From Byssovorax sp. (lineage in GTDB: Bacteria; Myxococcota_A; Polyangia; Polyangiales; Polyangiaceae): a stretch of DNA of 36,846 nucleotides. The notes under the pieces were generated by a model. That model searched no databases, was not told where the DNA came from, and saw only the letters and a program-made list of their open reading frames with translations. The position numbers were made by a program, and so were the translations under genes. Numbering within the stretch: position 1 is the stretch's first letter; each line of letters begins with the position of its first letter. Below are positions 1 to 36,846 of this stretch, piece after piece. Location: the NCBI GenBank assembly GCA_046351295.1, contig JAXLYT010000035.1, positions 77,452-114,297 on the forward strand. Reading direction: 5' to 3'.

Positions 1-446
1 AGATCGCCGGTGAACCAGACGAGGCCCTTCTTCGTGCCGATGCGCAGGATCGCCTCGCCCGTCTTGAAGCCCGGAGGATCGTCCCATTTCACGTTGTCGG
101 GGAGCGCCAGGGCGTCGAGCGGCTGAAAGCCGGCGCCGGGGACCTTCTTGTCGAGCGCCTTGACGGCGGCAGGCGGGCAGTAGCTCACGGCGTCGGGGAA
201 GCGAGCGCGCCACGGGCGCTGTCCGAGGTTGTGGAAGGTGTTGTTGGCGACGAGCGCCCGCACCGGACCGAGCTCGGCGAGCGCGTCGTAGTCGCGCGCT
301 TCGAGCCCCGTGGGCGGGCTCACCACCACGAGGCCGTCCTTGCCTCGAAACACGAGCGCCGTGGCCGTGGCGTTCTTGTTGAACGCGTACTCGCGGACGA
401 GCACACCGGCCTCTTCATCGATGACGCTCCAGCCTTCGATCTTCAT
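1..446 (-). CDS. hypothetical protein, 3' end outside window; possibly a metallo-hydrolase-like DUF
   Basis: Reverse-strand ORF with protein-like translation MKIEGWSVIDEEAGVLVREYAFNKNATATALVFRGKDGLVVVSPPTG...; ATG is the reverse complement of 444-446; a GAGAGGG SD-like sequence lies just upstream on the minus strand; strong GC3 bias in this frame. Confidence 0.6.
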   Translation of the reverse strand, partial: MKIEGWSVIDEEAGVLVREYAFNKNATATALVFRGKDGLVVVSPPTGLEARDYDALAELGPVRALVANNTFHNLGQRPWRARFPDAVSYCPPAAVKALDKKVPGAGFQPLDALALPDNVKWDDPPGFKTGEAILRIGTKKGLVWFTGD

Positions 447-535
447 GATGACCCTCTCCGTGTCGTGACCTCGCGATTCCATATCACGAGACCACGAGCC
501 GCGGTGGGGCTGTGGATTCGCGCGAGATCCGCGGG

Positions 536-1591
536 CTATCTCGGGAGATCGGCGGCGGGGAACCAGAACCCGCCGTCGTCCGGCGGCGTGAGCGCGAGGT
601 GCTTCGGGAGCACGTTGGCCCACCCGGCCACCGTCTCGACCAGGTACACCTCGGCCCCGGCCTCGATGACGCCGATCGGGCTCTCCTTGTCGTCCCGGCG
701 CGCGCGGATCGGCTGATCGTGCGCGAGGACCACGATGCGCGGAGGTTTGTCGAGGCCGAGCGTGACGGAGCTCATCAACGTGGAGCTCGTGTCGAGCGCG
801 TCCATCATCTCGCCCTTGCGGAGCGGCGAGAGGTCGCGCAGCGGAGCCCACGCGTCGACGGCGATGTCGGCGCGGAGCTTGACGTGGACGAAGGCGCCGC
901 GGGCCTCGGGGCTCCAGAAGAGGTGGCTCGCCCCCTCGGTGGTCTTCAGCGTGAACACCGGCGCGCCGCCCGGGCTCTCGTGCAGATCGAGGCTCGTCCC
1001 CTTCATGGTGTAGGCGCGCCCGTTCGGGGGAACGTCGAGGACGATCGGCGTGCCCTTGCCGAGGGCAAAGGCGTCGCAGGGGGCCGTGGCGCGGACGGTT
1101 TGCCCCGGCGATCCGAGGATGGTGTGCTCCGCGGTGAGCGTCGCGCCGGCCGCGCCGACGAGGCGCACCGAGGCGGCCGTCGCGATCGAGACCGCGCTGC
1201 CCGCGGCGGGCAGATCGCGCGCGGCGTGGACGGTGAACGCGGAGGCCGCCGCGAAGCCCTCGATGCGGAACGACGCGGCGCCCCCACCGGTGGAGACGCG
1301 GGTCCGCCCGGTGGTGGGATCGGACGGGAAATCGCGGAGCGAGAGGGCGAGATCGGCGCCGGTGAAGAGGGCGATGACCCTGCCGCCGGCGGGCGCGTCG
1401 AAGATCTGCGCGCCCTTGGTGACGGGCTCGGTGCCTCGCACGGAGCACGACGCGGCCGGCGCAGGAGCGGCAGGCGGCGGAGGAGGCGGCACGTCGTCGG
1501 CGCGGGCCGGGCGGCTGCCCGCGGGGGCGGTCGCGATCGTCGCGAGCAGGAAGGCCAGGGAGACGCGGGGGGCGGCAGCTCGAGGGCGCAT
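536..1591 (-). CDS. secreted hypothetical protein with N-terminal signal peptide
   Basis: 351-aa ORF; N-terminus MRPRAAAPRVSLAFLLATIATAPAGSRPARA looks like a Sec signal; the remainder is Ala/Gly/Thr-rich and beta-strand-like; no catalytic motif recognised. Confidence 0.6.
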   Translation of the reverse strand: MRPRAAAPRVSLAFLLATIATAPAGSRPARADDVPPPPPPAAPAPAASCSVRGTEPVTKGAQIFDAPAGGRVIALFTGADLALSLRDFPSDPTTGRTRVSTGGGAASFRIEGFAAASAFTVHAARDLPAAGSAVSIATAASVRLVGAAGATLTAEHTILGSPGQTVRATAPCDAFALGKGTPIVLDVPPNGRAYTMKGTSLDLHESPGGAPVFTLKTTEGASHLFWSPEARGAFVHVKLRADIAVDAWAPLRDLSPLRKGEMMDALDTSSTLMSSVTLGLDKPPRIVVLAHDQPIRARRDDKESPIGVIEAGAEVYLVETVAGWANVLPKHLALTPPDDGGFWFPAADLPR

Positions 1592-1672
1592 GGCAGCTTG
1601 CTCCGGCGAGGGGTGTGCCTCGATCGTAGCGCGCTCCGGGAGGTTGTCAGCGGGCCCCGTTCTCCGGTGCCG

Positions 1673-2134
1673 TCATTCGTCGGGGCACGCCGACAGGCGA
1701 TCGATGAGGGTCATGCAATCGGGGCTGGCGAAGCAGTCGTCGAACGCACCCTTGCACGTCCCGGAGATGGCGCAGCTCGGGCAGCCGGTGTTGGGGTCGC
1801 AGGTGGCCCCCTCCTTGTCACAAGCGTCGGCGTGCGCGGGCGGTGAGCAAGCGACGCTCGCGCCGTTGCACGCGTCGTAACAGGCCGTGCAGTACTGGCA
1901 GTCCGCGAGGACCATCAGGAGCGCGCTGCCGGTGGGGTGGCTCGACCGCTCGCAGGCAATGCAGCTCGCCTGATCGGCGCACGCCGTGGGGCAATCGGCG
2001 CCGGCCGCGCACCCCGCGGGGGTCCCCCCGTCGTCCTCGTCGGTGTCGAGCTCGCCGAGGAGCATGGTGCAGCCGGCGCCGGCGACGATCACCACCTGCG
2101 CGATCGCGGCGCAGAGCAAGCGGGAGATGTTCAT
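1673..2134 (-). CDS. small Cys-rich secreted or lipoprotein-like protein
   Basis: Start MNISRLLCAAIAQVVIVAGAGC resembles a signal or lipobox; ~28 Cys in the mature part (DCQYCTACYDAC..., FDDCFASPDCMTLIDRLSAC); its ATG overlaps the TGA of the upstream gene (ATGA at 2131-2134). Confidence 0.65.
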   Translation of the reverse strand: MNISRLLCAAIAQVVIVAGAGCTMLLGELDTDEDDGGTPAGCAAGADCPTACADQASCIACERSSHPTGSALLMVLADCQYCTACYDACNGASVACSPPAHADACDKEGATCDPNTGCPSCAISGTCKGAFDDCFASPDCMTLIDRLSACPDE

Positions 2135-3108
2135 TGGAACGACCCTTTCACGCCGAGGAAACCGGGCCCCACGAGCGGCGCGATCGTCGCCTCGCGCGGC
2201 GGCGGCGATGGGGCGGTCACGATCAGGATCACGCCCGCCGCGGCGGCGGCGCCGCCGATCACCACGCTGGCGGTCGAGATGGTGCCGAACAGGTGATAGC
2301 TGTCGACCGCGTCCTGCGCCGACTTGGGGCAGATCCCGTTCACGCACTGGTCGGCGATGCTCCCGCGCTGCACCATCGCCGCGATCCCGGTGCCCACGCC
2401 GAGCGCGAGCCCTGCGCTGCCGAGGCCGAGCGTCACGTAGCCGGCGGTCTTCCGCGGGGATCCGCGCGCGGCGGCGCGCGCCGGGGGTGAGGCGCTTGCC
2501 GGCCGGAGCGGTGGCGCCGGCAGATCGGCCGCGGGCGTCTTCAGGACGAGCGGCGCCTGGTAGGTGCCTCCCTCGGCGGCCTCGATGATCACCTCGGCGA
2601 CGGCGCGACCGGCGACCGCGCGGACGACGTGCCGCCCTGGATCCATCGGCCGCTGCACGCTGATCGCCGCGCTGGGCACGGGGTCGCCGTCGAGCGTCAC
2701 GGCGACGTCCGCGGCGCCCTCGATCGTGATCGTCACGCGGGCGATGCGGGGCCTCAGGGCGTCGAGCTCGAGCTTCGCGTCCGCGAGCGCGCGCACGAAG
2801 GCGCGGGGCGGGTTGCGCGGGAGCTCCTCGCGCAGCACGCGCTGGTAGGTCTCCTGGGCGCTGACGAGCTTGCCGAGGCCCACCTGGGCGCGGGCGAGAC
2901 CGAGGAGCAGCGGCGGCGCGTGGAGGAGCGCGTCCGCGCGCCCGAAGCGGTCGGCGGCGGTGGCGAAGTCGGCGCGCTCGAGCGCGTCCTGGCCCTCGTT
3001 GGCGAGCGCGCGGGCCGTGGCGCGATCGGCGTCGGGCACGTCGGCCGAGGCGACGCCCGCGGAGAGCAGGAGGACGAGCAGGCTCGTGAAGATGGGTGCG
3101 GTGCGCAT
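2131..3108 (-). CDS. secreted/membrane protein with TPR-like N-terminal region and C-terminal TM segments
   Basis: MRTAPIFTSLLVLLLSAGVASA signal peptide; helical Ala/Leu-rich repeat region; hydrophobic stretches GYVTLGLGSAGLALGVGTGIAAMV and VVIGGAAAAAGVILIVTA; immediately downstream of the kinase gene. Confidence 0.6.
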   Translation of the reverse strand: MRTAPIFTSLLVLLLSAGVASADVPDADRATARALANEGQDALERADFATAADRFGRADALLHAPPLLLGLARAQVGLGKLVSAQETYQRVLREELPRNPPRAFVRALADAKLELDALRPRIARVTITIEGAADVAVTLDGDPVPSAAISVQRPMDPGRHVVRAVAGRAVAEVIIEAAEGGTYQAPLVLKTPAADLPAPPLRPASASPPARAAARGSPRKTAGYVTLGLGSAGLALGVGTGIAAMVQRGSIADQCVNGICPKSAQDAVDSYHLFGTISTASVVIGGAAAAAGVILIVTAPSPPPREATIAPLVGPGFLGVKGSFQ

Positions 3109-3113
3109 GGCGA

Positions 3114-4475
3114 TCAGATCCCGAAGTCTCGTGGGTGGCGCGGCGCCGGCGGCTTGCTCGGGGCAGAGCCCGTAGCCTTGGTCGCAGGCGCTCTGGCCGG
3201 GTACGCAGGGCGTGCCGAGGGCGCGGCGGATGGAGCGGATGAAGCGAGCGGCGGGGCCGAGGCCGAGGTGGTCGGCGGCGGAGCGGTCGCGCTCGGCGCC
3301 GGGGTGTCGACGCTGGTGGTCGCCGCCGCCGCGGAGAGCGGCTCGGCCGGCGCGGAGGAGATCGCCGCGCGGCTCGACTCCCGGATCATGGCCCCGCTCA
3401 GGCCGGGTGCCGGGCGCGCGACGACGGCCAGCGCGGTAGCGCCTGCGATCAGCGCGGCGCCCGCGATCGCGGCGATGACGGCCCCGGCATGCCCCCTCGG
3501 GCGCGGAGCAGCGCGGGCGGGCAGCACGGCGCCGAGCGGCGTGGACGGTGTCTTCGGGGTGGACACGATGGGATCCAGCGGATCACGCCGGGAGAGCCCG
3601 TTGTCGTGCAGCTCGGCCGCGTCCGGCGCGGAGATGCCGAGCGCGAGGTACAGCGACTCGGCGAGCTCCCGGGCCGTCTGGAAGCGCTGCGCGGGATCGT
3701 GCGCGGTCGCGCGCGCCCACCACGCGTCGAAGCCGGGAGGCACCGGGGCGACGCGCGACGGGACGGGGGGCGGGCCGTTCATGATCATCATCACCAGATC
3801 GCCGAGCCCGTCGCTCTCGAAGGGCAGGCGCCCGGTGAGGCACTGGTACGTGACGACGGCGAGCGCCCAGAGATCGGAGCGGTGGTCCACCGTCCTGTTC
3901 CCCTGCGCCTGCTCCGGGCTCATGTAGTACGGCGTGCCGAGGAGCGCGCCGGTGCGCGTCTGCCCGCCGCCGGACGATGTCGTGGAGCCCTTGGCGATCC
4001 CGAAATCGACGACCTTGGCGAGCTCCTGGTCGTCGTCGCGGACGAGGAAGATGTTCGACGGCTTGATGTCGCGGTGGACGATGCCTGCGGCATGCGCCTT
4101 CGCGAGCGCGCGGGCGACCTGGCCGATGATCGTCGCCGTCTCGCGGGCATCGAGCCTTCCCCGCCGGGCGAGCCGCTCGCCGAGGTCCTCGCCTTCCAGG
4201 TACTCCATGGCGATGTACGGCGTCTCCTGCCAGACGCCGTAGTCGAGGATCTGCACCACGTGGGGGCTGCGGATATGCGCCGCCGCCCGCGCCTCGCGCT
4301 CGAAGCGGCCGCGGAGCTCCGGGGAGCTGGCCGCATGCGCCAGGATGAACTTGATCGCGCAGGGGACATCGAGGCTGAGGTGGCGCGCCAGCCAGACGGC
4401 GCCCATGCCTCCCTTGCCGAGCTCGCGCTCGAGCCGAAAGCGATCGGCGACCACCATGCCAGGCGAGAGCTCCAT
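3114..4475 (-). CDS. Hanks-type Ser/Thr protein kinase with TM helix and Pro/Ala/Ser-rich extracytoplasmic tail
   Basis: Motifs GKGGMGAVWLA (P-loop), AIK (VAIK-like lysine), HRDIKPSNIFL (catalytic loop), DFGIAKG, SPEQ; TM segment AVIAAIAGAALIAGATALAVV; start MELSPGMVV at the reverse complement of 4473-4475 with GGAG about 9 nt upstream. The ORF track's longer N-terminus (to 4733) is probably spurious. Confidence 0.85.
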   Translation of the reverse strand: MELSPGMVVADRFRLERELGKGGMGAVWLARHLSLDVPCAIKFILAHAASSPELRGRFEREARAAAHIRSPHVVQILDYGVWQETPYIAMEYLEGEDLGERLARRGRLDARETATIIGQVARALAKAHAAGIVHRDIKPSNIFLVRDDDQELAKVVDFGIAKGSTTSSGGGQTRTGALLGTPYYMSPEQAQGNRTVDHRSDLWALAVVTYQCLTGRLPFESDGLGDLVMMIMNGPPPVPSRVAPVPPGFDAWWARATAHDPAQRFQTARELAESLYLALGISAPDAAELHDNGLSRRDPLDPIVSTPKTPSTPLGAVLPARAAPRPRGHAGAVIAAIAGAALIAGATALAVVARPAPGLSGAMIRESSRAAISSAPAEPLSAAAATTSVDTPAPSATAPPPTTSASAPPLASSAPSAAPSARPAYPARAPATKATGSAPSKPPAPRHPRDFGI

Positions 4476-4771
4476 GACGCTGCTCCGGACCCTCGAGGCC
4501 GGACAGGCACCCTCCGTGGCTCGGCGGGCGTCCGCGCGGCACTCCCCGAACGTGTGCAGCGGGCGTGCCACGCGTCGATCGGCGTCGAATGCAGGGCTCG
4601 ACGCGCATGCGCCCGCAGACCGTGCAGCGCGATGCAAGCCGAGCGCAAGCGATCCCGACGCATGCACGGACGCTCGAACGGGCGGCGCATACGGCTCGGG
4701 AGCGCGCGGCCCGACGGCGTTCTCTTCGTGCAAAACCGCACCGCCTGCGCCATCCTCGCGAGCACCGATCG
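4476..4771. promoter_or_regulatory. divergent intergenic region between the Ser/Thr kinase operon and the hydrolase gene, with GCATGC-centred palindromes
   Basis: Perfect 10-bp palindrome GCGCATGCGC at about 4608-4617, plus two further CGCATGCA and GATGCAAGC elements within 80 bp. No coding signal in either direction. Confidence 0.3.
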
Positions 4772-6139
4772 GTGATCCCCAACCTCTACCTCGCCCTCTC
4801 CGTGGTCGGCGCGGCGTTCACCTGGAACGCGTTCCGCCCCGTCTTCCGCCCGGCCCCGCTCGCCACGCTGAGCTTCTTCGCCGGCTGGCTCACCTCCGAG
4901 CTCCCCCTGCACCACGTGGTCTGGCAGCTCGTCGTCACGCTCGGCTTCGCCGTCGCCGGGGCCCTCCGTGCGCCGGCCGGCTGGGCGGGGCTCGCGATCT
5001 CCACCTTCTCCTGGCTCGGGCTGGTCCGCCTCTCGCTGCGGGCCCGCGAGGCCGAGGTCGTCATGGAGCGCGCCCTCCGCGAAGGCCTCGGCGACGACTA
5101 CCGCGCCCGCGTCCTCGCCGATCAGTATCCCCGCCTCGCGCCCTCGCTCTCGCGCGCCCAGCTCTTCTTTCCGTTCTTTCCCCGGAGCGCGGGCGTCCGG
5201 GTCGACAAGGACGTGGTCTATCACCAGGCGGGGAAGCTCCGGCTCCGCCTTGATGTCTACCGTCCGGCCGAGCGTCCACGGCGTGCACCGGTGTTGCTCT
5301 TCGTCCACGGCGGCGCCTGGGTCCTCGGCAAGAAGGATCACCACGGCCTCTACCTGATGACGTACCTCGCCGCGCAGGGCTGGGTCTGCTTCGGCGTCGA
5401 CTACCGGCTGAGCCCGCGGGCGACCTTCCCCGACCACCTCGTCGACGTGAAGCGCGCCATCGCGTGGGTCAAGGAGCACGCCGAGGAGTACGGCGCGGAC
5501 CCTGATTTCGTCGTCATCTCCGGCGGTTCGGCGGGCGGTCACCTCTGCTCGCTCGCGGCGCTCACCGCGCGCGATCGCAGCTTCCAGCCGGGCTTCGAGG
5601 ACGCCGACACGAGCGTCTCGGCATGCGTCTCGCTCTACGGCATCTACGATCTGGAAGACCGCGCCCGCGTCTGGCCGCACCGGGGGCTGCGCATGATCCT
5701 CGAGGACTACGTGATGAAGAAGCGCCTCGACGAGGATCCGGAAGCCTTCGCCCGCGCCTCGCCCATCCGGCGGATCGAGCCGGATTCACCGCCCTTCCTC
5801 GTGATCCACGGCGATCTCGACACCATGGTCCCGGTCGACGAGGGGCGGCGCTTCGCCGAGGCGTACCGAGCCGTCGCCGAGGCGCCCCTCTGCTACGCCG
5901 AGATCCCGGGCGCGCAGCATGCGTTCGAGGTCTTCCCCTCGCTGCGGAGCGCGCTCGTCTTCCAGGGGATCGCGCGCTTCGGCGCGTGGGTGCACAGCGC
6001 CTACCTGGAGCAGCAGCGCGCCCCTCGCCTCTCCTCGCCCCGCACGATTGACATAGCGGCCGGTGAGGCGGAAGAGCCCGGCGACGGCGAGGCGCTCAGC
6101 CCCGCGGGCACAGCCGCGCGATCGTCCGCGGCACGTTGA
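4772..6139 (+). CDS. membrane-anchored alpha/beta hydrolase, esterase/lipase fold-3 (HGG family)
   Basis: HGGAW oxyanion motif and GGSAGG nucleophile elbow (GxSxG); 3-4 N-terminal TM helices; possible GTG start at 4772 in frame with the 4565 ORF. The exact start is uncertain. The 3' end overlaps the convergent gene by about 44 nt. Confidence 0.7.
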   Translation: MIPNLYLALSVVGAAFTWNAFRPVFRPAPLATLSFFAGWLTSELPLHHVVWQLVVTLGFAVAGALRAPAGWAGLAISTFSWLGLVRLSLRAREAEVVMERALREGLGDDYRARVLADQYPRLAPSLSRAQLFFPFFPRSAGVRVDKDVVYHQAGKLRLRLDVYRPAERPRRAPVLLFVHGGAWVLGKKDHHGLYLMTYLAAQGWVCFGVDYRLSPRATFPDHLVDVKRAIAWVKEHAEEYGADPDFVVISGGSAGGHLCSLAALTARDRSFQPGFEDADTSVSACVSLYGIYDLEDRARVWPHRGLRMILEDYVMKKRLDEDPEAFARASPIRRIEPDSPPFLVIHGDLDTMVPVDEGRRFAEAYRAVAEAPLCYAEIPGAQHAFEVFPSLRSALVFQGIARFGAWVHSAYLEQQRAPRLSSPRTIDIAAGEAEEPGDGEALSPAGTAARSSAAR

Positions 6140-7358
6140 GCCACACGAGCTGATCGAGGGTGATGACGGGCTTGCCGCTCGTCATCAGGCACACCGAGAT
6201 CTGCCGCTCCGGGTCGGCCCAGCAGAGGATGCTCGTGAAGCCGAGGTGCCCGAAGGCCCGCGTGGACTCGTGGCCGTAGAAGCTCACCCACTTGCTGCCG
6301 AGCATGAAGCCCATCCCGTAGCGCACGGGCAGGCCCAGGGCCGAGTCGACCTGGAGGTGGCTCTGCTCGGCCACCGCGCGCTGCACCGTGCGCCGGTCGA
6401 AGATGCGCACCCCGTCGAGCTCGCCGTTCTCGAGGAGGATCTGGAAGAAGCGGGTGACCTCGCGGGCCGTCGTGATGATGTTGCCGGAGGCGATCACCGC
6501 GGTGAGGAAGCGCGGATCGTTCGACATCGAGACCGCGTTGCGCATGTCCACGCCGAAGGCCCGCTCGAGCACCCAGGAGTAGGGCGGCAGCGTGGGAGGG
6601 CCGGTGAAGGCGGCCTGCGCGACCAGATCGACCTCGTCCGGCGCGACCCCGTAGTTGAAATGGGAGAAGCCGAGCGGAGCTTCGATTTCGCTCTTCAAGA
6701 AGGAGCGGACATCGCGCCCGACGATCCGATCCACCACGGCGCCGAGGATGTAGCCGCCCGTGAGCGCGTGATACGCGATCTCCCGGCCGGGGATGGATAC
6801 GGGCTTGGTGTCGCAGAGCAGCTCGACCACCTTCCAGGGGTCGGACAGGAGATCGAGGTTGATGTGATCGCGCGGGACGTTGGGGATGCCGGCGCGGTGG
6901 GTGAGCAGGTGGCGGATGGTCATCCACTCCTTGCCCTTGCGCCCGAACTCCGGAAGGTACTCGGCCACGGGGTCGTCGAGGTGGAGCTGGCCGCGCTGAT
7001 CGAGCAGGTGGATCAGCATCGCCGTGACGGCCTTGGAGGCCGAGTAGATGTTGTAGAGGGTGCGCGGCGTGGCGAGCACCTTGGGCACGTCGGGCCCGTC
7101 GCCGGGTGCGTTGCCGCGGGCGTGGCCGATGGATCGATCGAGGACGACCTGGCCGCGGCGCCGGACGCAGAGCCCGATCGCCGGGTGGAGGCCCGTCGCG
7201 TAGAGCGCCCGCACCGACTCCCACATGCCCTCGATGGCCGCCCGATCGAGGTCCACGTCGCGCGGGTAGACCTCGGGATCGCGCGTCTCGACCTCCTCCG
7301 CGGGGTAGACGCGCACCTTGGAGGAGAGCGGAGGCAGCGCCGGCAGCGAGAGCTTCAT
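6096..7358 (-). CDS. serine hydrolase, class C beta-lactamase/esterase (EstB-like) family
   Basis: SxxK motif IYSASKAVTAM near the N-terminus; ~420 aa, consistent with the PBP/beta-lactamase transpeptidase fold; its ATG overlaps the upstream TGA (ATGA at 7355-7358). Confidence 0.75.
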   Translation of the reverse strand: MKLSLPALPPLSSKVRVYPAEEVETRDPEVYPRDVDLDRAAIEGMWESVRALYATGLHPAIGLCVRRRGQVVLDRSIGHARGNAPGDGPDVPKVLATPRTLYNIYSASKAVTAMLIHLLDQRGQLHLDDPVAEYLPEFGRKGKEWMTIRHLLTHRAGIPNVPRDHINLDLLSDPWKVVELLCDTKPVSIPGREIAYHALTGGYILGAVVDRIVGRDVRSFLKSEIEAPLGFSHFNYGVAPDEVDLVAQAAFTGPPTLPPYSWVLERAFGVDMRNAVSMSNDPRFLTAVIASGNIITTAREVTRFFQILLENGELDGVRIFDRRTVQRAVAEQSHLQVDSALGLPVRYGMGFMLGSKWVSFYGHESTRAFGHLGFTSILCWADPERQISVCLMTSGKPVITLDQLVWLNVPRTIARLCPRG

Positions 7359-10081
7359 GCAGTCTCCCTAGTGTGACTCTTTCGCCGCGCGAAGAGGAGC
7401 GGAACCAGCGCCAGCAACGCGAGCGGCGAGCCGCCGGAGGATCGGCCCGGCGCGGCGCACGAGCAGCCGTCGCCTCCAGGAGCGACGGCGCCGCCGGCCC
7501 CGGTCCTCGAGGTCGTCCCCGTGGTGGTCGAGGTCGTGCCCGCGCCGCCCTGGCCTCCCCCACCCTGGCTCGCGGTGGATCCACCGGCGCCGCCCGCACC
7601 GCCCATCCCGCCGCCGCCCGATCCGCAGCCCGCGAGCGGCGTGTGCGTGCACCCGGCCACGGGATCGCAGGCGTCGACCGTGCAAAGGTCGTCGTCCTGG
7701 CAGTTGACCGAGAGGCCGACCACGCAGACGCCGGCCGTGCACATGTCGCCGGCCGTGCACACGTCACCGTCCTCGCAGGGCGCGTCGTTGAAGCCGTGCA
7801 CGCAACCGAGCTGGGGATCGCATGCATCGTCGGTGCACGCGTTCGCGTCCGTGCAGTCGATCGGCGCGCCGCCCAGGCACTGCCCGCTCTTGCATGCGTC
7901 GCCGCCGGTGCAAGCGTTGCCATCGTCGCACGCTGTACCATCCTGTTGACCGGCGCAGACATCGATCGCGAGGCTCGCCTGGGTCATCAGCACCGGGGCC
8001 GCGCCGGGCGCCTTCAGGTTGTGCTGCCAGAGCTGGAAGAGCGTATCGCCCCACGGGCGGAGCTTGGCGAAGAAGGGATCGGTCTGGACGATGTACGCCG
8101 CCGGCTCGCCGGAGGGCGTGGGCGAGGCGAGCGAGCCGCCGCTCCCGGCGATCTCGTCGCGGAGGAACTCCACGTACTCGCGGCTGATGGTCTGGTAGAA
8201 GATGCGGACGTCGATTCGATCGCCGCCGGCCGGGAGCGCGAGCGCGATGTCGTCGTGGCCGCCCGCGTACTCGGCCGCCGTGAAGTAGTCGGGCGCGGGG
8301 GCCCCGTTGTACGCCGGCTGCGCCATGCGGGTCGCCGCGTCGGCGACGCGGAAGCCCTTCGGCGGGATGCGGTTGTCCTTCGAGAAGCCGGTCACGAGCG
8401 CGAAATGGAAGGTGATCTCCTGCCCGGTGATCGCGCTCGCGTTGTGCGCCTCGTACACGAGATCGTCGCGCACGATCTCACCCGGCCCGAGCGCGGGGCT
8501 GTTCGGCGAGTACGAGACGGGCAGCCCCGCGAGGGTGCCGGCCGCGTCGCTGTACGGGTTGACGCGGGCGATCACGCTCCCTTGCTTGCGCAGCTCGATG
8601 GAGACGAACATGCGCCTGCCGTCCGGGTAGCCGGACGGGAGCTTGTGCCCGGTCTGGTTCTGGATCCGGAACGAGGTCGCGCCCGACTGCGGATCGTACG
8701 CGAGCGCCGAGATCGCCGCGGCGCGCCCGAGCTCGGCCACGGCGCGGTTGCTGCCGGCGAGCAAGGCGATCGGATCGAGCGGCGTGCCGGCGTCGAGATC
8801 GAGGGTGAGCGCGTCCTTGCCCTGGCCGAGCAGGCTCGCGTTGGTGGCGTCGAAGTTGGGCGAGCCGGGGACGGCGCTCGCGAGCAGGTAAGGCACGAGG
8901 GCATTGCCCCCCGTGAGCTCGTGCGACGGGAGGCCGCTCTTCGGGTGCTCGACGCTGTCCGCAGGGCGGCTCTTCGCGCCCTGGTTGTCGCACCCGGGGC
9001 CGCTCAGATCGCGCATGTGGCAGTCCTGGCTGGGGGCGATCGCGTTGCCCGGGTGCGAGGTCGTGACCGTGCCCGGCGCGAACGGCCCGACGCCGGGAGC
9101 GCCGCCGGGCAGGCCATAGTCGGAGAGCATCATCTCCGAGAAGGTGCGCTCGAGCGGGAAGTACGAGAACGCCGCCTCGGCCTCGCTCGGCAGCACGGTC
9201 ATCGAGTCGCCGGGCGGCGTCTCGGCGAAGGCGGCGTTGGCGAGCGCCGTGTTCGAGACATCGTGGCACGTCGAGCAGAAGTACTTGCTCTTCGTGTAGC
9301 GGCTGTAGATCGTCCCGTGCTGCGCGGCGGCGTCCGCGTAGGGGCCGCGGGGCTGCGATCCGGTCGTGAGGAAGTACTGGCCGGAGGCGTTCTCGGTGTA
9401 CCCGGGGCTCGCGGGGCGGTGGGTCGCGTCGTAGAGCGGCAAACCATTGAAGTACGTGAAGGGGCCCGATTGCATCGTGTCGGCGGAGAGCGTGTCCGCC
9501 GCGGCGACCGACGAGGGCGTCATGCTCTGCTCACTCTCGTCCCAGTATCCGGCCCAGTCGCTGCCTTCGCGCACACCGTTGTCGGTGTCCGTGAAGAACG
9601 GGTCGAACATCCGATGACACGCGTCGCAATGGACGCCGTCGAAATCGAAATTGGCCATCTGGCTCGCGTTGGTCGGATCCGAGTGGCCCTCCATCCATCC
9701 CTTGGGGAAGTGGCAGCGCTCGCACCCGTCGGTCGCGTTGGGGCGGCCGAGGGCGTAGATCGAGTCCTGCATCGCGACGGTGAAGGCCGGCCAGAAGAGC
9801 GGATCGCGCGCGGCGAGGGCCATCATCGAGCCCTTCCACGCGAAGCCGGCCTCGATTTTCGGATCGTAGCCCGCGTGGCAGTTGAGGCAGACGTCGCTGC
9901 CCTGGAGCACCGCGCCCTGCGCAGGCTGGGAGCCCGGCATGCGCACGAGCGGATCTTGCGCGACGCCGAGGGGCGTCCAGCCGAGCGCCAGCGCGGGCGC
10001 GGCGATCACCGCGATGACGAGCGCCACTGCGGGTGCTCGGGATGTCCGCCTTCGTGTCCCCCACGGCAGCGTTCGTGACAT
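7355..10081 (-). CDS. secreted tetra-heme c-type cytochrome with myxobacterial Cys-rich repeats and MYXO-CTERM sorting tail
   Basis: Signal peptide MSRTLPWGTRRRTSRAPAVALVIAVIAAPALA; four CxxCH motifs (CLNCH, CERCH, CDACH, CSTCH); four tandem repeats of the form DGNACTGGDACKSGQC / DANACTDDACDPQLGC; C-terminal GCSCAAPG...LALLALVPLLFARRK matches the MYXO-CTERM pattern (GC motif, TM, basic tail). Alternative GTG start at 10099. Confidence 0.8.
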   Translation of the reverse strand: MSRTLPWGTRRRTSRAPAVALVIAVIAAPALALGWTPLGVAQDPLVRMPGSQPAQGAVLQGSDVCLNCHAGYDPKIEAGFAWKGSMMALAARDPLFWPAFTVAMQDSIYALGRPNATDGCERCHFPKGWMEGHSDPTNASQMANFDFDGVHCDACHRMFDPFFTDTDNGVREGSDWAGYWDESEQSMTPSSVAAADTLSADTMQSGPFTYFNGLPLYDATHRPASPGYTENASGQYFLTTGSQPRGPYADAAAQHGTIYSRYTKSKYFCSTCHDVSNTALANAAFAETPPGDSMTVLPSEAEAAFSYFPLERTFSEMMLSDYGLPGGAPGVGPFAPGTVTTSHPGNAIAPSQDCHMRDLSGPGCDNQGAKSRPADSVEHPKSGLPSHELTGGNALVPYLLASAVPGSPNFDATNASLLGQGKDALTLDLDAGTPLDPIALLAGSNRAVAELGRAAAISALAYDPQSGATSFRIQNQTGHKLPSGYPDGRRMFVSIELRKQGSVIARVNPYSDAAGTLAGLPVSYSPNSPALGPGEIVRDDLVYEAHNASAITGQEITFHFALVTGFSKDNRIPPKGFRVADAATRMAQPAYNGAPAPDYFTAAEYAGGHDDIALALPAGGDRIDVRIFYQTISREYVEFLRDEIAGSGGSLASPTPSGEPAAYIVQTDPFFAKLRPWGDTLFQLWQHNLKAPGAAPVLMTQASLAIDVCAGQQDGTACDDGNACTGGDACKSGQCLGGAPIDCTDANACTDDACDPQLGCVHGFNDAPCEDGDVCTAGDMCTAGVCVVGLSVNCQDDDLCTVDACDPVAGCTHTPLAGCGSGGGGMGGAGGAGGSTASQGGGGQGGAGTTSTTTGTTSRTGAGGAVAPGGDGCSCAAPGRSSGGSPLALLALVPLLFARRKSHTRETA
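7385..7510 (-). other. MYXO-CTERM-like C-terminal sorting signal of the cytochrome
   Basis: ...GGDGCSCAAPGRSSGGSPLALLALVPLLFARRKSHTRETA: Gly/Cys motif, then a hydrophobic helix, then Arg/Lys. Confidence 0.6.
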
Positions 10082-10122
10082 TTGCGCGCGAGCGTACACC
10101 CGAACGGGCGAGGGCGGAGCGC

Positions 10123-10968
10123 TCAGCGCGCGCGGGCGGTGAAGACGAGCTGCTGGGTGGGCATGTCGGCGAAGGGCAGATCGTAGTCGGCCGCCACCTT
10201 GGAAGGATCGAGCGCCGCGGCCTCGACGAAGCCTGCTGCCCGGAGCTCACCGAGGATGTCGGCGCGGGACCGGGCCGTCTCCTCGAAGGTCTTGCCGCCG
10301 GTGAAGCGCTTCATCATGCCGCCGAGCGCGCGCCCGACGGCGCCGGGCGGCGCTTTCTCTCCGGTGGGGACGAGATCGAAGACCAGCGCGCCCTCGGCGG
10401 CGCGCCCGAGGAGGTCGAAGATCCTCGACCAGAGCGCCCTCTGCTCGTCCGGCTGGAGGTACATGAAGAGGCCCTCGGCGATGACGAACAGCGGCTCGCC
10501 GGCCGGCGCGAGGCTCGCGAGATCGATCGACGCCGCGTCACCCGCGACGAGGCGATAACCCGGCCTCTCGAGGACGGCGCGGCCCTCCGCGGTCCGTTCG
10601 AGCAACGCGCGCTTTTTGGCGATGACGGGCGGGAGATCGACCTCGGTGTAGTCGAACGATGGATCCGCGGTGAACCAGGCGCCGCGCCGCGAGAGGCCGG
10701 CGGCGAGCTCGATGACCCGGCGGATGCCCGAGCGGCGGAGGAGCGCGTCGATCAGCGTGTGCCGCTGCACGAGCCCGTGACGGAGCGAGGGCTCCTTGCG
10801 GAAGATCCCGGCCACGCCGAGGGCCGCGTTGGTGGCGCCGAAGACGCGCTTGCTGTCCTCGCTCTGAAAGAGCTCCGCGCACGGCAGACCGCCCCAGGCC
10901 CAGGTCTCGGCGGTGTAGAGCGCGGTGACCGAGAGATCGCCGGAGGGCTCGCTCTTGGGAGATGCCAT
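10123..10968 (-). CDS. class I SAM-dependent methyltransferase, LCM/TcmP-like (polyketide O-methyltransferase-like) family
   Basis: 281 aa; VIELAAGLSRRGAWF (SAM motif I-like) and FVIAEGLFMYL are typical of the leucine-carboxyl-MT/TcmP superfamily; divergent from the lipoprotein gene. Confidence 0.6.
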   Translation of the reverse strand: MASPKSEPSGDLSVTALYTAETWAWGGLPCAELFQSEDSKRVFGATNAALGVAGIFRKEPSLRHGLVQRHTLIDALLRRSGIRRVIELAAGLSRRGAWFTADPSFDYTEVDLPPVIAKKRALLERTAEGRAVLERPGYRLVAGDAASIDLASLAPAGEPLFVIAEGLFMYLQPDEQRALWSRIFDLLGRAAEGALVFDLVPTGEKAPPGAVGRALGGMMKRFTGGKTFEETARSRADILGELRAAGFVEAAALDPSKVAADYDLPFADMPTQQLVFTARAR

Positions 10969-11069
10969 GGGCGCGGCAGTATATCGAACCAGACCGAGGC
11001 GGCGGGGCGCCGTGACGGAGTCGACAAGAAAAAGGTGACGGGCGGCGACAGACCGGCGATGATCGGGGG

Positions 11070-11780
11070 ATGATCGGAAAACGACTCTCTTTTGTGGCCC
11101 TTGGACTGTCTCTTGTCGTGGCCGCCGGCGCCAACGTGCTGGCCTGCGGCGGATCGAGCTCGACCTCCACGTCGAGCACCACCTCCACCTCGACCACCGC
11201 GACCGGGACCGGCGGCTCGGGCGGCTCCACCAGCAGCGCGGGCGGGGGCGGCGCGGGTGGATCGACGACCACCACGACGACCACCGGGAGCGGCGGCTCG
11301 GGCGGCAGCAACCCCTGCCCCGGCCTCGGCGACGCCTGCTCGAACTGCGCCTCCGAGAAGTGCATGGCGGTCTACTGCTCCTGCTACGCCGACCCGCAGT
11401 GCGGCGGGCTCGTGCAGTGCAACACGAGCTGCCAGCCGGGCGACCAGAACTGCGCCCAGAACTGCCTGAACGCCAACAAGAACGGCATCTCCGAGGCCTT
11501 CCTCCTCAGCGATTGCGCCGCGTCGCAGTGCGCCGCCTCCTGCCCGGGGACGTCGGTGCTCGACGACTGCCAGCGCTGCCTCTTCACGAGCTGCGCGAGC
11601 CAGATGAACAACTGCCTCAGCGACACCGACTGCTCCGAGCTCATCCAGTGCGTGCAGCAGTGCTCGCCCGGCGACAGCGGCTGCCAGCAGGACTGCGGCT
11701 TCCAGCACCTCGGGTCCGTGGACAAGGCGATGGCCATCCAGAACTGCTCGCAGTCACAGTGCGCCGGTAAATGTATGTGA
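11070..11780 (+). CDS. lipoprotein with Ser/Thr/Gly-rich linker and C-terminal Cys-rich domain
   Basis: MIGKRLSFVALGLSLVVAAGANVLACGG (signal plus lipobox LAC); low-complexity S/T/G linker; ~36 Cys in the C-terminal 150 aa (DDCQRCLFTSCASQMNNCLSDTDCSELIQCVQQC), paralogous to the ORF at 1673-2134; GGGGGA SD-like upstream. Confidence 0.8.
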   Translation: MIGKRLSFVALGLSLVVAAGANVLACGGSSSTSTSSTTSTSTTATGTGGSGGSTSSAGGGGAGGSTTTTTTTGSGGSGGSNPCPGLGDACSNCASEKCMAVYCSCYADPQCGGLVQCNTSCQPGDQNCAQNCLNANKNGISEAFLLSDCAASQCAASCPGTSVLDDCQRCLFTSCASQMNNCLSDTDCSELIQCVQQCSPGDSGCQQDCGFQHLGSVDKAMAIQNCSQSQCAGKCM

Positions 11781-11843
11781 TGGGTAAAGCGCGCAGCGAT
11801 TGCCGGCCGCTCCTCGCGGTCGATCGTCGCTGCGCGCTGTCGA

Positions 11844-14800
11844 TTGCGCGCCGGAATCGGCGATGATGCCGGCACAGTCGCCTTGATCCATCGCCCGACA
11901 AGCCGCCCTCCCGCCCGCGCGGACCTTCCCTCGCTTCTCCACCACCCGATCCTCGGCCTCTCGCCGCTCGAGCAGCCCGACGGCCGGCTCGCCGTCGCCC
12001 TCGCGCGGGCCGGCGCGCTGTCGATCCTCGACCTCGGCCGCCGATCCGGGCCTGCCCGCAAGGCGCTGGCGCTCCTCGCGCGCGAGGCCCCGGACGGGTT
12101 CGGCGTGCGCGTGCCGGAGCGATCGGAGTGGGCCCCGGCAGATCTGCCCCCGGAGGTCCAGGTGGTGGTGCTCCAGGCCGGCGCTGCGGTCAGCCGCTTT
12201 TCGCCGCGCCGGGTGCTCGTCCAGATCACCTCGGAAGAAGAGGCGCTGGCGGCGGCCGAGGCGGGCGCCGATGGGCTGATCGTCAAGGGACACGAGGCGG
12301 GCGGGCGCGTCGGATCGGAGACGACGTTCGTGCTGCTCCAGCGCGTGGCCGCTGCCACGAGCCTGCCGCTCTGGGCGCAGGGGGGAATCGGGCTGCACAC
12401 CGCGGCCGCGGCGCTCGCCTGCGGGGCGCGCGGGGTGGTGCTCGACAGCCAGCTCGCGCTGGTGCGGGAGTCGTCGCTCCCGGAGCCGATCAAGGCGGCC
12501 ATCCGGGGCATGGACGGGAGCGAGACGGCGCTCCTCGGCGAGCACCGCGTGTTCACCCGGCCGGACCTGCCGGTGGCCCGGAAGAAGGCCCCCGCGCCGC
12601 AGGATCTCGGCGCCTTCCTCGCGCACCTCGGCGGCCAGGATCTGGAGCGCGATCTGCTGCCCCTCGGGCAGGACGCGGCCTTCGCGCGGCCGCTCGCGGA
12701 GCGCTACCGCACGGCGGGCGGCCTCGTGCACGCGATGCGCGCGGCGATGGACGAGCACCTCGAAGAGGCGCGGACGCTCTCCCCGCTCGGGCCGGGCTCG
12801 CCGCTCGCCCAGGATCACGGCATCCGCTACCCGATCGCGCAGGGGCCGATGACCCGGGTGAGCGATCGCGCGGCCTTCGCCGACGCCGTGTCGAAGGGCG
12901 GCGGGCTGCCCTTCCTGGCGCTCGCGCTCATGCGCGGCGACGAGGTGCGCGCGCTGCTCGTGGAGACGGCGGCGCTGCTCGGGGATCGGGCCTTCGGTGT
13001 GGGCATCCTCGGCTTCGTGCCGGAGGACCTGCGGCAGGAGCAGATCGCCGCGGTGCAGGAGATCCGGCCGAAGGCGGCGATCATCGCCGGAGGCCGGCCC
13101 TCCCAGGCCAGGCCGCTCGACGCGCAGGGGACGATCACCTACCTCCACGTCCCCTCGCCCGGCCTGCTCGATCTCTTCCTCAACGACGGTGCGCGTCGCT
13201 TCGTCTTCGAGGGGCGGGAGTGCGGCGGCCACGTCGGCCCGCGCACGAGCTTCGTGCTGTGGGAATTGCAGATCGAGCGGCTCCTCGCGTTCGCCGACGC
13301 GCGCGGCGCCGAGGGGCTCACCGGGGTGAGCGTGCTCTTCGCGGGCGGCGTCCACGACGCGCGGTCGGCGGCGATGGTCTCGGCCATGGCCGCGCCGCTC
13401 GCGGCCCGCGGCGCGCATATCGGCGTGCTGATGGGCACGGCCTACCTCTTCACGGAGGAGGCGGTGGCCACGGGCGCGATTCTGCCCGCGTTCCAGGAGG
13501 CCGCGCTCGAGTGCGAGCGCACGGTGCTGCTCGAGACGGCACCGGGTCACGCGACGCGCTGCACCGACAACGACTACGCCCACTCTTTCCAGGAAGAGCG
13601 GGCGCGCCTCGAAGCGGAGGGCAAGAGCGCCGAGGAGGTGTGGGCGGCCCTCGAGCAGCTCAACCTCGGGCGCCTGCGCCTCGCCGCCAAGGGGCTCAGA
13701 CGCGAGGGCCCGTCGCTCGTGAAGGTGGATCACCCGACCCAGGCGCGGGAGGGCATGTTCATGATCGGGCAGGTCGCCGCGCTGCGGTCGGCGATCCTCA
13801 CGATCGAGGCGCTGCATGAGGACGTGAGCGCCGGCTCGATCGCCGCGCTCGCCCGCTCCGCGCCGCCGGAAGAGCGCGCCGGAGAGAAGCCCCGCCCGGC
13901 CGACATCGCCATCATCGGCATCGCCTGCATCTTCCCCGACGCGGTCGACCGGCATGCCTACTGGGCGAACATCTGCGCCGGGAAGAGCGCGGTGACCGAG
14001 GTCCCGAAAGAGCGGTGGGACGCGGCGATTTACTACGATCCCGAGGCGCCCGCCGGCGAGAAGTCGGCGTCGCGCTGGGGCGGCTTCCTCCCCACCATCG
14101 CCTTCGATCCGCTGCTCTACGGCATCCCGCCGCGCTCGCTCTCTTCCATCGAGCCGGTGCAGCTCCTCGCGCTCGACGTGGCCCGCCGGGCGCTCGAGGA
14201 CGCGGGCTACGGCGAACGATCGTTCGATCGGGAGCGCACCGCGGTGATCTTCGGGGCCGAGGCGGGCACGGATCTCAGCTCGGCCTACGGCTTCCGCGCG
14301 CTCGTCCCGCAGTACGCGGGGCCGCTCCCGCCGGCCCTCGACGAGCACCTGCCGACGCTGACGGAGGACTCGTTCCCGGGCGTGCTCGCCAATGTCATCG
14401 CCGGGCGCATCGCCAACCGCCTCGATCTCGGCGGGTCGAACTACACGGTGGACGCGGCATGCGCGTCGTCGCTCGCCGCGGTCGATCTGGCCGTGAAAGA
14501 GCTCACGGCCGGCTCGGCCGACCTCGTGCTGTGCGGCGGCGCCGATCTGCACAACAGCATCAACGACTACCTGCTCTTCTCCAGCGTCCACGCGCTCTCG
14601 CCGACCGGCGCATGCCGCACCTTCGACGCCTCGGCCGACGGGATCGTCCTCGGTGAGGGCGTGGCGTGCGTGGTGCTCAAGCGCCTCGCCGACGCCGAGC
14701 GCGACGGCGATCGGATCTACGCGGTGATCAAGGGCATCGCGGGCAGCAGCGACGGGCGGAGCCTGGGCCTCACCGCGCCCCGGAAAGAAGGGCAGATCCG

Positions 14801-17800
14801 CGCGCTCGAGCGGGCCTACCGGGCCTCGGGCGTCTCGCCGGCCGAGGTCGGGCTCGTCGAGGCGCACGGCACCGGCACGGTCGTTGGCGATCGCACCGAG
14901 CTCGGGACGCTGACCGACGTGTACCTCGGCGCGGGCACGGCGCCGGGCGCGGCCGCGCTCGGCTCGGTGAAATCGCAGATCGGCCACACCAAGTGCGCCG
15001 CGGGCCTGGCCGGGATGATCAAGACCGCCCTCGCCCTCCACCACCGCGCGCTGCCGCCCACGTTGCAGATTCGCAAGCCCAACCCGGGCTGGGATCCGGC
15101 GTCGAGCCCCTTCCATTTCAGCGATCACGCTCGCCCCTGGCCCGGCGAAGAGCGCCGGGCCTCGGTGAGCGCCTTCGGCTTCGGCGGGGCGAATTTCCAC
15201 GCGGTGCTGAGCGCCTACGAGGGCGCCGATCCGCCGGCCTCCGGCCTCGAGCGCTGGCCGGTCGAGCTCTTCCTCTTCCGCGCGCCCGATCGCGCCGCGG
15301 CCGCCGCCCGGATCGAGCAGATCGAGCGGCTCCTCACCGACGAGGTGATCGAGGCCGCGCAGCGCGGCGCAGGGCTCTTCACGCTCGCCGATCTCGCCCG
15401 CAGCGTGTCGGAGCGGCGGAGGCGCGCCGACGGCCCGGTGCAAATCGCCGTCCTCGCCGAGAGCCTCGCCGACCTGCGCGACAAGCTGAAGCGCGCCCGC
15501 GCCTTCACCGCCGACGGCCGATCGATCTTCGTGGCCGGCGCGGCGGGCGAGGCTTCGCCGGGCAAGGTGGCCTTCCTCTTCCCGGGGCAAGGGAGCCAGC
15601 GCACCGGCATGCTCGGCGATCTGTTCCTCGCCTTCCCGCCGCTCCAGCGCTTCCTCTCGCTCGGATCGCGCTGGGTCTCGCGGATGTTCCCGCCGATGGC
15701 CCCGACGCCGGAGATCCGCGCGGCGCAGGTGGCGGCCCTCACCGACACCCGCGTCGCGCAGCCCGCCCTCGGCGTCACGTCGCTCGCGCTCGGATCGCTG
15801 CTCCGATCGCTCGGGCTCAAGCCGGACATGGTGGCCGGGCACAGCTACGGCGAGCTCGCCGCGCTCTGCTTCGCGGGGGCGATCGACGAGGCCGATCTGC
15901 TCGCGCTGAGCGAGCAGCGCGCCGCGTGCATCCTCACCTCGACCGGCGACGATCCCGGGACGATGGCCGCCGTCACCGCGCCGCCGAGCGCCGTGGAGCC
16001 GGTGATCGAGGGCATCGAGCAGGTGGTGATCGCCAACCACAACGCGCCCGAGCAGACGGTCATCTCGGGGCCGACCAGCGGCATCGCCGAGGCGATCGCG
16101 GCCCTCGAGGCCGAGGGCCTCTCCGCCCGTTCGATCCCGGTCGCATGCGCCTTCCACAGCCCGCTCGTCGCGCGCGCGCCGGCCCTCTTCGCCGAGCACC
16201 TCGCCCGGATCGACGTGCGATCGCCCCACGTCCCCGTGTACTCCAACGCCACCGCGGCCACCTACCCGGCCGACGCGCGCGCCATCCGCAACATGCTGGC
16301 CGATCACCTCGGCCTCTCGGTGCGCTTCACCGAGGAGATCGAGGCCATGTACGCCGCGGGGGCGCGCACCTTCGTGGAGGTGGGCCCGGGCCGCGTGCTC
16401 TCCGGCCTCGTGGGGAAGATCCTGGCCGGGAAGCCCCACCTCGCGGTGGCATGCGATCAGAGCGGCGAGCCCGGCCTCGCCCGCCTGCTCGCCGCCCTCG
16501 CCGAGCTCGCGGTGGGCGGCGTGGCCGTCGATGCCGCTGCTCTGTTCGCGGGGCGCGCCGCGCGCCTGCTCGATCTCGCGGCCATCTCGACGGCGCCGCG
16601 ATCGAGCTCGCTCTGGCTCGTCAACGGGCACCTGGCGCGCCCCGCGGTCGGCGAGATCCCGAAGGGCGCGCTGCGCCCCGTGGAGGGCCCGCTCGTCAAC
16701 GTCTCCGCCGCGCCGCCCCCGCCGGACGATCGAAAGGACGCGGTGATCGAGTTCCTCCGCGCGAGCCGCGAGATCGTGGAGGCGCAGCGGCAGGTGATGC
16801 TCGGCTTCCTCGGGCAGGCGCCCGAGGTGATCGAGGTCGCCGGCGTCCCGCAGAACGTCCCGGCCCTCGGCACAGGCCCCTCGACCCGCCGGGTCACGCT
16901 CCCGCCCGCGTCCTCGCAGTCCTCCTCGTGGCCGCCGCCGTCGCGCGCGCCCAGGTCCGAGGCCGAGCTGCCGCTCCGCGTGCGCGGACCGGTGCCTTCC
17001 ATCCCCGCGCCGATGCCGAGCCTCACGCCGCCGAGCCTCAAGGACACGCTGCTCGGCATCGTGGGCGAGCGCACCGGTTACCCGGTGGAGATGCTCGATC
17101 TCGATCTCAACCTGGAGGCCGATCTGAGCATCGACTCGATCAAGCGGATCGAGATCCTCGGGACGCTCGGCCAGATGATGGGCTGGGCGCCCGGCTCGGG
17201 CGACGGGCGCGACAAGATGATCGAGAAGCTCGCCACGCAGAAGACGCTGCGGGGCATCCTCACGTGGCTGGAGGCGAACCCCGGTGGAAAGCCCGCGGCC
17301 GAGCCCGCCAAGGCCGATCCGCCGAGGGCCGAGCCGGCCTCGCCCGCGAGGACATCACGCCTCGCGCTCCACCGGTTCCTGCTCTCGGTCGAGGACGCGC
17401 CGGCCCGCCCGGTCGCGGAGATCGGCCGCCGGCGCTGGGCGATCGTGCCCGATCGCGCGGGCGTGGCCGAGGCGCTCGGCGACCTGCTCGCGGCCCGCGG
17501 CGCGACGGCGCGCGTGATCGGGTCCGGCGAGCCGCTCGGAGAGGCCGACGGCCTCGTCGATCTCAGCGCGCTCGCGGCGATCACGACCGAGGAGGTGACG
17601 GCGTCCACGCGCGGCCTGTTCGAGCGGCTCAAGCGCGCCGGAGAGGCCGGGCTCACGGTGGTGATCGCCGCCGTCCCGCTCGGCGCGCCGTTCGGGCCGG
17701 AGGGCGCGCTCCCCCGCGCCGGCGTGGCCGGCCTGATCAAGACGGCCGCGCGCGAGCTGCCCCTGCTCTGCGCGCGCGCCGTGGCGCTCGATCCGGCCGA

Positions 17801-18851
17801 GGGCGCGGCGCAGCAGGCCGAGCACCTGCTCGACGAGCTGCGGATCCGCGACGCGCACCTGGAGGTCGCGCGGGTGGGCGGGGCCCGCAAGGTGCTCATC
17901 CCCATCTCCGCCGATCGGATCCGCAACGGCGCAGACGGCACCGGCATGCTCCTCGGCCCGGAGTCGGTCGTGCTGGTGACCGGTGGAGCACGCGGGATCA
18001 CGGCGTCAACGGCGGTCGCCATCGGCAAACGCTTCGGCTGCCGGCTGGAGCTCGTCGGCCGCACCCCCTTGCCCGACGAGGACGAAGATCCCGATCTCGC
18101 CGCGCTCCGCGATCTCCCGGCGCTCCGCAAGGGCATCCTCGCCAGAGGGCTCGCCACCACGCCCGCCGCGGTGGAGTCCCTCTGCGCGAAGATCACCGCG
18201 GCCCGCGCGCTCCGGAGCACGCTCGCCGAGATCGCGAAGACGGGCGCCACGGCCCGCTACCACGCGGTCGACGTGCGCGATCGGGCCGCCTTCGGCGCGC
18301 TCATCGACGCCATCTACGCCCACCACGGCCGCATCGACGGCGTGATCCACGGCGCCGGGGTGCTCGAAGACCGCCTGATCGCCCAGAAGACGCGCGAGTC
18401 CTTCGATCGCGTCTTCGACACCAAGGTGGAGAGCGCGCTCACCCTGGTCGAGAAGATCCGCCCGGACCTCGGCTTCTTCGTCTTCTTCGGGAGCGTCTCC
18501 GGCGCCTTCGGCAACAAGGGTCAGATCGACTACGCCGCCGCCAACGACACCCTCGACAAGCTCGCCTACTGGCTCAAGGAGCGCGTCAAGGGGCGGGTCG
18601 TCTCGCTCGACTGGGGCCCGTGGGCCGGCGCGGGGATGGTCTCGCCCGAGCTCGCCCGCGAGTACGAGCGGCGCGGCGTGGGCCTCATCGATCCCCAGCA
18701 AGGGGTCGACGCCTTCCTCGACGAGCTGCTCCACGGCGGCGCCGCCTCGCAGGTCATCCTCATGAGCGGCAGCCCCGAGGTGATGATCTGGCAACCCGCG
18801 GCCGAGGCCCCGCCGGTGACCGCGCCCTCCCCTATCGTCATCGATGCATGA
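11844..18851 (+). CDS. type I PKS / PUFA-synthase-like multidomain enzyme: NMO-like domain, PfaD-like FMN enoyl reductase, KS, AT, ACP and KR
   Basis: Continuous 2,335-aa ORF. Motifs: GIRYPIAQGPMTRVSD...FEGRECGGHVG (PfaD/trans-ER type ER); DAACASS (KS Cys codon 14460-14462), EAHGTGT, IGHTK; FLFPGQGSQ and GHSYGE (AT Ser 15843-15845); LEADLSIDSIKRIEILG (ACP Ser 17136-17138); VLVTGGARGITAS (KR Rossmann). The start is uncertain: the track uses TTG at 11844, alternative TTG at 11883. Confidence 0.9.
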   Translation: MRAGIGDDAGTVALIHRPTSRPPARADLPSLLHHPILGLSPLEQPDGRLAVALARAGALSILDLGRRSGPARKALALLAREAPDGFGVRVPERSEWAPADLPPEVQVVVLQAGAAVSRFSPRRVLVQITSEEEALAAAEAGADGLIVKGHEAGGRVGSETTFVLLQRVAAATSLPLWAQGGIGLHTAAAALACGARGVVLDSQLALVRESSLPEPIKAAIRGMDGSETALLGEHRVFTRPDLPVARKKAPAPQDLGAFLAHLGGQDLERDLLPLGQDAAFARPLAERYRTAGGLVHAMRAAMDEHLEEARTLSPLGPGSPLAQDHGIRYPIAQGPMTRVSDRAAFADAVSKGGGLPFLALALMRGDEVRALLVETAALLGDRAFGVGILGFVPEDLRQEQIAAVQEIRPKAAIIAGGRPSQARPLDAQGTITYLHVPSPGLLDLFLNDGARRFVFEGRECGGHVGPRTSFVLWELQIERLLAFADARGAEGLTGVSVLFAGGVHDARSAAMVSAMAAPLAARGAHIGVLMGTAYLFTEEAVATGAILPAFQEAALECERTVLLETAPGHATRCTDNDYAHSFQEERARLEAEGKSAEEVWAALEQLNLGRLRLAAKGLRREGPSLVKVDHPTQAREGMFMIGQVAALRSAILTIEALHEDVSAGSIAALARSAPPEERAGEKPRPADIAIIGIACIFPDAVDRHAYWANICAGKSAVTEVPKERWDAAIYYDPEAPAGEKSASRWGGFLPTIAFDPLLYGIPPRSLSSIEPVQLLALDVARRALEDAGYGERSFDRERTAVIFGAEAGTDLSSAYGFRALVPQYAGPLPPALDEHLPTLTEDSFPGVLANVIAGRIANRLDLGGSNYTVDAACASSLAAVDLAVKELTAGSADLVLCGGADLHNSINDYLLFSSVHALSPTGACRTFDASADGIVLGEGVACVVLKRLADAERDGDRIYAVIKGIAGSSDGRSLGLTAPRKEGQIRALERAYRASGVSPAEVGLVEAHGTGTVVGDRTELGTLTDVYLGAGTAPGAAALGSVKSQIGHTKCAAGLAGMIKTALALHHRALPPTLQIRKPNPGWDPASSPFHFSDHARPWPGEERRASVSAFGFGGANFHAVLSAYEGADPPASGLERWPVELFLFRAPDRAAAAARIEQIERLLTDEVIEAAQRGAGLFTLADLARSVSERRRRADGPVQIAVLAESLADLRDKLKRARAFTADGRSIFVAGAAGEASPGKVAFLFPGQGSQRTGMLGDLFLAFPPLQRFLSLGSRWVSRMFPPMAPTPEIRAAQVAALTDTRVAQPALGVTSLALGSLLRSLGLKPDMVAGHSYGELAALCFAGAIDEADLLALSEQRAACILTSTGDDPGTMAAVTAPPSAVEPVIEGIEQVVIANHNAPEQTVISGPTSGIAEAIAALEAEGLSARSIPVACAFHSPLVARAPALFAEHLARIDVRSPHVPVYSNATAATYPADARAIRNMLADHLGLSVRFTEEIEAMYAAGARTFVEVGPGRVLSGLVGKILAGKPHLAVACDQSGEPGLARLLAALAELAVGGVAVDAAALFAGRAARLLDLAAISTAPRSSSLWLVNGHLARPAVGEIPKGALRPVEGPLVNVSAAPPPPDDRKDAVIEFLRASREIVEAQRQVMLGFLGQAPEVIEVAGVPQNVPALGTGPSTRRVTLPPASSQSSSWPPPSRAPRSEAELPLRVRGPVPSIPAPMPSLTPPSLKDTLLGIVGERTGYPVEMLDLDLNLEADLSIDSIKRIEILGTLGQMMGWAPGSGDGRDKMIEKLATQKTLRGILTWLEANPGGKPAAEPAKADPPRAEPASPARTSRLALHRFLLSVEDAPARPVAEIGRRRWAIVPDRAGVAEALGDLLAARGATARVIGSGEPLGEADGLVDLSALAAITTEEVTASTRGLFERLKRAGEAGLTVVIAAVPLGAPFGPEGALPRAGVAGLIKTAARELPLLCARAVALDPAEGAAQQAEHLLDELRIRDAHLEVARVGGARKVLIPISADRIRNGADGTGMLLGPESVVLVTGGARGITASTAVAIGKRFGCRLELVGRTPLPDEDEDPDLAALRDLPALRKGILARGLATTPAAVESLCAKITAARALRSTLAEIAKTGATARYHAVDVRDRAAFGALIDAIYAHHGRIDGVIHGAGVLEDRLIAQKTRESFDRVFDTKVESALTLVEKIRPDLGFFVFFGSVSGAFGNKGQIDYAAANDTLDKLAYWLKERVKGRVVSLDWGPWAGAGMVSPELAREYERRGVGLIDPQQGVDAFLDELLHGGAASQVILMSGSPEVMIWQPAAEAPPVTAPSPIVIDA
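11935..12570 (+). other. N-terminal nitronate-monooxygenase-like (FMN TIM-barrel) domain of PKS gene 1
   Basis: HHPILGLSP...LARAGALSILDLG; GADGLIVKGHEAGGRVG; LWAQGGIG. These are NMO/IMPDH-like FMN-barrel signatures lying upstream of the canonical PfaD-like ER. Confidence 0.55.
12819..13830 (+). other. PfaD-like enoyl reductase domain
   Basis: GIRYPIAQGPMTRVSDRAAFADAVSKGGGLPFLAL ... RRFVFEGRECGGHVGPRTSFVLWE. Confidence 0.8.
13898..15222 (+). other. ketosynthase domain (KS1)
   Basis: IAIIGIACIFPDA...TVDAACASSLAAVDLA...EAHGTGTVVGD...GHTKCAAG...GFGGANFHAVL; a full Cys-His-His catalytic set is present. Confidence 0.9.
15560..16450 (+). other. acyltransferase domain (AT1, canonical)
   Basis: AFLFPGQGSQRTGM...GHSYGELAAL...AFHSPLV. 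Confidence 0.85.
17040..17290 (+). other. acyl carrier protein domain (single ACP)
   Basis: LGIVGERTGYPVEMLDLDLNLEADLSIDSIKRIEILGTL; only one ACP copy is present, whereas PfaA-type proteins carry tandem ACPs. Confidence 0.8.
17380..18720 (+). other. ketoreductase domain (KR)
   Basis: VLVTGGARGITASTAVAIGKRFG...IHGAGVLEDRL...YAAANDTLDKLA (Tyr/Asn catalytic region). Confidence 0.8.
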
Positions 18852-21800
18852 CGCGGCCGGGGGAGATACCCTCGGCCGCCATGGACATCGACCTCGACCT
18901 CCTCGAAGCCCTGGCGCTCTCCGACGATCGCGCGCCCGCCCTCGAAGCGCTGCTCCCGGGCACCGCGGTCCACGACTATCGCCGCGGGATCGAGCTCCAG
19001 CACCAGGGGAAGCTCGACGAGGTCGACGCGCTGATCGAGGGGTGGAAGGCGCGCTATCCGAACGAGGACGAGGCCTTCGCGCGCCTCAGGCGCCGGCAGC
19101 TCCTCCTCCGGGCGGGCGCCGATCTCGCGACGCATGCGGAGGCGATCCGCTTCGAGGCGGGCCTCCGCTTCGATGATCAGGCCGAGGCCGAGGCGGCGGC
19201 GCAGCGGTACCCGAGCCGCCTCGATCCGGCGGTGATCTCGCCGGACGCGCTCCGGCGCGACGCGCTGAGCCGCGCCTCGGATCTCTCCTGCTTCACCGCG
19301 TGGTCGCTCGACACGCTGGTGTCGAAGGGCGGCGCGCTCGGGATGAGCCGGATCCGCGAGCTGCTCGGCCGGCTCCCGCGGGCGAACGTGAAGGGGCTCG
19401 TCGAGCTCATCGCCCGGGAGCTCGCGGACAGCGCGTCGGGGGGCTTCCGCGCCCTCGCCCTCGCGCCGCAGCTCACCCTGGAGCAGCTCCAGGCGCTCGT
19501 GAAGCAGCGGCCGCAGCTCCGCCAGGACGGCGCGTGGGTCGAGGCGGTGATGGCCCGGCTCTGCCCGCCTGCGCATGTCGACATCACGATCGATCGCGAG
19601 GCGCGCGGGGCGTACCTCGACGCGCTCGCGGCCTTCGTCGATCCGCTCCCGGCCGGCTTCGCCACGCTCAAGGCCCAGGTGCTCTACCACCGGCTCGATC
19701 TCGATCGCGCGCTCGGCGTCTACGATCGCGACCGCTTCCTCCGCTACCTCGGGATGCCTCGCGCGCAGCCCTACGTCGACGGCGACTGGATCCGCCGCTT
19801 GCCCTCCGATCAGGTGGCCCGGCCCGGCTGGGGCGGACCGTCGGCGCCGCTGCTCGAGTCGTTCGGGAACGACGAGGAGCTGGTGCGCGACTACCTGCAC
19901 CACTTCCTCGTCACGGAGGAGATGGACGCCTTCGCCGAGCGCATCCGCCGCGACTGGCTCACCGCGGAGCTCGCCACCGCGCGCCTGCTCGCGGGCGACC
20001 CCGACACCCGGCGCTGGACGGCGCTGCTCTCCGAGGGCGCGCTCGCGAGCCTCCGCGAGCGCGTGGACATCGAGCTCTCGTGCCGGAACCCGCCCTGCTT
20101 CGCAGCGGACGAGGCCGTGCGCCTGGAGGTGCTCTGCAAGAACGTTCCCGAGCTGACGGTCAAGGTCTTCCGGATCAACGCCCTCGCGTACTTCCTCGGC
20201 AAAGGTGGCGAGATCGACACGGACATCGATCTCGACGGGATGATCGCGGGCGACGAGCGCACCGTGACGATCGATGCGCCCTCGATCCGGCGCACCGCGC
20301 AGAGCGTCGATCTGCCCGGCTGCGCGCGGCCGGGCACGTACGTGGTCGAGCTGATCGGCAACGGCCGGGCGAGCCGCGCGCTGATCCGCAAAGGATCGCT
20401 CCGCGCCGTCTCGCGCGTCGGCGCGGCCGGGGTCACGGTGACCGTGCTCGACGAGCAGGGGCGGCCGCTCCCCGACGCGCGCCTGTGGATGGGCGGGCAG
20501 GAGCTGTCCCCGCGCGAGGACGGCGCGATCACCATCCCCTTCTCCACGCAGCCGGGCGAGCGGCCCGTGCTCCTCGTCCACGGCGATCTCGCCCAGCGCG
20601 AGACCCTCTATGTGCCGGCGGAGCGCTACGCGCTCGACGCTCGCTTCGAGCTCGATCGGCAGGCCCTCGTGGCGGGCAAGAACGCTCGGATCCTCCTTCG
20701 CCCGAGGCTCTCGATCGCCCCCTCGTCGCCCGTGCCGATCGCCCTGCTCGAGGAGCCCGCGCTCGAGATCTCCGTGGTCGATCTCAAGGGCGTCCCCGTC
20801 CAGAAGACCCTGCCCCTCACGCTCCGCGAGGACGCCGAGGCCGTCGCGGAGATCTGGGTGCCCGAGGACACGGTGAAGATCGGCCTCCGCCTGCGGGGTC
20901 GGGTGCGCGTCGTCTCGACCCAGCAGACCGTGGACCTCGAGGACACGATGGACACCGGCGTCAACGAGGTGCACCAGTCGTCGCAGACCGAGGCCATGCA
21001 CCTCGGCCGCACCGCGGACGGCCATGTCCTCTACCTGCTCGGCAAGTCGGGGGAGCCCCGCGCGGGCCGCGCGGTGCCGATCACGCTCACGCATGCCGCC
21101 GTGACCTTCGGCGTGGCCGTGACCCTGGCCACCGACGAGCGCGGCCGGATCGAGCTCGGCCCGCTGCCCGGGGTGAGGACGATCTCCGCGGGCGGATCGA
21201 GCTGGTCCATCTGGCCCGAGGTGAGCGCGCCGGATCTGCTCGGCGCGGCGAGCGGCGCGACGATCACGCTGCCGGCGCCGCCGTTCCTCGATCCCGAGGA
21301 GCTCCCGCGTGCCGTCTCCCTGGTCGAGTTGCGCAAGGACGCGGCGCTCCGCGAGCTCGGCGATCGGGTGACGCTCGACGGACGTCTGCTTCGGGTCGCC
21401 GGGCTCGATCCCGGCCGGTATCGCCTGAGCGTCCGGGGCTTCGACTCGCCGATCACCATCGAGATCGGGCCAGGCGCGGTCGATCCCGCGACCGGCTGGT
21501 CGACGCGCGGATCGAGGATGGTCGAGATCACCCCGCCCCTCGCGCTCGTGCAGGCCTTCGCCGTCGAGGGCGACGACATCGTGGTGCGCCTCGACGGCGC
21601 CGGCCCCGAGACCCGCGTCCACCTGATCGCGAGCTACTTCCAGCCTTCCCCGCTGCCCTTCGACCGCTTCGCCGAGACTCCGTCGACGACGCGCCCGGTG
21701 CAGGTGCCCCCGCGCCGATCCCGCTACGTCTCGGGGCGCGACATCGGCGACGAGTACCGCTACGTGCTCGCCCGGCGGACGGCGACGCGCCGGCCGGGGA

Positions 21801-24800
21801 TGCTGCTCGACAAGCCGAGCCTCCTGCTCAACCCGTGGGCGCTCCGCACCACGTCGAACCAGGTGCAGGTCGCCGCGTCGGGCAGCGCGTTCGGACCGGC
21901 CGGCGCGCCTCCCGGCATGGCCATGCCCAAGCCCCAGGGGCCGCGGGGAGGCAGCGCCGATCCCTCGCAGGGCGGGATCACCCCGTCGTACGATTTCCTC
22001 GCGGCGCCCGCCGTCGTGATCGACAACCTCCGCCCCGACGGCGGCGGCGTGGTTCGTGTACCGCGGACACGACTGGGCGACGCCCAGACCGTCCGGGCGA
22101 TCGTCGTCGATCGCAGGCAAGCGTCGAGCGCCGACCTGCCCTCCCCGAGACCGCGCCGGCCCACCGCGATCGCCGCCTCCGCCTCGCCCTCGATCCCGAC
22201 GGCCATTTCGCCGAGATCCGCTGCGTCGAGGCTGCCCCGAGCGGCACCGTGCTGGTCGTCGACGATCTGCGCACCGGCAAGGTCGAGCTCGTCGACACCG
22301 TGGCGCGGGCCCACCAGGTGCTGCTCACCCTGGGCGACGACGCGACCCTCCGCGAGCTCTCCTCGCTCGTGCGCTGGCCTTCGCTGCCGGCGGCAGAGCA
22401 GCAGCGCCTCTACGGCAAGTACGCATGCCACGAGCTCCACCTCTTCCTCGCCCGGAAGGACCCGGCCTTCTTCGCGCGCGCCGTCGCGCCCTACCTCGCC
22501 CACAAGCTGCACAAGACCTTCGTCGACCGCTACCTGCTCGGCGAAGATCTCTCCGCCTTCACCGAGCGCTGGGCCATGGGCCGCCTCAACGCGCTGGAGA
22601 AGGTCCTGCTCGCGCGCAGGCACCCCGAGCTCCGGCCGTCGATCGCGCGCCTCCTCGGCGAGGCCGTCGAGCGGATCCCGCCCGACCCCGAGCGCGACGC
22701 GCGTCTCTGCGACACCCTGCTCGGATCCACGGGGCTCGAGGGCGGTGGCATCGGCGGCGCGGCCAAGATGGACATGATGCTCGAGATGGGAGAGCCCGAA
22801 GAGGAGAGGGCAACACGGGAGCTCGATTTCGGACGTCGTGCCAAGCGCAAGGCGCGTCCGGCCGAGTCCGAGTCCGAGGCGGACGGCGACTTCAGCGACG
22901 ACATGCCCGCGCCCGCGCCCGCCGCGGCGCCGCCACCGGCGATGCGATCCATGACCATGGTGGGCTACGGCGGCGGCGGCATGGCGCGCGCGATGGCCGA
23001 TCTGCGGGAGCGAGAGCGCGGCGCCGCGCTCTACCGGAGCGCCGACAAGACGCAGGAGTGGGCCGAGTCCGGCTACTTCCGGACGCCCGTCGAGCTGCTC
23101 TCCCCCGATCTGGTCATACCGAGCCGCTTCCTCCTCGATCTCGCCAGGCACGAGGAAGGCCCCTTCCTCTCGCCGCACCTCGGCGACTGCGCCGACAGCT
23201 TCACCACGGCCATGGCCGCCCTGGCCTTCCTCGATCTGCCGTTCACGGCCGCCGAGCACGAGGTGCTGATCGACGACACGAAGCTCACCCTCACCGTCAA
23301 GAGCCACGCCCTCGCCGCCCGGACGCGGATCGCCTCCGTCTCCGCGCCCGAGGCGCGCGGGCCGATCCTGGTCGGGCAGAGCTACGTGCGCGCCGACGAT
23401 CCCGTCGTCTGGGAGGGCGCCGAGCAGCACGAGAAATACGTCACCGGCGAGATGCTCACGGGCGTGGTCTACGAAGCGCGGATCTCGGTGACCAACCCGA
23501 CGAGCAGCGCGCAGCGGCTCGCGGTCCTGCTCCAGATCCCGCGGGGCGCCGTCCCGGTTCAGAGCGGCTTCCTCACCCACACGAACCACGTCCACCTCGG
23601 CCCGTACGCGACCGCGGCGATCAGCTACGCCTTCTATTTCCCGGCGGAGGGCGCGTGGGGCCACTTCCCCGCCCATGTCCTTCGCGGTGAGGACCTCGCA
23701 GCGTTCGCGGAGCCGCGCAGGCTCACCGTGGTCCGCGAGCCCACGACCACCGACACGACCTCGTGGGCCCATGTCTCGCAGCTCGGGACGCTCGATGAGG
23801 TGCTGGGCTTCCTCGACCGCGAGAACCTCGGCCGGATCGATCTCGACAAGATCGCCTTCCGGATGCGCGATCGCGCGTCGTTCGAGCGCGTCATCGATCT
23901 GCTCGATCGCCGCCAGGTCTACGAGGACAAGCTCTGGTCCTACGCGCTCTTCCACGCCGATCGCCGCCGGGCCGCCGAGTGGCTCCGCCACCAGGGCGGC
24001 TTCCTCGCGCCCGCCGCGCCGGTGCTCGACGGCGCGCTCGTGACCGTGAGCCCCGTCGAGCGCGGGCTCTACCAGCACCTCGAGTACGCGCCCCTCGTCA
24101 ACGCCCGCGCCCACCAGCTCGGCAAGAAGCGGCGGATCCTCAACGACGCGCTCGCCGCGCAGTACCGCGCCTTCCTGGAGACCGTCGCGCACCGCGCTCG
24201 GCCGTCCGACGCCGATCTGCTCGTCGCCGCGCACTACGCCTTCTGCCTCGATCGCGTCGATTTCGCCCTCTCGTTGCTCGATCGGGTGCGCGCGGACGCC
24301 GTGGAGAGCCGCCTCCAGCTCGACTACCTCGCGGCCTACGCGGCCTGCTGCCGGGGCGATCTCGCCGAGGCCCGCAGGCGGATCGCGCCGTGGATCGACA
24401 GCCCCGTCGATCGCGTCCGCTTCCGGGCCGCGGCGCTCGCGGCCATGCTCGACGAGGCCGAGGGCAAGGGCGGCGGAGAGCGCCCCGCGGGCAGCGTCGA
24501 TCCCGACAGCCGCGATCGCGCCATGGCCGATCTCGCGAGCCGCCAGCCGACGCTCGATCTCGCGAGCGACAAGGGCGAGATCGTCCTCCGGCACAAGAAC
24601 CTCACCTCGGCCCGCGTGCGCTTCTACCGGATGGACATCGAGCTCTTGTTCTCGCGGCAGCCCTTCGTGCAGGGCGACGTCGAGCGCTTCTCGTTCATCG
24701 ATCCCGGGGGCGAGCTCACCATCCCGCTCGGCCCCTCCGGCCGCGCGGTGGTGCCCGTCCCGGACGCGCTGCGCGGTCAAAACCTGATCGTCATGGCCGA

Positions 24801-25116
24801 CGGCGCGGGCGTGCGGCGATCGATCGCCCACTACGCCCACGATCTCGCGATCGAGCTCGCGCATCAGGCCGGGCAGCTCCGGGTGCTCCGCGCCTCGACG
24901 CAGGCGGCGCTCCCGGCTGCCTACGTCAAGGTCTACGCCCGGCAGACCGGCGGCGCCGTGAGCTTCTACAAGGATGGCTACACCGACCTCCGGGGCCGCT
25001 TCGACTACGCCACCCTCTCGACCGACGACCTCGATCGCACCGAGCGATTCTCCCTGCTCGTCGTCTCGCCCGAGGCCGGCGCGACGGTGATGGAGGCGCC
25101 TCCGCCGGCCCGGTGA
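18848..25116 (+). CDS. very large (~2,090 aa) multidomain protein of unknown function embedded in the PKS operon; apparent 1-nt frameshift at about 22143-22147
   Basis: ATG at 18848 overlaps the TGA of gene 1 (ATGA); alternative ATG at 18881 (MDIDLDL) has GGGGGAGA upstream. Protein-like translation runs in frame 2 from 18848 to about 22145 (TPR-like helical N-terminus, then beta-rich repeats TVKVFRINALAYF, GTYVVELIG, VTVTVLDEQGRPLPDARLWMGGQE). It then continues in frame 1 from about 22150 to 25116 (helical region, then C-terminal beta domain YVKVYARQTGGAVSFYKDGYTDLRGRFDYATLSTDD). Restoring one C in the CCCC run at 22143-22146 joins ...ADLPSP to ETAPAHRDRRLRLALDPDG. No signal peptide, no nucleotide-binding or PKS motif was recognised. 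Confidence 0.7.
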
Positions 25117-25200
25117 GATCTCGCCTTGCGCCAGCGGCGGAGCCGTCGCAAAAGCCCTGCGCGATGAGCTTCGTGGCCGATCGTTCCGAGGAGTCCGCGC

Positions 25201-28200
25201 ATGGCTGAGCGGGACAAGCGCGGCGTCGCGATCGTCGGCATGGCAGCGCTCTTCCCGGGCGCGCGCGATCTCGCGGCCTTCGAGCAGAACCTCGCGGCCG
25301 GCGCAGACGCCTTCCGCGACGCGCCGCCCGACCGGATCGATCCGGCCTTCTACGATCCCGCATCCACTGCGCCCGATCGGCTCTACTGCCGCCGCGGCGG
25401 CTTCCTCCCCGAGCCGGTGCGCTTCGACGCGGCCTCGTTCGGGATCATGCCGATCGCCGCGCAGGGCGCCGAGCCCGATCAGCTCCTCGCCCTCGATCTC
25501 GCGGCCCGCGCGCTCGCCGACGCCGGCTACGCCGATCGCCCCTTCGCGCGCGACAAAGCCTCGGTGATCCTCGGTCGCGGCGGCTACCTCACGCCCGGCG
25601 TGGCCCGCCTCGATCAGCGCGTCCGCGCCGCCGAGCAGCTCGTCCAGAGCCTCCGCGCGCTCTTGCCCGATCTGCCCGATGACAAGCTCGCCGCCGTCCG
25701 GGCCGAGGTGCAAGCCGGGCTCGGACCCTTCGGCCCCGACACCGCCATCGGCCTCGTGCCGAACCTCGCGGCCTCGCGCATCGCCAACCGCCTCGATCTC
25801 GGCGGCAGCGCCTACACGATCGACGCCGCATGCGCGAGCTCGCTCGTCGCGGTCGATCACGCATGCCGCGATCTCCACGCCCACCGGGCCGACCTCGTGC
25901 TCGCGGGCGGCGTCCATCTCTGCCACGATCCGGGCTTCTGGAGCGTCTTCTGCCAGCTCGGCGCGCTCAGCCGATCCGGGCAGATCCGCCCCTTCGATCG
26001 GCGCGCCGACGGCCTGCTCATCGGCGAGGGCGTGGGCGTCCTCGCGCTCAAGCGCCTCGCCGACGCCGAGCGCGACGGCGACCGCATCTACGCCGTGATC
26101 CGCGGCACGGGGACGGCGAGCGACGGCCGCGGCGCGAGCCTGATGAGCCCGGACATGAACGGGCAGATCGCCGCGCTCCGGCGGGCGTGGGACGACGCGG
26201 GGCTCGATCCTTCCCTCGTCGGTATGATCGAGGCCCATGGCACCGGCACGGCGGCGGGCGACGGGGCCGAGCTCGGCACGCTCGCGCGCGTCTTCGGCCC
26301 GGCGAGGGCAGACGAGGCGCGCGCCGCGCTCGGCTCCGTCAAGTCGATGATCGGCCACACCATGCCGGCCGCGGGCGCCGCCGGCTTGATCAAGGCCGCC
26401 CTCGCCCTCCACCACGCGCGGCTCTACCCCTCGCTCCACTGCGAGGAGCCCCGCGCCGAGGTCGAGGCCACGCGCTTCCGCATCCTCTCGCGCGCCGAGC
26501 CCTGGGAGAGCCCGGGCCGCCCGCGCGTCGCCGGCGTCAACGCCTTCGGCTTCGGCGGCATCAACGCGCATGTGGTGCTCGAGGAGCACCCGGCGAGCCG
26601 CCCGTCCACTTCGCCGCGCGCTTCGTCCCCATCGTCCACGTCGTCCACATCGTCGCCCACCGTGGTCGAGCCGGTCCTCTTCCTCGCCGCGGAGAGCCCC
26701 GCCGCGCTGTGCGAGGCCCTCGACGCGCATGACGCGCACAACGCGCATGACGAGCGCGCGGCGAGCGGACCTGCGCGCCTCGCGCTCTTCAACCCCACCC
26801 CGGAGCGGCGCGCGCGGGCCCGGGCCATCGTCGCGCGTGGCGAGCCCTGGCGCGGCCGCGACGATCTCTGGTTCTCCGCCGAGGGCCTGCTCGCGCGCGG
26901 CGGCCGGGTGGCCTTCCTCTTCCCGGGCGTCGATTCGAGCTTCGATCCGCGCGTCGACGACGTGGCCTCCCGCTTCGGGCTCCCGCTCAGCATGCCCGAG
27001 GGTAAGCGCTCGCTGAAGGATCTCGGGATGGGGATCATCGCGGTCGGCCGGCTGCTCGACGCCGCGCTCCGGCGGATCGGCGTCTACCCGGCGATGATCG
27101 CCGGCCACAGCATCGGCGAGTGGAGCGGGATGATCGCCTCGGAGATGATCCCCCGGGACGAGATCGACGGCATCATCGCGCGCCTCGCGCCCGAGAGCGT
27201 GTCCGTGCCCGGGGTCACCTTCATCGCGGCCGGCTGCGGCCTCGACAAGGCCATCGCCGCGATGGAGGGCCTGCCGGAGATCGCCGTCTCCCACGACAAC
27301 TGCCCGCACCAGCTCATCCTCTGCGGCATCGAGGCGAGCGCCGACATCGCCCTCGATCGACTGAAGAAGATGGGCGTGCTCAGCCAGAAGCTCCCCTTCC
27401 AGTCCGGCTACCACTCGCGCCTCTTCCACGCGTACACGGGCCCGCACCGGCGCATCCTCGCGGGCCTCCCGCTGACCACCCCGGCCGTGCCCCTCTGGTC
27501 GGCCACCACCTGCGCGCCCTACCCGGCCGATCCCGAGGCGATCCGCCGCCTCGCCGTGCAACACATCCTCGAGCCCGTCCGCTTCCGCGAGCTCACCCTC
27601 GCGCTCCACGAGGCCGGCGCGCGCGCGTTCATCCAGGTCGGCACCGGCAGCTTGATCGGCTTCGTCGGCGACACGCTGCGCGGCCTCCCGCACCTCGCCG
27701 TCAGCGCCAACATGCCGGCGCGCTCCGGCCTCGCCCAGCTCCGCCGCGTGGCTGCGGCGCTCTGGACCGAGGGCGCTTCACCCGACCTCGGCAGGCTCGA
27801 CATGGCGCCGCCCGCGCGCCGTGAAAAGGTACGCGCGGCCCCGCCCATCGAGATCTCGCTCGGCGCGCCCCTCGTCACCGCCCGCGGTCCGCTCGATCGC
27901 CCGGCGCCTCCCGCGCCGGCCGGTGATCTCGACGGCATAGCCGATCTCGCCTACCTCGATCTCGATCCCACCGATCCGCTCGCCGTCGAGCTCGGCCTGG
28001 GCCTCGCGTCGATCCGTGCCGCCCAGCGCGACGTCGTGGCGGCGTTCCTCCGCGCGCCGATCGCCCCACCCGCGGCAGGCCCGCACGAGATCACGCTCCA
28101 GCGCAGCATCTCGGTGGACGACTACCCCGAGCTGCACGATCACGCCTTCTACCGCCAGCCGGAGGGCTGGCCTGCGCTCGTCGATCGCTACCCCGTGGTG

Positions 28201-29301
28201 CCGATGACGATGATCCTCGAGCTCATGCGCGAGATCGCCGAGGAGCTCGTGCCGGGCAAGATCGCCGTCGGTCTCTCGGGCGTGCGCGCGTACCGCTGGA
28301 TGGCCGTCGCGCCCCCGGTCGATCTCACCATCACCGCTCGCCACGACGGCGCCTGCCGCGTCGAGCTGAGCATCGAGGGCTTCGCGGCCGGCGCGGTCGA
28401 GCTCGCCGACGCCTACCCCGCTCCGCCGCCGCGCGATCTCTCCCCGCTCACCGGCGAGGCCGCGCCCGCCATCGACGCCCCCACGCTCTACGCCGATCGC
28501 TGGATGTTCCACGGCCCCGCGTACCAGGGTGTGCTCTCCCTGGACACGATGGCCAACGATGGGATCCGCGGTCGCCTCGCGTCCCTCCGGGCGAAGGGCG
28601 GCCTGCTCGACAACGCGGGCCAGCTCCTCGGCTACTGGGTGATGGAGCATGCCGAGAACGACCGCCTCGCGATGCCGGTCATGCTCGAGCGCGTGCGCTT
28701 CTTCTCCCCCGCCCCGCCCGTCGGTGAGGACCTCGACTGCACCGTGTGGATCCGCCGCCTGAGCGACACCGACGTCCGGGCCGACGTGGAGCTGTGCGAA
28801 GGCGATCGGGTCTTTTGCCGGATCGACGGCTGGGAAGATCGCCGCTTCGACTCCGATGCCCGGGTGTGGGCCGTGCTCCGCTACCCCGAGCAGAACCTCC
28901 TCGCCGTGGTCGACGAGCAGGGCCGAGGCCTCGTCAAGCAGCCCTGGAAAACGGCCGCGTCACGCGATCTCCTCGCACGCCGCTACCTGAGCGAGCGAGA
29001 GCGCGAGGCACACGCCAAGATCGATCTCCGCCGGCAAGGCGAGTGGCTGCTCGGCCGGATGGCCCTCAAGGACTGCGCGCGGCGCCTGCTCTGGGAGCGC
29101 GGTCACGGGCCGATCTTCCCCATCGAGATCGAGGTCGAGACCGATCCGGCCGGCCTGCCGAGGCTCCGCGGTCCGCTCGCGGATCGGCTCGTCGCGCGCC
29201 TGGCCGTGAGGCCGGGGTACGCCGCGGCCTGGGTGGGCGATGCCGATCGAGAGGTCGATCTCGCGGCGCTCCTCGACCAGGCCGAGCCCCGCGGCGAATG
29301 A
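25201..29301 (+). CDS. type I PKS: KS, atypical AT, DH and a C-terminal AcpS-like PPTase-like domain
   Basis: 1,366-aa ORF with GAGGAG SD 7 nt upstream. KS: DAACASS (Cys codon 25831-25833), EAHGTGTAAGD, IGHTMPAAG. AT-like: AFLFPGVDSSF plus GHSIGEWSGM (Ser 27109-27111). DH: LHDHAFYRQPEGWP ... LYADRWMFHGPAYQGV. Tail: YLSEREREAHAKIDLRRQGEWLLGRMALKDCARRLL and IEIEVETDPAGLPRLRG, resembling the AcpS motifs (RFAAKEAxxKA; FEVFNDELGKPRLRLWG). Confidence 0.9.
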   Translation: MAERDKRGVAIVGMAALFPGARDLAAFEQNLAAGADAFRDAPPDRIDPAFYDPASTAPDRLYCRRGGFLPEPVRFDAASFGIMPIAAQGAEPDQLLALDLAARALADAGYADRPFARDKASVILGRGGYLTPGVARLDQRVRAAEQLVQSLRALLPDLPDDKLAAVRAEVQAGLGPFGPDTAIGLVPNLAASRIANRLDLGGSAYTIDAACASSLVAVDHACRDLHAHRADLVLAGGVHLCHDPGFWSVFCQLGALSRSGQIRPFDRRADGLLIGEGVGVLALKRLADAERDGDRIYAVIRGTGTASDGRGASLMSPDMNGQIAALRRAWDDAGLDPSLVGMIEAHGTGTAAGDGAELGTLARVFGPARADEARAALGSVKSMIGHTMPAAGAAGLIKAALALHHARLYPSLHCEEPRAEVEATRFRILSRAEPWESPGRPRVAGVNAFGFGGINAHVVLEEHPASRPSTSPRASSPSSTSSTSSPTVVEPVLFLAAESPAALCEALDAHDAHNAHDERAASGPARLALFNPTPERRARARAIVARGEPWRGRDDLWFSAEGLLARGGRVAFLFPGVDSSFDPRVDDVASRFGLPLSMPEGKRSLKDLGMGIIAVGRLLDAALRRIGVYPAMIAGHSIGEWSGMIASEMIPRDEIDGIIARLAPESVSVPGVTFIAAGCGLDKAIAAMEGLPEIAVSHDNCPHQLILCGIEASADIALDRLKKMGVLSQKLPFQSGYHSRLFHAYTGPHRRILAGLPLTTPAVPLWSATTCAPYPADPEAIRRLAVQHILEPVRFRELTLALHEAGARAFIQVGTGSLIGFVGDTLRGLPHLAVSANMPARSGLAQLRRVAAALWTEGASPDLGRLDMAPPARREKVRAAPPIEISLGAPLVTARGPLDRPAPPAPAGDLDGIADLAYLDLDPTDPLAVELGLGLASIRAAQRDVVAAFLRAPIAPPAAGPHEITLQRSISVDDYPELHDHAFYRQPEGWPALVDRYPVVPMTMILELMREIAEELVPGKIAVGLSGVRAYRWMAVAPPVDLTITARHDGACRVELSIEGFAAGAVELADAYPAPPPRDLSPLTGEAAPAIDAPTLYADRWMFHGPAYQGVLSLDTMANDGIRGRLASLRAKGGLLDNAGQLLGYWVMEHAENDRLAMPVMLERVRFFSPAPPVGEDLDCTVWIRRLSDTDVRADVELCEGDRVFCRIDGWEDRRFDSDARVWAVLRYPEQNLLAVVDEQGRGLVKQPWKTAASRDLLARRYLSEREREAHAKIDLRRQGEWLLGRMALKDCARRLLWERGHGPIFPIEIEVETDPAGLPRLRGPLADRLVARLAVRPGYAAAWVGDADREVDLAALLDQAEPRGE
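25219..26590 (+). other. ketosynthase domain (KS2) with intact C-H-H triad, so not a CLF
   Basis: VAIVGMAALFPGA...IDAACASSLVAVDHA...HGTGTAAGD...GHTMPAAG...GFGGINAHVVL. Confidence 0.85.
26900..27790 (+). other. acyltransferase-like domain with non-canonical GVDSS motif
   Basis: VAFLFPGVDSSFDP replaces the usual GQGSQ; GHSIGEWSGM nucleophile elbow retained; a downstream HAYTGPHRR-like His region is present. Confidence 0.6.
28070..28850 (+). other. PKS-type dehydratase (double hot-dog) domain
   Basis: LHDHAFYRQPEGWPALVDRYPVVP (HxxxGxxxxP-like) and LYADRWMFHGPAYQGV (GPxFQG motif). Confidence 0.7.
28870..29298 (+). other. AcpS-type phosphopantetheinyl-transferase-like C-terminal domain
   Basis: About 145-aa tail after DH: LSEREREAHAK...RMALKDCARRLL (a match to the W/F-x-x-K-E-A-x-x-K motif with E replaced by D) and IEVETDPAGLPRLRG ... 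AAAWVGDADREV, resembling AcpS C-terminal motifs. The N-terminal Mg-binding motif looks degenerate (VVDEQG). Confidence 0.45.
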
Positions 29302-29368
29302 GCGATCGCGAGCCCGTCCTCGCCGGATCGATCTCGACCGCCTCGCAGACTCCCGCTAGAACGGCGAG

Positions 29369-29665
29369 GTGACCGTCCAGCCCGAAGATCACCTGCGCGA
29401 GCAAGTCCTCTCGACCGTCACGGTGATGATCCGGCAGGTGATCGACGACGAGGCGGGCCTCGGGGCGCCCATCGCCCTCGCGACCTCGTTCAACGCCGAT
29501 CTCGAGCTGGAGAGCATCGAGTTCGTGGCTCTCGCCGAGAAGCTCCAGGCCCACTACGGCGGCGCGGTCGACTTCACCGGCTGGCTCTCGGGCAAGGAGC
29601 TCGACGAGATCATCGCGCTCACGGTGGGCGACCTGGTGGAGCACATCGTCCGGTGCCTCTCGTAG
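29369..29665 (+). CDS. discrete acyl carrier protein
   Basis: 98 aa; GTG start preceded by GGCGAGG; acidic helical protein with FNADLELESIEFVALAEKLQ (Ser-containing helix-II region); its 3' end overlaps the next gene by 13 nt. Confidence 0.65.
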   Translation: MTVQPEDHLREQVLSTVTVMIRQVIDDEAGLGAPIALATSFNADLELESIEFVALAEKLQAHYGGAVDFTGWLSGKELDEIIALTVGDLVEHIVRCLS

Positions 29666-30411
29666 ACAAGCGCGGCGTCCGGTTCCACACCCAGGTCCTC
29701 GGCGAGGGCGCGCCCCCGCTCGTGATGCTCCACGGGCTCCTCATCGGCAACCTCGCCTCGTTCTACTTCACCGCCGCGCCCGCCCTCGCCGAGCGCCGCA
29801 AGGTGCTGCTCTACGATCTCCGCGGACACGGCAAGAGCCAGCGTGTTCCATCGGGCTACGATGTCTCCACCATGGCGGGCGACCTCGAGGCGCTCTCCGA
29901 AGATCTCGGCGAAGGCCCGATCGATCTCTGCGGCCACAGCTACGGCGGCCTCATCGCCCTCCGCTTCGCCCTCGATCACCCCGGCCGCGTGCGCCGCCTC
30001 GCCCTCGTCGAGACCCCGCTCCCGCCCTCGAAATTCGGCGATTTCGAGTCGTTCTTCGCCCAGGGCCCGGCCGAGATGGTCGCCGGTCTCCCCGAGAGCC
30101 TGCAAACCGTCCTCGGCCACGGCGGCCGCCGCGCTGCCCGCCTCCTCGACGCCCTCCGCTTCCTCACCCAGGAGAGCTCCCTGCTCGCCGATCTGCGCGC
30201 CGAGCCCGACATCCCCGACGAGGTGCTCGCCACGCTCGGCTGCCCGGTCCTCTGCGTCTACGGCACCACCTCGCTCTGCGCGCCCATGGGCGAGCGGATC
30301 GCCCGCGCCATCCCCGGGGCGCGCCTCGTGATGCTGCCCGGCGGCCACTACCTCCACCTCGACGCGACCGAGCCGCTCACCCGCGCGCTCCAGGGCTTCT
30401 TCGATGGCTGA
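29653..30411 (+). CDS. alpha/beta-fold hydrolase (putative thioesterase or acyl hydrolase), paralog 1
   Basis: 252 aa; HGLLIGN oxyanion region; GHSYGG nucleophile elbow (Ser codon 29938-29940); C-terminal GGHYLHLD with the catalytic His; overlaps the next start (ATGGCTGA). Confidence 0.75.
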   Translation: MPLVDKRGVRFHTQVLGEGAPPLVMLHGLLIGNLASFYFTAAPALAERRKVLLYDLRGHGKSQRVPSGYDVSTMAGDLEALSEDLGEGPIDLCGHSYGGLIALRFALDHPGRVRRLALVETPLPPSKFGDFESFFAQGPAEMVAGLPESLQTVLGHGGRRAARLLDALRFLTQESSLLADLRAEPDIPDEVLATLGCPVLCVYGTTSLCAPMGERIARAIPGARLVMLPGGHYLHLDATEPLTRALQGFFDG

Positions 30412-31204
30412 CATCACGGCCCGCGGCCTCCGTTTCCATGTCCAGCGCCTCGGCGCGCCGCAGGAGGGCGCGCCTGTCGTCGTGTTCCTGCACGGCCTCG
30501 TGATGGACAACCTGTCGAGCTTCTACTTCACGCTCGCCAACCCCGCGGCGCAGCTCGGCGAGGTCGTGCTCTACGATCTCCGCGGCCACGGCAAGAGCGC
30601 GCGCCCCGCCGCGGGCTACGGCCTCGACGAGATGGTGGCCGATCTCGACGCGCTCCTGCGCGCGCTCTCCTCACCGCGCCCGTGGTGCTCGCCGGCAACA
30701 GCTTCGGCGGCCTGCTCGGCCTGGCCTTCGCGGCCGCCCACCCCGATCGCGTCGCCGGCCTCCTGCTCATCGACGCCCACCTCGGCGAGCAGGGCTGGGC
30801 AGACAATACGGCCGCGACCCTCAAGCTCGAAGGCGAGGCCCGCGATCGCATGATCCAGGCATCGTTCGAGCACTGGCTCGGCCGCCACAGCGAGAAGAAA
30901 TCGACCCGCCTCGCGCAGACGGCCTCGGCCCTCGTGTACGGCACCTCGCTCGTCGACGAGATGGCGCATTCTCCCTCGCTCGGCGAGGACGCGCTCCGCC
31001 GCGTCACCTGCCCCGTGCTTGCCCTCTACGGCGAATCGAGCGATCTGCGCGCCTCGGCCGAGGCCCTCGGCCGCGCCCTGCCCGCCGTCGATCTGCGCGT
31101 CTACCCCGGCTGCTCGCACTCGATCCTCTGGGGAGGCCACCGCGAAGGTGCGCGAGGACATGCTGGCCTTCCTCCGTTCGTTGCAGCTCAAACCATCTCC
31201 CTGA
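30404..31204 (+). CDS. alpha/beta-fold hydrolase, paralog 2, interrupted by two compensating frameshifts
   Basis: N-terminus in frame 2 (MADITARGLRFHVQRLG...LYDLRGHGKS), collinear with paralog 1. The middle part (30665-31131) is readable only in frame 1 (VVLAGNSFGGLLGLAFAAAHPDRVAGLLLID...PGCSHSILW). The C-terminus returns to frame 2 (EATAKVREDMLAFLRSLQLKPSP*). A 1-nt deletion in the tcctca run at about 30668-30673 and an extra G in the GGGG run at 31130-31133 explain this. Confidence 0.65.
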
Positions 31205-31207
31205 CCC

Positions 31208-32415
31208 ATGGCGCGCTTCCTCTTCGTCGTCCCGCCGCTCGCTGTCGGTCACACCAACCCCACGGTGAGCGTGGCGGCGGCCCTCCGCGCGCGCGGCCAC
31301 GAGGTCGCGTGGGTGGGGCACCCGGGCGTTGTCCGCCCGCTCTTGCCCGAAGGCGCGACGCTCTTCGCCCTCGACGACCAGCTCCCCGAGGAGCGCTGGA
31401 CGCAGGCCCAGGCGACCTCTCGCACCGCGCGCGGCCTCGCCGCGCTCAAGTTCCTCTGGGAAGAGTTCTTCATCCCCCTCGCCCGCGCCATGGTCCCCGG
31501 CGTCGAGGACGCGATCGATCGCTTCCACCCCGACGCGCTCGTCGTCGATCAGCAAGCCGTCGCCGGCGCGGTGGCGGAAGGCGCGGCCTGCCCTGGGCCA
31601 CCTTCGCCACCACCTCCGCGGGCCTCACCGATCCGCTCGCCGGCCTCCCGCTCGTGCGCGCGTGGCTCGACGCCCAGCTCGCCACGCTCGAACAAGAGGC
31701 CGGTCTCGCCCCCGTGCCCGAGCCCGATCGATCACCGATGCTCGTCGTCGCCTTCAGCACCGCCGAGCTCGCCGGCCCACCCGAGCGCTTCCCCTCGCAC
31801 TATCAGTTCGTCGGCCCCTCGATCCATGCGCGCCCGCAGACCACACCCTTCCCCTGGGAAGATCTCCGCCCCATTCCGCGCGTCCTCGTCTCCCTCGGCA
31901 CCGTCAACGCCGAGGCCGGTGAGCGCTTCTACGCGACCGTGATCGAGGCCCTCGGTGACGATGGATCCCATCGTGGTCCACGCCCCCAGGTCGTGCTCGT
32001 CGCGCCCGACGCCCTGGTGAAACAAACCGCGCCCAACATCATCCGCCGCCCCTTCGTCCCCCAGCTCGCGCTCCTGCCCGAGATGAGCGCCGTCGTGTGC
32101 CACGGCGGGCAAAACACCGTCTGTGAGGCCCTCGCGCATGGCCTGCCGCTCGTCGTCCTCCCCATCAAGGACGATCAACCGGTCATCGCGCAGCAGGTCG
32201 TCGACGCAGGCGCCGGCATCCGCCTCAAGTTCGGGCGTGTCCGCGCCGACGAGCTCCGCGAGGCCGTGCGCCGCGTCCTCGAAGAGCCGTCCTTCCGCGA
32301 AGCCGCTCGGCGCATCCAGCGCTCCTTCACCGCAGCCGGCGGCGCCCCGCGCGCGGCCGAGCTCATCGAAGGCCTGATCGGACAAGCTCCTCCCACCGTG
32401 CCCGCCGCGACGTAG
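31208..32415 (+). CDS. GT1-family glycosyltransferase (MGT/UDP-glycosyltransferase-like), with an apparent 1-nt frameshift at about 31577-31581
   Basis: N-terminus in frame 2 (MARFLFVVPPLAVGHTNPTVSVAAALRARGHEV); C-terminal two thirds in frame 1 with VCHGGQNTVCEALAHGLPLVVLPIKDDQPVIAQQVVDAGAG (GT1 donor-binding signature). Restoring one A in gaagg to gaaagg gives ...AVAAERRGLPWATF..., the typical AAERLGIPW region. Confidence 0.75.
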
Positions 32416-32452
32416 TACCCTCCCCTCCTCCCTTGCCCATGAGCCCTTCACC

Positions 32453-34270
32453 ATGGCCCTGATCTGGGTCCTCTTCGCCCTCCTCCTCCTCCTCGACTCC
32501 TTCCGGATCCGAGGCCGCCTCGCCTCCATCCCGTCGATCAACCCCTCGGACGATCCCGTCTCCCCCGAGCACCGCTTCCTGCTCGGCACAGGCGTCACGC
32601 TCGACGAGCCCACGCGCCGCGCCGCGAGCGCCTACGCCCGCGCCCAGGATCTCGTCGTCCTCGATCTCATCCCCGGCGATCTCCCCGCGCAGCGCGCCCT
32701 CGGCCTGCTCCAGGTGATCGATCCGTCGAAGTACCGCCAAGATCGGCTCGGCAAGGGCCTCACCGCCGGCCACGCGATCCTCGTCACCCAGGAGGTGCTC
32801 GACAAGGCCTGCATCGAGGAGGCCGAGGCCAAGGCGCCGCTCGGCACCGTCGAGATCGCCCGCGTCGCCGGCAAGCTCAAGCGCTACGCGAAGGGCGGCG
32901 CCGACCTCGCCATCGCGCCCGACCTGAAGGCCGTGCCGGACGAGAAGGGCCGCCGCCTCGCCGCGATGCGCGAGGTCGTGGGCGGCACCGGCGTCAACGC
33001 CGTGCTCATCGGTGTCCCGCTGGTCCTCACCGTCATCGGCGTCGCCGCCGCCTTCCAGGGCCTCGGCTTCGCCCCGCTCGTCGCCTTCCACCTCCAGCCC
33101 CTCATCGCCCTCTTCGCGACCCGGGTAAGCTCGCGCGATCTCTTCCTCCTCACGCTCTTCCGCGCCCCGATCGAGCTCTTCACCTGGCTCACGCTCCTCC
33201 TCGAGCCCAACGGCGGCATGGACCCGAAGCGCATCGCCGCGCTGCGCCCGGCGTACGACGAGCTCCTGAAGGGCGGCCTCGATCCCTTCTTCGAGCCCCG
33301 CGCCACCGCGTGCCCGCTCTGCGCGAGCCCCGATCTCACGGTGAAGGTGCGGCTCACTGACATGATCCAGCACAAGCCCGGCAAGTTCACCCTCGAACGG
33401 TGCAAGGGCTGCGGGCACATCTTCCAGAACCCGCGCCTGTCGATCGACGGGCTCAACTTCTATTACAAGGACTTCTACGACGGCCTCGGCGAGGACGATC
33501 TCGACTTCATCTTCGGGGCCTCGGTCGACGCCTACGACGCGCGCGCGACGTTCGTGCATGGCGAGATCGAGCCGAAGATCTGGCTCGACGTGGGCGGTGG
33601 TCACGGGCACTTCGCCACCTCGGCGCGCAAGCACTGGCCGGAGACGCGCTTCGAGGGGCTCGATCTGAGCGAGAGCATCGAGGAGGCCGAGCGGCGCGGC
33701 TGGGTCGACGCGGGCCACCGGGGTCTCTTCCCCGACATGGCCCCGCTGCTCGCGGGCCGCTACGACGTGGTGAGCATGAGCCACTACCTCGAGCACACGC
33801 GCGATCCGCGCGCCGAGGTCGACGCGGCGAAGATCGCGCTGCGCGACGGCGGGCTCCTGATGATCGAGATCCCCGATCCGGACTGCGCCTACGGCTCGCT
33901 CTTCGGGCGCTACTGGCTGCCCTGGTTTCAGCCGCAGCACCAGCACTTCGTGTCGTACAAGAACCTGCAGAAGATCCTCGAAGAGCGCGGGTTCTCGCTG
34001 CTCAAGGTCCACCGGAGCGAGGCCCATATCCGGGTCGATTTCTCCGCGGCCGTGTTCCTCTTCCTCGACCACGTGGCCCCGTCGCCCGAGGTGCCCTGGA
34101 GGCCCGCGCGAGGCGGCCTCTCCCGCGCCGCGCGGATGGCGATCTACGCCCTCGGGACACCGCTCATCGTGCTCGGCATCCTGCTCGACAACACGCTGTC
34201 ACGGCTCTTCGTGGCGGCGACGATCGGCAACGCGTTCCGGGTGCTGGCGAAGAAAGAGACGGCCAGGTAG
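32453..34270 (+). CDS. polytopic membrane protein fused to a zinc-ribbon class I SAM-dependent methyltransferase (TylCIII/Methyltransf_13-14-like)
   Basis: 605 aa; N-terminal TM helices (MALIWVLFALLLLL; VNAVLIGVPLVLTVIGVAAAF; LFLLTLFRAPIELFTWLTLLL); CPLCAS...CKGCGH four-Cys ribbon; LDVGGGHGHFA SAM motif I; C-terminal TM helix IYALGTPLIVLGILL. Confidence 0.75.
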   Translation: MALIWVLFALLLLLDSFRIRGRLASIPSINPSDDPVSPEHRFLLGTGVTLDEPTRRAASAYARAQDLVVLDLIPGDLPAQRALGLLQVIDPSKYRQDRLGKGLTAGHAILVTQEVLDKACIEEAEAKAPLGTVEIARVAGKLKRYAKGGADLAIAPDLKAVPDEKGRRLAAMREVVGGTGVNAVLIGVPLVLTVIGVAAAFQGLGFAPLVAFHLQPLIALFATRVSSRDLFLLTLFRAPIELFTWLTLLLEPNGGMDPKRIAALRPAYDELLKGGLDPFFEPRATACPLCASPDLTVKVRLTDMIQHKPGKFTLERCKGCGHIFQNPRLSIDGLNFYYKDFYDGLGEDDLDFIFGASVDAYDARATFVHGEIEPKIWLDVGGGHGHFATSARKHWPETRFEGLDLSESIEEAERRGWVDAGHRGLFPDMAPLLAGRYDVVSMSHYLEHTRDPRAEVDAAKIALRDGGLLMIEIPDPDCAYGSLFGRYWLPWFQPQHQHFVSYKNLQKILEERGFSLLKVHRSEAHIRVDFSAAVFLFLDHVAPSPEVPWRPARGGLSRAARMAIYALGTPLIVLGILLDNTLSRLFVAATIGNAFRVLAKKETAR

Positions 34271-34280
34271 TCGCTCGACC

Positions 34281-35516
34281 TCACGGCGGCGAGCCGGGCA
34301 TCACCGCGGTGATCTCCGCGTCGAAGCCGAGATCGCTGCTGGTCGCCGCGGCCTGGTGCACCTCGACCGCGAGCACGTTCGGCCCGTCGACGAAGAGCGC
34401 CGGATCGATCGCGAAGCCGAAGAAGGCCGTCTCCTCCGCGCCGCCCACCCCGACGGGCGCGAGGGTCGCCGCGTCGATGTCGCCGTCGGGCAAGTTGGTC
34501 CGGGCGATCTCGGTCCCGTTGAGGAATGCCCGCGCCCCGTCGTCCCGGAGGATCTTCAGCGTGGCCGACGTGAACGACGCGTGGTCCGCCGCGAGGAAGG
34601 TCGTGCGAAACCAGGTGGTGATGTGCTTGGCGTTCGGATCGGGGCCATAGGAGACGGTGGTGACGATGTGGGGATCGCCGTAGCCGAGAGGCGCGGGGCC
34701 GCTCGGGAGCGCGCTGTCGTCGAAGGCGGCCGTGGTCCAGCTCGGATCCGGCGGCTGGTCCTGATCGAGGTAATGAAACACGCTCCCCGTCTGGAGGAGC
34801 GAGACAGTCACCGGGGGCACGAAGACGTTCGTCTTGCCCGGCGTCCCGCGGAAGACGAACGTGAAGCAGCCGGGTCCCTGGCAGCAATCCGGGTTGCGCG
34901 CCGCGGAGAAATCGGCCGCGATCTCTCCGTAGGAGACGAGGCTGCCCCGTCCATCCGGCGCAAAGACGCCCACCACGCCGCCCTTGGCGTCGAGCTTGAA
35001 CCCGAGGTGCGACGCTCCAACCTGCGGTGTCCCGTCGGCCCAGAGGAGCAAGAAGCCTTTGGGTGGGAGGGTGAGCCCGGCGGGCAAGACGCTCTTGAAG
35101 GGCATCGACGCGTCGTCGGTGAGCGCCCACCCCGCGAGATCGATCGGTGTTTTGCCCGGATTGTGGAGCTCGATCCAGTCGGCGTAGTTTCCGCCCTCGT
35201 CCGCCGCGGAGGCGATGTTGCGCGGCATGAGCTCGTTGATGCAGAGCTCGAGCGGCAGCGGCGGAGCGTCGCCGCCGGCCCCGCCCATCCCACCGACTCC
35301 ACCGATCCCTCCGGTCGTCTGGGCGCTCCCGCCGGTGCCCTGCGTGGTCCCACCGTGTCCACCGGATCCCGCCGTATCCGCGCCGGATCCACCGGTGCCC
35401 GACGTGGTCGCGCTCGCACCGCCGGCGCCGGTGACGCCCGCGGGGTCGGGTGATCCACAGCTCTGGAGAGCGAAGAACACGAAAAGCGGCGGGACGAAGA
35501 CGAGAACGCGCTTCAT
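34281..35516 (-). CDS. lipoprotein with lamin-tail-domain (LTD)
   Basis: MKRVLVFVPPLFVFFALQSCG (signal plus lipobox-like); Gly/Thr/Ser linker; CINELMPRN...ADWIELHNPGKTPIDLAGWALTD matches the LTD signature (INE.M...DWIEL.N....L.GW.L); its ATG overlaps the TGA of the upstream CotH-like gene (ATGA at 35516-35518). Confidence 0.7.
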   Translation of the reverse strand: MKRVLVFVPPLFVFFALQSCGSPDPAGVTGAGGASATTSGTGGSGADTAGSGGHGGTTQGTGGSAQTTGGIGGVGGMGGAGGDAPPLPLELCINELMPRNIASAADEGGNYADWIELHNPGKTPIDLAGWALTDDASMPFKSVLPAGLTLPPKGFLLLWADGTPQVGASHLGFKLDAKGGVVGVFAPDGRGSLVSYGEIAADFSAARNPDCCQGPGCFTFVFRGTPGKTNVFVPPVTVSLLQTGSVFHYLDQDQPPDPSWTTAAFDDSALPSGPAPLGYGDPHIVTTVSYGPDPNAKHITTWFRTTFLAADHASFTSATLKILRDDGARAFLNGTEIARTNLPDGDIDAATLAPVGVGGAEETAFFGFAIDPALFVDGPNVLAVEVHQAAATSSDLGFDAEITAVMPGSPP

Positions 35517-36846
35517 CACAGCCCCCAGAACACGGTGAGGGCGGCGTTCTGGTTGGTGATGAAGCCCCGGAGGTAGTCGCGCCACGCGCCGACCTCCCCC
35601 GCGCCGCACTCCCGGCGTGGATCATCCTGGGTCTCGGCGAAGGTGAGCGCGTCGATCTGATCGAACCAGGCGAGCAGCGCCGCCGGATCGATCGCGTCGA
35701 TGAGCGCCTTGACGGCCACCTTGTGATCGGCCGCGCACTGCGGGTCGAGAAAGCAGCCATGGGCGAGCCGGCCGAGCGGGGACGCCCAGCTCATCCCCCA
35801 GTCGGAGTCGTGGAGGAATCCATAGTCGAAGTCCCACGGGACGATCTGGGCCTTGCCGTCCGCCGGGTTGAAGTAGACCCGGTAATTGTTCGTGTTGAGG
35901 GCGTAGCCGTCGTTGTGCCCGACCCATTGCTCGGCGGCGAGCTCGCGGTGGTATTCGGCCCAGTCGAGGAGCGGCGCGACGGTCGCGCCGAACTGCGCGG
36001 TCCCGTAGCTCGCGGAGACGGCGCTCGAGATCGCCTGGATGTCCGCGTGGCCCACGTCCATCCCCTCTTCGAGCTGGAACATGTCGTCGACGCCGTTCGC
36101 GAAGTCGAGGAGCTGGTAATTGTTCCCGCCGAACCACACGTACTTGCCGTCGTAGAGGTTGCCCTTGGGCTCCGGGTAGCTGCGCTTGAGCCAGCGCGAG
36201 TCCGGCGTCTCGACGATCACGTAGAGGCCGTAGTCCGCCCCGTTGACGCTCACCCTGGCGAAGCCCGTCCGCTCGGAGGGGACGCCCGCGAGCGCGAAGA
36301 CGCGGTACGCGAGCGGCTCCTTCAGGTACGAGCAGTCCACCACCTCGTTGTTGAGCGAGAGGGTGTCGAGCCCGTAGAAGCGCTGGTCCTTGACGATCTC
36401 CCCGAACTCGATCTTGAATTTCGGCTTGCCGGCGAGCGTGCGGAACGAGCCGATCTTTCCCCGCAGGCGAACTCCCACCTTGGGGACTTGCATTCCGTCG
36501 AAGACGAAGTCGCCTTGCGCGAACTCGAACGGCGAGGCGTCGAGGGCCGAGACCGACGCCGGAGGGAGGGTGATCTCCACCGTGTGAATGGTCTGGTCGG
36601 AGAAGATCCAGTCGTCGCTCGGCTGGAACCCTCCCGCGTCTTCCTCGGTGGGCGGCGGCCCGCCCGCGTCGAGGTCGCCGCCCGCGCCCGCGCTCGTCGC
36701 GGTGGTCGTCGTGCCGCCGGCTCCGCCGCCGCCCTGCGAGACGCCGGTGGTCCCGGAGGCGCCCCCGCCGCCGGTGGCCGTCGATGTCGTCGATGTCGTC
36801 GAGGTCGTCGATGTCGCCGACGTGACGGACGTGGCCGGCTGGTCTC
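35516..36846 (-). CDS. CotH-like protein; 5' end lies beyond the window
   Basis: The open frame continues upstream of the track's M at 36580 through a Thr/Ser/Gly-rich linker (...TSTTSTTSTATGGGGASGTT...) to the window edge. The body (YRVYFNPADGKAQIVPWDFDYGF, HNDGYALNTNNY) resembles CotH-family atypical kinases, which commonly pair with LTD proteins. Confidence 0.55.
   Translation of the reverse strand, partial: DQPATSVTSATSTTSTTSTTSTATGGGGASGTTGVSQGGGGAGGTTTTATSAGAGGDLDAGGPPPTEEDAGGFQPSDDWIFSDQTIHTVEITLPPASVSALDASPFEFAQGDFVFDGMQVPKVGVRLRGKIGSFRTLAGKPKFKIEFGEIVKDQRFYGLDTLSLNNEVVDCSYLKEPLAYRVFALAGVPSERTGFARVSVNGADYGLYVIVETPDSRWLKRSYPEPKGNLYDGKYVWFGGNNYQLLDFANGVDDMFQLEEGMDVGHADIQAISSAVSASYGTAQFGATVAPLLDWAEYHRELAAEQWVGHNDGYALNTNNYRVYFNPADGKAQIVPWDFDYGFLHDSDWGMSWASPLGRLAHGCFLDPQCAADHKVAVKALIDAIDPAALLAWFDQIDALTFAETQDDPRRECGAGEVGAWRDYLRGFITNQNAALTVFWGL

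Follow-up and report, generated by a model that had tools for sequence, protein, structure and literature searches.

The arrangement ER-KS-MAT-ACPn-KR, KS-AT-PPTase and ACP is tabulated for the secondary lipid synthases of Types M, N and O in Table S1 of Shulse and Allen (2011), with hosts that include Frankia spp., Streptomyces avermitilis (NP_828536-38), Actinosynnema mirum, Renibacterium salmoninarum, Chryseobacterium, Chitinophaga, Dinoroseobacter, Gloeobacter and Parvularcula (PMC3098273). The same source gives ER-KS-MAT-ACP-KR with a PPTase for the characterised ars system (Type P), in which ArsA makes acyl chains of C22-C26 (PMC3098273, PMC4824345, PMC6274091). Fused pfaDA and pfaBC-PPTase genes were described again in 2026, when the Renibacterium cluster was still termed an uncharacterized secondary lipid synthase (PMC13291983).

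The window analysed here, a stretch of 36,846 nucleotides from Byssovorax sp., contains a locus (Table 1) in which genes 1 and 3 constitute a type I synthase of the iterative, PfaA-like 'secondary lipid' kind. Its assignment to the operon kind 'ER-KS-MAT-ACP-KR, KS-AT-(DH)-PPTase, ACP' is made with high confidence, and it is likely that the locus as a whole is the Byssovorax-clade copy of such an operon. This kind corresponds to Types M, N and O, whose three-gene core is identical; the match rests on identical architecture and on genus (Streptomyces), not on sequence comparison. The gene layout is real, but the architecture is already known: a sequence-only reading of the window had called it undescribed, while proposing for comparison the very 2011 paper whose Table S1 lists it (PMC3098273). 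Differences from Types M, N and O concern the truncated PPTase, an unrelated 2,078-aa gene between the synthase genes and, in close relatives of the locus, an ABC transporter at this same place. Gene 1 has one ACP, against two in most of the Type M entries, and neither the DH nor the tandem ER is annotated in the 2011 table. Of the characterised systems, the one nearest in sequence is ArsA/ArsD (Type P), the type I fatty acid synthase found in Azotobacter and Beijerinckia; gene 1 is orthologous to ArsA-type proteins and the DH-PPTase part of gene 3 to ArsD.

Table 1. Genes and domains of the Byssovorax locus, with positions in the window
Feature	Position	Strand	Characteristics
Gene 1	11844-18851	+	2335 aa; pseudo-ER, ER, KS1, AT1, ACP1, KR (Pfam, NCBIfam and PDB matches); start codon TTG at 11844 or 11883; ArsA/'pfaDA'-type subunit
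NMO1 pseudo-ER	11931-12743	+	FabK/NMO-like TIM barrel; catalytic His absent; motif EAGGRVG; PDB FabK structures match aa 32-220
NMO2 ER	12819-13841	+	FabK-type FMN enoyl reductase; motif ECGGHVG; TIGR03151 FabK matches aa 326-666, E 1e-37
KS1	13902-15071	+	Cys (DAACASS) and both His (HGTGT, IGHT); HMM aa 687-1076, E 4.5e-70
AT1	15573-16403	+	Malonyl-type; GHSYGE, AFHS, Arg 25 residues past active-site Ser; HMM aa 1244-1520, E 1e-38
ACP1	17043-17186	+	Sole carrier domain of gene 1, aa 1734-1781; Pfa-like motif LSIDSIKRIEIL
KR	17967-18626	+	GGARGIT; Ser, Tyr and Asn all present; HMM aa 2042-2261, E 3e-34
Gene 2	18881-25116	+	2,078-aa ORF after bridging of a 1-nt deletion near 22144; Myxococcota-specific hypothetical protein
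Gene 3	25201-29301	+	1366 aa; KS2, AT2, DH, truncated PPTase; 'pfaBC-PPTase'-type subunit
KS2	25219-26445	+	Cys (DAACASS) and both His (HGTGT, IGHT); not a CLF; HMM aa 7-415, E 3e-58
AT2	26893-27651	+	Divergent acyltransferase; GHSIGE kept, N-terminal GQGSQ replaced by GVDSS; HMM aa 612-817, E 1.7e-10
DH	28123-28857	+	PKS-type (PS-DH) dehydratase, aa ~975-1219; His (LHDHAF), DxxxQ motif (LLDNAGQ)
Vestigial Sfp-type PPTase	28948-29298	+	N-terminal lobe only; alignment with full-length homologues and ArsD
Free-standing ACP	29369-29665	+	98 aa; motif LESIEF
Alpha/beta hydrolase 1	29653-30411	+	252 aa; nucleophile GHSYGG, C-terminal His
Alpha/beta hydrolase 2	30404-31207	+	GNSFGG; 1-nt deletion ~30668 (C run) and 1-nt insertion ~31132 (G run)
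Glycosyltransferase (GT)	31208-32415	+	GT1-family (UDPGT/EryCIII/OleD-like); 4-nt deletion near 31570
Methyltransferase (MT)	32453-34270	+	605-aa SAM methyltransferase; Methyltransf_23; Cys-rich zinc-ribbon-like motif; predicted TM segments at N-terminus, ~175-250 and near C-terminus

Architecture of the two synthase subunits

The domains and genes lie where the sequence-only reading had placed them, with significance far beyond chance, and profile matches and motif inspection find the domain order and the catalytic motifs of KS1, KS2, AT1, KR and DH intact. For gene 1, ER-KS-AT-ACP-KR had been proposed, with HMM annotation as the check, and the HMMs bear out this order, including the single ACP on the synthase polypeptides. 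The N-terminal location of the ER also stands, but its assignment to the PfaD type does not: the region (aa ~30-666) is a tandem of two TIM-barrel NMO domains, the first without and the second with the FabK-type GGH motif, and the PfaD-family NCBIfam model gives no match to it at E<=1. In the 103 of 120 homologues in which both motifs could be matched and scored, GGH is present in every NMO2 (103/103), while NMO1 reads E[SA]GG[R/P/L/A/E]xG and has the His in none (0/103). NMO2 is likely the catalytic ER.

Gene 1 is 100% identical to an NCBI protein from a Byssovorax sp. MAG and has more than 120 full-length homologues among the matches listed (54-78% identity, many phyla). The best NCBIfam model for the synthase is omega_3_PfaA (TIGR02813; 944 bits, below the cut-off of 1010), in agreement with the earlier proposal of an iterative 'secondary lipid' synthase. 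In the KS identity matrix, the KS of ArsA groups with KS1, which is 54-56% identical to ArsA-like KSs and 66-73% identical to the KS1 of other phyla. The ArsA-like protein of Beijerinckia indica is collinear with gene 1 (45% identity over ~1,695 aligned columns, from the ER region through the AT) and shares its pseudo-ER/ER tandem; the ArsA-like layout on Beijerinckia pBIND02, NMO-NMO-KS-AT-ACP2-KR, differs by having two identical ACPs instead of one.

Gene 3 had been described as KS-AT*-DH with a PPTase-like C-terminus. The KS, AT and DH are confirmed, and more than 120 full-length homologues from many phyla are found among the matches listed. Since Cys-His-His is present in both KS1 and KS2, the locus has two catalytically complete KSs and no CLF, as had been claimed; the PfaC KS-CLF structure 6riw ranks third among the PDB matches of KS2, which among PUFA structures is closest to the PfaC KS. 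The AT marked as inactive is not obviously dead, as its GHSIGE is present and GHS[IVLM]GE occurs in 120/120 homologues among those listed. The C-terminal ~430 aa are homologous to ArsD, with 32% identity between aa 936-1323 (DH and PPTase N-lobe) and a Beijerinckia ArsD-like DH-ACPS protein.

A complete PPTase, in contrast, is not what the C-terminus holds. The stretch gives no significant match in an HMM search (E 0.03-0.5) and is recognisable through homologues only. Gene 3 ends ~100 aa early relative to full-length PPTases, before the W..KEA..K motif and ~10-20 aa past the position of the GIDxE motif, so that the catalytic C-terminal half, complete in ArsD, is gone. The homologues P0122-P0124 show the same truncation, and PF01648 is missing from all four proteins yet found in most relatives. 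Because the truncation is common to four independent assemblies with other genes intact, it is an old, tolerated trait of the clade, in which the ACPs must then be activated by a PPTase encoded elsewhere.

Operon conservation, the inserted gene and frameshifts

At least 584 confirmed stretches in species-representative genomes match the gene-3-specific AT2 motifs (AT-DH-PPT region). Among the best 80 of these 584 matches, all from Streptomyces, 79-80 loci have gene 1, ACP, hydrolase, GT and MT in collinear order. The same order is seen on an ENA metagenome contig and a Streptomyces plasmid, in one MAG each of Burkholderiales and Acidimicrobiales, and in the closely related loci L089 and L090. 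The association of the synthase with ACP, alpha/beta hydrolase(s), GT1 glycosyltransferase and methyltransferase is strictly conserved across Actinomycetota, Myxococcota, Burkholderiales and Acidimicrobiales; a sulfotransferase sometimes takes the place of the methyltransferase, and in Gram-negative versions there are two hydrolases, while the MT is longer and membrane-anchored. The fatty acid desaturase or sulfotransferase genes that lie next to the operon in other lineages are consistent with a lipid product.

Gene 2 (18881-25116), left undescribed in the sequence-only reading, occupies 6.2 kb between the two synthase genes. It has no match in Pfam or NCBIfam; its 120 homologues among the matches listed are nearly all ~2,000-2,250 aa long, and in Nannocystis exedens and another MAG the homologue stands alone. 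Only in the window, L001, L089 and L090 is it found between the synthase genes. It is a clade-specific insertion outside the conserved operon and unrelated to the synthase.

The predicted discrete ACP, two hydrolases, glycosyltransferase and membrane methyltransferase are all found downstream, but hydrolase 2 and the GT, like gene 2, have ORFs that are broken in the sequence as it stands. In gene 2 the frameshift is visible as a frame switch in the GC3 plot, and hydrolase 2, once bridged, matches intact orthologues along its full length. These frameshifts are probably assembly indels.

Competing readings of the locus

ArsA/ArsD and the Byssovorax synthase are alike in being iterative and using malonyl-CoA only, and the Beijerinckia ars cluster also has a GT after it. 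[quoted passage not shown] ArsA/ArsD work with one KS, and their example accounts for neither KS2-AT2 nor a second ACP, a point against the preferred reading. One conceivable, though unlikely, variant of the mechanism is that KS2-AT2-ACP2 replaces the type III PKSs, adding two or three unreduced malonyl units to the long chain, that cyclisation and release by the hydrolases give an alkylpyrone- or alkylresorcinol-like head, and that GT and MT decorate it. The presence of KS2-AT2, ACP and hydrolases in the operon, where the ars cluster instead has its two type III PKS genes between the ArsA and ArsD homologues, would suit this, as would the GT of Beijerinckia, and type III PKS pathways are an established source of phenolic lipids that are O-methylated and glycosylated. 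Against it, product-template, cyclase and TE/CLC-type domains are all missing, KR, DH and ER could also work on ACP2-bound intermediates, and the hydrolases give no specific signal, their likeness being to generic esterases, to lactonases and to the CurM TE.

Somewhat less probable is a decaying, non-functional copy, its operon split by the inserted gene, its exporter lost, its PPTase truncated and its tailoring genes frameshifted. The ABC transporter of L001, L089 and L090 is indeed absent from the window, and of four indels, two lie in hydrolase 2 and one each in gene 2 and the GT; with the truncated PPTase, this copy may be non-functional as sequenced. However, in comparison with L089 the genes with frameshifts show the highest conservation in the operon (80-86% aa identity, against 76% for gene 3) and align over their full length once bridged. 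At least both hydrolase 2 indels, and probably that of gene 2, lie in C or G runs, typical of sequencing or assembly errors. In genes 1 and 3 every catalytic motif is kept and the GC3 signal is strong, and the shared truncation described above likewise speaks against decay.

That the locus is an undescribed, compact PUFA-synthase-like system, in which two polypeptides carry the complete set of Pfa activities (PfaA, PfaC, PfaD, PfaE), is very improbable. Its domain order is real and distinct from both pfa1-3 and PksE, as had been stated, and PfaA is the best NCBIfam model; PfaA-like KS-AT and KR, a Pfa-type ACP motif and an FMN-type ER are further likenesses to PfaA-E and the myxobacterial pfa1-3. 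Yet the PPTase lacks its catalytic half, gene 1 has a single ACP instead of a tandem array, and CLF and FabA-type DH pair are missing, so that the full set of Pfa activities does not hold up; AGPAT is absent too, and the ER is fused N-terminally and duplicated. The 2011 table moreover already lists the architecture for Types M, N and O and, without KS-AT, for Type P (PMC3098273); this architecture was described again in 2026 (PMC13291983) and recurs in the 584 or more stretches counted above. Enediyne PKSE (KS-AT-ACP-KR-DH-PPT), too, is an iterative type I synthase that ends in DH and PPTase, but in Byssovorax the domains are divided between two polypeptides, which also carry an ER and a second KS-AT; no enediyne PKS occurs among the best 60 PDB matches of either KS-AT, and no enediyne cassette genes were found within the window. 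The Hgl system (HglE/D/C/B and HglT) also combines a Pfa-like iterative synthase with a glycosyltransferase, for a long-chain glycolipid, but differs in the KS-CLF-AT of HglC, in a separate KR and in the lack of a fused ER (PMC3098273, Table S1), and the Byssovorax locus has no thioester reductase. Polyunsaturated fatty acid synthesis as in myxobacterial pfa clusters is the least credible reading, since KS-CLF, tandem ACPs and the FabA-type DH/isomerase pair are all lacking, although KS, AT and KR are PfaA-like and the ACP motif is of the Pfa type, and since the chains made by the nearest characterised relative are C22-C26 and saturated.

Proposed pathway and product

For the preferred reading, a secondary-lipid synthase operon of the Type M/N/O kind, a pathway can be modelled on ArsA/ArsD. 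AT1 would load malonyl units onto ACP1, and KS1, KR, the DH of gene 3 acting in trans and the His-bearing NMO2 would carry out iterative, fully reducing cycles, with NMO1 as a non-catalytic ER partner, giving a long, mostly saturated acyl chain. Such a FAS-like long-chain core is moderately well favoured. The finished chain would pass to KS2-AT2 and the free ACP, which hold the place taken by type III PKSs in the ars system, for terminal extension or hand-off; this specific role is tentative. Release would fall to the alpha/beta hydrolases, after which the GT would glycosylate a hydroxyl and the membrane methyltransferase would methylate, yielding an amphiphilic envelope lipid. The chances of a glycosylated and methylated lipid as end product are about even, and the sequence-only suggestion of such a long-chain product is a reasonable guess, given that ACP, hydrolase, GT and MT are kept with the synthase across phyla.

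Gene organization and integrity of the copy

The window carries a further member of a known, widespread and biochemically uncharacterised synthase family. The sequence-only reading had singled out this locus as a compact PUFA-synthase-like PKS with every Pfa activity on two polypeptides; its observation is real, with four corrections that concern the enoyl reductase (ER) tandem, the PPTase vestige, the frameshifts and the gene between the two synthase genes. Because the G+C content of the window is 70-76%, raw ORF lists are useless; genes were called from third-position GC, which resulted in one co-directional block on the + strand. Gene 1 and gene 3 each encode a protein that matches, at 100% identity, a protein of the Byssovorax sp. 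MAG (NCBI) from which the window comes.

Coordinates of the operon, its upstream genes, its indels and the transporter gene of related loci
Feature	Position	Strand	Basis or remark
Dicty_CTDC repeat protein, 914 aa	7355-10099	-	upstream of gene 1
Leucine-carboxyl-methyltransferase-family gene	10123-10968	-	upstream of gene 1
Small ORF, weak VDE-lipocalin match	11070-11780	+	same strand as gene 1, 63 nt upstream
Gene 1 (ER-KS1-AT1-ACP1-KR)	11844-18851	+	third-position GC
Gene 2	18881-25116	+	third-position GC; frame change near 22144
Gene 3 (KS2-AT2-DH-PPTase-like)	25201-29301	+	third-position GC
Free ACP (ACP2), 98 aa	29369-29665	+	PP-binding match
Alpha/beta hydrolase 1, 252 aa	29653-30411	+	domain search
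Hydrolase 2 and glycosyltransferase (GT) stretch	30404-32415	+	three coding-frame switches
Methyltransf_23 protein (MT), 605 aa	32453-34270	+	predicted TM segments, Cys-rich motif
1-nt deletion	~22144		gene 2
1-nt deletion	~30668		hydrolase 2, C run
1-nt insertion	~31132		hydrolase 2, G run
4-nt deletion	~31570		GT
ABC transporter gene, close relatives	L001 23461-25338; L089 8149-10014; L090 8131-10008

In the domain search of the downstream ORFs, hydrolase 2 and the GT1 glycosyltransferase are each split over two frames. Scored against the intact orthologous locus of a close relative (L089), the copy contains four indels, at least two of which affect one base within a run of C or G. Those of hydrolase 2 lie 460 nt apart and compensate one another, and the bridged product aligns with L089 from end to end; bridged hydrolase 2 and GT are 80-86% identical to L089, compared with 76% for gene 3. 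Judged from these alignments the four indels are probably assembly errors, in a pattern that looks like the homopolymer errors of long-read MAG assembly. Alternatively, the copy may have been inactivated very recently.

The three genes upstream of gene 1 are syntenic in a relative of 77% identity (L001) and absent beside the operon in other phyla. Four flanking genes, at 3114-4733 (-), 4565-6139 (+), 6096-7358 (-) and 34281-35609 (-), encode a Ser/Thr protein kinase, a BD-FAE/Abhydrolase_3 esterase, a beta-lactamase-family serine hydrolase and a lamin-tail-domain protein, and seem unrelated to the operon.

Domain content of the two synthase proteins

Matches to Pfam, NCBIfam and the PDB place an NMO/FabK region at aa ~30-666 of gene 1, followed by KS (687-1076), AT (1244-1520), PP-binding (1734-1781) and KR (2042-2261) domains, while gene 3 comprises KS (7-415), a partial AT match (612-817) and PS-DH. 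Since the matches in gene 1, gene 3 and the downstream ORFs fall in the order first read, that domain order is correct, as is the single ACP of gene 1, where only one PP-binding site occurs. The best NCBIfam model for gene 1 is PfaA, at 944 bits against a cut-off of 1010. Both KS domains keep Cys (DAACASS), His (HGTGT) and His (IGHT), which bears out the claim that there is no CLF; KS2 is followed by an AT and not by a second KS-like domain. AT1 is malonyl-type (GHSYGE, Arg, AFHS). AT2 keeps GHSIGE and has GVDSS where GQGSQ is expected; the motif GHS[IVLM]GE is kept in all 120 homologues listed. ACP1 carries the Pfa-type LSIDSIKRIEIL motif and the free ACP the motif LESIEF; KR and DH (LHDHAF, LLDNAGQ) appear competent from their sequences.

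The N-terminal region of gene 1 had been read as a single PfaD-type ER. The NMO/FabK enoyl reductase fold holds (TIGR03151, E 1e-37), while the region proves to be a tandem of pseudo-ER and ER: PDB and NCBIfam matches are divided between aa 32-220 and aa 326-666, which have the motif G.E.GG in common. Both motifs could be matched in 103 of 120 family members. In the first domain (NMO1) the motif is E[SA]GG[R/P/L/A/E]xG and never contains His; in the second (NMO2) it reads ECGGHVG in 99 of the 103 and keeps the His in all of them. This GGH His is the equivalent of the catalytic His in FabK. As the His is never found in the NMO1 motif, whereas NMO2 retains it, NMO1 is most likely a non-catalytic partner domain. 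Gene 1 had no listed match at E<=1 to a PfaD-family NCBIfam model, whose presence in the library is unconfirmed.

The PPTase activity ascribed to gene 3 does not hold up, its C-terminal domain being a vestige without the last ~100 residues. Searched alone by HMM and against the PDB, this C-terminus gives just E 0.03-0.5 to AcpS, and a PPTase-related domain is recognised solely through alignment with homologues and with the ArsD-like protein of Beijerinckia, which have a typical Sfp-type domain (WLLGR..KDA, VSIAH, GIDIE, W..KEA..K). Gene 3 ends at GDADREVDLAALLDQAEPRGE and a stop, shortly past the GIDxE position; the (V)S(I)AH motif is substituted, the P3 motif is absent, and the Sfp-type pair G(I/V)D(I/L)E and W/F..KE(A/S)..K is not found. 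The three closest relatives (P0122-P0124, 76-77% identity, independent assemblies) have an identical end point and no PF01648 match. On this comparison the truncation is a real trait of the clade, and the ACPs must be activated by another PPTase. Both motifs are carried by 88 of the 120 gene 3 relatives listed; in about 30 (roughly one-quarter; P0130, P0131 and P0132, for example) the domain is truncated or motif-degenerate. The scatter of these defective homologues over lineages suggests that gene-3-type proteins have lost the domain repeatedly.

Relation to known synthase systems

The sequence-only reading rightly recognised the class of system and was mistaken in calling it undescribed, as the architecture was already tabulated in 2011. 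Table S1 of Shulse and Allen (PMC3098273) lists 'ER-KS-MAT-ACP2-KR / KS-AT-PPTase / ACP' as Type M, with three Frankia strains, Renibacterium, Actinosynnema and S. avermitilis as members, and has near-identical entries for Chryseobacterium and Chitinophaga (Type N) and for Dinoroseobacter, Gloeobacter and Parvularcula (Type O); all three types are entered as uncharacterised (PMC3098273). A 2026 paper describes fused pfaDA and pfaBC-PPTase genes in the Renibacterium cluster and still calls it an 'uncharacterized secondary lipid synthase' (PMC13291983). The literature searched contained no product assignment for an M/N/O-type operon, and searches for ER-KS-AT and KS-AT-DH-PPT architectures and for hglE-KS returned nothing. 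In the order of its Pfam, NCBIfam and PDB matches, gene 1 has the ER-KS-MAT-ACPn-KR layout of the first M/N/O gene. Gene 3 has the KS and AT of the second, KS-AT-PPTase, with a homologous, truncated PPTase region. A free ACP gene directly follows the second synthase gene, in the window as in all compared loci.

Homologues of both synthase genes, full-length in each case and 54-78% identical for gene 1, occur in Myxococcota, Acidobacteriota, Gemmatimonadota, Burkholderiales, Acidimicrobiales, Pendulispora, Sulfidibacter and Streptomyces. The order gene 1, gene 3, ACP, hydrolase(s), GT and MT recurs in a Burkholderiales MAG, an Acidimicrobiales MAG, an ENA contig and a Streptomyces plasmid. Some details vary: a sulfotransferase stands where the MT is expected in the Burkholderiales MAG (L002 24163-25437) and beside the operon in another locus (L003 8699-9736). 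On the ENA contig (L004), hydrolase 2 and GT are fused in one 658-aa protein, and the operon is immediately preceded by a pair of fatty acid desaturase genes (8125-9877). When species-representative genomes were scanned for two motifs specific to AT2, at least 584 matches were confirmed. The best 80 of these are all Streptomyces, a view that takes no direct look at Frankia, S. avermitilis or A. vinelandii; in 79-80 of the 80, collinearity extends over gene 1, the ACP, a single hydrolase, the GT and the MT. From the identical architecture and these 80 loci we infer that the window copy belongs with Types M/N/O, the reference strains being compared by architecture alone.

The closest characterised relative is the ars system. 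Phenolic lipids obtain their C22-C26 acyl chains from ArsA and ArsD, and the ArsA ACP delivers these chains directly to type III PKSs (PMC4824345, PMC6274091). Their architecture was taken from Table S1, where the A. vinelandii ArsA/ArsD pair and the Beijerinckia pair are Type P, 'ER-KS-MAT-ACP-KR' and 'PPTase' (PMC3098273), and from the Beijerinckia orthologues. Searching plasmids by tblastn led to Beijerinckia indica pBIND02 (66.7 kb), whose cluster at L005 12940-27442 encodes, in this order, a 2,674-aa type I PKS (NMO-NMO-KS-AT-ACP2-KR), two type III PKSs, a 629-aa DH-ACPS protein and a GT; Shulse and Allen list this cluster as Type P (ars). Gene 1 has the pseudo-ER-ER-KS-AT-ACP-KR layout of ArsA and is 45% identical to the B. 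indica protein, collinear from NMO1 through AT (~1,695 aligned columns), with one ACP compared with two sequence-identical ACPs in the latter. The ArsD-like protein has its counterpart in aa 936-1323 of gene 3, at 32% identity. ArsD, however, is a separate DH-PPTase only, whereas in the window the homologous part follows an additional KS-AT within one protein and has a truncated PPTase; the arsB and arsC type III PKS genes of B. indica likewise have no FabH-like counterpart among the ORFs of the window.

The KS domains were compared by an identity matrix of the available sequences. KS1 domains are 66-73% identical to one another across phyla and 54-56% identical to the KS of ArsA, which is nearest to the KS1 group; KS2 domains form a group of their own (61-69%), 44-51% identical to KS1. 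Among solved structures the PfaC KS-CLF (6riw) ranks third for KS2. A PUFA synthase is rejected on domain content: one ACP stands in place of the tandem array of PfaA, an AT follows KS2 in place of the KS-CLF heterodimer of PfaC, and PS-DH/PKS_DH_N matches alone are found in place of a FabA-type DH/isomerase. Domain content also rejects an enediyne PKSE, a single KS-AT-ACP-KR-DH-PPT polypeptide unlike the two proteins with extra ER and extra KS-AT found here, and no enediyne PKS is among the top 60 PDB matches of either KS-AT.

Gene 2 is, on comparative grounds, a lineage-specific insertion outside the conserved synthase system. With the frameshift bridged it encodes one 2,078-aa protein with at least 120 homologues (42-71% identity, nearly all ~2,000-2,250 aa), of which those named among the homologues listed are all Myxococcota (Nannocystis, Labilithrix, Kofleriaceae, Polyangiaceae). 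Only the window and the closely related L001, L089 and L090 have it between the synthase genes; it is absent from the best 80 Streptomyces loci, and its homologues in Nannocystis exedens and in a further MAG are solitary, away from any synthase gene. Gene 2 has no Pfam or NCBIfam match, its listed homologues have no Pfam domain, and it contains an invariant '..ACHEL..LF' stretch. An AF2 model of its C-terminal half (pLDDT 73) comprises beta-sandwich arrays and helical repeat regions; Foldseek matches to complement C3/C4/C5/CD109 and GH2 enzymes (E down to 6e-8, TM ~0.1) are a weak hint of such arrays, and the sequence shows no evident CxEQ thioester motif. In the three closest relatives gene 2 is separated from gene 3 by an MsbA-like ABC transporter gene (ABC_membrane and ABC_tran, ~620 aa), of which the window retains no trace in the mere 85 bp at 25117-25200. 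An inserted giant gene, a lost PPTase function and a missing exporter are the clade-specific oddities of the window.

Proposed chemistry and significance of the operon family

Since gene 1 and the DH of gene 3 hold all the parts of ArsA/ArsD, an ArsA/ArsD-like synthase is the simplest reading. It would be iterative, fully reducing and malonyl-only, and would build a long, mostly saturated chain on ACP1. Because KS2-AT2, the free ACP and one or two Ser-His hydrolases stand where ars has its type III PKSs, KS2-AT2-ACP2 would take the finished chain for a terminal extension or a hand-off; in a variant of this step, KS2 may make an unreduced pyrone- or resorcinol-like head. The hydrolases would then release the chain, the GT1 enzyme would glycosylate a hydroxyl, for example the 3-hydroxyl left by KR, and the methyltransferase (a sulfotransferase in some lineages) would complete the molecule. 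A lipid product would agree with the desaturase and sulfotransferase genes that neighbour the operon in other lineages. RhlA/RhlB-like chemistry, giving esterified hydroxy-acid dimers with a sugar, and CurM-type sulfonation and decarboxylation to a terminal alkene are not favoured, as the hydrolase matches are generic: the CurM TE ranks sixth, below esterases and lactonases.

With the architecture recorded since 2011, the window itself contributes little, and the operon family is of more interest. For future characterisation, three features deserve attention: the pseudo-ER/ER tandem as the ER of gene 1; the PKS-type DH between AT2 and the PPTase, unannotated in the 2011 table (PMC3098273), through which the two synthase proteins hold a full KS, AT, ACP, KR, DH and ER set; and the make-up of the system as ArsA/ArsD with an extra KS-AT-ACP replacing the type III PKSs. 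It is a tentative and somewhat unlikely proposal that the family makes a new class of glycosylated, methylated (or sulfated) very-long-chain envelope lipid, with KS2-AT2 and the free ACP as a built-in substitute for type III PKSs, and that the Byssovorax clade co-transcribes it with gene 2 and an ABC exporter and has dispensed with its own PPTase. The operons, which keep the same set of ACP, hydrolase, glycosyltransferase and methyltransferase from Streptomyces to myxobacteria, are among the most widespread type I synthase operons without a known product.

Follow-up and report, generated by a model that had tools for sequence, protein, structure and literature searches.

PPTase domains in Pfa-like and other megasynthases

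Type M secondary lipid (Pfa-like) synthases combine a fused PfaD-PfaA protein with a PfaBC-like protein that ends in a C-terminal phosphopantetheinyl transferase (PPTase) domain (Shulse and Allen 2011, PMC3098273). Examples come from Frankia, Renibacterium salmoninarum, and Streptomyces avermitilis (PMC3098273); clusters with fused pfaDA and pfaBC-with-PPTase genes are mentioned again in a further report (PMC13291983), and a motif of the hShxH (P1b') type has been reported for Types M to T (PMC3098273). This work concerns a 36.8-kb stretch (36,846 nucleotides) of a Byssovorax sp. contig, referred to here as the window, which encodes two synthases, the second of which carries a tail behind its DH domain. 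Assigned by architecture and taxa rather than by KS phylogeny, the cluster appears to match Type M: the domain content of both synthases corresponds, synteny extends to Frankia and Streptomyces loci, the N-terminal lobe (N-lobe) of the PPTase domain is orthologous, and intact family members carry the hShxH (P1b')-type motif. The window differs from Type M in that the C-terminal lobe (C-lobe) with motifs P2 and P3 is missing, the Ser and His of P1b' are missing, and synthases 1 and 2 are separated by 6.3 kb. The sequence-only reading had regarded an in-cis PPTase as unusual for Pfa-like systems; a DH-PPTase fusion is in fact the norm here, both in the literature and among database homologues, many of which carry PF14765 plus PF01648 (a few also PF17837) under the name "4'-phosphopantetheinyl transferase superfamily protein."

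Two PPTase types serve as structural references. Sfp of Bacillus subtilis (group II, W-KEA type; PDB entries 1QR0 and 4MRT) is a two-lobed pseudo-dimer like the intact family domain, and the window tail superposes on it in Foldseek. However, the tail contains the equivalent of Sfp residues ∼1 to 100 only, is without D107, E109, E151, and K155, and reads Val where Sfp has H90; the family N-lobe in turn has an invariant K-D-x-x-R helix motif that is absent from Sfp. AcpS (group I; 1F7L and 1F80) resembles the tail in size, fold (TM score of ∼0.7), and aligned sequence motifs. AcpS is a free-standing homotrimer that uses Asp8 and Glu58, whereas the tail is joined to a DH domain, has no Asp8 equivalent, and descends from one half of a two-lobed domain.

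Two further megasynthases carry an integrated PPTase. Enediyne polyketide synthases (PKSE) have the order KS-AT-ACP-KR-DH-PPTase, and their PPTase self-phosphopantetheinylates the in-cis ACP. By domain order only, synthase 2 resembles them: in both, an iterative, polyunsaturated fatty acid (PUFA)-synthase-like type I synthase ends in a PPTase that follows the DH. Synthase 2 differs in having neither ACP nor KR and in that its PPTase is truncated. The α-subunit of fungal fatty acid synthase (FAS) likewise ends in a PPT domain (group III), which is AcpS-like, complete, and active. The family C-lobe profile matches this domain weakly (E of ∼1e-3), and the family region that matches it is the lobe missing here.

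Gene organization of the cluster

The genes that bear on carrier-protein activation are as follows.

11844 to 18851, + strand: synthase 1, ER(PfaD-like)-KS-AT-ACP-KR (Pfam)
25201 to 29301, + strand: synthase 2, KS-AT-DH-orphan PPTase N-lobe, 1,366 aa (Pfam KS, KS_C, AT, and PS-DH)
29369 to 29665, + strand: discrete ACP gene, 98 aa, LESIE serine motif (Pfam PP-binding; orthologues in related loci)

The open reading frame (ORF) of synthase 2 was judged real from its GC3 of 0.92, and synteny comparison places its orthologues in the same position in 80 related loci. Across these loci, which include Frankia and Streptomyces, the gene order ER-KS-AT-ACP-KR, KS-AT-DH-PPTase, ACP, hydrolase(s), GT, MT is conserved. 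The ACP gene starts 67 nucleotides past the synthase 2 stop codon, and its orthologues lie directly behind the tail in nearly all loci. In L009 and L016, the ACP appears to be an in-frame fusion to the C-terminal end of the PPTase domain, judged from tails of 338 aa and from a match of the HMM for the second half of the tail (half2) on the ACP ORF; in L009, the ACP match (10853 to 11128) falls within the tail ORF, which ends at 11131. Since some relatives carry this fusion, the first half2 HMM matched the ACP ORF, and the C-lobe HMM was therefore rebuilt without the ACP part.

The sequence-only reading had also referred to an in-cis ACP domain. Synthase 2 has none; the ACPs reside in synthase 1 (residues ∼1734 to 1781, motif LSIDSIKRIEI) and in the discrete gene. 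The serines of both ACPs are intact, and for this reason both still need a PPTase.

The tail of synthase 2 has a PPTase fold

The first part of the tail comprises three features.

28828 to 28851, + strand: DH/PPTase junction motif GWEDRRFD, residues 1210 to 1217 (invariant in relatives; AF2 model of DH plus tail)
28858 to 29250, + strand: PPTase-fold N-lobe, tail residues ∼11 to 141, protein residues ∼1220 to 1350 (AF2, Foldseek, N-lobe HMM, and family profile against AcpS)
29044 to 29091, + strand: long helix WLLGRMALKDCARRLL, with K1290, D1291, and R1294 family-invariant (HMMER alignments to 1F7L)

Standard profile searches return little for this region. Pfam PF01648 (ACPS), the search proposed in the sequence-only reading, gave no match at E ≤ 1 to the last ∼157 residues of synthase 2; NCBIfam TIGR00556 (PPTase domain) reached an E value of 0.035 and 14 bits against a cutoff of 45, and phmmer of the tail against the PDB retrieved AcpS chains only, at an E value of 0.22. 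Taken alone, the weak Pfam and NCBIfam scans would imply that the tail is not a PPTase, a view overturned by the family profile and by structure. An N-lobe HMM built from intact relatives matches the window tail with an E value of 5.7e-45, and the family profile matches residues 22 to 114 of B. subtilis AcpS with an E value of 2.3e-13. The aligned segments of the latter comparison include LgerE..., GRiAvKDAVR (opposite GRFAAKEAFSKA of AcpS), and ievandasgrP (opposite IEIRKDQNGKP). HMMER thus recovered the same segments on which the motif-by-motif match of the last ∼145 residues to AcpS had been based, and its alignment to 1F7L makes the long helix of the tail the positional equivalent of GRFAAKEAFSKA.

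The AF2 model of the tail alone has a pLDDT of 93.1 and a pTM of 0.89. The best 35 Foldseek matches of this model in the PDB are all AcpS or Sfp, with a probability of 1.00 and target-normalized TM scores of ∼0.65 to 0.74. From the AF2 model, Foldseek, and the family profile, the tail (residues ∼1210 to 1366) has the α+β PPTase fold, in which a sheet of three strands packs against a long helix. When the DH was modeled together with the tail (pLDDT, 92.5; pTM, 0.86), confidence at the junction rose to at least 94 versus 68 in the tail-only model. Judged from these scores, the N-lobe is probably packed rigidly against the DH. The junction motif shows 100% conservation of its G, W, D, R, R, F, and D across all relatives, those with a C-lobe and those without one alike.

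The tail corresponds to one lobe of a two-lobed domain

We compared the tail with those of the 80 related loci and with 468 cluster representatives; members were assigned to the intact or C-lobe-less state by HMM bit scores. A regular expression for the intact state had proven too strict: it missed L051, L066, L076, L077, and L079, whose HMM scores mark them as intact. In most of the 80 loci, the tail following GWxDRRFD is 225 to 290 aa long, with G(I/V)DxE at residue ∼142 to 148 and W.AKEA..K at ∼180 to 190 of the tail. The 468 representatives, too, usually carry a two-lobed Sfp-type domain of this length here. The C-terminal lobe of the relatives thus contains both catalytic motifs, GxDxE and WxAKEAxxK. 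Both lobes of Sfp are covered by the alignment with the intact-tail HMM, which pairs GRP with G74-K75-P76, S..H with N87..H90, GxDxE with D107/E109, and WxxKEAxxK with W147-K155; the PDB profile match of the family to Sfp has an E value of 8e-8.

The window tail comprises 157 aa from GWEDRRFD (28828) and scores 153 bits on the N-lobe HMM versus −0.8 bits on the C-lobe HMM. Instead of two tandem lobes of ∼100 to 120 aa each, it holds one. Its distal features are as follows.

29149 to 29160, + strand: P1a-type remnant AGLP, family consensus xGRP, Sfp Y73-G74-K75-P76 (column analysis, Sfp alignment)
29197 to 29208, + strand: P1b' site reading RLAV, family VSxAH, Sfp N87..H90, AcpS SITH (alignments to Sfp and AcpS)
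29251 to 29265, + strand: P2 vestige EVDLA, tail residue 142 (tail comparison)
29299 to 29301, + strand: stop codon, where the catalytic C-lobe (∼90 to 120 aa) of the relatives would start (sequence, three-frame translation)

Both CoA-contacting motifs of the N-lobe are altered in the window: P1a (xGxP with a basic residue) reads GLP, with Leu in place of the basic residue of the family GRP, and P1b/P1b' (hShxH) reads R..V, with Ser replaced by Arg and His by Val. The P2 motif GxD(x)E, source of the Mg2+ ligands (Sfp D107 and E109), survives as the vestige EVDLA only, at the same offset as GVDLE or GIDLE in intact relatives but without the Gly and the Glu equivalent to Sfp E109; the stop codon follows 11 codons later. 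The P3 motif (W/F)xxKE(A/S)xxK (Sfp W147-E151-K155) was found neither in the tail nor in the six frames of the window. Searches of the same six frames with the family HMMs revealed no C-lobe and no other PPTase, in agreement with the earlier observation that the window lacks a separate PPTase gene, and the U1/U2 insert between the synthases gave no Pfam, NCBIfam, or family-HMM signal of a hidden PPTase. An AcpS-type N-terminal GxD strand (Asp8) is likewise absent; the first strand, RGLVK, has no Asp, and an Asp occupies the helix position of Glu58. On these alignments, the tail is best identified as the N-terminal lobe of a two-lobed Sfp-type (W/KEA) domain rather than as an AcpS-type single-lobe trimeric domain. 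An AcpS-sized PPTase-like domain does follow the DH, as the sequence-only reading held, but its proposed AcpS type gives way to that of a lobe.

Recurrent loss of the C-lobe

C-lobe loss is found in Acidimicrobiia, Pseudonocardiaceae, Frankia, and Polyangiaceae, and the distribution of sequences points to independent losses in these four clades. The best genome relatives of the window are uncultured Polyangiaceae/Byssovorax metagenome-assembled genomes (MAGs), with a tail identity of 52 to 54%. Among relatives at ∼55% amino acid identity, synonymous sites are saturated. The metagenome fragment P0004 is truncated in the same way and carries an ACP gene directly past the stop codon, and ∼3 of 63 long cluster representatives end ≤26 aa past the N-lobe.

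In six Acidimicrobiia loci (L017, L021, L024, L025, L037, and L039), synthase 2 has no C-lobe and an intact paralogous PPTase lies between synthases 1 and 2. This paralogue has the same WLLGRxAAKDAVR helix together with GIDVE and WxxKEAAAK; most of the six loci encode it as a gene of its own, and in L039 it is apparently joined to the end of synthase 1. The paralogue would compensate for the lost C-lobe in these loci, which we count as support for activation in trans.

The truncation in the window could instead be an artefact of assembly error or deletion, or mark a dying locus whose tail has no function. Three apparent frameshifts elsewhere in the window, at ∼22050 (U1/U2 insert), ∼30680 (hydrolase 2), and ∼31575 (GT), and the 6.3-kb U1/U2 insertion between the normally adjacent synthases point in this direction; the whole cluster may be decaying, or the assembly may be error-prone. 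If the cluster is decaying, the claim that the tail is retained for its function would go too far at this locus. We nevertheless regard an artefact or dying locus as unlikely. Synthase 1 (7 kb) and synthase 2 (4.1 kb) are uninterrupted, with GC3 of 0.92 to 0.94, and ∼100 codons have been removed cleanly with normal ACP spacing preserved, unlike an indel. The same architecture recurs across taxa and on independent contigs, an intermediate state with a shrunken C-lobe is seen in the closest relatives (P0001, P0003, and L002), and the remaining lobe of the window has kept every invariant residue.

Residue conservation in C-lobe-less members

For column analysis, 14 C-lobe-less members, including the window, were compared with intact relatives (tail numbering). 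All 14 share E58, W73, K81, D82, R85, and P98 without change, and R59, L74, and R77 are kept in at least 12, the window among them. The CoA-site positions G109/P111, S124, and H127 are 95 to 98% conserved in intact members and lost in C-lobe-less ones. At P1b', Ser (95%) and His (98%) of intact relatives are both replaced in the window; the same holds for almost all C-lobe-less relatives, one of which retains the Ser and another the His. The helix K, D, and R are each 100% invariant in the N-lobes of all 80 relatives, intact ones included. The replacement of K-E by K-D, previously taken as a sign of decay, therefore loses that meaning: the true catalytic K-E belongs to the missing lobe. Contact with the DH does not by itself account for K81, D82, and R85, which are equally invariant in the stand-alone paralogue of the Acidimicrobiia. 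The invariant N-lobe residues would argue against neutral drift, although retention could partly reflect the difficulty of a clean deletion rather than a positive function.

These patterns bear on two explanations in which the tail would still take part in catalysis. The first is that the tail is a working AcpS-like PPTase, with the N-lobes of two or three chains forming CoA/Mg2+ sites at their interfaces and D1291 replacing AcpS Glu58. Its size and fold are those of AcpS, an acidic D1291 and basic R1294 and R1295 occupy the AcpS E58 and K62 positions, K-D-x-x-R is family-invariant, and type I synthases are oligomeric. We consider this explanation very unlikely, given that the tail has no equivalent of the Asp8/GxD strand (its first strand being RGLVK), that the S..H pair and the GRP basic residue, both with CoA contacts in AcpS and Sfp, have given way to other residues in the window, and that Pfam ACPS does not match the tail. 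Moreover, the N-lobe of every intact relative is the non-catalytic partner of a motif-bearing C-lobe, and the separate, complete PPTase of the C-lobe-less Acidimicrobiia would be needless if the N-lobe were active.

The second is a split enzyme, in which the N-lobe pairs in trans with a C-lobe encoded elsewhere or with that of another PPTase. Sfp-type enzymes are pseudo-dimers with the active site between the lobes, as both established knowledge and our alignment indicate; the N-lobe core is fully conserved, and a distant partner gene would be compatible with the window. Even so, the residues needed for a shared CoA site are precisely those lost (S to R, H to V, and R to L). No C-lobe is encoded in the window, no C-lobe-only ORF occurs in the 80 loci, and the extra PPTases found there are all complete and two-lobed. 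A split enzyme is accordingly the least probable of the explanations considered.

An orphan N-lobe as a probable appendage of the DH

We favor the reading that the tail is an inactive orphan PPTase N-lobe retained as a DH appendage, with the ACPs activated in trans, and assign it a probability of roughly 0.75. The ancestor would have been a PfaBC-like KS-AT-DH protein with a complete PPTase of two lobes at its C-terminus; this domain presumably loaded the synthase 1 ACP and the small downstream ACP. In this lineage, the C-terminal lobe, source of the Mg2+ ligands (GxDxE and the Glu of WxxKEAxxK) and of the catalytic Lys, would have been deleted, and with the C-lobe gone, the CoA-contacting residues of the N-lobe would have drifted. 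We infer that the remnant is no longer a PPTase because of these two changes. A rigid attachment to the C-terminal end of the DH double hot-dog, made through GWxDRRFD, would explain why the N-lobe has been kept and its core residues have not changed; there, it may help to stabilize or shape the synthase at its DH end and could also offer a docking surface. Activation of both ACPs would fall to a trans-acting PPTase whose gene lies outside the window. Of the two roles that the sequence-only reading had left open for the domain, catalytic or only structural, the evidence favors the latter and disfavors the former.

A more specific proposal, which we hold tentatively, is that the N-lobe is a pseudoenzyme docking platform for the small ACP, a trans-acting PPTase, or both, with the K-D-x-x-R helix as the binding surface. 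Under this proposal, the catalytic lobe would have been shed repeatedly and the N-lobe never.

Implications for annotation and for the family

In the literature searched, we found the intact fused arrangement only and no description of a half-PPTase remnant; nor did we find a characterization of the product of the widespread ER-KS-AT-ACP-KR/KS-AT-DH-PPT/ACP/hydrolase/GT/MT cluster. In annotation and genome mining, the presence of the tail should not lead to the conclusion that the cluster can activate its own carrier proteins. A PPTase would have to be co-expressed whenever this cluster, or a C-lobe-less relative from Frankia, Pseudonocardiaceae, or Acidimicrobiia, is expressed in a heterologous host. 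The family forms a natural series from intact domain to shrunken C-lobe to N-lobe only, in which the catalytic half of a pseudo-dimeric enzyme appears to have been shed on several occasions and the non-catalytic half is still constrained. As such, it would offer a clean case for studying how domains turn into pseudoenzymes inside megasynthases.

Gene organization of the window

The window has a G+C content of 72%. Its operon was mapped by combining G+C content per codon position with Pfam scans, which placed the following genes on the + strand:

11844-18851, +, synthase 1 (PfaD-like ER, KS, AT, ACP, KR; Pfam)
18848-25116, +, stretch of 6.3 kb without family hits
25201-29301, +, synthase 2 (KS, AT, PS-DH, then a C-terminal tail; Pfam)
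29369-29665, +, ACP of 98 aa
downstream part of the operon, +, two alpha/beta hydrolases, a glycosyltransferase (GT), and a methyltransferase (MT)

The domain scan found no ACP within synthase 2, where the sequence-only reading had placed one in cis. The flanking genes include 7355-10099 (-), whose product of 914 aa carries Dictyostelium-type CTDC repeats, and genes for a Ser/Thr protein kinase (3114-4733, -), a lamin-tail-domain protein (34281-35609), and a CotH kinase (35516-36580), in keeping with a myxobacterial source.

Scanning one genome per species yielded 80 related loci, in all of which the two synthase genes lie close together (adjacent in most, 1 to 2 kb apart in a few). In the window, an insert of about 6.3 kb (18848-25116, +) separates them; it matches nothing in any of the 80 loci and has no Pfam or NCBIfam match. 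The insert, whose GC3 is typical of coding DNA, encodes about 2,080 aa, and the ATG start of its first ORF overlaps the synthase 1 stop. At about 21950-22200 coding passes from the frame of ORF 14666-22777 to that of ORF 19300-25116, and no start codon is evident there; most likely the insert is a single giant gene whose frame is shifted by a sequencing error, by pseudogenization, or by recoding. Apparent frameshifts lie at about 22050 in this insert, about 30680 in the second hydrolase (30341-31131), and about 31575 in the glycosyltransferase (31150-32415), the orthologues of the latter two each matching the window in two frames. These are either indel errors in the assembly or signs that parts of the cluster are decaying, and they temper any claim of a fully functional locus.

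Relation to known lipid synthases

The gene order ER-KS-AT-ACP-KR / KS-AT-DH-PPT / ACP / hydrolase(s) / GT / MT is conserved across phyla. A fused pfaDA with a PPTase-bearing pfaBC makes up an arrangement described as secondary lipid synthase Type M, uncharacterized, with hosts including Frankia, Renibacterium, S. avermitilis, and Actinosynnema (Shulse & Allen 2011, PMC3098273), and brought up again in PMC13291983. The window family matches Type M, a type defined by KS phylogeny, in its gene architecture. In addition, the hShxH P1b' motif given for Types M-T (PMC3098273) agrees with VSxAH of intact family members. The window synthase is probably a member of a known, uncharacterized lipid-synthase family. 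An in-cis PPTase, previously called unusual for Pfa-like systems, is normal in this family, both among the 80 loci and in published clusters; what is unusual in the window is the half-domain described below, a kind of remnant for which we found no description in the literature.

Fold and descent of the synthase 2 tail

Taken singly, the sequence of the tail (the last ~157 aa of synthase 2, after the DH, of which the sequence-only reading had singled out the last ~145) gives mere hints of a PPTase. PF01648 has no match at E ≤ 1 in a Pfam scan, TIGR00556 matches at E = 0.035, and in a phmmer search of the PDB, AcpS chains are the only four matches with E < 10 (E = 0.22 to 1.5); the segments aligned are exactly those that the sequence-only reading had equated with AcpS motifs. 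It is the relatives that make the signal decisive. Built from 89 sequences of the family, a profile matches residues 22-114 of B. subtilis AcpS at E = 2.3e-13, and its downstream positions match AcpS, Sfp, and the yeast FAS PPT domain. AF2 models the 157-residue tail with a pLDDT of 93.1 and a pTM of 0.89, and a Foldseek search of the PDB with this model ranks AcpS structures (E about 1e-5; target-normalized TM about 0.7) and Sfp at the top. Profile match and fold together confirm the PPTase-like tail; the outcome that would have spoken against it, a fold other than that of a PPTase together with a lack of HMM matches, did not arise.

The 80 loci span Myxococcota, Actinomycetota (including Streptomyces, Amycolatopsis, Frankia, and Acidimicrobiia), Acidobacteriota, Chloroflexota, and others. 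In most, a tail of 225 to 290 aa follows an invariant GWxDRRFD junction and contains G(I/V)DxE near residues 142-148 and W.AKEA..K near residues 180-190. Aligned with an Sfp sequence that agrees with 1QR0, an HMM of intact tails covers both Sfp lobes: in the N-lobe, GRP corresponds to G74-K75-P76 and S..H to N87..H90, and in the C-lobe, GxDxE corresponds to D107/E109 and WxxKEAxxK to W147-E151-K155. Many database homologues carry PF14765 and PF01648, a few also PF17837, under the source name 4'-phosphopantetheinyl transferase. Because of these tail lengths, motif positions, the Sfp alignment, and the PF01648 annotation, we regard the family domain as an integrated two-lobed Sfp-type (W/KEA) PPTase.

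The window tail is the N-terminal lobe alone of that domain. It scores 153 bits against the N-lobe HMM and -0.8 bits against the C-lobe HMM. A vestigial EVDLA occupies the exact position of GVDLE in a related locus (L001); the stop follows 11 codons later, and the ACP starts another 67 nt on. The homologous fragment P0002 runs beyond the position of this stop (...GIDLEKV...RFWVAKEAVAK...VGWT), and its GIDLE and WVAKEAVAK stretches represent motifs P2 and P3 of an Sfp-type PPTase. An HMM search of all six frames of the window found no C-lobe, and scans of the full window found no separate PPTase gene, in line with the sequence-only reading.

Recurrent loss of the C-lobe

Loss of the C-lobe with retention of the N-lobe is recurrent. 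It is seen in an Acidimicrobiia/Microthrixaceae clade (L017, L021, L024, L025, L031, L037, and L039), in Pseudonocardiaceae (L060, L062, and L068), in Frankia (L063-L065), and in the Polyangiaceae-like branch of the window. In the nearest relatives within this last branch (P0001, P0003, and L002), the C-lobe is shrunken and devoid of catalytic residues, and the metagenomic fragment P0004 is cleanly truncated as in the window, with an ACP gene overlapping its stop. Neither assembly errors nor decay, the two explanations of the frameshifts, accounts for a clean loss of ~100 codons shared with other contigs. An exhaustive HMMER search of the family (E ≤ 1e-3) gave 468 cluster representatives; about 3 of the 63 long ones (counted from the table) end ≤26 residues from the N-lobe, and several further ones end within 40 to 60 residues.

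Six C-lobe-less Acidimicrobiia/Microthrixaceae loci (L017, L021, L024, L025, L037, and L039) encode a complete paralogous PPTase between synthases 1 and 2, at about 4400-5300, as would be expected if loss of the C-lobe means loss of activity. The paralogue has the WLLGRxAAKDAVR helix of the fused domain plus GIDVE and WxxKEAAAK; it is its own gene in most loci and is seemingly joined to the end of synthase 1 in L039. A conserved gene of about 330 to 450 aa (...AIKMIRNTLLNTYKLGY...), with no assigned function, follows it. Within the DNA examined, the paralogue is absent from the window and from the Pseudonocardiaceae and Frankia loci. In the three Pseudonocardiaceae loci (truncated tails, about 6100-9300), no synthase 2 KS match was found and the AT lies almost directly behind the synthase 1 KR, an arrangement that points either to a fusion or to a protein reduced further, to AT-DH-N-lobe.

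Activity and retention of the N-lobe

In Sfp and AcpS, as is well established, it is the lobe absent here that holds both the catalytic Lys and the residues that bind Mg2+, and the N-lobe provides CoA contacts. Positions ≥80% conserved in intact relatives were compared with 14 C-lobe-less members. The structural core persists: the GWxDRRFD junction, E58, W73, K81, D82, R85, and P98 (tail numbering) are unchanged in 14/14, and R59, L74, and R77 are kept in at least 12, the window among them. The degraded positions are those of the CoA site, G109-x-P111, S124, and H127, where the window has GLP and R..V. A GxD motif is absent from the first strand of the tail. K-D, first read as a replacement of K-E, does not vary in any member, whether intact or C-lobe-less; it is a family trait of the N-lobe, indicating neither decay nor catalysis. 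The earlier interpretation is partly supported: it stands for the PPTase-like tail and the lack of another PPTase, and falls for the decay of K-D, the in-cis ACP, and the rarity of the fusion.

The invariant junction and core argue for purifying selection on a non-catalytic role of the N-lobe. Modeled together (442 aa), DH and tail reach a pLDDT of 92.5 and a pTM of 0.86, with junction residue confidence ≥94 vs 68 when the tail is modeled alone; the model indicates that DH and N-lobe may form a rigid unit. The role may be purely structural or may include docking. In two uncultured myxobacterial MAGs, the small downstream ACP is fused in frame after the PPTase domain (KS-AT-DH-PPT-ACP; L009, 10118-11131, and L016, 10115-11128), which hints that the small ACP may be the cognate substrate of this domain.

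By inference, the tail of synthase 2 is unable to catalyze transfer, and it is an orphan N-lobe, almost certainly inactive, of an integrated Sfp-type PPTase. The serine is retained in both the synthase 1 ACP and the discrete ACP, and activation of the two must therefore require a PPTase acting in trans.
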